Assembly (NCBI GenBank): GCA_963514005.1 | Contig: OY740783.1 | Coordinates: forward strand, 128,960,001-129,024,000 | Direction: 5' to 3' | From: Raja brachyura | Taxonomy: Eukaryota | Length of the DNA stretch: 64,000 nt | Shown here: positions 1-64,000 of the stretch, piece after piece | How the letters are laid out: every line of letters begins with the position of its first letter | Position numbering within the stretch: position 1 is the first letter of the stretch | Notes under the pieces: generated by a model | What the model was told of the DNA's origin: nothing | Database searches by the model: none | The model's input: only the letters and a program-made list of their open reading frames with translations | Program-made: the position numbers and the translations under genes

Positions 1-1880
1 GTCACTGCCTCCTAGTTGTTCCTTAACCTCAAGTTCCTTTATCAAATCTGGTTAATTACATAACAGTATATCCAGAATGGTCTTCTCCCTGGTAGGCTCC
101 AGTACAAGCTGCACGAAGAATCCATCACAAAGACAATCCACAAACCCCCCTTTCTTGGGGTCCAGTGCCAATTTGATTTTCGCAGTCTACCTGCATGTTG
201 AAATCTCCCATAACAACTGCAGCATTACCTTTACTACATGCAAATTTTAACTCCTGATTCAACTTGCACCCTATATCCACATTACTATTTGGGGGCCTGT
301 AGATAAGTCCCATTAGGGTCTTTTTACCGTTACAATTCCTTACTTCTATCCATACTGACCCCACATCTCCTGTTTCAATGTCACCCATTTCAAGGGACTG
401 AATTTCATTCCTCACCAACAGAGCTACCCCACCCCCTCTGCCCACCTGTCTGTCTTTTCGCTAGGAGGTATACCCTTGAATATTCAGTTCCCAGCCCTGG
501 CCCTCTTGCAGCCATGTCTCTGTAATTCCCACAACATCATACTTTCCAATTTCTTACTGAGCGTCAAGCTCGTCCACTTTATATCTTATACTTCCCGCAT
601 TCCTATACAACACTTTGACCTCCGTATTCACCCCCACCCCCACCCCCCCCCCCCCCCCCCCGCACGGCTCGAATTGGCCCTGACGTTACTCTCTTATCCC
701 TTCTCGAACTTTCCTTCCCATTAATTCGAGAGTCTTTTGTAATTCTTCCTGTACTCACTTCCCCTTCAACACCATCTGTATGCTCACAATTTCTAAATCC
801 CTTCCCCCACTATTTAGTTTAAACCCACACGTGTAGCCCTAGCAAACCTGCCTGCCAGAATGTCGGTCGCCCTCCAGCTAAGCTGTAACCCGTCCCATTT
901 GTACAGGTCACCCCTACCCCAGAAGAGATGCCAGTGGTCTATAAATCTAACTCCTTGCTCCCTGCACCAGCCCCTCAGCCACACATTCAGATCCCCTATC
1001 TCCCTGTTCCTGTCCTCACTAGCACAAGGTACTGGAAGCAATCCAGAGATAACCACCCCAGAAGTCCTGCTTTTCGGTCTGCTTCCTAACTCTCTTAACT
1101 CACGTTGCAGAACCCCCTTCCTCTTATTCTCGATGTCGTTCGTGCCGACATGCACAACTATTGTTCACCTTCCCATCGAGGATGTTCTGAATTCGGTTCA
1201 TGACATCTTGAACCCTGGCGCCAGGGAGGCAACAGACGATCCTCGAGTCTCGCCTGCCGCCGCACAATCTCCTGTCCGCAACGCGGACCATGGAGTCGCC
1301 CACCACTATGGCACTGCCCGACGTCGGTCTCGCCGGTCGAGTCCCATCTCTGGGATTGGAGCCACCTACATGTCCACTGCTCAGACTGGAAGTGTATTCT
1401 CCCCCGACAGTTCCCAAGAGGGTGTACTGTTTTCAATAGGCACAGCCACCTGGATCTTCTGCACTCCACGGTTACCACCCATTCTCGCAGTCACACACCT
1501 TGGTTCTTCCCGTATCCTCTACGTAACCACCTCACTGCAGGCCCTGTCCAGGAAACTCTCGTTTTCCCGCATGGCCCTGAGGTCAACCAGCTGCTTCTCC
1601 AGTGCCCCAACACGGTCCTTCAGGAGCTGAACCTGGACGCACTTGCCACAGTTGTAGCAGCCAGAGGCAACATCCGTGTCCCTGGGCTCCCACGTTCTAC
1701 AAGCATCACACTCTCATCTTCCCCGTAATGTGTTCACCGCGTCCTGTCAGCACCAGCTTTTTGCGTAGTCTCCTCTCCTCAGCCTCCTCGCCGAAGACTC
1801 TCGAGCCAAAGACTCACACTTTACTCACAAGGCCGCTCGCTCACTGCCGCTCTCCCAGAGCAGCCTTGCTTATATTCACT
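1..1880 (-). mobile_element. CR1-type LINE, 5' part: frameshifted ORF1 with SGNH/GDSL esterase domain and start of the ORF2 endonuclease; continues off the window start
   Basis: ORFs 1124-1417 (IVVGDSMVR..CCLPGARV) and 814-1155 (HVGTNDI, ISGLLP, DGLQL) give the esterase motifs. ORF 125-445 (RGGGVALLV, IYRPP, VMGDFN) is an APE endonuclease. Closely similar to 27280-27970. Confidence 0.9.
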
Positions 1881-2328
1881 AATACATTGCCAAATTTACA
1901 AATCAAATTCCTTAGTACCTTGTTGGAATTGTTCTCCAATTATCAATGGAAACGGAGGTGTCCAGTGCTAAAGAATATGTCGGTGCCCGGTGCCCAATCC
2001 CCTGTGGGCGGTTCTCACTCTCGGTGTGGAGTTCACCGCTTCACACGTTGAATATTCCCCATGGAGAACAGTGTTGGGATCCGGGTAGGCGCGGGTTCGC
2101 TGTCGCTCAGGACAGCGCCGAGCGACAGCCGAGCCTTCAGTGACACCTGATGCAGAGCCAGCCTTGCATGTATCCTGTCCCCTGCGCCCTCTGACCCACC
2201 TTCCCTGAGACCGTCACTGTCAGCTCCACACTGGGCACCGCCTCCACCCACTCGCCACAGGGAGAGGTCGGTACAAGACGATTCACCCACAGAACGTTGA
2301 TACATTCCGGTGTCTATCCTTCCCTCAG

Positions 2329-2736
2329 ATCCCGACGGGGATGTCTCAGTGGTGACTGGGACGGAGGGGGCTTCGGCCACGTTACCATGTGTGTATCGGC
2401 AATCCCAGCGTTACCGCACCGCCCTCACGGTCACATGGATGAGGAAGGATCCCTACCGACACATCGTCACGTTCAGACCACGAGCCGATGGATCCTGGGC
2501 GGCGGAGAACAGAGCAACTCGGTTCGAGCTGGTCGGCAACCCAGAGCGGGGAAACGCCTCAATCAGGATAAACCAGCTGAGGGTGGAGGACAGTCACGAC
2601 TACCTGTGTCTGGTGGAGTTCAGCAAAGAGGAAAACTACGATCCGAGAAAGGACATCGACGAAAAGTTGAGGAGCAGCGTACACCCCCCGTACACCCACC
2701 AGTACCAGCGTGAGCTCCAGCTGCGGGTCACACCCG
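2329..2736 (+). CDS. Receptor gene A, Ig V-set exon (Siglec-15-like, homologous to V2 of gene B); upstream exons not found in the window
   Basis: Acceptor tccttccctcag| and donor G|gtaaga; 408 nt, phase 1-1, open frame. Ig motifs LPC..VTW..RFELVGNPERGNASIRI..EDSHDYLCLVEF..LQLRV. Confidence 0.88.
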
Positions 2737-2889
2737 GTAAGAAACCATCGCCTCATTTTGCCGTGTAGAGAGAAGGTGCAGAGGGAGGGAGGAGAGCAGG
2801 AACAGGAAACCCGATCTCCCGGGACCTAGTGGGCGCAGCCTCGCATCTGGAGGGTCAGATACAACGCCAGAGAAAGGTCAACCATAGTT

Positions 2890-3720
2890 GATCAATGTAT
2901 TGGAGTCATTTGGCGAGGTGAGGAGTTGAATGCCTCAGAGGACACAAAGTGCTGTGGTACGATAGGATTCTCAGAAGGATCTAGGTTGGGCCCCGGGCAG
3001 GAGTTTGGGAACCAGGCGCGAGAAGGCGGCATTAAGTCAACGAACTGTCGGGGATTGAGAAGCAGTTATCGAGCAGAATGTGGAATGAAATATCTGGATC
3101 TCTGTCACGTTGAGAGTCTGCGGCTGGCGAGGTACTTCAGAGATTGGTTCTTGGTCTCAACTATTCATAGTCTGCATCAGTGAGTTGATTGAAGGGGGGG
3201 AAATTGTCAGGTCTGATGATGGAGGAAGTGCCTTGGGACTGTGAGAGGGCAGGAGGACGCGGAGATTCGGGAAAGGTGGGCAAGCTAAGCGAGTGAGTGA
3301 GAGCATAATGTGGAATAAAATGTGGCAAATTATCCACACGGCTGAATAAACATAAAACCAGAGTGTTTATTAAATGGTGAGAGATAGGGCGCTGTGAATG
3401 TTCAAATAGACCCGAGTGTGCTTGTTCCCAGGCCAATGAAGGGTGATGTACTGATGTCGAAGAGACGAGAAAGGCAATAGTTGGTCAGGTTATATCAAGA
3501 GAGGATTTATATTCAAGGCTTGAGATATTTCACTGCAGTTATGTAAGGATCCAGCGGGACCTCACCTGCAGTACTGGGTCGGACTTTGCTCTTCTTAACT
3601 ACAATAAAGCCACGATTAGTGTGGAGCGAGTGTAGTGAAGATCCCTTCACTGTTTCCCGGAAGCGCAGGTCGATTGAAGTTCAGGGGAGATTGAGTAGAC
3701 CGGAGACCGTGGAGAATGCA
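2890..3720 (+). mobile_element. Old degraded CR1 ORF2 fragment
   Basis: Decayed similarity to CR1 RT 3' regions elsewhere in the window; no open frame. Confidence 0.5.
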
Positions 3721-4043
3721 GGTATAGGAACATTGAGCAGAAAAAAAGCTACTGGAGGAACTCGATAGGCCAGGTAGCATGTCTGGTAGGAAATTGGCGA
3801 ATGACAATTCATATCGAGACCTTGCCTCAAAACTGCACAAAACCACGTATTTGGATTTCCTTCTACAGTTGCCTGACTTCCTGAGCGCTGTCAGCAGGCT
3901 GTTATTTGCTCGAGCAGAGTAGACCTGTATTCTCCAGGGTGCAGAGAATGAGAGGTGATCTTAGTGAAGCAAACATAATTTGTACATTGTCGATGGCTCC
4001 CCTTTCCCATTGACCACTCTGACCTCTCTCATTCTCTCCTCAG

Positions 4044-4143
4044 TCACGCAGAGTTACATGGTTCTGATCATGTGGATCCCTCTAGGATTGAAAACCGTTT
4101 TCCTTTCAGTGATGTGTGTTGTCTTCTACCGTGACAAACTCAG
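4044..4143 (+). CDS. Receptor gene A, transmembrane exon with an intramembrane lysine
   Basis: Acceptor ctctcctcag| and donor AG|gtatgt; 100 nt, phase 1-2, in frame with the V exon. Encodes VTQSYMVLIMWIPLGLKTVFLSVMCVVFYRDKL. A paralogous exon of identical length lies at 18112-18211. Confidence 0.85.
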
Positions 4144-4993
4144 GTATGTAATATTGCGATTCTATGCCTGGAATATAAACTCAATGGCCTTTGGGGTGTG
4201 ATTGGAAAAAGGGAGGTTTCCTAGGCCGCGCCAACCATCGATCATCCATGCACTAGTTCTATCCTGCACTATAGGGGGCGTTTGCAGAGGACAATTATCC
4301 TACAAACCCGCACGTATTTGGGATATGGGAGGGACGAAAACCATGCGGTCACGGGGAGCATGTGGAAACTCCGCACAGACAGCACCCGTGATCAGGGTCG
4401 AACCCGGGACTCTGCGCTGCAAGGCAGCATCTCTACAACTGCGCCACCGTGGCTCCCCTGCCGCATTGGCAATACATGGTTCAGGTGCATCATGTACCTA
4501 CAGATGGAAGAACAGCTTCTTACCCTCTCAGACGCTTTGAGAAACCCCTCAAAAGATAAGAATGTATTCCCGATCCTCCAGTCTACCTTGATGGGGCACT
4601 TGCCCTCTGCCCTTTCTCTGTAAGACTATATTCTGCACGGCTTGGCTCTATGGAATAATTTATCTGGATGACACGCTAAACAATGTTTTTTCCTCGGATC
4701 TGTGTCAAGCTGACGATAATAAACCAATACCTTGCTCCAGGTCAGACAATCCCCCTCACTGTCAACACAACGACCAATATACGTGTCCCCTGTTAAGTTA
4801 ATCACCTGTTTCGCATATAGATGTTCACCTCAAATGTTATTGTCAAACGCTGACATTGACAATAACGTCTCCCCTCTGTTCAAATCTCCGTCAGAATCTC
4901 TTCACAGATTTAAATGACGGCTGTGAATGTCAGAAAGGGTCTTATGGTACAAATTACCGAGGCTTGTTTTAATTGGTCTTGTTGTGTCCTCAG

Positions 4994-5027
4994 CAAGCGG
5001 GGAAACGGATCCATCCGAGGAAGCTGA
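4994..5027 (+). CDS. Receptor gene A, last coding exon (short tail SKRGNGSIRGS-stop)
   Basis: Acceptor ggtcttgttgtgtcctcag|, phase compatible. The intron end and exon are homologous to 16496-16555 (-). AATAAA follows at 5173. Confidence 0.7.
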
Positions 5028-5172
5028 GCAGACCAGTGTTCTGACTTCAATATAACCTGCCTCGCAATGAAGTCCGCCGATCCCACCTGTTTTTGCGGTC
5101 CGGCTGATTTTGTCGACATTTGGGTATCAATCATATTAATTCTCCGACTCGCTTTTAATCTGTGTGTAATAT

Positions 5173-5178
5173 AATAAA
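5173..5178 (+). terminator. Putative polyadenylation signal of gene A
   Basis: AATAAA about 145 nt after the inferred stop codon. Confidence 0.5.
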
Positions 5179-8100
5179 ATGCAGTAGTTCAAGTTCAAAG
5201 GAAAGGTTTTGTACACTGAGAGGGTTTGATATCCGGAATATGCTAAGAAACAAAGTGGTGAAAATGAGAGGTGCGATAGACGTCTAAACGCATGAACAGG
5301 CTCTTAATTAGGAAATAGTTGGAAGGATGGACAAAGTGCTGCAAATTCTCAGCTCGTTTGGGACCGGGCACGAACTATCACCTGTCCATGTCCTGCAGAG
5401 TTGCTGCCTGATCCGCTGAGTTACTCTCGCACACCGTGTCTATCTTTGGTAAACACTGGCATCAGCAGTTCCCCCTTATTACCAGTTGGAAGGATATGGA
5501 TCTAATTTGGACCAACTGGGTTAATGTACATAGACAAAGATGTTCATATCGACATTATTGTCCGAAGGGCCAATTTCTTCACTGTACACGTTGACTCCAG
5601 AAACATGTCCAAACCTCCCTGCTCTGGCAACCCCTGGATCCTGACTAACTTATTACTAGTCACTTTTTTCGTAGCGCTCTGCTTATAAATCTTAAATAAT
5701 GCATTTAGCACGCAGGGGAAACAACCTTACTATTAATGCAGTTTGCTTAATTTAAAATATTTACAATATTTAAATTATAATGGAAGAGCGATAAATAGAA
5801 AATGCTAATTAAATTCACTTATGCAATACATAGAGAACATAACTTTAATTTTGAAATCAGTATGCTTAATTTAGTATATGTACAAATCTCTCAATATTGT
5901 ATGAGAGCAACATGGAACAACATCTAAAATGGTCATTAAATTCAGCTATACTAAAAATATTTGGTTCGCTTTAATTGGAGGTTTTCTTTTAATTCAATGA
6001 CGTTCTGAAATGCTTGTAACATTTCCCAAGGACCATTCGGCCCATGGCCACACCGAGCATTCGACATCTCCAGTTCTGTTTCTTCGTTACCTGTTATCTT
6101 GCACAAATCTCTGTCCATTCCCCGCCATTCTCCACCCAATCACTGTAGGGCTTGATCTTAGTTCAGAGATACAGCATGGAAACCCCTTCGGTTCACAGAA
6201 TCCACGTCCACCATCGATCACCCGTTCACACGAGTCCTATGTTATCCCATTTACTCATCCACTCGCTGTACACGAGGTGAAATAGACGAAGGACAATTGA
6301 TCTACAGACCCGCACGGTTTTGGGATGTGGGTAGAAACCGGGGCACCCGGAGAATATTCTCCCGGTCACAGACAGAACGGCACGGACAGGATGTCAGTTT
6401 GACAAGTTGGTGCCTGATTTTAGAATCATAGAACATGCAAACAGGCCTTTCGGCCCTATTCGTTGACGTTGCCCAAGATGCCCCACCTAATTGGGACTAT
6501 TTTGCCTACGTTTGACCCATTATCCTTCTAAATCTTTTCTACCCATTGACCCATAAACCTCTCAACCTTTCATATGCCAGTCGTTTGTGTTTCCCAGGCT
6601 GAGCAGGTACCATGGGAATACGGAACCTTAGTGTTTAAAGGTAGCGTGGGACCCGTGCTCGGGTTAAAGTAAAGGAACACACAAACCCGGGGCCTCTGTT
6701 TGTCAGAGGTATTACGGAGATGCGGGTCTTGGTGTGTTAACAAACTTTGACCCATAAACTAACAAAGCAAATGCCAATCAAAGTCAAATCACTAATCCCG
6801 TGTAAATCCAATCACCCATGTGCCTGTCCCAACCAGACCTTATGCTTTAGAGATATAGCGTGGAAACAGGCTCACGGCGTCCGCGCCGACCAGTGAACCC
6901 GGTATTGGCAATATCCTGCACATCGGAGGAAACCCACGTGGTCACAGGGAGAACATACAAACTCCGTACTGACAGCACGCATAGTCAGGATCGAACATGG
7001 CGCTGTCAGGCAGCAAATCCACTGTTGCTCCACTGTGCCGCCCCAAACTCTTCTTCAAACTTCCGAAGATGGGGTCCAGAGACATTTCCCCCTCTGTCAT
7101 TGGATCTTTGACTTTCTGACCCATGGACCACAAGCAGCGAATGTAAGCTAGAAACATCCTCCACAATAATTCTCAACAGAGGTGCCCCGCAAGGATGTAT
7201 TGGTATTGCCCTATTATTCTCCCTATAGTCGCGGTTGTGCGGACAAATTCTGCTCCAGATCATGTACCAGTTTGGAGATTACACCATTGTAGTGGGATGA
7301 TGTCAAACAATGATGTGATGGCGTACAGGATGGAGATAGCGAGCGTAATGTGTCCTGGACCAACCTCACTGAAGCTACAGTCAAAAAGCTGATATTTTAC
7401 TTCCTCGAGAGATGAAGGGAGTTGAGCATGTCCCCAATTACAACCCACAGGTTGTTAGGAGCCTGGATGGTTCTGCTTGGCGCAATGCTGGAGGCAGATG
7501 CAATAGTGGCATTCAGGATTCTTTTGGATCGGCAGGTGGATATGCAGGGAATGGAGGGATATGAATTAAGAGCTGGCTGGTTAGGGTAGGTCGGGGCATC
7601 GTGTGCAGCACAACCTTCTAAAACCCATTCTCCTGCCTTCTCCCCATAAACCAAGACACCCGTACTAATTAGAAACTATCAATCTCCGCCTTAAAAATAT
7701 AAATTGACGGCGACCCACAGCCTTCGGTGGCAACGAATTCCACAGATTCATCATCCTCTGATTAAATAAATTCATCCTCATCTACTTTCTAGAGGTACGT
7801 GCGTTTATTCTGATGCTATGGAATCTGGTTCTAGACTCTACCGCCAGTGGAAAGAATTCCCTCCACATTCACTCCACGCAAGTCTTTCGCTACTCGGTCA
7901 GTTTCAATGAAGTGCCCCCTCATCCTTCTGGACTTCCCGTTTCCGATTTACCCGCTGTTTTCAGATTATTGAACGATCCTCCCACATACTAGGGTTTAGT
8001 CCGATCTTACAACCTAGGTGAACGTGGACATATTATATGGAATTGTAATCCTATAATGCTCTAAAACTATATTCTGCCCTCTAGTATATTTCTCCCCGCA

Positions 8101-8649
8101 CGACCCATTGCATGTATATATGGCTTGGTTTTACTCATGTTGAGCATGATTTCGTTTGACCGGATAGCACACAAACAAAAAACTTTTCACGGTGTCTCGG
8201 TAGACATTACAATGAAAAACAATATCAACACCTGCAGGACCAGTCTTCCCATCGTTTCTCGACCCCAGTTCTCTTGCCAACCGCCACCATGTTTCAGCTC
8301 AACCAAAATCCCTTCCATACAGTCCGCCATTTAATTCCACCACCATACTGTTCACTAGTGACTGCTATTTTGCCCTCACTGCCCCATTAACCAATCACTA
8401 CTAAAATGACCCAAAGTCCTGGAGTAACCCAGCGGCTCACGCAGCATCTCTGGACGACGTGGATAGCTGATATTCCGGGTCAGAAACCTTCATTATTCTG
8501 CATCGTCACCTATCCATGTCTTGCAGAGATGCTGCCTGACCGGCTGAGTTACTCTAGCACGTTTTGTCGTTTTTGTAAAACAGCATCTACATTGTTTCAA
8601 CCAATCATTCGTGTTTCAATCCCAGTGTGCCACGTACCAACTATTCTTA

Positions 8650-8932
8650 GTTTAGTTTAGTTTGGAGATACCAGGTGGAAACAGGCCCTTCGCCCCACCG
8701 CGCCAATCAGAGATCCCCGCACCTTAACTACTTCCGACGCACACTAGCGACAATTTCAAAATGCGCCAAGCCAGATAACTTACAAAGCTATACTCTGGAG
8801 TGTGAGAGGAAACCGGGTAAAAACACATGTAGGTTACATGGAGCACATACGAACTCCATACACACAGCACGCGTAGTCAGGATCCAACACGGGTCTCTGG
8901 CGTTGTGCGGCCGTTCCTCCATCGTTGCGCCA
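8650..8932 (-). mobile_element. tRNA-derived V-SINE/HE1-like SINE
   Basis: Reverse complement of the SINE family seen at 9245, with a (ctaaa)n tail. Other minus-strand copies at about 4220-4450, 6160-6390, 6845-7040, 20555-20825, 30230-30405, 34205-34498 and 54040-54288. Confidence 0.75.
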
Positions 8933-9244
8933 TGTTTACTATTATTTGACTCGCACTGTCCGATTAACCAATCCCCCCCCCCCCCCCCCCCCCCACGCTT
9001 GTTGTCTCTTCGGACTAACATGGGCAGGGTCACCTCAAGCTAAAATAGTTCTCTCTGGTTTCCAGTTTCCTCCACGGAGCCACCACTTTCTAAGACTGCA
9101 ACATAACAGCCTGAGCTTTCTGTGCCTCTGACGGTCTAACAGACCCGAGTTATGGAATTTTCTTTTTCCAGGTTTCTCAGGCTTCTGTAAGACCACATCC
9201 TCTACCAAGTTGGGCTCCACCAGTCCCATCGCCATTTCATTTAG

Positions 9245-9545
9245 CGGCACGGTGGCGCAGCGGTAGTTGTTGGCTTACAACGCCAGAGACCCGGGTTCAA
9301 TCCCGGCTACTCTCGGTGCTGTCTGTGCAGAGTGTGTACGTCCTCCCCGTAACCTGCGTGCGTTTTCTACGGGTTCTCCGGTTTCCTCACACACTCCAAA
9401 GACGTACAGACTTGTAGGCTAATTGCTTTGGTTAAATTGTAAATTGTCTGTAATAAGTAGTGTGTGGGGATCGCTGGCCGGCGCGGACACGGTGGAGTAA
9501 AGCGCCTGTTTCGATTTAACCCGTGTCCAAACTAAATTAGACTAA
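9245..9545 (+). mobile_element. tRNA-derived V-SINE/HE1-like SINE
   Basis: A box ggtggcgcagcggt, B box ggttcaatccc, central ctccggtttcctc domain, and a 3' end shared with local CR1 tails. Confidence 0.8.
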
Positions 9546-9778
9546 GAATGATAGGTTCATGGGACAATGGGAGTGAGACCACGAGTAATTGGTGCGGAGA
9601 TCGTTTGCTCAGTACGGACAGGGAGGGCTGAAGGGCCTGTTCCGGTGCTCTATCTCTAAACTAAACTAAACAGAGAAAATAGACCAGGAGCATCCGATTC
9701 CACCCTTCCGTTTTTCCCTCCACTCAACACAGTTCAAACTAACTCCATGATCCCGCTCCCTGTCCTCCCGTATCAAGC

Positions 9779-10011
9779 NNNNNNNNNNNNNNNNNNNNNN
9801 NNNNNNNNNNNNNNNNNNNNNNNNNNNNNNNNNNNNNNNNNNNNNNNNNNNNNNNNNNNNNNNNNNNNNNNNNNNNNNNNNNNNNNNNNNNNNNNNNNNN
9901 NNNNNNNNNNNNNNNNNNNNNNNNNNNNNNNNNNNNNNNNNNNNNNNNNNNNNNNNNNNNNNNNNNNNNNNNNNNNNNNNNNNNNNNNNNNNNNNNNNNN
10001 NNNNNNNNNNN
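9779..10011. other. Assembly gap
   Basis: Run of N. Confidence 1.
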
Positions 10012-10079
10012 GCCACATTGCATTATCAAGGGATATGGGAGAAAAGCAGAAACGGGGTACTGAATATTATAATATAATA

Positions 10080-10126
<47 letters not shown>

Positions 10127-10289
10127 CATGTCCAAATCCCGACCCGCCACATTGCATTATCAAGGGATATGGGAGAAAAGCAGAAACGGGGTACTGATTT
10201 TATATGAACAGCCATGATCATATTGAATAGCGGTGGTGGCTCGAAGGGCATGACCACTCCTGCACCTCTTTTTCGATGTCTCTGTGTTT

Positions 10290-12160
10290 CTATTAACCAC
10301 CACTAGCATCAAGCTGGGAGTCTGAAGTCAGTGGAAAGGGAAACGCGAGACGGGGACGCTGATATACAGAGAAGTAGAACAAACGAATGAAAGAGATACA
10401 AAAAAAAAGCAGCGGTGATAAAGGGAACAAGATGTGGACTAGGTGAAACGAGTACAGACAATGACACACAACAAGACTAGCGTTGAAACTATTACAGCGA
10501 CTCGGGTGGGGGAGGGAGGAGAGAAAGTGAATGCATAGGTTACTTGGAATCAGATAATTATCATTCATACCACTGGGGTGTAAGCTGCCCAAGCGAAATA
10601 TGAGGTGCTGTTCCTCCAATTTGTGTTTGGTCCCACAATGGAGGAGGCCTAGGACAGACATTTCAGTGTGGTAACGGGAAGGGGAAATAAAGTGTTTGGC
10701 AACCGGGAGATCAGGTAGATCGAAGTGGCCGGAGATAAACTGTTCAGCGAAACGATCGCCCAGTCTGCATCTGGTCTCGACCAAGGTCCACACCTTGAAC
10801 AACGGATACAATAGATGAGGTTGGAAGAGATGTAAGTGAACTTCGAAGGATTGTCAGGGTCCCTGGTCAGAGTCGGGGGTGGGGGTATAGTAATTGGTGT
10901 TGCATCTCTGTGGTTGCAGGGAAAGGTACCTGGGGAGGGGGTGGTTTGGGTGGGAAGGGATGAGTTAACCAGGGAGTTGTGTTGGAAACAGTCTCTGCAG
11001 AAGGGGGAAAGGGGTAGAGATGGGAAGATGTGACTAGTGGTGGGATCCCGTTCGTGGTGGCGAAAATGTCGGAGGATTATGCGTTGTATGCGACGGCTGT
11101 TGGGGTAAAAGGCAAGGATTTGATCCCTGTTGCGACTGGGTTGAAGGGGAGCCAGGGCGGAGCTGTGGGGTACCGAAAAGACACACATGAGGCCATAGTC
11201 TATGATGGAAGAGGGGAATTCCCGTTCCCTAGAGAATTAGGATATCTGAGGAAGGACATTATTGCCATAGAGGGAATGCAGCGAAGGTTCACCAGACTGA
11301 TTCCTGGGATGTCAGGACTGTCTTATGAACAAAGACTGCATAGACTCGGTTTATACTCTCTAGAATTTAGGAGATTGAGAGGGGATCTTATAGAAACTTA
11401 CAAGATTCTTAAGGGGTTGGACAGGCAAGATGCAGGAAGATTGTTCCCGATGTTGGGGAGGTCCAGGACAAGGGGTCACAGCTTAAGGATAAGGGGGAAA
11501 TCCTTTAGGACCGAGATGAGAAGGAATTTTTTCACACAGAGAGTGGTGGGTCTCTGGAACTCTCTGCCACAGAGGGTAGTTGAGGCCAGTTCATTGGCTA
11601 TATTTAAGAGGGAGTTAAATGTGGCCCTTGTGGCTAAGGGGATCAGAGGGTATGGAGAGAAGGCAGGTACGGGATACTGAGTTGGATGATCAGCCATGAT
11701 CATATTGAATGGCGGTGCAGGCTCGAAGGGCCGAAGGGCCGAATGGCCTACTCCTGCACCTAATTTCTATGTTTCTATGTTTCTATCTTGGATGTCCTGG
11801 TGTGGAACACCACTTGTTGGGTGCAAATACTGGGTAGACGGAGGAATTGGGAGTTGTGGGTAGAGGATTTGCAGGAAGCAGGGTGTGAAGAAATGTAGTT
11901 TAGATAGTTGTTGGAGCCTGTACATGTATGATAGACATCAGTCGTTGGTCTATCTCCTGTGATGGAGACAGTGAGATCAAGAAAGGGGAGGGAGGTGCCA
12001 AAGATTGTTCAAGTGAATTTGAGTGCAGGATGGAAATTGGTGGTGAAGTTATAAATGTCTATGAGTTCTGCATGGGTGCAGGAGGCAACACCGATGCCGT
12101 TGTCAATGTAACAGAAATAGAGTTCTGGGATAGAGCCAGTGCACACCTGGAACAAGCGTA
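10290..12160 (-). mobile_element. Degenerate Penelope-like element (RT C-terminus and GIY-YIG endonuclease), interrupted by a CR1 fragment
   Basis: ORF pieces YISSNLIYCIRCSRC, ETRCRLGDRFAE, EEQHLIFRLGSLHPSGMN and YFCYIDN..FHPALKFT. Confidence 0.85.
11241..11785 (+). mobile_element. 5'-truncated CR1 LINE 3' end nested in the Penelope element
   Basis: Open ORF2 C-terminus (QRRFTRLIPG..YSLEFRRLRGDLIETYK..FFTQRVVGLWNSLP) and a (ctatgttt)n tail. Confidence 0.9.
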
Positions 12161-12477
12161 ATGTTAGCTGTGTGTTCACAAATAAACACATGTATAGCTT
12201 TTGTTTCAGGTACAGTATCTCAGCAAATTCTCAGGCAATTGTCATCAATCTCTTCTATAAATGGAAAGCTGTTGCACCTTGTCCATGCTGACCAAGTTGG
12301 CATTTGTCCTATCTGCTCACATTTGGCCAATAATCCTCTAATCCCTTCCTAATCCCATATCCATATATATGTCCAAATATAGTTTGAAAGTGATCATTGC
12401 ATCAACTTCTATAGTTTCCTCTGGCGGATCAATCTGGATACAGACTATCCCGGTGAGCGAAAATATTGCCCATCAGG

Positions 12478-12770
12478 GGTGGCACAGTGGCGTAGTGGTT
12501 GCGTTGGTGCCTTACAACGGCAGAGACCCGGGTTCGATCCTAACTATGGGTGTTGTCAGTATGGAGTTCGTGCCTTGTACTCTGTGACTGCGTGGGGTAT
12601 TCTCCGGGTGCTCCGATGTCCTCCGACATTCCAAAGCGTACAGGTTTGTAAGTTAATTGGCTTCTGGAACTTGTCCCTTGTATGTCAGATAGAACTAGTG
12701 TCTGGGTGATCGATGTGGAGTCGGTGGGCCATAAGGCCTGTTTCCACGCAGTATCTCTAAACTAAACTAA
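12478..12770 (+). mobile_element. tRNA-derived SINE
   Basis: A and B boxes plus tctctaaactaaactaaa tail. Further plus-strand copies at about 15417-15650, 20168-20440, 22398-22700, 40300-40580 and 52821-53058. Confidence 0.8.
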
Positions 12771-13399
12771 AAGATACCCCTTAAGCCTATGTCCACTAGT
12801 TTTTGAATCCTTTACCCTGGGATAAAGACCGTGAGGGTTCACTTTATCCATGTCCCTCATGACCTTGTGCATCTCAATGAGATCATCCCTCAAGGTCGAG
12901 TGCAGGACTTTCTCTGGGATCGATACATCCAAGGAAGATGATGGCTGGAGGCCCTGCAGCAGCCTGGTGCTCACTTGGATCGGGTGCCGCTTAAAAGAGC
13001 TGGAGTGCAGACTGGACTTTTAAATAGCTCCAAAACCTAGTGCCTCTTGCTTGCAGCCTCAGTGGACTATTTCTGTACACTTTGCTAATCGGGGATTGTG
13101 GTTAGGTATTGCAATATGACATTAGAGACCCTCGGACTCTCTTTGATTGGACTTTACTAGACTTTTTCTTGCACTAAACTCTATTCACATTGTTCCCTTT
13201 ATCATGTATTTTACACTGTGGATGGCTCGATTGTAATCATATATTGTCTTTCCACTGACTGGTTAGCACACAACAAAAGCTTTTTACTATACCGCGGTAC
13301 ACGTGACAATAAACTAAATGCAAAACCTTACTGGACTGTCTGCAAGGAAAATAATGTCACTGTGTGTTTGCACAAGTGACAAACATTGACCAAGGCACA

Positions 13400-14050
13400 G
13401 CATTTCCTTCCATTGATACGCAGACGATACACAACTCTATCTCCCCCTGAATCCCAAAAAACGATCATATCTGCTTAACCTTATCCACTGCTCAAGGATA
13501 TAAATTGTTGGATGGCCCATAACTTCCTCCAACCAAACGAGAGTAAGTCTGAGGTCACCCTTCTCAGCCCCTCGGACTCAATCAAAATGATAGCAGGCAG
13601 CCTTGGAAGCCTTACCTCACTACTCAAACCTCACGTCAAAAACCTTGGTGCGATAATTGACTCGGCATTGAAATTTGACAAACAAGTCAATGCCGTGGTA
13701 AAAGCTAGCTTCTTCCAGCTTTGGACGATAGCTAAAATAAAACAATTCCTCCAGTTTGATGACCTCGAAAAGATCATCCACTCATTTATCTCCTCCCGCC
13801 TAGATTACTGCATCTCCCTCTACACAGGCATCAGCCAATCTTCCCAGTCCCGCCTGCAACTGGTCCAAAACGCCGCAGCGAGACTCCTGACGGGCACCCG
13901 ATAAAGGGACCACATCACCCCGATCCTGGCCTCTCTCCACTGACTCCCTGTGCGGTTCCGAATACATTTCAAGATCCTCCTTTATGTCTACAAAGCCCTT
14001 AACGGGCTTGCGCCACCTACATCAAAAGTCTGTTTACCCACCACACCACC
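13400..14050 (+). mobile_element. L2 LINE ORF2 fragment; its probable 3' tail resumes at 14836-14880
   Basis: YADDTQLY encoded at about 13417. ORF 13512-13904 contains SRLDYC and LQLVQNAAARLLTG. Confidence 0.85.
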
Positions 14051-14051
14051 T

Positions 14052-14835
14052 CCGGGGACGGATTTTACGTAGGGGACAGGTAAAGGAAAGCCGTTTATTT
14101 TTCATATAAACTTGCTTGTTTAGATTACCTTAATCAACATTTCATGTTGTGAAACAGTGATTTATTCCCCATACGAACTGGCAGTATTTTTCCTGCCGAT
14201 ATGGGGTTTAAATTCACCGCAACCGCAACGTTCCAATCCCTTGCGTTCCATAAAATCCCACTTGCAAGCTGATTTAAATGGCCATTAATTTACGGGCATT
14301 AAACACTAAATTCCTTCAATTTGGCCTATAAATTAATGACAATGAGATTTAAAAATCATACTATATTGTGAATTCTTGTGTGAATGTTATTTGGACACTT
14401 AGGTTTTTTAAAAAATGTTAATATTTTCTTAAGAAATGGATAGATGTTTAGATCTAGTAATTGAATTTTGTAATTAGCTACAAATGGGTCACTAACTAAT
14501 TATATGCTTTAATTTCTGGTCATCCAAGTAAGATTGTTTCATATTTGTTTCAGAATGCTTCAATCTACAATAACTGAACATTTCTTTCAGTTCTCTTAAT
14601 TTTTGAGAAAGTTATGGGCTTTTGACTGTCCTTGATCACAACTTTTGTGCTAAGTCAATGGAAAAGCAATAGGGAACAAGATGCTAATTTCCGAGTATGA
14701 AAATGGCAATAAGTTTTTTAATACTGAAGGTATGAAAGTGAATTAGGTGTCAAATTAAACTTCTTTTTCTGCTTTATCTGATGGGATAAATTGCAGACTT
14801 GATTTTTTAAATCTCAAAATTTTGTAACATTGCTA
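14052..14835 (-). mobile_element. One-ended copy of an AT-rich non-autonomous DNA transposon
   Basis: Reverse-complement match to 31356-32130; ends with ttttgtaacattgcta. Confidence 0.75.
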
Positions 14836-16495
14836 AGAGTTGTTTTTTAAATGTGCTATATAAATAAAAGTGACTTGACGTGAATCATTGATTCAGACCA
14901 AAAAAATAGGCTAGAACAGGGATGATGGGCTGAATGCTCTGACTGAGTGCAGTGCAGATTATCACTGAGGAACAGCCAACGTCCTTGCACAAAACCGGTT
15001 TATTTGTTTCATTTCAAGTCATTGTAGCGTCATCAAAATACTTTCATAAACTCCGAGACTAGCTTGGATTTGGCACCTTGGTCGGCACGCATGAGTTGGA
15101 CTGAATGGTCTGCTGTGCGCTGTATGTCTCGCCGACTGTGAAAGCACAGTCCACCATAGAGGCAGAGGTAAAATTAGCAAGGGTTAGGAACTCTTTATGG
15201 GGTAATAAGGGTCTGGTCACCCTGAGACAGACAGCCTAAGGGGAAGGAACTATCCATTTGACTGCATGTAGCCCACCAGCTGCGTTTTGGAAATCTTTGT
15301 GACTGGAAGGTCACAAGGAGAGAGGAGGTCATCCCAACTCCACATTAAACTGTACCTCTCCCTCAACCTTGTTTTCCGATCTAGAATTTCTATGGTAACC
15401 TTGTTTGTGGATGATGGGCGGCACAGTGGCGCAATGGGTAGAGTTGCTACCTCACAGCGCCAGAGACACGGGTTCGATCCTGACCTTGGGTGCTGTCTGT
15501 GTGGGATTTGTACCTTCTCCCTGTAACCCTCTGGGTTTCCTCCTGGTGCTCTGGTTTCCTGCCACATCCCAAAGTCATGAGGGTTTTCAGGTTAATGGTC
15601 TCTGTAAATTTCCACTGGTGTGTATATGAAAGTGAGATAACGTAAACTAGTATGATGCGTGTTTGTGTGTGTGCAAATACATGCATTGCTGTATCATCGT
15701 ACCATCCTGCACCATTCCTGCATACACTCTTGTATGCTAATGCACGTGTTATTTGTAAATGCGTGCATCAGCAGTACATGGACTATGCAAATACATGTTT
15801 GTGCATATATATATGATCTGTGTGTTATATGCTGATAATAATTTTTTGTGCTATTCTTTACAATTATACTTGTATGCAACTTTGTGAAAGATACATATGT
15901 TTGCAATTGTTTACCCTTCTACTGTATCTTCACTTGTGGTTGATTTTGGTCGTGAATGCATTTTATTATGTCTACCTGTAGGTACATTCCCAACTTCTGA
16001 TGAGCACATGGGATAGCTGAGAACTAATATGCGTGGGTGATCGATGGTTGGCGTGGATCGGTGGGCCGAAGGGTGTACTCCCATGCTGTATCCCTAATCT
16101 AAATCTCCATATCCCACCACTCCCCGACCTATTCCCTCCACACTCATCATCGCCTCTCCTTCTTACTCCTCGCTACTGTTTCCCCGCACTCAGCCCAAAA
16201 TAGATGTTCCAAAATTTCTCGCCCTGGGTGTTTGTGAAGTTTAGTTACTGGTATTCATGTCCAGTATTATTATCGGGAGTAATCGTACATAAATCCCAGT
16301 GGGAATGCCAGGGTGGTGTACAACTGTGATGGTCAGCTCATCGGCAGGTCAAAATCTGCACTTGGGGCCCATGCATTACGCATCGAATGATTGCCTTCAA
16401 AGCGCAGCTGAGATCGGCGGAGGCAGGCAGTGTGGAAAGAGTGGCAGATGTGCATGTGGACGATGAAAAGGGGTGTCTCAGCCTCCAGCGGTGGA

Positions 16496-16511
16496 TCATT
16501 CCCGACTCATT
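16496..16511 (-). CDS. Receptor gene B, last coding exon (tail RMSRE-stop)
   Basis: Acceptor ggtcttgttctgtccacag|, homologous to the last exon of gene A and phase compatible with the TM exon. Confidence 0.6.
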
Positions 16512-18111
16512 CTGTGGACAGAACAAGACCAGTTAAAATGAGCTTCAGTAATTCCACAGGAAAAGCTTTTTTATTTACCCATCACGGAATGGTTACAGGG
16601 TAGGCGGTGACCACACAGCAGGTCAGGCAGCATCTGTGGAGGGAAATGGACGGACGACGTTCCCGTGTGTCAAGGGACTGCAGATACTGGTTTATCAAAG
16701 AAAGACACTTGATTATTGCAGGGGTATGGGGGAGAAGACAGGAGAATGGGGTTGGGAGGGGAAGATAGATCATCCATGATTGAATGGTGGCATAGACATG
16801 ATGGGCCGAATGGCCTAATTCTGCTTCTTGAACTTATGAACATGAACTTAAGTTCTGGAGAACCCAGTGGGTCAGGCAGCATCTCTGGAGAACACTGGAG
16901 CATTTCTGGTAGATCTGCCCCTTTGTACTTGAGTGCCACTTGATTGCAATTATGTATCATATTATCTGATCTGATTGGATGGCATGCAAAGCAAAGCATT
17001 TCACTGTACCTCAATAGCCGTGCCAATAATTAGCCTAATCCTAACCCTCACTCGCTCACTCTCTTCTGGACTTGCAGCGCTCCATTCACTGAATACCATC
17101 ACATCTGAGCTGTTCAGGCAAAGAATGTGGAGGTCCATGGGGAGAGATGGAGCAGAGCAAGGGAGACACAAGGAACTGCAGATGCTGGAATTGTGAGCAA
17201 AACGCGGAGTGCTGGAGGATTTCATTAGGTCAGGCAGCGTCTGTGGAGGGAATGGACAGGGAACATTTCGGGCCAGGACCCCGCCTTCACCCCCTGAATT
17301 TCTTTTCCCCTTTAGGTTCAGGTTTATTATTGACACGTGAACTGAGGTACAGTAAAAAGTTTTGTCTTTTATGCAAAACAATCAGATCAGATTATGCTAC
17401 ACATAAAAACAATCAAGTCAAACAAGTACGATAGGTAGAGCAAATGGGAAGATGCAGTGTAGACTATAGTTCTCAGCATTGTAGCGCATCAGTTCCAGAG
17501 ACAATGTCCAATGTCTGCAATCGGCACAAAAGGTTTAGAGGGATATGGGTCAAATGCTGGCACACGGGATTATATCAGGCGGGGCCAACGGGCCTGTTTC
17601 CATGCTGTGTGTAATAGACAAATTGGATGCTGAAATGGGTAGACAAGGTTTGACACAGAGAAAAACAGAGAAAATCTGGATAGAAAGGATAATGGCAGAC
17701 TGTGCAAGATCCACATTTCTGGAATAATGAATGAATGAGTGAATGAATGAATAAGTTTGGACGAATAAGTTTGAATGACTAAAAATAACTTCTCAGATGT
17801 CCAAGAGGGGAAGGCATTGTGAGAACAGAGGGAGAAAGGACTGGCAATCTTGCAGGAGACAGGGTGTGGCTGGGTGTAGTCAAGGAAGGTCTAGTGTGAG
17901 TGTGTTTGCCGTAGATATCTATGGATAGTCAGTCCCCTGAGATAGAGACCGAGAGATTGAGAGAGGGGAGAGAACACTGAGAACACTCAGTTGGTCAAGC
18001 AGCATCTACAGAGGAGAAGAGGAATTAATGTTATTGATGAATCGCCGGAAGAAGACCATGAATTACATTGCAGACATTGGAAGGCAAGTATCTCGCAGCA
18101 AAATTACATAC

Positions 18112-18211
18112 CTGGTTTTGTCCCTGATTAAAATGAAGCCCATCACCAAAAGGACAAGGCTTTTCACTCCAAGTGGAATACACAGTATCAGAGGGTAGGA
18201 AAACTGTGGGG
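18112..18211 (-). CDS. Receptor gene B, transmembrane exon with an intramembrane lysine
   Basis: Acceptor ctctctcttcag| and donor AG|gtatgt; 100 nt. Encodes APQFSYPLILCIPLGVKSLVLLVMGFILIRDKT. Confidence 0.85.
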
Positions 18212-18759
18212 CTGAAGAGAGAGAAGTCAAATCAGACTTGATCAATAACATGGAGACAATTCATTTTACTATCTCCAGCAGAAGGTACAGATGCTTGAAA
18301 GTGTGCACCACCAGACTCAGGAATAGCTCCTTCCCCTCTGTTAGCAGGCTTCAGAACGATCCTTGCAAATACTAGGGTACTGTCACCTCTACCTCATTGA
18401 GGACATTGGACTTCGTCTGTGGAACTGGTGTGCTATAATGCTGAGAACTATATTCTGCACCCTGTATCTTCTATGCTCTACTTATTGTACTCGAGTTTGG
18501 TTCGATTGTGTTTATGTGTAGTATTATCTGATCTGTTTGGATAGCGTGCAAAATGAAGCTTTTCTCTGAATATGGCTACACATGGCAATAATAAACTTAA
18601 ATCTGAACCTTAAAGACGTTAGGCATTAAAATGGGCATTATGAGGAAGACATGCCTAGTATATCAGTGAAGGACTGGTGCTTAACCCAAGAGCTTACATT
18701 GTGGGGAAGCATGATGCAAAAAGAGGCCAACATACTAAAGGTAACTTAGTAAATACTCA

Positions 18760-19463
18760 GGTAGACACAAAATGCTGGAGTAACTCAGCGAGTGAGGCAG
18801 CATCTCTGGAGAAAAGGAATTGGCAACGTTTCGGCTCGAGACCCTTCATCAGACTGATGTCAGGGGACGGGGCAGGACAGAGGAAGAATGTAGGCAGAAT
18901 GTAGACAGTAAGACTAGTGGGAGGACTGGGGAGGGGATAGATAGTGAAAGCAAGGGCTACCTGAAGTTAGAGAAGTCAATGTTCATACCGCTGGGGGTGT
19001 AAACTACCCAAGGGAAACATGAGGTGCTGTTCCTCCAATTTGTGCTTGTCCTCACTCTGACAATGGAGGAGGCCCAGGTCAGAAAGGTGAGATTGGGAAA
19101 TGGGAGGGGGAGTTGAAGTGCTGAGCCATCGGGAGATCAGGTAGGTTAAGACGGACTGAGTTCAGCAAAACGATCGCCGAGCCTGCGCTTGGTCTCGCCG
19201 ATGTAGAGAAGTTGACACCTGGAACAGCGGATGCGGTAGATGAAGTTGGAGGAGATGCATGTGAACCTCTGCCTCAGCTGGAAAGACTGTCGGGGTCCTT
19301 GGATGGAGTCGAGGCGGGAGGTAAAGGGACAGGTGTTGCATCTCCTGCGGTTGCAGGGGAATGCCTGGGGAGGGGGTGGTTTGCGTGGGAAAGGATGAGT
19401 TGCCCAGGGAGTTACAGAAGGAACGGTCTCTGCAGAAAGTAGTAAGGGGTGGAGATGGGAAGA
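18760..19463 (-). mobile_element. Penelope-like element 3' fragment (GIY-YIG region and terminal repeat with a hammerhead-like motif)
   Basis: Homologous to 10540-11030. The reverse complement of about 18823-18853 reads ctgatgaagggtctcgagccgaaacgttg. Confidence 0.8.
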
Positions 19464-21197
19464 TACTCACACTAGGAGTAACCCAATAAATAGATTTAGG
19501 ATGCATTTAGAGTACAAGGCATAGCTTGCTGGAGTAAAGATAAACATAGGAGACTGTAAACCAGGCTGAGAGCAATAGAACTGATCAGGAAATAGAGATG
19601 TCCTTTGTTGCACCCACTGTCAGACAAATGGGGGAATGCTTTTCTAAATAACAAGGAATAGAAGATAAAATAGAAATCCTGGGGGAAAAAAACAAGGATG
19701 AAAGCTGCCGAGAAGCGTTGTTGAATTATTTTGAAATGTAGAATCTATATGTGGCCGTTGTGACCAAAGGCCTATCGATGCTGTGAATCATTGAAACACT
19801 TTGGGTTTGCTCAGAGTGTTCCCCAGTATTTTGTGTGAAGGCCTTGAATAACACGACTTGTTTGAGAAACTCGTCACCATCCTGCGAGATGTTGTTTGTG
19901 TGCTGCCCGTCCAGGTCAAGCACACAATTCCCTCCAACAAGGACCAACAAAATGGAGTCACACGGTTGCCCTTGACATTGGGGCAGTGGGGAAGATTAAT
20001 AATAATGGGGTCTGTGGAGCAAACTCGCTGATTGCTGGAGTCACAGTGTAAGGTAAGTGGTTGTGTTTGCTCTGGGTTAATCACCTCAACGCCAGCATCG
20101 TGTAGAGTCCCAACTATTTCCAGCTGCTCCATCAATGACCATCCCCCAACAAAGTGCAGCATAGTAGCGCCACTGAGAGAGCCGCGGCCTCAGAGACCCT
20201 GGTTCGATCCCAATCTCAGGTGCTGTCTGTGTGTGGAGTTTGAACGATCCCCCTGTGACCGCTTGGGTTTTTCCTCCAGTTGCTCCGGTCACCTCGCACA
20301 CTCAAAAGACATAAAGGTTTGTAGGTTAATTGGCTTTGGTAAAATTTAAATTGCCCCCAGTGTTTGGAATAGTGCTAGTGTACAGGGTGATCACTGGTCA
20401 GTGTAGTCTCGGTGGGCCAAGGTCCTGTTTCTGCTCCAAAGATATGACACCATTCACAGAGCACAGGTCAAGAGTGATGCAACACTCTCCAATTCTTCAC
20501 TAACAACCTTTAAGAAGCTCAAAACTTTCCAAAACAAAGCTGCCAACTTAGAATAGTGTTTAGAGATACAGCGTCCCCGCTGACCAATGATCACACGTAC
20601 ACTAGTTCTATGGTGTCCAATTTTTCTACGCACTTGGAGCAATTTACAGAAGCCAATTAACCTACGAACCTATGTGTCTTTCAAATGTGGGAGCAAACCG
20701 GAACTCCAGGAGAAAACCCACACGGTCAGAGAGAGAATGTGAACATTTTGTATAGAGAGCACCCATAGTCAGGATCGAAACTGGCTGTCTGGCGCTGTGC
20801 GGCATCAACTCTACTGCTGTTCTGCCCTCTTAATTCTATATTGGCCCCATAGCAGAAAACGTCGCGGGGCTGGAAACCGGAAGTATCCTGAGCTAATTCT
20901 GCTCACACCTTCTGCTATCGCGATAAGTGATGGCTTCCATTGATTGTCGCCGGAAGCTTGCATCCTTTTCAGGACGGACGATGACAGCGAGGGCAACATT
21001 TGTAACAAGATGGACTTGAAAAGAAGAAGAAGCAGCAGAAGAATTCTATTTTATCCTACTTTTTCATTCTAAAACCTTGGAATAATTTACAGTGGCCAAG
21101 TAATATACAAATCCACATGTCTTTGGAGTATGGGAGGAAACCTGGGCACCCGGAGAAAACCTACGTGGTCACAGGGAGAACGTACAAACTCCGTATA

Positions 21198-22125
21198 CAC
21201 CGTTGTTCGTTAAATGCCAGACATACCTTGATACAATTCAAAGTATTACATAGATTACATTATTCAAAAACGAAATTAAATAGAATTTTTCCTAACATTT
21301 CCTCTATTTGTGATAAATGTCAGAATTCAGAAGCTAATTTAACGCATAGTTTTGTATAAAACTTAATAGTTATTGGACCGATATTTTTAAAATCATTTCT
21401 GCAGTTCTTAAAATTAAATTGGACCCCGACCCAAAGCTAATAATATTAGGAGTTTCTGATTCAAACCTTATATTAACAGTAAATCAAATAAATTTTCTTG
21501 ATTACTGTTTGATAATTGGAAAAAAATAAATATTAAAATTCTGGAAGGGAACATTATCCCCCACAATTAAAATGTGGACAGTGGAAATGTCGGAGACGCT
21601 GCATTTGGAGAGAATCAGGTTTGTCCTAATGGACAAATACAAACTTTTTGAACAAATATGGTCTCCATTCACTGACTATTTGAAGGGGTAGCTGAGCTCA
21701 GCATTGTAACTCAATAAATACCCGGTTGTAGGATTAGATGAAAAGATGTATTCTGGGATTTGTATACACGTCTCTATAGATATTGTTATGTGAAATTGTT
21801 CCATTCATTGTTAAGATGTATACTTCAATTTTTTTTTAAATTATATAATAATTGTTTTCTTGGATTATTCTTTATTTTTATTTTTGTTTTTTTGTTAATT
21901 TAATTAATTTTTTATTTTCCTTACATTATCATAATCAATATTATTTAATCACCACTGATTATAGACCTATTCTTTCACCTCTTTACTTTCTAAAAAAAAA
22001 ATAGAATCTTATATAAATCATTTTGTAATATTTGTATAACTTTTGAAACGTTAAATGTGTATTTGAAAAACTGTTATATTGTTGGCAATAGGCATTGCTT
22101 CGAATAAAAATATTATATAAAAAAA
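21198..22125 (+). mobile_element. 5'-truncated L1-clade LINE (C-terminal CCHC region, AT-rich 3' UTR, poly(A))
   Basis: Encodes IQFKVLHRLHYSKTKL..CDKC..ANLTH; AATAAA and A-tail at about 22103-22125; flanked by a 161-bp direct duplication. Confidence 0.85.
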
Positions 22126-23395
22126 AGAAGAATTCTATTTTATCCTACTTTTGCATCCTAAAACCTTGGAATAATTTACAGTGGCCAAGTAATGTACAAA
22201 TCCGCATGTCTTTGGAGTGTGGGAGGAAACCTGGGCACCCGGAGAAAACCCACATGGTTACAGGGAGAACGTACAAATTCCGTATAGACTTCTGACCGGT
22301 CCTTCCATAAGCTAAGACACAGTTCCGATTGTCCAATCTACCTCATTGCGGACATTGGTCTCTGGAACTGCAACGCAAACTAGTTTTCTATAATGTGGGT
22401 GGCATGGTGGCACTGCGGTAGAGTTGCTGCCTTCCAGTGCCAGAGACCCGGGTTCAATCCCGACTACGGGTGCTGGCTATACTGAGTTTGTACGTTTTCC
22501 TTGTAACTACATGGGTTTTTGCCGAGTGCTCTGGTTTCCTCCCACAATCTAAAGACATACAGGTTGATCGGTTAATTGGCTTTAGAAAGATTATAAATTT
22601 TGATTAGTGTGTAGGATTGTGCTTGCGTATGGGGTGGTCGTTGGTCAGCACCAACCCGGTGGACCGAAGGGCCTGTTTCTGCGCTGTAATTCTCCATATT
22701 CTGCAATCTGATTTCTTTCTCTTCGCTCTACCTATTATAGTCAACGAGTCATCGAGTCATACAATGTGGAAACAGGCCCTTCAGCCCAAATTGCCCCCAC
22801 CGACCAACATGTCCCATCTACACTATTGTGTAGGAAAGAACTGCAGATGCTGGTTTAGATCTGCCTGAAGAAGGGTCTCAACCCGAAACGTCACCCATTC
22901 CTTCTCCAGAGATGCTGCCTGTCCCGCTGATTTACTCCAGCGTTTGTGCTTAACATCTACACTAATCCCACTTGTCTGCATTTGGCCCATATCCCTCTAA
23001 ACCTGTCCTATCCATGTACCCGTTTAATTGCTTCGAAAACGTTGTGATAGTACCTGCCACAGTTACCTGCTGCTGCATCTCGTTCAATACACCTATCACC
23101 CTTTGTGCGAAAAAGTTACCCCTCAGATTCCAATAAAATCGTTCCCCCCTCCCCTTAAACCATTGTCCTCTGGTTCTCGATTTCCCTGCTCTGGGCAAAA
23201 GTGTGCGTCTACCCGATCAATTCCTGTGGCACATGTTTGGTTTGATTGTGTTTGACTTGATCAAATAGACTTGCAAACAAAAGCTTTTTAACCATACTTC
23301 GGTACACGTGACATTACAAAACAAAAACCTAGCACTAAAGCTAACCCTAAATACCTTCGCTGCATACTGCAGCATGAGTTGATGGGGTTTCTTAC

Positions 23396-23743
23396 CTGTT
23401 GCAACTTGCAGTTGGATCTCGCACTGGAACAGATGACAGGTCGAGGTCACGATCTGCACCACACACAGGTAGCCGTCACTGTCCTCCACACTCAGCTGCT
23501 TTATCCTGGTTGAGGCGTTTCCCCGCTTTGGGTCCCCGACCAGTTCGATCCGAGTTGCACCGTTCTCCGCCGCCCAGGATCCATCAGCTTGGGGTGTGAA
23601 CGTGACGATGTGTCGGTAGAGATCCTTCCTCATCCATGTGACCGTGCGAGGCATGTGGCTCGGCAGAGGAGTTGAGAACACACAAGGTAACGTAGTCGAA
23701 GCCCCCTCGGTCCCAGTCACCACTGAGACATTCCCTCTGGGAG
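23396..23743 (-). CDS. Receptor gene B, second Ig V-set exon (V2)
   Basis: Acceptor tccttccttcag| and donor G|gtaaga; 348 nt, phase 1-1, open. Motifs LPC..VTW..EDSDGYLCVVQI..QLQV. Confidence 0.88.
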
Positions 23744-24267
23744 CTGAAGGAAGGACAGACACCAGTCAAGAGAAGCAGGACGAGGGAGCTGGAGATAATG
23801 TAAGCTGGAAATAAGAACTGGATGCTGGACTCATGCTGAATGAGCATTAGATGTGTCATAAGTTCATAAGTGATATGAAATGAATTAGGCCATGCGGCCC
23901 ATCAAGTCTACCATTCAAATATGGCTGATCTATCTTACCCTCTCAAACCCATTCTCCTGCCTTCCACCCGTAACCCGTGACACCCGCACTAATCAAGAAT
24001 CTGGCAAATCTCTGCCTCAAAAAATACCCATTGAATTGACCTACACAGCCTTCCGTGGCAATGCATTCCACAGATTCACCACACTCTGACTAAAGAAATT
24101 CCTCCTCATCTTCATTCTAAACATACATCCTTTTATTCTGAGGCTGTGGCCTCTGGTCCTTGACTCTCCCACTAGTGGAAATATCCTCTCCACATCCACT
24201 CGATCCAGGCCTTTCAGTATTCAGTAAGTTTCTATGAAGTCCTCTCTCACCCTTCTACCCTCCAGCC

Positions 24268-24918
24268 CATGGGCGTAAATAACGGGGGGGGGACGGGGGG
24301 GGGGCACGTCCCCCTCATGTTTTGAGAGGCGGGGGACAATCCCCCCCATGTTTTGTAATCGGATTTTGAAAATCTGTAAAAATCTCCGCTTTCCACGAGA
24401 CAGTAAGGGTGGAACTGATGATCATGGACGCCAATTGGACAAGAGAGACGTCGGTCAGCAGGCAGTGGGGGGGGGGGGGGGCGAGATGATGATTCAGCGT
24501 GATGATTGGAGGAGGGACGTGTCGGTGAGAGGTGGAAGTAGGGGGGTGGGACTAAGGATAGAGCGCGGTGATTGGAGGATGGGGATGTCATGGTGGAGCA
24601 AAGATTATAGAGCGGAGCTTGAATTAGCCCGTTTGTGGGGCCTTTCATCGCACCGTCGGGCGATGGAAGATCCCGCGGCTGGTTTTAAGCTGCGCTGGGC
24701 GATGAAAGGCCCCGCGAACGGGCCGATTGAAGCACCACTACACAGGGCGGACAAAGCTGCTGTTGCTGGAGTGCGGAGTCGTTCACCAACCAGATCAGCT
24801 CCCGATGTTATCGTCCACAGGGCCCACGGCCGAAGTCTCGCATGTGTGTGTGTGTGTGGGCGAGCGGCCACCAAGAAATTGTGTCCCCCCTATGTTTTGA
24901 TATCGATTTCCGCCCCTG
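24268..24918. mobile_element. Non-autonomous hAT-type DNA transposon, 651 bp
   Basis: Imperfect TIRs catgggcgtaaat / atttccgcccctg and an exact 8-bp TSD ctccagcc (24260-24267, 24919-24926). The empty site is retained in the paralogous segment near 37140. Confidence 0.85.
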
Positions 24919-24995
24919 CTCCAGCCAGTACAGGCCCAGTGCCATCAAACGCTCATCATATGTTAACCCACTCATTGCCACTGGGATCATTCTCA

Positions 24996-27970
24996 TAATA
25001 GACAAGAGACAATAGACAATAGGTGCAGGACTAGGCCATTCGGCCCTTCGAGCCAACACCGCCATTCAATGTGATCATGGCTCATTATCCACAATTAATA
25101 CCCCGTTCCTGCCTTCTCCCCATATCTCCACTATCTTTAAGAACCCTATCAAGCTCTCTTGAAAGTATCCGGAGAACCGGCCTCCACCCCCCTCTGATGT
25201 AGTGTACACGCAGAGAATTCCACAGACTCACAACTCTCTGTGTGACAAAGTTCTAAATGTCTTACCCCTTAATCTTAAACTGTGACCCCTGGTTCTGGAC
25301 TCCCCCAACATCAGGAACATGTTTCCTCCCTCTTCCGTGAGAAACGCTTAATGATATTATATGTTACAATAGAATCCCCTCTCATCCTTCTAAATTCCAG
25401 AGTACACAAGCCCAGCCACTCCATTCTCTCAGCATATGACAGTCCCGCCATCCCAGGAATTAAACTTGTGAACCGAAGCTGCACTTTTTCAATAGCAAGA
25501 ATGTTCTTCCTTAAATTTGGAGACCAAACCTGCACACAATACTTCAGGTGTGGTCTCACTATAGCCCTGTACAATTTCAGAAGGACCTCTTTGCTCCTAT
25601 ACTCAACTCCTCTTGTTATGAAGGCCAACATGCCATTAGCTTTCTTCACTGCCTGCTGTACCTGCATGCTTATTTTTATTGACTAATGAACAAGGACCCC
25701 AGATCTCATTGTACTTCCCCTTTACCCAACGTGACACCATTTAGATAATAATCTGCCTTCCTGTTTTTGCTACCAAAGTGGATAACCTCACATTTATCCA
25801 CATTAAACTGCATCTCCCATGCATCTGCCCACTCACCCAACATGTCCAAGTCACCCTGCATTCTCATAGCATCCTCCTCACAGTTCACACTACCACCCAG
25901 CTTGGTGTCATCTGCAAATTTGTTAATGTTACTTTGAATCCCTTCATCTAAATCATTGATGTATATTGTAATTCGCTGCGGTCCCAGACCATGCCTTGCG
26001 GTAAACCATTAGTCTTTGCCTGTCATTCTGAAAGGGACCCGTTAATCCATACTCTTTGTTTCCTGTCTGCCAACCAATTTTCTATCCATGTCAGCACTCC
26101 ATCACCAATACCATGTGCCCTAATTTTGCCCACTAGTCTCCTATGCAGGATGTAATCAAATGCTTTCTGAAAGTCCAGGTACACTACATCCACTGGCTCT
26201 CCCTTGTCCATTTTCCTAGTTACATCCTGAAAAATTCCAGAAGATTAGTCAAGCACGATTTCCCCTTCATAAATCATGTTGACTCAGACCGATCCTGTTA
26301 CTGCTATCCAAATGTGTGGCTATTTCATCTTTTACGATTGACTCCAGCATCTTCCCCACCACTGATGTCAGGCTAACTGGTCTATAAGTCCCTGTTTCCT
26401 CTCTCCCGCCTTTCTTAAAAAGTGGGATAACTATAGCTACCCTCCAATCCACAGGAACTGATCCTGAATGTATAGAACATTGGAAAATTATCACCAATGC
26501 ATCCACGATTTCTAGAGCCACTTCCTTAAGTACCCTGGGATGCAGACCATCGGGCCCTGGGGATTTATCAGCTTTCAGTCCCATCAGTCTACCTAACACC
26601 ATTTCCTGCCTAATGTGGATTTCCTTCAGTTCCTCAGTCACCCCAGATCCTCTGGCCACTAGGACATCAGAAAGAATGTCTGTGTCCTCCTTAGTGAAGA
26701 CGGATCCAAAGTACCTGTTCAACTCATCTGCCATTTCCTTGTTCCCCATAATAAATTCACCTTTTTCAGTCTTCAAGGGTCGAATTTTGGTAATAACTAT
26801 TTTTTTCCTCTTCACATCCCTAAAGAAGCTTTTTCTATCCACCTTTATATTCTTGGCTAGTTTACCTTCGAACCTCATCTTTTCTCCCCGTATTGCGTTT
26901 TTAGTTATCTTCTGTTGCTCTTTAAACATTTCCCAATCCTCTTGCTTCCCGCTCATCTTTGCCATGTTGTACTTCTTCTCTTTTATTTTTAATCTGACCT
27001 TGACTTCCCATGTCAGCCACGGTCACCCCTTACTCCCCTTGGAATCTTTCTTCCTCTTTGGAATGAACTGATCCTGCACCTTCTGTATTATTCCCAGAAA
27101 TACCTTCCATTGTTGTTCCACTGTCATCCCTGCTAGGGTATTTTTCCAGTCAACTTTGGCCAGCTCCTCCCTCATGGGGCCATATTCCCCTTTATTCAAC
27201 TGTAACACTGACACCTCCGATTTACCCTTCTCCCTCTCATATTGTAGATTCAAACTTGCCATATTATGGTCACTACTTCCAAATGGCTCCTTAGCCTCAA
27301 GTTCCCTTATCAAATCCGAATCATTACATAACACTAAATTCAGAATTGCCTTCTCCCTGGTAGGCTCCTGTACAAGCTGCTATAAGAATCCATCATGGAG
27401 GCATTCCACAAACTCCCTTTCTTGGGGTCCAGTACCAACAGTATTTTCCCAGTCTACCTGCATGTTGAAATCTCCCATAACAGCTGTAGCATTACCTTTA
27501 CGACATGCCAATTTTATCTCCTGATTCAACTTGCACCCAATATCCAGGCTACTGTTTGGGGGCCTTTACCCTTACAATTCCTTAGTTCTATCCATAACGA
27601 CTCCACATCTTCTGTTTCAATGATACCCCATGCAAGGGACTGAATTTCATTCTTCACCAACAGAGCTACCCCCTGCCCACTCTCTGGCTTTTCGATAGCC
27701 CTGACCCTCTTGCAGCCATGTTTCTGTAATTCCCACAACATCATACTTGCCAATTTCTAACTGAGCCTCAAGCTCGTCCACTTTATTTCTCATACTTCGC
27801 ACATTCATATACAACTCTTTGACTTCGGTATTCACCTCCCCTCACACACCTGACCAATTGGCCCTGACCTTACTCTCTTATCCCTTCTCGAACTTTCCTT
27901 CCCAATAATTCGGGAGTCTTTTGTAACTTTTCCTGTACTCACGTCCCCTTTAACTCCATCTTTATACTCC
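24996..27970 (-). mobile_element. CR1 LINE, near-complete ORF2 region with stops, frameshifts and deletions
   Basis: Endonuclease pieces (YMNVRS, GITETWL, SSDHN), RT pieces (KSPGPDGLHPRVLKE, YRPVSLTS, YLDFQKAFD) and a (ctattgt)n tail near 25000. Confidence 0.92.
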
Positions 27971-28344
27971 CAGTAAACCTCCACTGGACATGTCGGTGGA
28001 CATCTTAATGGGCAAGGATGAGAGGAGGCAGTTCTGATGTACAGGGTCTGAGAGAACTCCAGGTGTAGTACTGGGCAGAGGTCTCCCCGCAGGGTGGTGA
28101 AGGTGGGCTCAACATCCATGGACACGGTCATGATGAGCTTTGAAGGTCTCACACGGGTGGTGAAGGTCGGAGAAGGTCTCATTAAATCCCTACTTTCAGT
28201 TGTTGGCACCACAGTCTCCTCCCATCCCCTACCCTCCCCTACCCTTCCCTCCCCTCCCCACCCTCCTCACCTCCATTTAGTGACTTCAGAAGTCACCTCG
28301 CAGCAAATCCCCATCACAGTTTGTGTCCAGCGTTACGATGCATC

Positions 28345-28800
28345 ACTTACACACACACATATGCACATGCGCACGAAGACATACACATATGCATGAATGC
28401 ACACACACACATACACACAACATGCGCGCACACACACGCATATACACACAACATGCACACATACACTTGTGCACACTCACAAATAAACACGTGCTATCAC
28501 GCATGTACAAACACGTGTACACACACAGACACTCAACATGCCCACATACACACACACACATACCCACACATGCTCACACATGCACACACAGCCATACACA
28601 CACCCCCACACTTACACACCAATCACACACCCATGCCTGCACAATATAGGGTTGCAGATGCACACATACATTCACAGATATATGCACACAGAAATGAGAT
28701 GCCACACACAGTCACTAACATACACACAAACGACACATACACAGTGACACGTGCACTCTGCCGCATATACACACGCACACACACAGCCACACACATACTC
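28345..28800. repeat. Degenerate (CA)n-rich tract; inverted paralog (TG)n at about 36055-36760
   Basis: Low-complexity sequence; the overlapping His/Thr and Val/Cys ORFs are artefacts. Confidence 0.9.
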
Positions 28801-29699
28801 TGTAGGTGTAGCACCACATTCTGCACTGTTCATAATTTTCTCTTTTGCTCTTCCTGATATACTCAACTTCTCAACATTTCAACATAAGGCCAGCACAGTG
28901 GCGGCAGTAACAGTGCCGGAGACGCGGATCCATCCCGGTTTTCCTTGTGTGCTCCGGTTTGCTCCCACATTCCAAAGGCGTGCAAGTTTGTAGGTTAATT
29001 GGCATCTGTAAATTGCCCCTAATGCGTAGGATGCGAAACTGGGATCGCATAGAACTGGTGATCGCTGGTTGGCGGGGACTCAGTGGGCCAAAGGGCCTGT
29101 TTCCATGCTGTGTCTCTAAACTAAACTCAATCTAGAAGACGTTTGGACAGGTACATGGATACGAAAGGTTTAGAGGAATATGGGTCAAAGACAGGCAGGT
29201 AGCACTAGTGTAGAGGAGGCACCTTGGTCATCATGGGAAAGTTGGGACGAAGTGCCTGTTTCCACACTGTATGACTGTGATATGATTTCAACATAACAGG
29301 TGTCAGGGGTTATGGGGAGAAGGCAGGAGAATGGAGTTAGGAGGGAGAGATAGATCAGCCATGATTGAATGGCGGAGCAGACTTGATGGGCCGAATGGCC
29401 TAATTCTACTCCTATTCCTTATGACCTTAGCATGCAAAACAAAGATTTTCACTCCATCTCGGTAAATAATAATGCACCAATCAACCAATTAATATCCAAT
29501 TAAATCAAAGTAAGGGAGAAACTCAGTGGGTCAGGCGGCATCTGTGAAGAGAATGGACAGTCTGTCTAATCCCTCCACCGATGCTACCTGAATTGCTGGG
29601 TTCCTCCAGTACCTTGTTTTGCTTGGGATTGAAGTCTTTTGTCTTGGTTGGGATGTATTGGTTACTAGAAGGGCCAGTTACTAGTTTAGTTTTCTGTCA

Positions 29700-30220
29700 G
29701 GTGTATAGGGATTAATCACAGCACGATTTGGGAAAAGCTCCATCCAAGACCACAAGAAATAGCAGAGAGTTGTGGACATAATCCAGCCCATCGCACAAAA
29801 CAACCTCCCTTCCATTGATCCCGTGTACACTTTACGCAAGGCCAGCAGCATAATCAAGGGCGACTCTCACCCCAGTCACCCCCTCATCTCCCCTCTCCCA
29901 CCAGGCAAGAAATGCAGGAGTGTGAAAATGCACACCTTCAGATTTAGGGACCGTTTCTACCCAGCTGTTATCATGCAACTGAATGGTCCTCTTACCAGCT
30001 GGAGTGTGCTTCTGACCTCCCACCCATCTCATTGGAGACCCTTTGAACTATCTTGAATGGGAGTTTATCAGACTTCAATGTTATATGTTTGCACTAAAAG
30101 AGCATATTTGCATCCTTTATTCTTTATCTGTGTACTGTGGACAGCTTGATTGTATTCATGTGTAGCACTTTCTTTGACTGGACAGCATGCAAACAAAAGC
30201 TTTCCAGTGTACCTCGGTGC
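29700..30220 (+). mobile_element. Degenerate Rex1/L2-group LINE 3' fragment; another copy at about 39050-39720
   Basis: LPSID..KASSIIK..SHP.H..SPLP.GK, matching the C-terminus of ORF 47450-50578. Confidence 0.75.
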
Positions 30221-30607
30221 ATTTAGGACAAATCACAGAATCCCATTAACAGACAAACATGTGTCTTTCAAATGTGAGAGGAAACTGGATCACCGGGAGA
30301 AAACCCACGGGGTCACAGGGATAACGTGCAAACTCCAGACAGACAGCATCCGCAGTTAGGATCGAACCCGGTTCACTGGCGCTGTGAAGCAACAGCTCTA
30401 CAGCTATTATGTTGAAATGCTGAGAGGTTGAGTATGCGAGCTGGCGCAAAGAAAGAACATTATCAGAGTGCAGTAGAATGTGCTGCAGCGTCAGAGAAAG
30501 TGCAGGTGAAAACAATTTGCAAAGGCTGCAACAAGGTGGATTGGGAGATCGAGCCCGTGTCTCCACCACTGCTCCACCGTTATTGGTACAATTAGAGCCT
30601 TCCTCAC

Positions 30608-30988
30608 CTCTCACAGTCAGGCGAATGACCTTTGGTAATAGAGGAGGTCCACCGACGTCTTTCACATTGCAGATAAATGGACCATTATCCTTCTGTCCCA
30701 GTCGCTCCACCACTATCGAGGCATCCCCCCGACTGAGGTTCCCGATGAACCTAAACCGACCTCCTCCTGCCTCATGCCCCACTCCATCACACAAGGAGTG
30801 GAAGGCAGCAGTGAACCGACACGTAATAATGGCATTGTAACCCTGCAGGTCACCTTTGAACCAGCTCAGCTCGGGTTTGATGGTGCGATCAGTGGCCAGG
30901 GGGGTGAACGTGCATGGCAACACGGCCGATCCTCCTTCCATGGCAGACACTTCATCGGCAGGTGGAAAATGCCAAGTGTGGGTGGCTG
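30608..30988 (-). CDS. Receptor gene B, first Ig V-set exon (V1), strongly Siglec-15-like
   Basis: Acceptor ccctttctattccag| and donor G|gtgagg; 381 nt, phase 1-1. Motifs EVSAMEGGSAVLPCTFT..SWFKG..TCRFTAAFHSLC..RFRFIGNLSRGDASIVVERL..FICNV..IRLTV, including the extra Cys pair typical of the Siglec-15 V domain. Confidence 0.88.
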
Positions 30989-31355
30989 CTGGAATAGAAA
31001 GGGTCGGTAATCAATGTTGCGTCGGTAATATCGTGGATAACATTTAGTGCAAGATAAAAGTCCAGTAAAGTTTGATCATAGACTGTCCAAAAGTCTCCAA
31101 TGAGGTAGATAGTGGTTCAGGACCGCTCTCCAGTTCCAGTAGGATGGTTCAGTTGCCTGATAACAGTCGGGAAGAAACTGTCCCTACACCTGGAGGTGTG
31201 CGTTTTCACACTTCTTACCCTTTTGAGCCTGAGTCTGTGGTGTTATGTGTCAGCAACTGTACCGCTGCGCCACTGTGACAGCCAAAGGGAAAAATACAGA
31301 GGACATTTCAGGTCAGGCCGTTCTAAATGATGTCCGTCCTGTTCCCTTCTCAAAT

Positions 31356-32384
31356 TAGCAATGTTACAAAATTTTGAGATTTAAAAAATCAAGTCTGCAA
31401 TTTATCCCATCAGATAAAGCATAAAAGTAAGTTTAATTTGACACCGAATTCACTTTCATATCTTCAGTATTAAGAAAGTTATGGCCATTTTCATACTCGG
31501 AAATTAGCATCTTGTTCCCCATTGCCTTTCAATTGACTTAACTCAAAAGCTGTGATCTGGATCAGTTAAAAGTCCATAACTTTCTTAAAAATTAATAGAA
31601 CTCAATGAAATTTTCAGTTATTATAGATTGAAGCATTCTGAAATAAATATGAAACAATCTTACTTGGATGACCTGAAATTAAAGCATATAATTAGTTAGT
31701 TATCCAATTGTAGCTAATTACAAAATTTAATGAGTAAATCTAAACATCTATCCATTTCTTAAGAAAAGATAAACTTTTTTTAAATTGCCTAAGTGTCCAA
31801 ATAACATTCACACAATAATCCACAATATAACATAATTTTTTTAATCTAATATACATGAATTTCTGATGGAAGGAATTTAGTGTTTGATTCCTGTAAATTA
31901 ATGGGCATTTAAATCAACTAGCGAGTGGGTTTTAGTGGAATGCGGTGGATTGGAACGTTGCAGTTAGCGGTGAAGTCGGGAGGAAAAATACTGTTTGTTC
32001 ATACATTTTTTTGGACCCCATTTTGCAACACGGAAATGTTATTAAAGCCTCCCAAAAAACCAACTTTTAATATAAAAATAAACTATTTACCTTTTTTTCT
32101 CCCCTACGCAAAATCCTTCCGGTTGTCGGTTCTCACGTCTTTCGAAGGTGATTTTTAAATTACTCTAGTTAATAAATAATTTAGAGTAATTTAAAAATAC
32201 CTTAATTCATGAAATGTCGGAGCGATTTTTCTTCCGCAACGAAATCGCCCGACATTGATCGATTTTTCCTGCCTGTGGAAAAATGTCACTTTAAGCCCGC
32301 CCCCCTCTGAAAGGCGCCAAAGTCGCGCACACGGGGAGCGGCAGAACTGCAGCGCTGCTCAAGGTAAGTTTTGTAACATACCTA
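31356..32384 (+). mobile_element. AT-rich non-autonomous DNA transposon, about 1.03 kb, superfamily unassigned
   Basis: Imperfect terminal inverted repeats tagcaatgttacaaaa / ttttgtaacataccta; second copy at 14052-14835. Confidence 0.7.
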
Positions 32385-33082
32385 GTCAAATGCTGCCTGA
32401 CCCGTTCACTCCCTCCAACACTTTGTCATATTTTTCCCCACACAAGAATCATTTTGAAGCCACTGTGATTCACAGGAGGTCATTAAACAAATACATTTTG
32501 GAATCAACATTTCAAATTGTGGATTTTCAGGTGGAAAGAAATTGTGTGGGGGGCGGGGGGGGGGGGGAGTAAAGGCCTGGAGGACATTGATCTGAGGTTT
32601 GAAATAACCCTTTAGGAGGAAATGAGAATATTAAAAGGATGTTCCTTCAGAAAGGAGATGAGGAGGAATTTCTTTAGTCGCAGGGTGGTGAATCTGTGCA
32701 AGTCATTGCCACAGACGGCTGTGGAGGCCGCCCATTGATGTTTTTAAGGTGGAGATTGACAGTTTCTTGATTCGTAAGAGTGTCACGGGTTATGGGGAGA
32801 AGGCAGGAGAATGGTGTTGAGACAGCCATGATTGAATGGCGGAGTAGACTTGATAAGTAGGTTGGATAGCATATAAACAAAAGTTTTTCACTGTACCTTG
32901 GTACCAGGTACGGGGTACTGATTGTGGATGATCAGCCATGATCATATTGAATGGTAGTGCTAGCTCGAGGGGCCAAATGGCCTGCCCCTGCATCAATTTT
33001 CTATCTTTCTATCATTCTACTCAGCTGGAAGACCTCAGCAGACCAAGTCGTAACCGTGGAGAGAAAGGAACGACAGGCACAA

Positions 33083-33470
33083 AATGCTGGAGTAACTCAG
33101 CGGGTCAGGCAGCATCTGTGGAGAACATGGATAGGTGACGTTTCACAGAGTGCTGGAGTAACTCAGCGGGTCAGGCAGCATTTGTGGAGAACACAGATAG
33201 GTGACGTTTCACAGAGTGCTGGAGTAACTCAGCGGGTCAGGCAGCATCTGTGGAGAACATGGATAGGTGACGTTTCACAGAGTGCTGGAGTAACTCAGCG
33301 GGTCAGGCAGCATCTGTGGTGAACACAGATAGGTGAAGTTTCACAGAGTGCTGGAGTAACTCAGTGAGTCAGGCAGCATCTCTGGAGAACATGGATAGGT
33401 GATGTTTCACAGAGTGCTGGAGTAACTCAGCGGGCCAGGCAGCATCTGTGGAGAAAAGGAACAGGTGACA
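33083..33470. repeat. 66-bp tandem repeat, about 6 units
   Basis: Unit cagagtgctggagtaactcagcgggtcaggcagcatctgtggagaacatggataggtgacgtttca. Confidence 0.92.
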
Positions 33471-35319
33471 TTTCTGGCCGCGACACTTTTTCATGCTGAA
33501 AGATAGAGGAGGCCAGATCAAACCAGGGCCAGCAACAGAGGACCTCAAGGAAGGGTGGAGACCATAATGGCCTCCATTAATTGTCTGGGAATGGTCGAGA
33601 TTTCTGGTGGTGACGATCCCATTCCCCTCCTTCTTTTCCTGTAGCCTGTTATTTACTCATGGTGATCAGTAAGAACGGTCTCGACCCGAAACGTCACCCA
33701 TTCCTTCTCTCCAGAGACGCTGCCTGTCCCGCTGAGTTACTCCAGCTTTTTGTGTCTATCTGAACCCTCTCTAAGATATCAGTCCATCACTCATTCCTGA
33801 GCATGCTACTATCTAAGCTGCCACATGGTGGCGCAAGTGGTACAGTTGCCTGGGACCTCGTGTGCAATGACACAGTCATAGATTTATACAGCGTGGAAAC
33901 AGGCCCTTCGGCCCAACTCGTCCATGCTGACCTCGCTCGTCCCATTTGCATTTGCCTGACCCATAACCCTCTCAACCTTTCCAACCCACGAACCTGTACA
34001 AATGTCTTATAAACATTATAATTGTACCTGCCTCCGACGCTTCTTCTGGGAGCTCTTTCCACACACACACACCACCCTCTGTATGAAATACTTGCCCCTC
34101 AGCTCCCTTTTACGTGTGTAGATTTAGCTTGAAGAAACAGCGATTAAACAGGCCCTTCAGCCCGCTGAGTCTGTGCTGACCATCCATCAACACTTTAACT
34201 CTAGTTTAATTTAGTTTAGAGATACAATGTGGAAACAGGCTCTTCGGCCCACCGAGTCCGCGCGGACCAGCGATCCCTGTACACTCGCTCTATCCTACAC
34301 ATCAGGGACAATTCACGGCAGCTAATTAATCTACAAACCTGCACGTCTTTGGGCTGTGGGAGGGAACTGGAACACCTGGAGGAAGCCCACAGGGTCACGG
34401 GGAGAACGTGCAAACTCCACACAGACAACCGTGGTCGAGATCGAAGCTGGGAATCTGGTGATGTCAGGCAGCAACGTTACCGCTGCGCCACTCTGCCACC
34501 CTAGTTCTACGTTATCCCACTCTCTATACACTAGGGGCAATTTGCAGAGGGCCAATCAGCCTACAAACCCACACATCTTGGAATGTGGGAGGAAACCGGA
34601 GTACCAGGAGAAAACCCACACGGTCACAGGGTGAACGTGCAAACTCCACACAGACAGCGCCCGAGGTCAGGATCTCTGGTGCTGTGAGTCAGCAGAAACC
34701 TGGCATCACATTCGGCGCAGACACAGCGGACTGAAGGACCTGATCCTGTGTTGTGCTGTTCTATGTTCCATTTTTCCAGTACATTAATGACTACACCGGT
34801 AATGCTTCCTGCTCTTGTGCTGAAACTTAACGGTTTGTCATTTCTGCAGCAAATTTCCACATTGTTTGCATTAGAACAAGGGAAAGAGGAACAGGGGTAA
34901 GCCATTTGGCCGCTCGAGCCTTGTCTGCTTACACTGTGGCCGTGGCTGGTCTTTTGTCTTCACACCATCCCCTGCTCCACGCCTTCATCCCCCAACATCA
35001 AGAAATCTATCAGATTTTCTATTTTGAAGTCACAAAGAACGTGCTTATCGACACCCCTACTTCCTCACTAGTTTGAGGAGTCTCGGCATGTCGCCGAACA
35101 CGCTACTCAACTTGTACAAGTATACGGTGGAGAGCGTAAAGACTGGTTGCGTCACAGCCTGGTTCAATAACTCGAACACGCAGGAAAGAAGGAGGCTGCA
35201 AAGAAGATGCGGGGGGAAGGGGGGGTCTTGTCTCCCACACCCTCAAGGTCGACTGTGGGAAGCGCCCACTGGGCACGAAGGCCGAAGGTGGCCAGGAGAG
35301 GAGAGGGATGAAAGTCATA

Positions 35320-38155
35320 AGGTCATAAGGAATAGGAGCAGAATTAGGCCATTCAGCCCATCAAATCGATTCCACCATTCAATCATACCTGATCTATCTC
35401 TCCCTTCTAACCCCATTCTCCTGCCTTCTCCCCATAACCTCTGATGCCCGTTATGTTGGAATTATTTCATAGTCATACTGTGTGGAAACAGGCACTTCGG
35501 CCCAACTTTCACAAGATGACCAAGATGCCTCCTCTACACTAGTGCTACCTGCCCGTCTTTGGCCCATATTCCTTTAAATCTTTCATATCCGTGTACCTGT
35601 CCAAATGTCTTCTAGATTTAGGGTTACACAAAAAGCTGGAGAAACTCAGTGGGTGCAGCAGCATCTAAGGAGTGAAGGAGATAGGCGACGTTTCGGGTCG
35701 AGACCCTTCTTCAGACTGTCTTCTAGATTTAGTTCAGTTTAGAGACACAGCATGGAAACAGGCCCTTTGGCCCACTGAGTCCCCGCCAGCCAGCGATCAC
35801 CAGTTCTATGTGATCCCATTTTTGCATCCTACGCATTAGGGGCAATTTACAGAAGCCAATTAACCTACAAACTTGCACGTCTTTGGAGTGTGGGAGGAAA
35901 CCAGAGCACACAAGGAAAATCTGGCATTGTTTCTGCCACCACCGTGCCGGCCTTATGTGAAATGTTGAGAAGTTGTGTATATCAGGAAGTGCAGAAGAGA
36001 AAATGATCACAGTGCAGAATATGGCACTACACCTACAGAGAAAGTGCAGGTAAGAAAGTGTGTATTTGTGTGTATGTAAATGTGTAAAATGTGTGTCTGG
36101 TGCTGCATTTGTGCCTGCATATGTGTCTGTGCGAGTGCATGTGTGTGTGAGTATGTGCGTGCCTATCTCCATGCATGTGTGATGTGTATGGGTGTGTGCA
36201 TGTGGGTTGTATATCTATATGTGTATGATTCTGTAGGGTGCGTGCATGCACGTATGCGTCAATGTCCCTTGGTTTGCGTGTGTCATTGGATCATTGTGTA
36301 TGTTTTTGTATAAATGTGTGAGTGCGTGTATGTGTGTCCATTTGTATGATCTTGTGCGTGCGTATGACTTTATGTATGTGAGTGTGTGTCACTTGCTGGT
36401 GTATGTTTGTGTGTCTGTCTATATTTCTGTATGTGTGCACATCTCATTTGTGTGCGTGTGTATATGCGGCAGTGTCACTGTGTATGCGTCTACTTTGTGC
36501 GTATGTCAGTGACTGTGTGTGTCTCTAATTTCTGTGTGCATATATCTGTGACTGTATGTGTGCATTTGCATCCCTATATTGTGCCGGCATGGGTGTGTGT
36601 GTGGTGTGTGTGTGTGGGTCTGTGTGTGTGTGTGGGTCTGTGTATATGTGTGCGTATATGTGGGTGTGTGCATGTGTGTGTGTGTGTGTGGGTGCACGTG
36701 TTTGTACATGTGCGTTGGCACATGCGAGTGTGTGCATGTGTATGTGTGCATGTTGTGTGTATATCAGATATTCAGATATTCAAACTTTATTGTCATTGTG
36801 CAGTGTACAAGTACAGAGACAATGAAATGCAGTTGGCATCTCACCCAGAAGTGCGAACACAGAATAATGGAACAGTAATATATATATATATGTATATACA
36901 GCAGCAGTAGTGCAATCATGCCATACGCATGCACCAAAGACAAAAAAATCCATATTGGCTACGGTGGAGATGCTGCCTTACAGTGCCAGAGGCCCGGATT
37001 TGATAGCAGTATGCGTGTATGTGTGTGTGCATGTTGTATGTATGTGTGTGTGTGTGTCTAGTGGAGGTTTACGAGAATGATCGCAGGAATGAGTGGGTTA
37101 ACATATGATGAGCGTTTGACGGCACTGGGCCTGTACTGGCTGGAGTGTAGAAGGATGAGAGGGGACTTCATAGAAACTTACTGAATAGTGAAAGGCCTGG
37201 ATAGAGAGCATGTGGAGAGGATGTTTCCCCTAGTGGAAGAGTCAAGAACAAGAGGCCACAGCATCAGCATAAAAGGAGATGAGGAGGAATTTCTTTAGTC
37301 AGAGGGTGGAATTCATATAGAAACATAGAAACATAGAAAATAGATGCAGGAGGAGGACATTCGGCACTTCGAGCCAGCAACGCCTTTCATTGTGATGATG
37401 GCTGATCGTCCCCTATCAATAACCCGTGCCTGCCTTCTCCCCATATCCATTGACTCCACTAGCCCCAAGAGCTCTATCTATAGAAACATAGCAAATAGGT
37501 GCAGGAGGAGGCCAAGGGTGCGGGTCGAAGGGTGTGGAGGCCCTCAATGGATATTTTTGAGGCAGAGATTTGCCAGATTCTTGATTAGTACGGGTGTCAG
37601 GGGTTGCGGGGAGAAAGCAGGGGAATGGGGTTGAGAGGGTAAGGTGGAACAGCCATGTTTGAGTGATAGAGTAGACTTGGTGGGCCGAATGGCCTAATTC
37701 AGCTCATATCACTTATGAACTTATGACACGTCTAAAGGTCATGAGTCCAGCATGAGTCCAGCATGAGTCCAGATTCCAGTTCTTATTTCCAGCTTACATT
37801 ATCTCCAGCTCCCTCATCCTGCTTCTCTTGACCGGTGTCTGTTCTTCCCTCAGCTCCCAGCGGGCATGCCTCAGTGGCGACTGGGACTGAAGGGGCTTCG
37901 GCCATGTTACCGTGTGTGTTCCCAACGCCTCAGCCCGATACCGTCCCACTCACGGTCACGTGGATGAGGAAGGATCCCTACCGACACATCGTCACGTTCA
38001 GACCCCAAGCTGACGGATCCAGGGCGGCGGAGAACGGAGCAACTCGGTTCGAGCTGGTCGGCGACCCAGAGCATGGAAACACCTCAACCAGGATAAAGCA
38101 GCTGAGTGTGGGGGACAGTCACGGCTACCTGTGACTGGTGGAGATCGTGATCTCA
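35320..38155 (+). repeat. Inverted segmental duplication of the gene B V1-V2 intron and V2 exon (about 23440-29430)
   Basis: Collinear reverse-complement matches: 35320-36760 to 28480-29430; 37058-37270 to 24130-24267, 24919-24995 and 27972-27985; 37580-38155 to 23440-24030. Confidence 0.85.
37854..38155 (+). pseudogene. Pseudo-exon copy of receptor V2
   Basis: Acceptor intact, but the second Ig Cys codon is TGA (38132-38134) and the G strand and donor are missing. Confidence 0.85.
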
Positions 38156-38639
38156 TTCCCTCTTCCAATTCCCAATTTTAAAACTTACCAAAGCCAATTT
38201 TTAAATTTTTTTAAAAAATATTTTTTTATTAGAAGTAATGTACAAAGCCAATTAACCTACAAACCTGTACATCCTTGGAGTGCGGGAGGAAACCGGAACA
38301 CCCACATAGGTAGAATGTCCAAACTCCGTACAGACAGCACCCATAGCCAGGTCAAATCCGGGCCTCTGGCGCTGTGAGGCAGCATCTTTACCTTAGCCAA
38401 TAGGGAATCTTTCTCTACCGTGCATGCGTATGGCATGATTGCAAGCCAAGAATCAACAGTGCTTAATTATCGTATGTACTGAAACAAAACATTGAAATTC
38501 TTATTTACAACAGCACAACTGGTCTGTAGGCACATTAGATAGCAGAATAATCAAAAGATCAATAAAGTTATAAAAAAAACAATATTAGTGTAATAAAAAG
38601 GAACGTCTGATGGTGGTTTATACCAAAGATAGATTCAAA

Positions 38640-38830
38640 ATGCTGGAGTCACTCAGCGGGTCAGGCAGCATCTGTGGAGAACATGGATAGGTGACGTTTC
38701 ACAGAGTGCTGGAGTAACTCAGTGGGTCAGGCAGCATCTCTGGAGAACATGGATAGGTGACGTTTCACAGTGCTGGAGTCACTCAGTGGGTCAGGCAGCA
38801 TCTCTGGAGAACATGGATAGGTGACGTTTC
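38640..38830. repeat. 66-bp tandem repeat, about 3 units
   Basis: Same unit as 33083-33470. Confidence 0.85.
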
Positions 38831-40091
38831 TGCTCAGGACCTTTCTTCAGACTGATTGCAGGGGTGGGAGGAGGAAAAGCTAGAAGAGAGGAGGGGCAGG
38901 ACAAAGTTCGGCAGGTCATAGGTGAGCACAGGCGAGAGTGGTTTTGATAAACAAATGAAACGACAAAGCCTGGAGGTGAGCAGAAATGTCCCTCAATCCC
39001 TCACATCTTTTCTGACATTTGATGCAATCGTGGATGCACTAAAAAATCGGGTACATTGTACAATGCACACCAACAACTTTCCTTCCTTAGAAGGCTTAGG
39101 AAGTTCGGCATGTCCCCTATAACCCTCAACAACTTCTACACATGCACCATCCAAAGCATTTTAATGGGATGCATCACCACACGGTTTGGGATCAACTCCA
39201 TCTAAGACCGCAAGAAATTGCAGAGAATTGAGGACGCAGCCCAGACCATCACACAAACCAACCTCCCTTCCATTGACTCCATTTGCACCTCACGCTGCCT
39301 CGGCAAGGCCAGCAGCATAATCAAGGATGAGTCGCACCCCGGCCATTCCCTCTTCTCCCCTCTCCCATCAGGCAAGAGGTACAGAAGTGTGAAAACGAAC
39401 GCACCACCTCCAGATTCAGGGACAGTTTCTTCCCAGCTGTTATCAGGCAACTGAACCATCCCATCAACAACTGGAGGGCGATCCTGAGCTACCAATGTGA
39501 CTTGGACGTGATCCAAGTCACATTGGAGCCCCTTGGAATATCTTGAATCGGACTTTACTGGACCTTATCTTGCACTAAATGTTATCCCCTTTATCCTGGA
39601 TCTGTACACTGTGGACGCTTTGGATTGTAATCATGTATGGTCTTTCTGTTGAGTGCATGGCACACAACAAAAAAAGCTTTACACTGTACCTCAGTACACC
39701 TGGCAATAAACTAAACTAATCTAAACTGGGTGACATTTCTGAAGACTGGCCCTGAAACGAAACATCACCTATCCATGTTCTTCAGTCTAAAGATGGGTCT
39801 AAGTCTCCTCAGTCTGAAGAAGGGTCTCGACTCAAAACATCACCTATGCCTTTTCTCCAGAAATGCTGCCTGATCTGTTGTCACTCCAGATTTTTGTGTC
39901 CACCTTCACCAGAAATGCAGCCTGACCCGCCGAGTTACTCCAGCACTTTGTGTCGATCCCGATATTAGTATATCCCATGGTCTGACTGGAAAGCACACAA
40001 ACACGGTTCTTCACTGTAACTCGGTACAGGCAACAGTAATAAACCTACACTGTACCAAAAAGACGATCGTAACAAATAAAAAAACACCTAC

Positions 40092-40152
40092 TGTTTCCAT
40101 GTACTGAGACCAACAGCAGAACTGTCGGCAGCCAAGTGGAGAGGAGCCTCAT
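40092..40152 (-). CDS. Receptor gene B, leader (signal peptide) exon MRLLSTWLPTVLLLVSVHGN
   Basis: ATG, hydrophobic core and a VHG cleavage-like site; 61 nt with a phase-1 donor A|gtaggt that joins V1 in frame. Non-repetitive sequence, too short for the ORF track. Confidence 0.75.
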
Positions 40153-40231
40153 CGCTGGCTATCTCCTGGTGTCCAGCTCTCCGCACTGGGACTTTCTGCC
40201 TTGACACAATACAAAACTAGACGCTTAAGTC

Positions 40232-40251
40232 AGCGTTTCTTCACTTCCTGG
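40232..40251 (-). promoter_or_regulatory. ETS/PU.1-type site in the putative gene B promoter
   Basis: Minus strand reads CAGGAAGTGAAGAAAC, about 90 bp upstream of the leader ATG. Confidence 0.45.
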
Positions 40252-40984
40252 TACACTCCCAACGAACAGTGAATTCAGTGACAATTAAGAGAAGGGAGCA
40301 TCACGATGGCGCAGCAGTTGAGTTGCTGCCTTACAGCACCAGAGACCCGGGTTCGATCCTGAGCACAGGTGCGGTCTGTACAGAGTTTGTATGCTCTCCC
40401 CATGACCGCCTGGGATTTCTTCGGTTTTCCCCCACAATCCAAAGCCATACAGGTTGATAGGGTGGTTTACCAATTGGCTTTGGTAAATTTGGAAATTGGC
40501 CCTAGTGTGTAGGATAGTATTTGGCGTTCACTCATCCGTACGGACTTGGTAGGCCGAAGATCAGCATTTCCACTCTGTTGCTCCAAACTAAACCAAACTA
40601 AGCATTTTCACTTTGAGCGTGACCGCGTAGGTTTTCTCCAGATGCTCCGGTTTCCTCCGAAGCCGTGCGAGGTTTGTAGGTTAATTGGCTTCTGTAAATC
40701 GTAATTTGTCCCAAGTGTGTGTAGGAGGGTGTTAGTGTGTGGGGTGAATGTTGTTTGGCACGGACTCGGTGGGCCTAAGGTCCTGTTTCTGTGCTGTTTG
40801 GCTGAAGCCTAAAGTCCAAAAAAACCCACTGTATAGTTCCTCATTTCACACAGAATGTCGGACCTGATGTGTTTCCAAATCTTCCTCTTGCATTATGCAC
40901 TATAGTTGTGAAATCCTTTTTCCAGTCAGAAGATCATTTGTAAACCCAGAACCTATTGACCATTAAAGTTAAGTGATTCGCTGG

Positions 40985-41907
40985 TGTAAGTTATTGGGGC
41001 AAATCCTCCAAAATTATGGAAGAACTTTAAAAAAGACAGATTTGCTGGCTGCAACGGAAAAACCCGCAATCCACAGAAAGACTCAGTTTCAAGTTTCAAA
41101 CCGTCTGGTCCGTGGACTTGGACATCACACAACGGTGTGAACAAAGGCAGAGACGGAGATAACGAGATTTTCTTGGATACACAAAGGAAGGAACCAAGCC
41201 TCAGCAGACGATGGTAAACAGGCCAGGAACAAGCACAATCACCATCATGGATGACCCATCCATCGAGACAATAGGAGCCCATCCAGGGGATGGGATAACG
41301 ATCAGGCTGAGGGATCATGACATCAGCAAACCCCTTATCATCGGAAGCCTATTGTTCATGCCAGATCGAAACTGGGAAACATCAAAAGAAGCCCTTTTAT
41401 CCAGAGGACCACCTGGGGGGTTCAAAGGAATCTCAGGTATAAAACAGGAGTCCAGCCAGAACTCGCCCCTCTCGGTGCTCTCTGCTCTTTTCGGCTCTTC
41501 CTGCTCTTCCTGCTCTACTGGACCGCTCGTGAGCCTGCATCGACTTAGCTGTGAGTATCCCGGTGATTTGGTGAAATTCCCGAAATAGGATAGGAGGTTG
41601 AGTAAACAAGGGGAAAGGGGAGTAAAATGTTGTTAAAGTAAGCTTTACGACATGCCCGATAGTTTTCCTTCCATAGTCTTAGTTTAAAGCATAAGTTTAG
41701 CCACGTATTATGTAGTGTTGGTGAGATTCGATTTCTCATTGTTTAATAAAGCCTGTAAATTTAGACTTGCTTTGAGTCCATCTTGGTTTCTGTTTTCTCT
41801 CATCAGCACACTCTGGTCAATTCAACCTTTTTATCATATCCCACCATAATTCCGAGGTATAGAACCTAGGGGAATCCCTTTTGTGGGAAACGAAAGAGAC
41901 CCCTACA
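40985..41907 (+). mobile_element. Solo LTR, 923 bp (ERV1- or Gypsy-type)
   Basis: TGTA...TACA termini, 4-bp TSD ctgg (40981-40984, 41908-41911), TATAAAA at 41438, AATAAA at 41745, no coding domains. Confidence 0.8.
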
Positions 41908-42025
41908 CTGGGGAGCTGCAGAGGGAAGTTCAGATTCATTTGAGGAGGTGTGGGCCTACTGTTATATGGTGAAACAATAACGATGTAGGATTTGCTTCTC
42001 AAAAGGACGTTAGTACTTCACTTAG

Positions 42026-42214
42026 GGGTTACACAAAAAGCTGGAGAAACTCAGCGGGTGCAGCAGCATCCAAGGAGCGAAGGAGATAGGCGACGTTTCG
42101 GGTCGAGACCCTTCTTCAGTCTGAAGAAGGGTCTCGACCAGAAACGTCGCCTATCTCCTTTGCTCCTTAGATGCTGCTGCACCCGCTGAGTTTCTTCAGC
42201 TTTTTGTGTAACCC
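42026..42214. repeat. Near-perfect palindrome with 94-bp arms, made of Penelope-terminal-repeat-derived sequence
   Basis: Centre t at 42120 (cccttcttcag-t-ctgaagaaggg). The insert is bracketed by ttagtacttca at 42010-42020 and 42251-42261. Confidence 0.9.
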
Positions 42215-42935
42215 TCGATTCTCCAGCATCTGCAGTTCCTTCTTTAACACTTAGTACTTCAATTAGTTTAGTTTAGAGATACAGTGTGCAAACAGGCCCA
42301 TTGGCCCATCGAGTCCACGCCGACCAGCGATCACCCACACAATAGTTCTATCTTACACACTAGGGACAATTTACAGAAACCAATGAACCTACAAACCCAC
42401 ATGTGTTTAGAATGTGGGAGGAAACCGGAGCACCTGGAGAAACCCCACGTGGTCAAGGTTTTAAGGCTTCAACGTCAGTTTATTGTCACGTTCACCAATT
42501 AAGTAAGCTACAGTGAAATTCGAATTACCATACAGACACGCACAAAAAAAAGCAAGACACACAACTACATAAAAGTCAACATAAACATCCACCACAGGGG
42601 ATTCCCCACATTCCTCACTGTGATGGAAGGCAATTGAGTCCGACCTTTTTCCTCGTTTATTCTCCTGCAGTTGAGGTAGTTGAACCATCCACACTCGGGG
42701 CAATCAAAGCCCCCGCGTCGGGGCGATCGAAGCCCCTACGTCGGGGCAATTGAAGCTCCAACGTCGGGGCGATCGAAGCCCCCATGTCGGGGCGATTGAA
42801 GCTCCTGCAGCTTGGTGTTCCCGAAATGGGTCTCTAACCAGAGACCGTGAGCTCCATGATGTTAAAGTCTACAGGCACCCGCGGTGGAGTTATCAAAGTC
42901 AGTCTCCAGCAAAGGCCGCCATCTCCTTGATGTTA

Positions 42936-43080
42936 GGATCCTGGGCGGTGGAGAACAGAGCAACTTAGTTGGAACTGGTCGGGGACCCAGAGCGCGGAAA
43001 CGCCTCAACCAGGATAAAACAGCTGAGCGTGGATGACAGTCACGGCTACCTGTGTTTGGTAGAGATCGTGACCTCATCCC
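42936..43080 (+). pseudogene. Remnant (3' half) of a receptor V2 exon
   Basis: Encodes GSWAVENRAT-stop-LELVGDPERGNASTRIKQLSVDDSHGYLCLVEIVTS; the downstream flank matches 38155-38490. Confidence 0.85.
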
Positions 43081-43564
43081 CTCCTTCAATTCCCAATTTT
43101 AAAACTTACCAAAGCCAATTAACCTACAAACCTGTACATCCTTGGAGTGTGGAGGAAACTGGAACACCCGGTGTAAACCCACACAGGGAGAATGTCCAAA
43201 CTCCGTACAGACAGCACCCATAGCCAGGTCAAACCCGGGCCTCTGGCGCCATCAGGCAGCATCTCTACCGTGCATGCGTATGGCATGATTGCAAGTCAAG
43301 AATCAACAGTGCTTAATTATCATATGTACTGAAACAAAACAACAAAATAGTAAGGTTAAATGAGAACTTACCAGTTTGAAGTTTGATCTTTATCTTATGA
43401 GGAGTTACGATGAGGGATTACGTGAAGACCCCGCCAGCACGCATGCGCGACATTCTTCAAAGCAATGGTGTGAAATCACAGACAGTCACAATGACTAATA
43501 TAGTAAGATAAGAGAGAACTTTCATACCAGGTGATCTTTATAGTAGAGGGTTGGGAGCGGAGGG

Positions 43565-43678
43565 CACGTAATCCCTCATCGTAACTCCTCATAAAATAAA
43601 GATCAAACTTCAAACTGGTAAGTTCTCGTTTAATCTTACTATTTTATTTCGGTAGTCACGTGAGTGACTACGTGAAGA
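43565..43678. repeat. DIRS internal complementary region (ICR)
   Basis: First part is the reverse complement of 43344-43424, second part of 51228-51265. They join at cttactattttatttcggtag, the predicted circle junction. Confidence 0.92.
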
Positions 43679-43826
43679 TTTCAAAGCTCTGTGATTTCAT
43701 GCCCTGGAAGCTCCATGCTCACACACCGCTATGCTGGGATGAGAGGATGAAGACATGACACTGGCTGAAAAACAAAAATAGGTATTTATTCATACCAAAA
43801 CAAAATAAATATCCCATAGGGGTAAA

Positions 43827-44810
43827 TTATTTGACAGTACTCAAAATCCTCCCTGCATAAGTGTCAGGGGTGGCCACGGGTTTGTTGTAGAAGCGGTGAA
43901 AAGTCCTTTCATTACTCCAACCCGCTGTGGCCAGGATGTGGTCCAATGGTACTTCCATCCTCCTAGCCGCCGAAGTGGATGCCGCCCTGGTGGAGTGAGA
44001 TTTGAATATATTAGTGTCCACCCCCGCCGCATCCAAAACCACCCTTAACCATCTAGAAATGGTTTGCACCGTGACTTTATGATGGGGCTTCTTGTGGCTT
44101 ATAAGCAAAGCTGTCTCCGTGCCCCTGAGATTTTTGGTAACTGTGATATATTGTGAAATTAACGTGACGATGCAGAGTCGAGTATCTGCTGGATATGCCA
44201 GAAATTCCAAGGTATGACCAGACGCTCCGTGTCGATCTTGTTTCAACAGTCCCTGCACATGAAAAGTGACTTTATCATTGGTGATAGTCATGGCATCCAG
44301 ATTAAGTTTGTGTAGAGACTGGACCCGTTGTGCCGTGATAAGTGCCATAATCATTACCATTTTGTATGTGAGCTTTGCCAAAGTGAGTCCCGTGTTAGGT
44401 GTCCATCCTCGCAGCATAGTTAGGACTGTGCTGATATCCCACGTATGGTTATATCTGGGCCTAGGGGGATTGGAATTGAATATTCCTCTCATTAGTTTGG
44501 ACACTAATGGATGTGATCCAATTCCCAATTGGTCACTCCCCTGGCCCAAGTAGGATGATAGTGCACTCCTGGCACTGTTTATGGCACTGTAGCTCAGTCC
44601 CTCATCAAAGTGTAGGGTAGCCAAGAATTCCAGCACTTCTGTAATGGTAGCGGATTCATATGTAGTGTTGGTAGTAGCGCAGAATCCTTCCCATTTCTTG
44701 ATGTAGGTGAGGTACTGCTTCCTGGTGGACTCCCTGCATGCCGCCGAGATGGTGTCTATCATTCTGCTGGTGAGTCCGAATCCGCGAAGAGGCCGTTTTA
44801 GAATCTGCAA
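43827..44810 (-). CDS. DIRS tyrosine recombinase, intact ORF (start codon uncertain)
   Basis: SAM-like N-terminal domain; catalytic residues R (TAQRVQ), HSTR, AGW and Y (FHRFY). Confidence 0.92.
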   Translation of the reverse strand: MQILKRPLRGFGLTSRMIDTISAACRESTRKQYLTYIKKWEGFCATTNTTYESATITEVLEFLATLHFDEGLSYSAINSARSALSSYLGQGSDQLGIGSHPLVSKLMRGIFNSNPPRPRYNHTWDISTVLTMLRGWTPNTGLTLAKLTYKMVMIMALITAQRVQSLHKLNLDAMTITNDKVTFHVQGLLKQDRHGASGHTLEFLAYPADTRLCIVTLISQYITVTKNLRGTETALLISHKKPHHKVTVQTISRWLRVVLDAAGVDTNIFKSHSTRAASTSAARRMEVPLDHILATAGWSNERTFHRFYNKPVATPDTYAGRILSTVK

Positions 44811-46810
44811 ATTAACAGGTCCATGCGGTCATAACATGGGTGATGTTCTCCTGTGACAGGATGAACGAGCAGGCTAGGTCGTTTATTGACCCGAATGCAA
44901 AGTTCTGTGGCCATCTTCTGTACCGCTGGGAACCATGGTTGGGTAGGCCAGTCGGGCACCACCAAAATACCCGATGCGGAATCTTGTTTTATTTTCTGCA
45001 AGACCCGACTGATGAGGCAGAAAGGGGGGAATGCATAGCAGAACAAATCCCCCCAATGTAGCGTGAAAGCGTCCATCGCTACTGCCCCAGGGTCCGGTTC
45101 CCAAGCAACATATGTTGGTAGTTGGTGATTTAATCTGGACGCGAAGAGGTCGATATCTGGTGTCCCATAACGTTCTACAATATCTGTGAACACTTTTCGA
45201 TCCAACATCCATTCTATGTTGTCGTTAAGTTTGCGTGACCTGGTGTCTGCCACTGTGTTTAGCTTGCCTGGGAGGTAAGTGGCTGAGATCCAAATTTCCC
45301 TTTGCAGACACCAGAGCCAGATATTGTTGGCCAATTCATCGCACGATATCGACTTTATTCCGCCCATATGGTTAATATAGGCCACCACCGTGGTGTTGTC
45401 AATTTGTATCCTTACATGAACTTTGTGCATGTTTGTGCAGTATGCCCTGAGGCCGTGAAATGCTGCCAGCATTTCTGAATAGTTAATTCCCAAATTTTTG
45501 AATAGGGTTAACTCTTGTGCACTCCATCTACCTCCACAACTAGAGGTAGTATTAGTAGCTCCCCAACCTTTGGCACTGGCATCCGTTTGTAAGGTGATCG
45601 AGGGATTGATGATAGTGATGGGTTTGGAACAATATTGGGCATTAGGCATCCACCAATTTAATTCGGCTTTTGCCTTTTCTGGTATTTTCATAGGCCTATC
45701 GAAATGGCCTGCATGACTTTTGAGAGCTATAATTTTGGCTCTTTGTAAGTTTTGATAATGTAAAGGCCCATATTGTGCTGCGGGAAAGGCAGCCACTATC
45801 TTCCCAATCACCCTGGCCACCTGCCGAATGGATGGGTCCTTGATGCCAATAAGGCTCCTGCAAGCCTCTATCAAGTCCTCCACCTTACTTAGTGGCAACG
45901 TGATAGACATTTGCACTGAGTCGATATTGAACCCCAAGTATTTCATGGTGGTAGAGGGTTTTAATATTGATTTATCTGGATGTATAATGAAACCCAGCTT
46001 CTGAAAGAGATGTTTCGTGGCTGTAACTGCCAATGTAGCCATTTCCAAACTTTCCCCAACAATGAGGATATCATCAAGATAGGCCATAACAATATGATTC
46101 TGTTTCCTTAAGTAGGCCAAGGCTGGTTTTAATATCTTGGTAAACAATCTGGGTGCTGATGATAACCCATTAGGCAAGGCTTTGTATTGCCATAATTGTC
46201 CCATCCAGATAAATTTTAAATATTTCCTATGATCCTTGTGTATTGGTACAGAATAGTATGCATCTTTGAGGTCAATGCATGCCATGTAGTACCCATAATC
46301 TATTAACTGTATAGCAGTGTCAAAGGTGTCCATTTTAAAATGAACATACTGAACAGAAGTATTCAGTTCGGTCAAATCTATGATAATGCGGCAACCGCCG
46401 TCTTTTTTGTTTTTGGTGAATATATTAGACACGAACTCCTGTGGTTCTTTGGTAGCCTTCTCAATTACCCCTTTTTCAATTAATCTGTATAGTTCAGCAT
46501 GCCCTGCTACCCTCTCTTTTTGAGAGAGTATGAATTTTCGGCTGGGTAAATGCTGGACCGGGGTAGGGAGTTCGTGAATAAATTCAATTTTGTAGCCCTG
46601 AATACTCCTGAGTATGAAAGGATCAGAGGTAAAAGTGCGCCAATTTTCATAAAACATGTGCAACCGGCCCCCTACATAAAGTGAATTTAGGCAAGATGTG
46701 TTTCTGGGGAAACCAGACCCACCTACCTCCATGGTTATTGCCGGTGTTGCGGTTTCTGTCCTTGTTTCCTTTGTTGATTCATCGTGTTGTAGGAGTGGCG
46801 CATCTTCCAA
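44798..46810 (-). CDS. DIRS reverse transcriptase / RNase H / adenine-methyltransferase-like ORF, intact
   Basis: IDLKDAYY, LPNGLSSAP, YLDD; RNase H TDAS..GWG and DNTT; C-terminal DLFAS..YAFPPF. Confidence 0.95.
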   Translation of the reverse strand: MEDAPLLQHDESTKETRTETATPAITMEVGGSGFPRNTSCLNSLYVGGRLHMFYENWRTFTSDPFILRSIQGYKIEFIHELPTPVQHLPSRKFILSQKERVAGHAELYRLIEKGVIEKATKEPQEFVSNIFTKNKKDGGCRIIIDLTELNTSVQYVHFKMDTFDTAIQLIDYGYYMACIDLKDAYYSVPIHKDHRKYLKFIWMGQLWQYKALPNGLSSAPRLFTKILKPALAYLRKQNHIVMAYLDDILIVGESLEMATLAVTATKHLFQKLGFIIHPDKSILKPSTTMKYLGFNIDSVQMSITLPLSKVEDLIEACRSLIGIKDPSIRQVARVIGKIVAAFPAAQYGPLHYQNLQRAKIIALKSHAGHFDRPMKIPEKAKAELNWWMPNAQYCSKPITIINPSITLQTDASAKGWGATNTTSSCGGRWSAQELTLFKNLGINYSEMLAAFHGLRAYCTNMHKVHVRIQIDNTTVVAYINHMGGIKSISCDELANNIWLWCLQREIWISATYLPGKLNTVADTRSRKLNDNIEWMLDRKVFTDIVERYGTPDIDLFASRLNHQLPTYVAWEPDPGAVAMDAFTLHWGDLFCYAFPPFCLISRVLQKIKQDSASGILVVPDWPTQPWFPAVQKMATELCIRVNKRPSLLVHPVTGEHHPCYDRMDLLICRF

Positions 46811-46832
46811 GAAGGCCGGGCTGGGCCATGGC

Positions 46833-47597
46833 CTAAAAGAGACCGCTGTGCAGGTTGGCCGGCCTTCTAGCTTTCACCACAGGCAGGTCTCTGATGGTAT
46901 CTCTGTCCGGTGGGTGTGTAGGGGTGCTGTCTTTGTGGGTAATGAGGTTTGGTAGGCCCGGGAACCTTGACAGGCCCAAGGCCTTGGCCTCCTCATCAAG
47001 ATCTTTTACTTGCTTGGGAAGGTTATCCCCGAACAGCAAGCTTGGAGGCTGTGTCTTCCCAGGCTTACACAACCCCGCAAACTTGGGGTTAAGCGCCGGC
47101 TTTATGATGCTCTTTCTGAAATTGTTTATCTCATACTGTGTATTACACAGTAGAGCCAGGGCATCTTGCAGTTCTTCCGGCAACTCTATCCCCACTGCAG
47201 TTCTGGCCACTGCTGTGATCCCGGCGGTTAAGAGCTTTAGGATTTTTTGAAGTTTGATTTCCTGCCCTCTGCTCGAGGGGCTCATATTCCCCCAAATAGG
47301 GTTGTTCACCGCAGGGACATTAAGTGAGTTACAGTTTTCAGGAGCCATATATTTATCAGCTGTAGAATTTATGGCCTGTTCCTGTAGCTGGTTGGTCGCC
47401 ATGTAGTTAATGCTGGCTGCCAGCTTAGGGTGGATAGGTAGGCCTTTCTGTGTCGGCATTGCATGTTTATTTACCATATCCAGATATTCTTCACACACCC
47501 CTGACACAGATGGTTGTTCAGCCAGCTCCCCTTCTTCTGGGGCAGCCCAGTTCTGACCCTCAATGCTCCCCTGCGAGGAGGGTGAGACATTTGGCAG
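46833..47597 (-). CDS. DIRS gag-like ORF, C-terminal part (split by the LINE insertion)
   Basis: PENC..L.VPAVN..IW and LLFGDNL motifs; fuses in frame with 50745-51086. Confidence 0.8.
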   Translation of the reverse strand: MPNVSPSSQGSIEGQNWAAPEEGELAEQPSVSGVCEEYLDMVNKHAMPTQKGLPIHPKLAASINYMATNQLQEQAINSTADKYMAPENCNSLNVPAVNNPIWGNMSPSSRGQEIKLQKILKLLTAGITAVARTAVGIELPEELQDALALLCNTQYEINNFRKSIIKPALNPKFAGLCKPGKTQPPSLLFGDNLPKQVKDLDEEAKALGLSRFPGLPNLITHKDSTPTHPPDRDTIRDLPVVKARRPANLHSGLF

Positions 47598-47604
47598 TCC
47601 TTGG

Positions 47605-59293: not shown

Positions 59294-60004
59294 GGCCATA
59301 GATAGTGGCAGGGAAGAAGCTGTTTTAAAGTCTCGATCGGGCTTTCAAGCTCCTAGTTGCAAAAGGGTCCCGACCCAAAACATTTTTTCCATAGGTGCGG
59401 CTTGACCCGCTGAATTACTCCAGGACATTGTGTCCACCTTTGGTATAAACCAGCATCTGCAGTTCTTTTATTACTTTCAAGCTCCCGTTTCTTCTCCCAG
59501 TGGGGTCTCTGAAGAAGAGTCACCCATTCCTTCTCTCCAGAGATGCTGCCTGTCCCATAGTTACTCCAGCATTTTGTGTCTATCCATGTTCTCCAGGGTT
59601 GCTGCCTAACCCATTGAGTTATTCCAGCTCTTTGTGTCTTTTCTTGGTTTGAAGGTGTTATGACCCAAAACGTCACCTATACAAGTTCTCCATGGATGCT
59701 GCCTGACCATCTGAGTTACTCCAGCACTTTGCGTCTTTCATGTGTGGAGATGTTTAACTTGGCATCATGTCCAGCACAGACATTGTGGCCGAAGGGCCTG
59801 TTCTATGCTTTGACAATGAAGAAACATTTAGACTGGGACATGGATATGGTAGGTTTAGAGGGATCTGGGCCAAAAGCAGGCAAGTGGGACCAGTGTAGAT
59901 GGGGCATGTTGGTCTGTCTGGGTGTTGGGCCGAAGGGTCTGTTTCCATGCTGTATGACTCTGTAACAAACTCAGAGAAGCACACACCAAAGTGATAGGGG
60001 TCCA

Positions 60005-61015
60005 TGGAGGGGCGATGGGGAAAGGTGGGGAGATGATGAGTAAAGAGGGTTGAGATGGTGAGAGGGCAAGGGGGGAGCGGGATATGGGAAAGTGGGGAGA
60101 GATGGGAAAGAGTGGAGGAGATGGGAGAGTGGGGAGATAGGGGAGAGGGGAAAGTGTGGAGGAGAGAGGGGAGAGGGGGGAGATAGGGGAGAGGGGAAAA
60201 ATGGAGAGAGAGGGGGGAGGGGAGAGGGNNNNNNNNNNNNNNNNNNNNNNNNNNNNNNNNNNNNNNNNNNNNNNNNNNNNNNNNNNNNNNNNNNNNNNNN
60301 NNNNNNNNNNNNNNNNNNNNNNNNNNNNNNNNNNNNNNNNNNNNNNNNNNNNNNNNNNNNGAGAATGGTGAGGGAGAGGGGTCAGAGGGGAGAGGGGCAG
60401 AGGGGAGAGGGAGAGAGGGGAGCGGGTATGGGAGAGAGTGGTGAGGGAGAGGGGTCAGAGGGGAGAGGGGGAGAGGAGAGAGGGGAGAGGGGAGAAGGGA
60501 GAAGGGAGAGGGGCGAGAGGGGCGAGAGGGGAGAGAGGGGAGAGAGGGGAGAGAGGGATATAGTGGCGAGGGAGAGGGAGGAGAGAGGAGAGGGGAGAGA
60601 GAGGATGGGAGGGGGGAGAGAGGGGAGCGGGGAGAGGGGAGAGGGGAAAGAGTGGAGAGAGAGGAGAGAGGAGAAAGGGGAGAGAGAGGATGGGAGGGGT
60701 AGGGGGAGAGAGTGATGAGGGAGAGAGAGAAAAAAGGGAGAGAGAGGGAGAAAGAGAGTGGCGGTGAAAGATTGATAGGGACGGGCGACAGAGAAGAGTG
60801 AGAGAGAGGAGGGAAGAAGGGGTTAGAGGGGGGCGAGGGAAGAGTGGGAGGGGGAGGGAGGGAGGGGAGAGAAAGAAGAGAGCGGGGAGGGAAGAGTGAG
60901 GAGGGGAAAGGGTGAGGGGTGGGAGAGGGGAGAGGGGAGAGTGAGAGGGAGGGGGGCAGGGAAGAAGGAGAGGGTGTGAGGGTGCGGGGGGGGGGGGGGG
61001 TAGAAGGGAGAGAGG
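60005..61015. repeat. Polypurine (G/A) low-complexity tract, including the assembly gap at 60229-60360
   Basis: Almost exclusively G and A on the + strand. Confidence 0.9.
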
Positions 61016-61019
61016 GTGA

Positions 61020-61400
61020 CCCTCATGTCCCGGGGCTCTGGGACACTGGGAGCGGCGGCTTTGCGGGGCTCGGCAGTGGCCCGCAGGCGGCGCCCGGTGT
61101 CTGCGGCAGGCGGGCGGGCAGGACAGGGCAGGGCAGGGCAGCGCCGCCCCGCTCCAGCCTCCCCGCCCTCCCGGCGCTCCCACATAAGGAGCCGGAGCCG
61201 GAGCCGGAGCCAGCGCTGTGCGCAGGGAGGCAGCTCCGACAGTCCCAGCGTCGGGATCGCAGGCGCAGCCGGAGCCGGAGACCGCAGCACGGGAGGCCTA
61301 GCCGGAGCGGGAGCAGCTGAACCGGGATCCAAGGTGGAGGAGCACTTCCACCGGGATCAGACCCGGAGCGGGCGGAGCAAACCGGGAGGGAGCAGGCTGG
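61020..61400 (+). promoter_or_regulatory. CpG island, probable TESK1 promoter or non-coding first exon
   Basis: Very GC- and CpG-rich, with GC boxes and (ggagcc)n, 1.1-1.5 kb upstream of the TESK1 ATG. Confidence 0.6.
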
Positions 61401-61830
61401 GAATCGGGAGCAACCAAACTGAGATCAGATCGTGGTGGAGTGGACCGGGATCAATCCAGGATCAGGTCAGGAGCAGACAGCCCGGGATCAACCCAGGAGC
61501 AGACAGACTGGGATCTAACCAGGATCAGATAGACTGGGATCAGATCTGGAGTCGGCTGCAGATTGACAGGGATCAATCCAGGATTGGAAAGACTGGGATC
61601 TGACAGGGAATCAGCGGATATCCTGGGATTGGACCAGGACTCAGGATCAGGTAGACTGGGATCGGACTAAGAAACAGGATCAGGTAGACTGGGATCAGAG
61701 CAGGAGCAGATAGACCAGGGTCAGACCAGGAGCATATAGACCAGGGTCAGGCCAGGATCAGAGACAGACTGGGATCAGGCCTAGATCAGTCCAGATTAGA
61801 TAGACTGGAATCAGACCAGGAATCTGGAAC
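61400..61830. repeat. Degenerate minisatellite (ggatcag / agactggg units)
   Basis: Recurrent agactgggatcag motifs. Confidence 0.7.
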
Positions 61831-62519
61831 AATTAACAGCATTGACAGCTTTGAGCAGAGAAGAGGTTCTATTGCTACTCTGCCCACTCCAAATCAATAC
61901 AAGCCATGCACAGGGTGAATGGACCTCAGCCACCTCCCCGATCAACACCCAAATGGTGATTAGTGACCAATCTCCAAGTTCAGGAGACCTATTGCTATTT
62001 TAGTTTGCGATTGAACTCTGAATATTGACTGCTTATCATTGATTTATCCATTCGTCTTTGCCAGATTAATCATCGTTGCTGGATTATACCAATCATTGAT
62101 TAATGGATCGTCAATTCATCAGTTTATTTGTTGATTTATCAATGCTGGATTATTAATGACTAGTTGCTGTGCAGAGCCAGGTTATTGATCAACGTTGCAA
62201 GATTATTCGTCGACTGGTGTTGAATGACCGATGGTTTATTGATTCATTGTGATTGGGCATCTAAATGACTTGCAACAAAGTGATCCAGGCTAGTCCTAGT
62301 TTATCATTAGTTGCTCGTTGCCTCTCGCCTCTTCATGGGTGTGATCACACGAAGAGTGGCCCAAGTGGATGAAATGCCGGGGTTGAAGGTGTGAAGGCTT
62401 CATCCGTGAACACTCCTGGAGCGCCCCGCCTCCCCTAGCGTTCCGCTCCCGAGCCCGGGGAAGATGTGAATCAGGTTGGGGTAGTGTCCGGTGGGAGGGG
62501 GAGGAGGGCAGGCAGAGAG

Positions 62520-62738
62520 ATGGCGAGGGAAACAAACCTGAGGTTGGACTTGCCCAGCGAGGTCCTGGTGCCGGACTGCGGGCCCTACTCGGCCCCCGCG
62601 TCGGGCGCGATGCTCGGCTGCAACTGTCTGCGACCCTCCTCATACCGGGCGCTGTGCAGCGCCGTGTCCACCCTGGCCAGGATCGACGACTTCTACTGCG
62701 AGAAGATCGGCTCAGGATTCTTCTCGGAGGTGTTCAAG
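62520..62738 (+). CDS. TESK1: Dual-specificity testis-specific protein kinase, first coding exon (TESK1 favoured over TESK2); gene continues beyond the window
   Basis: Encodes MARET...[36 protein letters not shown] then |gtaagg; 219 nt, phase 0. SAVS.LAR is TESK1-type as recalled, whereas TESK2 has SAFSRLTR. Confidence 0.85.
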
Positions 62739-62829
62739 GTAAGGGTCTGACCGTCTGGTTTAAAGAGTCAAAAGTGTTTCAATGTCGACTCATGGAACTG
62801 CAGGTGCTGCTTTACAAAAAAAGACATAA

Positions 62830-63390
62830 TCAGCGGGTTAGGCAGCATCTGTGGAGAACATGCATAGGTGATGTTTCACAGAGTGCTGGAGTAACTCAGC
62901 GGGTCAGGCAGCATCTGTGGAGAACATGGATAGGTGACGTTTCACAGAGTGCTGGAGTAACTCAGCGGGTCAGGCAGCATCTGTGGAGAACATGGATAGG
63001 TGACGTTTCACAGAGTGCTGGAGTAACTCAGCGGGTCAGGCAGCATCTGTGGAGAACATGGATAGGTGACGTTTCACAGAGTGCTGGAGTAACTCAGCGG
63101 GTCAGGCAGCATCTGTGGAGAACATGGATAGGTGACGTTTCACAGAGTGCTGGAGTAACTCAGCGGGTCAGGCGTCATCTCTGGAGAACATGGATAGGTG
63201 ACGTTTCACAGAGTGCTGGAGTAACTCAGCGGGTCAGGCAGCATCTGTGGAGAACATGGATAGGTGATGTTTCACAGAGTGCTGGAGTAACTCAGCGGGT
63301 CAGGCGTCATCTGTGGAGAACATGGATAGGTGACGTTTCACAGAGTGCTGGAGTAACTCAGCGGGTCAGGCGTCGTCTGTGGAGAATGTG
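62830..63390. repeat. 66-bp tandem repeat, about 8.5 units, in a TESK1 intron
   Basis: Same unit as 33083; explains the repetitive ORF 62654-63391. Confidence 0.92.
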
Positions 63391-64000
63391 AATGGGTGAT
63401 GTTTCAGGTCGGGATCCTTCTTCAGACTGATGGTAGTAATGGGGGAGGGGTGAATTTCAGATAAAACTTTTATTTGCTGAAGCTGAATCTGTAGGAAGGA
63501 TGTTGTTAAGCTGCAACGGGTGTAGGGAAGATTTACGAGAATTTTGTCAGGACTAGAGGGCTTGAGCTGCAAGGGAGAGCTTTGGCAGACTGGGACCTTA
63601 TTCCTTGGAGTGCAGAAGGCTGAGGGATGATCTTACAGAGGTGTATAAATCATGAGAGGAATAGATCAGATGAATGCACGGAGTATTTTACCCAGGGTAG
63701 GAATCAAAAGCCATAGGACGTAGCTTTAAGGTAAGAGGAGCAAGAAGGCAATGTTTTCACTCTGAGGGTGGGGGGGTATATGGGACAAGGACGTAGTTGA
63801 GGCAAGTACTGTGAAACATACAGTACTTGGACACGTACATAGATACGATTTGGAAGATAGCCAAAAAGCTGGAGTAACTCAGCGGGACGGGCAGCATCAC
63901 TGGCGAGAAGGAATGGGTGATGTTTCAGGTCGAGACCCTTCAGAGGAATATGGGTCAAATGGGGACAAGTGAGTCTAGCTTAAATGGGGCATCTTGGCCA

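Follow-up and report, generated by a model that had tools for sequence, protein, structure and literature searches.

Two-V-domain, putatively Siglec-15-related receptors in the skate Raja brachyura, with a probably converted framework and a likely selected loop insert

Gene A of Raja brachyura is best explained as a two-V-domain, Siglec-15-related elasmobranch receptor in which the loops of the second V domain (V2) probably owe their pattern to conversion of the surrounding framework combined with selection on a loop insert of one skate clade. The gene was identified in a window of 64,000 nucleotides (the whole stretch analysed, G000:C3:128960001-129024000) of a 2.7 Gb genome. The V2 loop differences are real and so is the germline diversification of the loops. 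The loop pattern itself is ordinary, and the family diversifies as paired immune receptors usually do. Variable loops, conversion and dead copies are usual in such receptors, and the interesting part is the receptor family.

Results

Gene A is intact and its spliced sequence retains the insert

Gene A consists of a leader, V1, V2, a membrane exon with a Lys and a short tail, with the leader and V1 located 2-3 kb upstream of the window (Table 1). The V2 exons of genes A and B were both called as Ig V-set (Pfam E 1.4e-14 and 7e-13), and the Siglec Arg position of V2 is occupied by Leu in gene A and likewise in 65/66 V2 domains. Between V1 and V2, gene A has an intron of 4604 nt, whereas the two close paralogs compared have introns of 738 and 1043 nt. 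A decayed LINE-like stretch was noted in the gene A intron (window 1-1850 and upstream) and recurs at 27269-27972.

Splicing was assessed using contigs from public runs, the RNA nature of which was inferred from the spliced joints as the runs had no RNA record. The joint 2736 to 4044 was present in contigs of two runs and the joint 4143 to 4994 in two contigs/runs. Contigs with 2 and 3 differences were continuous across 2539-2729 and 2586-2729, respectively, and no joint was found within 2329-2736 in four runs, with a minor isoform possible as contigs drop rare forms. The single GT[AG]AG within the V2 exon is at 2710, 3' of the insert. Because the contigs run through the insert without a joint inside the exon, the F-G insert of gene A is retained in spliced sequence; an internal splice removing the extension, which an earlier sequence-only reading of the window had raised against itself, was not seen.

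Table 1. Exons, pseudo-exons and V2 segments of genes A and B. Positions are those of the window except where a contig position is given.
Feature	Position	Strand	Remarks
Gene A leader exon	G000:C3:128956737-797		Upstream of window; open frame
Gene A V1 exon	G000:C3:128957339-722		Upstream of window; open frame
Gene A V2 exon	2329..2736	+	Second V-set domain, model starts at A' strand; 408 nt, AG/GT, phase 1-1
V2 B-C loop, gene A	2394..2426	+	Codons 22-32; divergent island within putatively homogenised framework
Gene A F-strand Cys-to-QL segment	2610..2717	+	36 aa; contains insert
F-G insert, gene A	2628-2693	+	Codons 100-121; holds most of the putatively positively selected sites
Gene A membrane exon	4044..4143	+	Lys in helix, putative activating type
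Gene A tail exon	4994..5027	+	To stop codon; 11-residue tail without tyrosine motif
Gene B leader exon	40092..40152	-	
Gene B V1 exon	30608..30988	-	Asn replaces Siglec Arg; B-type lineage, common to rays
Gene B V2 exon	23396..23743	-	348 nt; F-G segment short (16 aa), carries two extra Cys
Gene B membrane exon	18112..18211	-	Lys in helix
Gene B tail exon	16496..16511	-	To stop
Exon C, orphan V2 pseudo-exon	37854..38146	+	Inverted, in intron 1 of gene B
Fragment D, partial V2 pseudo-exon	42936..43075	+	Has stop

V1 and membrane features resemble Siglec-15

The best solved relative of the gene A V1 was Siglec-15 (PDB 7zoz, E 4.7e-15), and CD33 was matched at E 7.6e-6. An F-strand Arg, a first-strand Trp and four Cys aligned with Siglec-15 in V1, where Cys 26, 57, 67 and 107 fall on the four Cys of 7zoz. 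The Arg was present in 34/41 A-type V1 domains, that of gene A included, and in 0/7 of the B-type domains, to which gene B belongs. Compared as folds, V1 and Siglec-15 gave Z 11.8 and rmsd 2.0 over 116 residues with 34% identity, and Siglec-15 was joint best match to the V2 fold (Z 13.9). In sequence, V2 matched pIgR weakly (E 1.5e-8), behind Siglec-15 (7.8e-11). Genes A and B both carry a membrane Lys and a short tail without an ITIM, as Siglec-15 does, and sister copies carry tyrosine motifs. The C2-set domain of Siglecs was absent, V2 being a V-set domain spliced directly to the membrane exon. Because of this missing C2 domain we call the family Siglec-15-related, on its sequence likeness, and do not give it ortholog status. 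V1 likely binds sialylated ligands, and gene A likely signals as an activating receptor via a DAP12/DAP10-type adaptor.

Human SIGLEC15 neighbours the SLC14A urea-transporter genes. In Raja brachyura the urea-transporter genes are located on contig C1 near 55 Mb and the receptor cluster on contig C3 beside TESK1; no Siglec-15-like exon was found by the urea transporters in 200 kb searched on one side only. The first coding exon of the TESK1-type kinase is at window 62520-62738 (+), with 97% identity to a database protein, in sequence that is GC-rich from about 61000. The kinase beside the cluster is named TESK1/TESK2-like in sharks, rays and birds and serves as a synteny marker, and TESK1 and receptor genes were on equally long contigs in five other elasmobranchs.

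The long F-G loop is a trait of batoids

Searching the genome with V2 returned 25 matches. Distant matches were set aside, as were the short fragment D and a copy on contig C987 that is identical to another, which left 16 V2 exons; 10 of these have the gene-A-type insert, in one case broken after the insert start. The others comprise one exon with a different 34-aa segment, one with 27 aa, gene B and its closest paralog B2 with 16 aa, and two that are truncated. The 20-aa extension that the sequence-only reading had ascribed to gene A is present, but the long loop is a clade trait and the usual form in this genome. Three copies are of putative inhibitory type: their membrane helix is neutral, and in two of the three, exons with tyrosine motifs come after it. 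Several other copies in the genome are broken. As like ectodomains are joined to a charged membrane helix in some members and to an ITIM tail in others, and the genes are clustered, the arrangement is that of a paired receptor family. A sister subfamily (L078-L088) at G000:C3:120.31-120.41 Mb and 128.40-128.41 Mb couples V1 to one, two or three V2-like domains and to a C2-type domain, with both Lys and non-Lys membrane forms.

All 49/49 V2 homologues and all 38/38 V1-profile homologues were from elasmobranchs (sharks, rays and skates), in searches that need shared words and that distant relatives could escape. Their tails were of the membrane-Lys or the tyrosine-motif kind, representing activating and ITIM-bearing forms, and the closest named proteins over V2 were from skates (86% and 77%). 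Among sharks the Cys-to-QL segment measured 17-19 aa (11 domains). An electric ray had 24 aa, stingrays and mantas 25-33 aa (30 domains), and skates 13-36 aa. From these lengths across species the long F-G loop appears to be a batoid gain, largest in one skate clade, and no oddity of gene A. In proteins of three skate genera the insert is fixed at 35-36 aa and its PP-x-T-H-Q end is invariant. The V1-V2 linker is short, 5 residues, in most of 44 proteins where it was matched. Other arrangements were noted in passing: the V1-V2 pair is repeated as a unit in bamboo-shark models P0170 and P0171, stingray models P0001-P0003 are V2-V2, and some ray models show V2-V2 with no V1. Trp replaces the B-strand Cys of V1 in an otherwise open gene at G000:C987:235135-235521 and in manta P0020, P0023 and P0032. 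Database labels of family members are automatic and inconsistent. No description of an elasmobranch Siglec-15-related family was found in the openly readable literature searched.

V2 varies in its loops on a shared framework

The three B-C loops reported by the sequence-only reading (YRQSQRYRTAL, FSTPLPSHMPR and FPTPQPDTVPL) were read as quoted, and the 60-nt difference between the V2 exons of genes A and B and the lengths of their Cys-to-QL segments were confirmed (Table 1). This segment is indeed highly charged in gene A (8 D/E and 6 K/R). Frameworks described as nearly identical are alike, at ~85% nucleotide identity. In six long-form genes the two loop regions named by that reading, 47/135 codons, hold 40/78 amino-acid changes (permutation p 0.0016), and over 41 relatives column entropy was 1.89 in the B-C loop and 2.17 in the F-G insert as compared to 0.77 in the framework. 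Separately, V2 codons 36-48 and 91-94 (window 2436-2474 and 2601-2612) form a C-C'-F face that hardly varies across the range from sharks to skates and is in part hydrophobic, which suggests a conserved contact surface.

Gene B has five exons as in gene A, with open frames and canonical splice sites. The supposed third paralog, with the loop FPTPQPDTVPL, proved to be the dead exon C, in which a TGA at 38132 replaces the second Cys and which is without a G strand and without a donor. The two extra Cys reported in gene B (TSTCHLFQC) are present as Cys102 (TGT) and Cys107 (TGC), but the pair is not conserved: both places are Phe in B2, a little-skate relative has one Cys, and the second place is also Cys in one long-form copy. 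A conserved disulfide as a feature of the family was rejected on these residues.

The gene B block with its inverted orphan exons (window 15000-43700) is duplicated 4.5 Mb away at G000:C3:133.46-133.49 Mb with ~82-92% identity, and within the block V1 is surrounded by V2-region copies in inverted orientation. The orphan exons could act as conversion donors. Mobile elements were also noted in the window. At 43827-47645 (-) three open frames overlap, one encoding a tyrosine recombinase of 333 aa, one a reverse transcriptase of 691 aa and one a further ORF; by arrangement this is presumably a DIRS-type retrotransposon. A LINE with a 1046-codon open frame carrying endonuclease and reverse transcriptase domains is located in or against it at 47438-50578 (+). 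A 66-nt tandem repeat occurs in dispersed arrays at 33078-33499, 38641-38830 and 62830-63430.

Silent divergence points to conversion of the V2 framework

Between genes A and B, silent differences numbered 43/94 in V1 (0.46), about 8/64 in the V2 framework (0.12) and 6/9 in the B-C loop (0.65), and Fisher tests on these contrasts gave p 1e-5 (V1 vs V2 framework) and 1e-3. At silent sites, V1 of genes A and B is thus about four times as diverged as their V2 framework. Divergence in the B-C loop is as high at silent sites (pS 0.65) as at replacement sites (pN 0.63), and the A, B and C comparison, which had been offered as a sign of selection, does not serve as one. The B-C bin showed 0.47 identity between the two genes and the intron 0.3, with flanking introns unalignable.

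The B-type V1 domains of skates and rays cluster together (SH-aLRT 96, with a long-branch warning on the V1 tree) and the B-type leader is distinct. Because its V1 joins skate with ray genes and its leader is distinct, the B-type lineage appears to be old. B-type V2 frameworks fall next to A-type frameworks from their own lineage. Keeping all eight B-type frameworks in one group was rejected (p-AU 4.2e-5) on a tree of only 72 columns from which pseudogenes were excluded and for which the tested group was named in advance. Given the discordant silent divergence and V2 frameworks that do not group by B-type, gene conversion of the framework best accounts for the A, B and C contrast, leaving the loops as putative old islands. 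Framework homogenisation by conversion had been named in the sequence-only reading as the alternative to selection, and for these exons it is the account that fits best.

Codon models favour selection on the insert and on V1

Selection was evaluated using our own implementation of codon models (F3x4, M0 to M8, naive Bayes sites). The main set was six long-form genes with open V1 and V2, among which genes on two small contigs may be alleles. For V2 the comparison of M2a with M1a gave 14.8 (p 6e-4), with omega 5.7 on 13% of sites. The top sites were 27, 100, 107, 112 and 114, 4/5 of them within the insert, and adding two pseudogenes (eight genes) gave 17.0. With a shared silent rate in the six genes, omega was 2.4 for the B-C loop and 1.9 for codons 94-129 (each p 0.017) as compared to 0.79 for the framework. 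The insert (codons 100-121, a boundary chosen after the first site test) holds 26 amino-acid changes and 1 silent change in the six genes against 41 and 13 elsewhere (Fisher p 0.028), and with its own silent rate its omega exceeds 1 (p 0.0012). The B-C loop alone, with its own silent rate, gave omega 1.18 (p 0.80), and selection on this loop by itself was rejected. Of the selection-driven loop diversification proposed earlier, the part that is supported concerns the F-G insert in the long-form set. The B-C loop alone does not bear it out, and V1 shows more. When each loop of the eight-gene set was given its own silent rate, neither departed from omega 1 (p 0.81 and 0.27).

The V2 result was sensitive to the null used. 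Allowing double substitutions lowered the test to 7.6 (p 0.022). Simulated nulls reached at least 14 in 0/36 plain runs, 1/42 with recombination and 4/70 with recombination plus double substitutions, and 28/70 of the last kind passed the nominal cut-off. The excess in the insert among non-strand columns alone had a permutation p of 0.079, and omega in other V2 loops was 0.9 against 2.9. Positive selection on the F-G insert among long-form genes is therefore likely, not proven, and borderline under the harshest null. Relaxed constraint contributes to the loop pattern, as constraint on the framework is itself weak (omega 0.6-0.84) and several of the copies have been broken. Selection in V1 was stronger, at 24.5 for six genes and 49.2 for eight, and with double substitutions allowed it was 16.1 and 34.6 (p 3e-8 for eight). 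The V1 sites lie at the N-terminus, the C-C' loop, the E-F region and the G strand.

Ig topology would place the V2 loops at the V1-V2 elbow

The structure of the loop was predicted, as the sequence-only reading had proposed. In the gene A V2 model (pLDDT 85) strand F extends to residue 99 and strand G resumes at 122, and the insert between them is predicted as two short helices, 105-108 and 111-116 (pLDDT 62-67). For the thorny-skate relative P0004 a two-domain model had pTM 0.77, and its whole ectodomain best matched LAR-family Ig1-2 pairs (Z 12.2, rmsd 3.7-4.6, 177-187 residues), which are bent back. JAML, the best two-domain match by Foldseek, was rejected as the same arrangement at rmsd 11. 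Two P0004 ectodomain copies folded together scored 0.00, which speaks neither for nor against pairing. In standard Ig topology the V2 B-C and F-G loops would face the V1 C-C' and E-F loops whether the pair is bent or extended. Because the topology would place these loops near each other, many of the selected sites of V1 and V2 may gather at the elbow.

Discussion

Taken together we consider it probable that gene A is a Siglec-15-related receptor with two V domains whose V2 loops reflect framework conversion plus selection on the skate-clade insert. V1 would bind sialic acid through its F-strand Arg. Recurrent conversion would homogenise the V2 framework across old subfamilies, and the B-C loop and the F-G/G segment would escape it, by selection or by mismatch, and keep their old divergence. 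The insert would most likely extend or tune a composite binding surface at the V1-V2 elbow, with a pathogen arms race as the likely driver, as proposed for mammalian paired Siglecs.

That relaxed constraint is the whole cause is a considerably less probable account, in which tolerant surface loops in a birth-and-death family give a false signal through clustered multi-base changes and short conversion tracts. It would explain the adjacent double changes at several selected codons, the many pseudogenes and the B-C omega near 1, and the harsh nulls that matched the test value and the loop-only permutation agree with it. It does not predict the near absence of silent changes in the insert, the lower omega of the other V2 loops, an insert length and PP-x-T-H-Q end held across three skate genera, or a V1 signal that withstands double substitutions. 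Following the sequence-only reading, V2 itself would be the ligand-binding domain, antibody-like and selected at its CDR1 and CDR3 equivalents, and V1 would be secondary. Selected V2 sites do fall in the B-C and F-G loops, loop length ranges from 13 to 36 aa across species, the model matches bent tandem-Ig structures in which V2 loops could be apical, B-type genes are without the V1 Arg, and some ray models consist of V2-V2 and no V1. However, the stronger selection and the conserved Arg belong to V1, the A-B difference in the B-C loop is equally large at silent sites, and V2 is membrane-proximal with no recombination signal beyond chance, leaving a likeness to antibodies that is topological only; we regard this account as improbable. 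Least probable is an insert that acts as a structural spacer or hinge wedge, setting the V1-V2 angle or masking the V1 site without touching ligand. The 5-residue linker, the V1-V2 unit repeated in two bamboo-shark proteins and the predicted helices at the V1-facing pole are consistent with such a role, but 26 replacements per silent change are unexpected for a purely structural element.

Beyond the preferred reading of conversion plus selection on the insert, we tentatively consider a broader one, which we hold possible though doubtful. Elasmobranchs would have a paired Siglec system that arose from a Siglec-15-like ancestor independently of the mammalian CD33 cluster. The V-V module would fold back to make the V1 sialic-acid face and the V2 B-C and F-G loops one germline-diversified site, in which selection lengthened the F-G loop of batoids from ~18 to 36 residues, and conversion, possibly fed by the inverted orphan exons C and D, would keep the V2 scaffold uniform as a loop cassette. 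If true, a self/non-self sialic-acid arms race arose separately in the oldest jawed lineage. Loop variants of 13 to 36 aa on one scaffold make a natural set for the study of how a second V domain tunes glycan recognition.

Among known systems, the variable B-C loop, long F-G loop and occasional extra Cys recall IgNAR/VNAR and antibody V domains. Unlike these, V2 is encoded from the A' to the G strand in one germline exon and the gene B Cys are not conserved. Patterns of recombination signals with 12- and 23-nt spacers had one match each against 0.9 and 0.8 expected, none at a V exon. A V(D)J-type rearranging receptor was rejected, the G strand being in the V exon and recombination signals not exceeding chance. 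Skate MDIR and teleost NITR/NILT are, according to PMC3031540, multigene activating/inhibitory Ig receptor families of fishes. MDIR is described as CD300/TREM/pIgR-like, whereas V1 here is Siglec-15-like. PILR alpha/beta are presented in PMC13358205 as paired inhibitory and DAP12-coupled receptors in which the V domain is Siglec-like and an Arg is critical; unlike the present receptors PILR has one V domain, and its structural match was lower (Z 8.8-9.1).

Siglec-15 itself has an F-strand Arg, an extra Cys pair, a membrane Lys and a short tail according to PMC11652361 and PMC7226832, and gene A has all four. The family differs in having V-V in place of V-C2, in being a fast-evolving multi-copy cluster with ITIM forms where Siglec-15 is one conserved gene, and in adjoining TESK1 on C3 with the urea-transporter genes on C1. 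Paired CD33-related Siglecs, for which we compared Siglec-5/-14, Siglec-11/-16 and Siglec-12 with its two V domains, combine like ectodomains of activating and inhibitory forms with gene conversion, a fast first domain and frequent dead activating copies, according to PMC5701461 and PMC6288428. Unlike them, the family is nearer in sequence to Siglec-15 than to CD33 and has no C2 domains, and its putative conversion shows most clearly in the second-domain framework and spares the loops there. Activating and inhibitory forms, conversion, a fast first domain and dead copies are what the two have in common.

Follow-up and report, generated by a model that had tools for sequence, protein, structure and literature searches.

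The minus strand of the 64-kb stretch of Raja brachyura DNA analysed here (the window) carries a Siglec-15-related gene for an immune receptor of the cell surface, designated gene B, which is intact and the five exons of which are real. Gene B belongs to an elasmobranch-wide Siglec-15-related family, and it is probable that it encodes a type I membrane receptor, which is activating via an adaptor. The exons comprise 61, 381, 348, 100, and 16 nt with the phases 1-1-1-2 and sum up to 906 nt (borders recomputed from the sequence), and the joined frame has 301 codons plus a stop codon without any internal stop. Exon 1 (40092..40152, minus strand, 61 nt, phase 1) provides the start codon and the signal peptide MRLLSTWLPTVLLLVSVHGN and shares 90% identity with residues 1-20 of Leucoraja P0187 and Amblyraja P0001 (tblastn E 1.2e-6). 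It is followed on the same strand by exon 2 (30608..30988, 381 nt), which encodes V1, a Siglec-15-like V-set domain (Pfam V-set 1.9e-8), exon 3 (23396..23743, 348 nt) with the second V-set domain V2 (Pfam V-set 9.2e-14), and exon 4 (18112..18211, 100 nt, phase 2), which encodes a short stalk and the transmembrane (TM) segment with a Lys (PQFSYPLILCIPLGVKSLVLLVMGFILIRDKT). A pyrimidine tract and an AG stand ahead of each internal exon, all splice sites are canonical AG/GT, and the donors of exons 1 to 4 are GTAGGT, GTGAGG, GTAAGA, and GTATGT, respectively. Intron 1 spans 9.1 kb and the V1-V2 intron 6.9 kb. The coding pieces are colinear with the 289-aa protein P0187 of Leucoraja erinacea with an identity of 90% for the leader, 67% for V1, 81% for V2, and 87.5% for the TM exon, which is far beyond chance. 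Recomputed borders, the open frame and the colinear P0187 thus confirm the five phase-compatible minus-strand exons (906 nt, 301 aa) that the earlier note on this DNA had claimed. The joined exons were used solely for frame, length, stops and Cys/Tyr positions, and all searches and folds were performed with single exons or natural database proteins. As a side observation, the introns of gene B are full of retroelements, and kb-scale inverted repeats bracket the V1 exon.

The last coding exon is, as read from the DNA, ambiguous, with two equally plausible candidates. Exon 5 as chosen in the earlier note (16496..16511, minus strand, 16 nt) encodes (R)MSRE and a stop; an AG acceptor and a pyrimidine tract (14/20) precede it, nothing else within 9 kb fits the tail pattern of the family well, and it equals the P0187 tail (RRNRD plus stop) in length and stop position. 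Read in another frame, this DNA matches the C-terminal ends of the TM-less proteins P0191 of Pristis (E 2.5e-4) and P0192 of Mobula. The alternative exon (17988..18006, minus strand, acceptor ttcctcttctcctctgtag, intron of 105 nt) encodes (R)CCLTN and a stop, is identical in its peptide to the tail of Rhinoraja longicauda P0047 (..FRDKTRCCLTN), and sits in a piece resembling a very abundant repeat. The four sequencing runs containing the stretch derive from genomic DNA, both of this organism and of a close relative, and are uninformative on splicing; their read contigs (positions 17800-23790) cross the exon-intron borders uninterrupted, e.g., at 18065-18307 over the TM exon of gene B. In single-copy stretches there, the word depth averages ~40-180 per bin (8-15 in single contigs), and repeats are hugely deep. 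No RNA run was among the matches when sequencing runs were searched with the V2 exon of gene B.

The ectodomain starts with a domain of Siglec-15 type. The best PDB match of V1 is human Siglec-15 (7zoz_A, E 2.9e-9), and in an alignment that includes two mammalian Siglec-15 proteins (P0095, P0068) both the Cys pair C25/C106 and the extra pair C56/C66 are invariant or nearly invariant, which bears out the Siglec-15 signatures previously proposed for V1. Common motifs are WxM..EVSA.G.SAVLPCTFT and GRFRF.GN. The AF2 model of V1 has a pLDDT of 80.5, and Foldseek lists Siglec-15 at rank 3 among the IgV matches, with the highest identity (32%). V2 is 33% identical to V1 (E 3e-13), and its AF2 model (pLDDT 90.7) shows nine strands, assigned A'-G including C' and C'', with nearly all of the best 50 Foldseek matches listed being IgV domains. 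The fold searches confirm the IgV fold of V1 and V2 and do not discriminate families. Pfam, AF2 fold and Foldseek therefore agree with the claim that the second domain is a V-set. Also the proposed V-V architecture without C2 domain and ITIM stands, since tblastn with the C2-bearing proteins P0056, P0010, and P0095 found no C2 exon in the 64-kb window at E up to 0.05 and no ITIM exon was detectable there by tblastn. An identity of V1 with NKp30 (NCR3) was rejected, as NKp30 chains match V1 residues 5-47 alone with E 0.03-0.04, far below Siglec-15. In the PDB alignment of strand F, an Asn of V1 (FICNVKD/ICNVKD) is aligned to the essential sialic-acid-binding Arg of the Siglec-15 motif FCRVEF (R143 in human). 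The sialic-acid Arg is absent from the V2 domains of gene B and of its paralogue gene A as well.

The TM segment of gene B reads IPLGVKSLVLL, with the Lys near mid-TM as judged by eye from the exon-4 peptide. The exon is 87.5% identical to that of P0187 and also to that of P0047, and the motif CIPLGxK recurs in ~19 homologues. It aligns to the TM of mammalian Siglec-15 (P0095), a score reached by 2/2000 shuffles, and to that of the Callorhinchus V-V-C2 protein P0056 with the Lys in register (19/2000 shuffles). The TM is followed by a tail of ~10 aa (..IRDKTRMSRE or ..IRDKTRCCLTN), which is short and free of Tyr with either last exon, so that the TM Lys and the Tyr-free tail are read from the sequence as they had been described before. 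Gene B thus combines a basic mid-TM residue with a short tail lacking signalling motifs, as DAP12-type coupling demands.

We infer the expression of gene B, its adaptor pairing, its ligand and the cell type, with Siglec-15/DAP12 signalling as the model of the putative mechanism. Activating Siglecs including Siglec-15 couple to DAP12 via a positively charged TM residue (PMC13233462). In gene B, the distal Siglec-15-type V domain and the second V domain would bind a ligand, which is probably not a canonical sialoglycan, and the mid-membrane Lys would pair with an acidic TM residue of a DAP12/DAP10/FcR-gamma-type adaptor. The adaptor would supply the ITAM that the ~10-aa tail lacks. As is usual for paired receptors, the counter-signal would come from ITIM-tailed relatives whose ectodomains are similar.

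Gene B is a member of a large family. Using HMMER against 1.84 billion representatives, 156 matches were obtained, whereas a word-based search with V1 had given P0001 only. More than 50 relatives are found in at least 13 elasmobranch species, and they occur as TM-Lys/short-tail, ITIM-tailed inhibitory, and secreted forms. Members with the architectures V-V-TM-Lys-short-tail or V-V-TM-ITIM-tail are present in Rhinoraja, Leucoraja, Amblyraja, Mobula, Narcine, Hemitrygon, Pristis, Hypanus, Mustelus, Heptranchias, Heterodontus, and Chiloscyllium. The earlier note was right in assuming a multigene family. However, it is not a lineage-specific offshoot of one species, as its members come from sharks, skates and rays, and a chimaera has related V-V-C2 proteins. 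Nor is the family activating throughout, since it also comprises ITIM-tailed inhibitory and secreted proteins. The family clade has a support of 95/99 in the V1 tree and of 100/100 in the V2 tree, with the domains of the window nested inside both; gene B has the leader, V1, V2 and TM in phase-1 exons that define the family. When the family member P0013 was compared, it matched human Siglec-15 with 2e-16 and CD33 as next protein with 3.5e-6.

Within this family, gene B can be assigned to a batoid sub-lineage, "type B," whose sampled members are TM-Lys or secreted forms only. The type B clade of the V1 tree (support 99/96) contains no inhibitory member, and the position behind the F-strand Cys is occupied in its members by N, N, N, N, S, H, Y and N, so that Arg is absent throughout, whereas the sister clade keeps it in 13/14. 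Arg loss characterises the type B clade. A general loss of the Arg in activating members was rejected, since the activating type A proteins P0188, P0189, P0197, P0199, and P0202 keep it.

Three database proteins of other species, orthologues or near-orthologues of gene B, share with it the order of exons, the junction codons, the Asn in place of the Arg, the TM motif and last coding pieces of 4 to 5 aa. These are P0187 of L. erinacea (RefSeq "hepatitis A virus cellular receptor 1-like isoform X2," 289 aa), a colinear orthologue, P0047 of R. longicauda (LOC144592307), a partial orthologue joining the V1 end, V2, TM and tail, and P0001 of Amblyraja radiata ("sodium channel subunit beta-2-like"), the closest Amblyraja model with leader, V1 and 6 aa. 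Their identity to gene B amounts to 67-72% in V1 and 68-81% in V2; their names are misleading and no function is recorded. Further relatives are Callorhinchus LOC103174418 (P0056) and Amblyraja LOC116971578 (P0010), which are V-V(n)-C2 proteins with a D1 of Siglec-15/V1 type and a C2 domain that clearly resembles the mammalian Siglec-15 one (C.AEGEPPANITW), whereas gene B and its family are without C2. P0056 has a TM Lys as gene B does, and the contig with P0010 equals in length that of the Amblyraja family members P0001, P0189, and P0190, so that all four presumably share a chromosome. Since V2 of gene B groups with the inner V domains of these chondrichthyan V-V-C2 proteins (94/86), it appears more likely that a V-V(n)-C2 ancestor lost its C2 than the replacement of C2 by a second V domain, which had been suggested before.

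Other readings of gene B have to be weighed against an adaptor-coupled receptor. Soluble products may matter, because P0001 consists of leader and V1 only and Pristis and Mobula have TM-less isoforms. It is nevertheless unlikely that the main products are soluble, i.e., a V1-only or V1-V2 decoy or opsonin, with the TM-Lys form being minor. Besides P0001 with its leader, V1 and 6 aa, such a reading can draw on the ends of P0191 and P0192, which match the other frame at and downstream of exon 5 and fit a skipping of the TM exon, and on the phase-1 donor of V2, which spliced straight to exon 5 would stop after one codon and yield a clean secreted V1-V2 protein. However, the TM exon is the best conserved part (87.5% vs 67% for V1) and the TM-Lys motif occurs in ~19 homologues, which would not be expected for a rarely used exon. 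That gene B is a working sialic-acid lectin and the functional Siglec-15 orthologue is quite improbable. V1 is closest to Siglec-15 and retains fold and extra disulfide, and some RefSeq relatives are auto-named Siglec-15, but the essential Arg is an Asn in gene B and absent across the type B clade, there is no C2 domain, and P0056 and P0010 with their Siglec-15-type C2 branch off separately and make better candidates for the orthologue.

A similarly low probability is given to gene B being an unexpressed or decaying copy in a cluster under turnover, intact by chance or recently silenced. Two V2 relics adjoin the gene, one of them within its own intron 1, its introns are filled with retroelements, inverted repeats surround the V1 exon, and the sequencing runs holding it are genomic DNA with no RNA among them. 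Against decay stand the five open coding pieces with intact splice sites, the signal peptide, the disulfide Cys pairs of both Ig domains, the extra Cys pair and the TM Lys, as well as the orthologues in Leucoraja, Amblyraja, and Rhinoraja. Hardly credible is a wrong joining of two separate transcription units, leader plus V1 and V2 plus TM: P0001 ends after V1 and the introns are long (6.9 kb between V1 and V2 and 9.1 kb for intron 1), but the V2 exon begins in phase 1 without a leader of its own, and P0187 and P0047 join V1 and V2 at the same codon as does every V-V family member.

Mammalian Siglec-15 is a single V-C2 gene. Gene B resembles it in the N-terminal V-set, the extra Cys pair, the TM Lys in LG.K.L.LL context and the lack of an ITIM; it differs in having a second V domain next to the membrane instead of a C2-set, the Asn for the essential Arg and a tail of ~10 aa compared to several tens. 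Moreover, gene B is one of many paralogues including inhibitory ones, whereas Siglec-15 is a single conserved gene and is counted among the small number of Siglecs conserved throughout the vertebrates (PMC13233462). The primate paired Siglecs (Siglec-5/-14, Siglec-11/-16), KIR, PILR, and CD300/MAIR follow the same logic as the gene B family, i.e., near-identical ectodomains combined either with an ITIM tail or with a charged TM and a short tail, as exemplified in Leucoraja by P0012 (inhibitory) and P0188 (activating). In contrast to these systems, the gene B family is of independent origin and different domain make-up, and one of its activating lineages, which has lost the lectin Arg, shows no inhibitory partner in the members sampled. 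The skate MDIRs are another multigene activating/inhibitory IgSF family, with domains described as CD300/TREM/pIgR-like (PMC3031540). The MDIRs (ABC86796.1 and others) were compared indirectly, through these described domain types: in PDB searches with V1 and V2, CD300 and NKp44 are absent from the best matches, TREM-like transcript-1 reaches only E 0.08, and pIgR D1 matches V2 at just 1.5e-5. Among the family matches whose names were read, no MDIR- or Raja eglanteria-named protein was present.

The earlier caution that the gene might already be annotated was justified, as RefSeq holds predicted proteins of this family, some of them auto-named Siglec-15. The family is thus predicted in databases under wrong or empty names, and it is described in no paper found by full-text searches on Siglec-15, Siglec, MDIR and paired receptors, with most subscription journals outside their range. 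Misleading RefSeq names include sodium channel beta-2-like, HAVCR1-like, pIgR-like, IgSF3-like, Siglec-10, Siglec-12, and Siglec-15, and the annotation of immune genes in elasmobranchs would benefit from a curated definition of the family. Tentatively, and with slightly less than even confidence, we propose that sharks and rays possess an undescribed paired-receptor system, which arose from a Siglec-15-like V-V-C2 ancestor by C2 loss and includes a batoid-wide, activating-only lineage with gene B, in which the lectin Arg was lost early in batoid history. Having remained intact thereafter, this lineage would represent an activating receptor of Siglec origin with a new target, a non-sialic and possibly pathogen-derived ligand. 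It is evident from the present data that cartilaginous fishes built the Siglec-15 V domain and the TM-Lys module into multi-V proteins, followed by the expansion to a family of activating, inhibitory and secreted members. This bears on the age of the pairing of Siglec-type ectodomains with charged-TM/adaptor signalling, on the origin of paired receptors, and on the fate of a lectin receptor that lost its sugar-binding Arg while selection was retained.

The window comprises two genes and two relics, and related species have many loci. A possible kinase exon at 62616-62747 was discarded, as the enclosing ORF (62466-62747) has no Pfam match and a PDB search gave an E of about 1. Gene A on the plus strand is a convergent paralogue of gene B; the window does not include its leader and V1, and two pattern scans of 4144-16400 (N run at 9779-10011) did not reveal its last exon. 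The V2 exon of gene A (2329..2736, 408 nt, Pfam V-set 2.1e-14) contains a long F-G loop insert and shares 86% identity with Amblyraja P0189, and the TM exon with its Lys (4044..4143, 100 nt, TQSYMVLIMWIPLGLKTVFLSVMCVVFYRDKL) lies downstream. Of the previous claim that gene A has the same TM Lys and exon sizes as gene B, the 100-nt TM-Lys exon holds, whereas the V2 exon has 408 and not 348 nt. A V2 pseudo-exon (37835..38155, plus strand) lies antisense within intron 1 of gene B, with a stop at the F-strand Cys codon and both G strand and donor lost. Its old duplicate (42936..43079, plus strand) retains the 3' half only and has an in-frame stop; the two relics are 74% identical over 488 nt. Because of these decayed V2 relics and the many retroelements in the neighbourhood, some copies in the gene B cluster are evidently dying, as far as can be read from the DNA.

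Gene B, the Siglec-15-like receptor gene, consists of five minus-strand exons: exon 1 (40152-40092, 61 nt) with the ATG and the signal peptide, exon 2 (30988-30608, 381 nt) with the membrane-distal V-set domain V1, exon 3 (23743-23396, 348 nt) with the second V-set domain V2, exon 4 (18211-18112, 100 nt) with stalk and transmembrane segment (TM), and the proposed exon 5 (16511-16496, 16 nt), coding for (R)MSRE and the stop. When the borders were recomputed from the sequence, all acceptors proved to have a pyrimidine tract and AG, and GTAGGT, GTGAGG, GTAAGA and GTATGT serve as donors. The introns lie in phases 1, 1, 1 and 2, and the coding parts add up to 906 nt or 301 codons without internal stops. 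Both Ig exons match the Pfam V-set model across almost its entire length (E 1.9e-8 for V1, 9.2e-14 for V2), so that the five-exon description in the earlier note was accurate. The exons were concatenated solely for checking frame, stop and residue positions, and searches and folds used single exons or natural database proteins. The protein has also been pictured correctly: it comprises a signal peptide, two V domains that are 33% identical to each other (E 3e-13) and both glycosylatable (sequons NLS, NVS, NAS), a 7-aa stalk, a TM with a central Lys and a Tyr-free tail. The V2 exon is contained in four sequencing runs, none of which is on record as RNA; since their contigs pass across the exon-intron borders, with a mean word depth of ~40-180 per bin in single-copy stretches (single contigs 8-15), all four represent genomic DNA.

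With the V1 exon as query, HMMER found 156 matches in a full scan of 1.84 billion representatives; the V2 exon, used in a word-based search, retrieved 28 named RefSeq proteins. Judged by sequence, the decisive match for gene B being a gene is P0187 (P-numbers are our handles for database proteins), a 289-aa protein of Leucoraja erinacea with the RefSeq name "hepatitis A virus cellular receptor 1-like isoform X2", which is built of leader, V1, V2, TM with Lys and a 4-aa final piece (..IRDKTR joined to RNRD*). The exon peptides of gene B are colinear with it, with identities of 90% for the leader, 67% for V1, 81% for V2 and 87.5% for the TM. In P0047, a partial model from Rhinoraja longicauda, the end of V1, V2 and the TM are joined at the same codons as in gene B, and in P0001 of Amblyraja radiata ("sodium channel subunit beta-2-like") a leader identical in kind to that of gene B is joined to V1. 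Thus, for each of three junctions of gene B there is support from one or more orthologous models.

For the last exon there are two candidates. In the 9 kb that follow the TM exon, only exon 5 fits the tail pattern of the family well; it agrees with P0187 in length and in the place of the stop, and reading on in frame (MSRE*STAGG*) gives a sequence comparable to the longer tails found in other members (SKREDGSIAGS*). Moreover, when read in another frame (NDPPLEAETPLF..), this DNA matches two TM-less isoforms at their C-termini, P0191 of Pristis (TDPLLEAENPCF.., E 2.5e-4) and P0192 of Mobula, which shows it to be the 3' exon of the family. The second candidate (17988-18006, minus strand) lies 105 nt behind the TM donor and has a stronger acceptor than exon 5 (ttcctcttctcctctgtag), followed by A TGC TGC TTG ACC AAC TGA, i.e., (R)CCLTN*, a tail that is residue-for-residue equal to the annotated tail of the Rhinoraja orthologue P0047. 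This strong acceptor with its six-codon last exon sits within a fragment similar to a repeat of very high abundance (AGATGCTGC(C/T)TGACC..), and it is possible that it represents a conserved exonised repeat. Similar RCCLT-coding pieces are also present on the minus strand at 16867-16884 and 16621-16635. With either exon 5 or the second candidate the tail comprises about 10 aa without Tyr, and the absence of a signalling tail, as originally proposed, stands in both cases.

The AlphaFold2 models, which were made from single exons and family alignments, show that the V-V architecture of gene B is real. V2 was modelled with a pLDDT of 90.7 and nine strands, assigned A'-G including C' and C'', and nearly all of the best 50 Foldseek matches listed are IgV domains, e.g., nectin-1 D1, PVR D1, CRIg and CAR D1. 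The V1 model has a pLDDT of 80.5, and Siglec-15 is third among its IgV Foldseek matches, with the top identity of 32%. Human Siglec-15 is also the best solved relative of V1 in sequence (2.9e-9), and for P0013, a family member that bears the sialic-acid Arg, Siglec-15 (2e-16) is ahead of CD33 (3.5e-6) by ten orders of magnitude. The extra Cys pair of V1 is conserved along with two mammalian Siglec-15 sequences, and the alignment of the TM exon to the Siglec-15 TM beats 1998 of 2000 shuffles.

A Siglec-15-type C2 domain is kept in the chondrichthyan proteins P0056 of Callorhinchus (V-V-C2-TM(Lys)) and P0010 of Amblyraja (four V domains, then C2), whereas a tblastn search of the window revealed neither a C2 nor an ITIM exon. 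In the domain tree, the family V1 clade (95/99) lies in a polytomy with the mammalian Siglec-15 V domain and D1 of P0056/P0010-type proteins. The family V2 clade (100/100) joins the inner V domains of the V-V(n)-C2 proteins at 94/86, which speaks against the idea that a second V domain had replaced the C2. The simplest reading of these sequence relationships is that the family arose from a V-V(n)-C2 ancestor by loss of C2, and substitution of C2 by a new V domain appears less likely.

Members of the family were found in skates (Rhinoraja, Leucoraja, Amblyraja), rays (two Mobula species, Narcine, Hemitrygon, Pristis, Hypanus) and sharks (Mustelus, Heptranchias, Heterodontus, Chiloscyllium, Pristiophorus), a wider range than that of the lineage-specific offshoot envisaged in the earlier note. 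Among ~55 members tabulated, ~19 combine the TM motif CIPLGxK..LLVMG with a tail of at most 13 aa, ~14 have an uncharged TM and a tail of 68-237 aa, in which ITIM-like motifs (e.g., SCTYASI or VIYAAV) are mostly present, and several have no TM. In Leucoraja, the ectodomains of P0012 (inhibitory) and P0188 (activating) are very alike by eye, the pattern that marks paired receptors. Gene B carries a Siglec-15-type module within a V-V, C2-less, multigene paired-receptor family. This family, a candidate undescribed one in the earlier note, already has members predicted in RefSeq. Their names are inconsistent, mostly "uncharacterized", further Siglec-15 (P0186, P0190, P0197), Siglec-12, Siglec-10, pIgR-like, IgSF3-like and A33-like, so that the family is in the databases yet undefined there; a full-text literature search found no paper describing it.

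At the position of the essential Arg of Siglec-15, gene B has an Asn. In the V1 tree it falls into a batoid clade (type B, support 99/96) together with P0187 of Leucoraja, P0001 of Amblyraja, P0191 of Pristis, P0006 of Narcine, P0198 of Hemitrygon and P0192 and P0193 of Mobula, and the residues at the Arg site are N, N, N, N, S, H, Y and N. All type B members have a TM Lys or are secreted, and none is inhibitory, while the sister batoid clade has the Arg in 13 of 14 members and mixes all three classes. Since the loss of Arg is spread over the type B clade, the Arg-less state is old and has persisted in intact genes, which argues for a function independent of canonical sialic-acid binding. The TM Lys of gene B would pair with a DAP12-type ITAM adaptor, as inferred from Siglec-14, -15 and -16 and other charged-TM receptors (PMC13233462), and by this analogy the signalling mode initially proposed for gene B is probably right.

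The plus-strand paralogue gene A converges on gene B and, judged from its V2 exon (2329-2736, 408 nt) and TM exon (4044-4143), belongs to the Arg-keeping type; its V2 is 86% identical to P0189 of Amblyraja. The exon sizes described as the same in both genes agree for the TM exon but not for V2. No convincing last coding exon of the family pattern (SKRED*/SKSGD*) was found for gene A on the plus strand in 4144-16400, an interval that includes one of the two N runs of the window (9779-10011 and 60229-60360). Two relics, both of them decayed V2 exons, are present on the plus strand and thus opposite in orientation to gene B, one within its intron 1 (37835-38155), with the acceptor kept and a TGA at the F-strand Cys codon, and one at 42936-43079. 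As 38015-38491 and 42936-43341 share 74% identity over 488 nt, the V2 relic itself was duplicated. Inverted repeat arms of ~1 kb (28536-29429 and 35318-36687), 79-94% complementary and partly CA/TG-rich, flank a 5.9-kb segment carrying the V1 exon of gene B, and may be what is left of an inverted duplication, or may serve as a substrate for inversions within the cluster.

The remainder of the region consists mostly of retroelements, with long open frames at 43830-46810 (minus strand) and 47450-50575 (plus strand). One element with tyrosine-recombinase (Phage_integrase) and reverse-transcriptase ORFs may be DIRS-like, and an adjoining 1042-aa ORF with an RT domain and a weak endonuclease match below the Pfam cut-off is probably a LINE ORF2. 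At 62616-62747 (plus strand), within GC-rich sequence, there is an ORF that looks like an exon; its end resembles a protein-kinase glycine loop, and its match to PTK6 reaches only E ~1. It may be similar to the first kinase exon of TESK1/TESK2; if true, this neighbour would not be among those of human SIGLEC15. Tandem repeats with a unit of ~20 codons (..AGVTQRVRQHLWRTWIGDVSQS..) form a satellite-like array at 62654-63391 and 32951-33322, both on the plus strand.

Follow-up and report, generated by a model that had tools for sequence, protein, structure and literature searches.

The window, meaning the whole 64,000-nucleotide stretch of Raja brachyura DNA analysed here, contains a five-exon gene on the reverse strand (gene B), the last three exons of a gene of the same plan on the opposite strand (gene A) and two pseudo-exons. 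The leader and the first V exon of gene A lie upstream of the window and are given in C3 coordinates. The Arg site denotes the position equivalent to R143 of Siglec-15.

40092..40152, reverse strand: gene B exon 1 (61 nt, GT donor, phase 1), which contains the start codon and encodes the signal peptide
30608..30988, reverse strand: gene B exon 2, V1, the first V-set domain, Siglec-15-like (381 nt, AG/GT, phase 1-1)
30666..30668, reverse strand: Asn codon AAT of gene B V1 at the Siglec-15 R143 position, placed by alignment
23396..23743, reverse strand: gene B exon 3, V2, the second V-set domain (348 nt, AG/GT, Pfam V-set E 1.2e-13)
18112..18211, reverse strand: gene B exon 4, Siglec-15-like transmembrane segment that contains a buried Lys (PLGVK)
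16496..16511, reverse strand: gene B exon 5 (AG acceptor), which encodes a very short cytoplasmic tail up to the stop
C3:128956737: gene A leader, upstream of the window
C3:128957350-128957721 (L007): gene A V1, Arg-bearing (YRCRLE, codon CGC), ~2.5 kb outside the window
2329..2736, forward strand: gene A exon for V2, with Leu at the Arg site
4044..4143, forward strand: gene A exon for the transmembrane segment, which contains a Lys (PLGLK)
4994..5027, forward strand: gene A short tail exon to the stop
37854..38155, forward strand: orphan V2-type pseudo-exon in gene B intron 1, on the strand opposite to gene B, with a stop at the F-strand Cys
42936..43079, forward strand: partial pseudo-exon of V2 type, interrupted by an in-frame stop

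The five exons of gene B encode a leader, two V domains, a transmembrane segment with Lys and a tail; they are intact and their phases are compatible. The leader shares 18 of 21 residues with that of a skate orthologue, P0023, which matches gene B in overall plan, leader, Asn, transmembrane Lys and short tail. The V1 domain is recognized by Pfam as V-set (E 1.9e-8), and among PDB sequences it matches Siglec-15 best (7zoz, E 2.9e-9). V2 carries Val at the position where the family has Leu. The tail has no tyrosine motif and is homologous to the tail exons of gene A and of the gene B paralogue, B' (C3:133.48 Mb). A contig from run X3, the kind of which is not on record and which derives from the same sample as X1, consists of exactly 30608-30988 plus 91 more letters on the 5' side, and contigs of X1, X4 and X5 continue into the intron upstream of that exon; this pattern would be compatible with a spliced transcript. 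Both B and B' are also present in a second organism. Gene B is predicted to be an activating receptor of an elasmobranch paired-receptor family related to Siglec-15, and its transmembrane Lys would couple it to a DAP12-type adaptor.

Gene A has the exon plan of gene B. A leader candidate at C3:128953172 was rejected once homologues revealed the true leader type. The pseudo-exon at 37854..38155 is 87% identical at the nucleotide level to gene B V2 and 86% identical to gene A V2. A block of ~50 kb that comprises A, B and a pseudo-exon (window ~1900-53000) is duplicated at C3:133.44-133.49 Mb with ~85% identity. The copy of B appears intact, and the copy of A (A') has Gly at the Arg site and a frameshift in the transmembrane exon. 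The dN/dS of B versus its paralogue is 0.87 in V1, a value with which both drift and mixed selection are compatible, and between paralogues dN/dS is mostly 0.5-1.0.

The window also contains long open reading frames at 43830-47645 (reverse strand) and 47438-50575 (forward strand), which resemble, respectively, a retroelement of the tyrosine-recombinase kind and the endonuclease/reverse transcriptase of a LINE. An ATG-started exon at 62610-62738 (forward strand), with a kinase glycine-rich loop at its end and a GT donor, lies behind a GC-rich 5' region at ~61000-61420. It looks like the exon in which the coding sequence of a TESK-type kinase begins; an ESM Atlas search gave weak kinase leads (0.78-0.80) and the PDB gave no useful match. 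The exon is a possible synteny anchor.

Sugar binding by Siglecs is confined to the N-terminal domain. The first-pass annotation, made from the window, had claimed that the essential Arg is missing from every V domain in the cluster. The residues that it read are correct (Asn in gene B V1, Val in gene B V2, Leu in gene A V2 and in both pseudo-exons), and alignment with Siglec-15 places the Asn of FICNVK opposite the R143 of YFCRVE. The generalization to the cluster does not hold. Four of the five V domains in that list are second-type domains. Among 95 homologous second domains from sharks and rays none has Arg at the site (L 87, Q 7, V 1), so that a non-Arg residue there is no loss. Upstream inspection of gene A, whose first domain had been allowed to retain the Arg beyond the window, found exactly that, and 8 of the 13 first domains that were read across the genome carry Arg. 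The claim of a cluster-wide loss arose because the window ends where it does and because second domains were counted; gene B V1 is the sole real Arg loss within the window.

The genome searches returned 24 matches with V1 and 26 with V2, from which the 13 first domains were read; two partial copies on C987 were outside the count, and C987 and C1459 are small contigs that could be haplotype copies. Arg is kept in gene A, at C1459:45.5 kb, C987:235 kb and C3:128.906, 128.933, 129.84, 129.92 and 133.39 Mb, the copies at 128.906 and 128.933 Mb being broken. It is absent from B and B' (both Asn), from A' at 133.44 Mb and the copy at C3:133.453 Mb (both Gly) and from C1459:3.8 kb (Gln). Two of these five Arg-less genes are broken, A' by its transmembrane frameshift and the 133.453 Mb copy by a frameshift in V1. 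Within C3:128.90-129.00 Mb, three of four first domains keep Arg, two of the three in broken genes. The activating-type genes are A, B, B', two on C1459 and one on C987. Those of inhibitory type lie at C3:129.84, 129.92 and 133.39 Mb, with CTYASI/STYASI tail exons seen in the last two. All three inhibitory genes have Arg, and all five losses fall in activating-type genes. Similar ectodomains thus occur in one genome with either a charged transmembrane segment or ITIM-like tail motifs, as in a paired family. The wider statement that these receptors had lost canonical sialic acid recognition fails for gene A and for the three inhibitory paralogues, which carry the Arg.

Further receptor genes were seen elsewhere in the genome. 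Related multi-V plus C2 genes lie at C3:120.31-120.36 Mb and 128.40-128.41 Mb (L072-L076). Those at 120.3 Mb have Arg in both first domains and uncharged transmembrane segments, and the gene at 128.41 Mb, with Leu at the site and a transmembrane Lys, is a further Arg-less activating-type gene outside the counts above. Dozens more V exons with weak Siglec-15 matches on C50 and C51 (~2.3-5.8 Mb) are probably another large receptor cluster. A V-C2-TM gene at C3:120.40 Mb (L069), with YFCRVE, is the best genome match to bird Siglec-15; its candidacy as the SIGLEC15 orthologue is weakened by the lack of a transmembrane Lys and of the C'-C'' Cys pair.

Two profile searches recovered 91 and 105 proteins. 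The second homologue search used B-clade queries (see below) and is consequently enriched in Arg-less activating genes. A single-domain search with V1 for longer proteins gave none at E<=0.001 among 79 candidates; the alignment query did find homologues. The closest homologues of the window receptors are from the skates Leucoraja, Amblyraja and Rhinoraja, and the only non-chondrichthyan matches of the family profile are Siglec-15 or unnamed proteins. Chondrichthyan members have a V-V organization (some V or V-V-V-V) and occur in two forms, an activating one with a PL-x-x-K membrane segment and a short tail, and an inhibitory one with an uncharged membrane segment and a tail with motifs of the CTYASI/VIYAAV type. 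Three salamander V-V(-C2) receptors (P0132, P0134 and P0135) with ITIM-like tails resemble the family; P0134 has Gly in its first V domain and Arg in its second.

The census comprised 100 proteins from 20 species, reduced to 88 distinct first-domain segments; four proteins in which the first F strand was incomplete were left out, as was every non-chondrichthyan match. Classes were set manually, and for four activating entries the basis was the tail or an isoform, no transmembrane Lys being visible. A residue other than Arg is found in 21 of 42 activating segments, 2 of 12 unclassed segments (P0127 and P0130) and 0 of 33 inhibitory segments, where P0108, with an inhibitory-type transmembrane segment and Cys at the site in its only complete V1, was counted as Arg via a truncated upstream V1. 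Arg is also present in one segment that the two classes have in common. P0108 goes against the pattern, and so does P0092, with His at the site in an internal V1. A naive Fisher test of activating versus inhibitory segments, which treats kin as independent, gives p 2.7e-7. Half of the activating members retain Arg, so its loss is not required of them. When the B clade is removed, none of the 70 columns is as skewed by class as the Arg site (14/32 activating versus 0/35 inhibitory), which is followed by a column with 10/32 versus 2/35 (p 0.01), and the other columns conserved in inhibitory genes show no relaxation in activating genes.

A tree was built from 92 rows (77 protein V1, 10 genome V1 and 5 outgroup sequences) and 127 columns after truncated V1 domains had been dropped; its outgroup is Siglec-15, and hence it is no test of Siglec-15 orthology. 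Gene B groups with eight other V1 domains, those of B', Leucoraja, Pristis, Narcine, Hemitrygon, Hypanus and two Mobula, at a support of 99/93, the group lying on one side of a branch in 99% of bootstrap trees; long branches meet inside this B clade, as a warning on the tree records. The clade spans skates, sawfish, electric ray, stingrays and devil rays, and contains no shark sequence in the 92-row tree. None of its nine members has Arg; the site is occupied by N, H, S or Y, and Asn is also found in P0115, P0141 and B'. The members share a W-x-K/R-x-D-L motif, and across these batoid groups they are open-framed with their structural residues intact.

The tree requires 11 changes at the Arg site; read by eye, nine are on activating branches, two on unclassed branches and none on inhibitory branches, which amounts to about nine separate losses in activating members. 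An ad hoc branch-length test gives p 0.001-0.005. Twelve independent pairs gave on average 4.6 in the same direction, 0 in the opposite direction and 7.4 ties, and the corresponding sign test falls short of significance (median p 0.0625, range 0.03-0.25). Within a species, the tree does not sort V1 domains into an activating and an inhibitory group, and P0094 and P0129 have one F-G segment that is identical across the two classes. Both observations suggest gene conversion.

Binding by Siglec-15 is abolished by R143A and also uses W44 and Y154 (PMC10264397). In gene B V1 the A-strand Trp is present and the G-strand aromatic is replaced by Pro. With the family G-strand Phe taken as the equivalent of Y154 and the pocket judged by alignment, this Phe is kept in 1 of 9 B-clade domains; outside the clade, 18 of 32 activating domains have it, and of the inhibitory domains 29 of 35. 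The Arg is invariant in all 35 inhibitory V1 domains, where it is accompanied by the A-strand Trp and mostly by the G-strand aromatic. No compensating basic residue is conserved in the pocket across the B clade by alignment: of the candidates K109 and R57 neither is kept, and Lys109, on the F strand two residues past the Asn, is Asn in other skate orthologues. The basic residue at Trp+2 is conserved in the clade and is also common in Arg-bearing members; from V-domain anatomy we take it to be structural. For gene B, then, the earlier suggestion that canonical recognition was lost is well founded, as both the Arg and the G-strand aromatic are gone and the loss is common to batoids.

The AlphaFold model of gene B V1 (pLDDT 76.6, pTM 0.72, 71-row alignment) is a V-set sandwich with N107 in the middle of the F strand. 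C56 and C66 align with the C'-C'' pair of Siglec-15 (C95-C104), and the B-F pair C25 and C106 is also present. Fold searches with the model returned generic V-set proteins (CAR, P0, sodium-channel beta, nectin), with Siglec-15 at ranks 22 and 24 (Z 15.0, rmsd 2.4, 114 aligned), within 1 Z of the best and compared with Z 15.3-16.0 for P0 or CAR. These searches indicated no ligand identity, and the ESM Atlas search returned generic V-set clusters only. Gene B lacks the F-strand Arg, the G-strand member of the aromatic pair of the A and G strands and the C2-set domain of functional Siglecs; its second domain is V-set and is followed by the transmembrane exon, as in P0023. Gene A has the F-strand Arg. 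Features of the Siglec-15 lineage that gene B retains are the Cys positions for both disulfides and the transmembrane Lys (PLGVK). On its residues, gene B would be a Siglec-15-derived receptor that falls outside the functional Siglecs.

The reading that we favour, with some reservation, is that gene B is an activating receptor that lacks the sialic-acid Arg and likely has a new, non-sialic-acid ligand, and that its inhibitory kin read self sialic acid. Inhibitory members, which keep the Arg, would damp cells on self sialic acid via their tyrosine motifs. In activating members the membrane Lys may recruit a DAP12-type adaptor for signalling; the corresponding Lys of Siglec-15 is required for DAP10/12 coupling (PMC7226832). 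Such signalling would make the binding of self costly, and activating members may have been freed or pushed to drop the Arg repeatedly. In the gene B lineage the Arg would have been lost early in ray evolution and the F-G face rebuilt, so that gene B probably does not bind the animal's own sialylated glycans. Its ligand would most plausibly be microbial; activating paired Siglecs are described as counter-traps against pathogens, some binding bacterial proteins without sialic acid (PMC6288428).

Part of this pattern could arise without any new ligand. The Arg codon is CGC, and hence a CpG hot spot, in all six Arg-bearing genome V1 copies checked, and the replacements H, C and Y are those that CpG transitions would be expected to yield. 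Together with the two broken genes among the five Arg-less ones and the dN/dS between paralogues, this may be read as relaxed constraint in short-lived activating copies of a birth-and-death family, in which loss of the Arg is tolerated. We consider this unlikely as the main cause, because the B clade is open-framed across four batoid groups with its structural residues kept, because the other conserved columns of activating genes are not relaxed, and because two broken copies in the genome still carry the Arg.

A non-canonical site by which gene B would continue to bind acidic glycans, sialylated ones included, is in turn improbable. Siglec-6 provides a precedent, as it binds glycolipids outside the canonical pocket (PMC10122656), and gene B keeps the A-strand Trp and has Lys109 close to the Asn. 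However, Lys109 is not constant within the clade, 8 of 9 B-clade domains have no G-strand aromatic and the Trp+2 residue is shared with Arg-bearing members. We give just as little credence to the proposal that the whole V-V family never bound sialic acid, the inhibitory Arg serving a protein ligand or folding. The V1 fold is indeed no nearer to Siglec-15 than to P0 or CAR, and zebrafish Siglec-15 was reported to bind glycans poorly despite conservation (PMC7226832). Against this stand the Siglec-15 trio of residues in inhibitory V1 domains and the restriction of non-chondrichthyan profile matches to Siglec-15 or unnamed proteins.

A bolder version, which we put forward tentatively and hold to be possible rather than probable, is that Siglec-15 gave rise to an elasmobranch paired system in which selection removed the Arg at least nine times from activating members and never from inhibitory ones, the gene B lineage having been a sialic-acid-independent pathogen sensor of all rays since their common ancestor. 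Siglec-15 is usually described as a single conserved gene; if the proposal is true, cartilaginous fish built a CD33-like paired system out of it. Paired-receptor theory holds that activating partners should avoid self ligands, and Siglecs offer a one-residue readout. Primates supply a handful of cases. The present family supplies about eleven natural replacements in 20 species, with signalling class attached, so that the prediction of self-avoidance becomes countable and testable.

Arg-less Siglecs and paired Siglecs are already known, in primates. Siglec-XII is an inhibitory receptor. It has lost the Arg, and in great apes the inhibitory Siglec-5, like Siglec-14, is Arg-mutated (PMC6288428). 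For this elasmobranch family no paper was found in the literature covered, which includes few subscription journals, so that the absence is weak; the whale shark genome paper mentions Siglecs once, in passing (PMC8455134). The family resembles Siglec-15 (CD33L3; 7zoz) in V1 identity (32-36%), the C'-C'' Cys pair, the A-strand Trp, an F-strand Arg in most members and a transmembrane Lys in a PLG-x-K or LG-x-K context. Unlike Siglec-15, it is multigene with inhibitory and activating forms, its second domain is V-set rather than C2, and gene B has neither the Arg nor the G-strand aromatic.

The family also recalls the modular domain immune-type receptors (MDIR) of the clearnose skate, which likewise form a multigene set of activating and inhibitory IgSF receptors in a skate (PMC3031540). 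MDIR are described as CD300/TREM/pIgR-like (PMC3031540), whereas the top matches of gene B V1 are Siglec-15 and CD33; the two are set apart by description only, and pIgR is among the weak matches of gene B V2. A parallel in organization is with the primate paired Siglecs 5/14 and 11/16, which have similar ectodomains, opposite signalling and repeated loss of the Arg (PMC6288428). The mixing of activating and inhibitory V1 domains within species is what gene conversion would give, as in those pairs. The primate paired Siglecs are CD33-related, whereas the elasmobranch family is Siglec-15-related; and the primate Arg losses are lineage-specific and in some cases inhibitory, whereas those found here fall on activating genes, one of them spanning the batoids.
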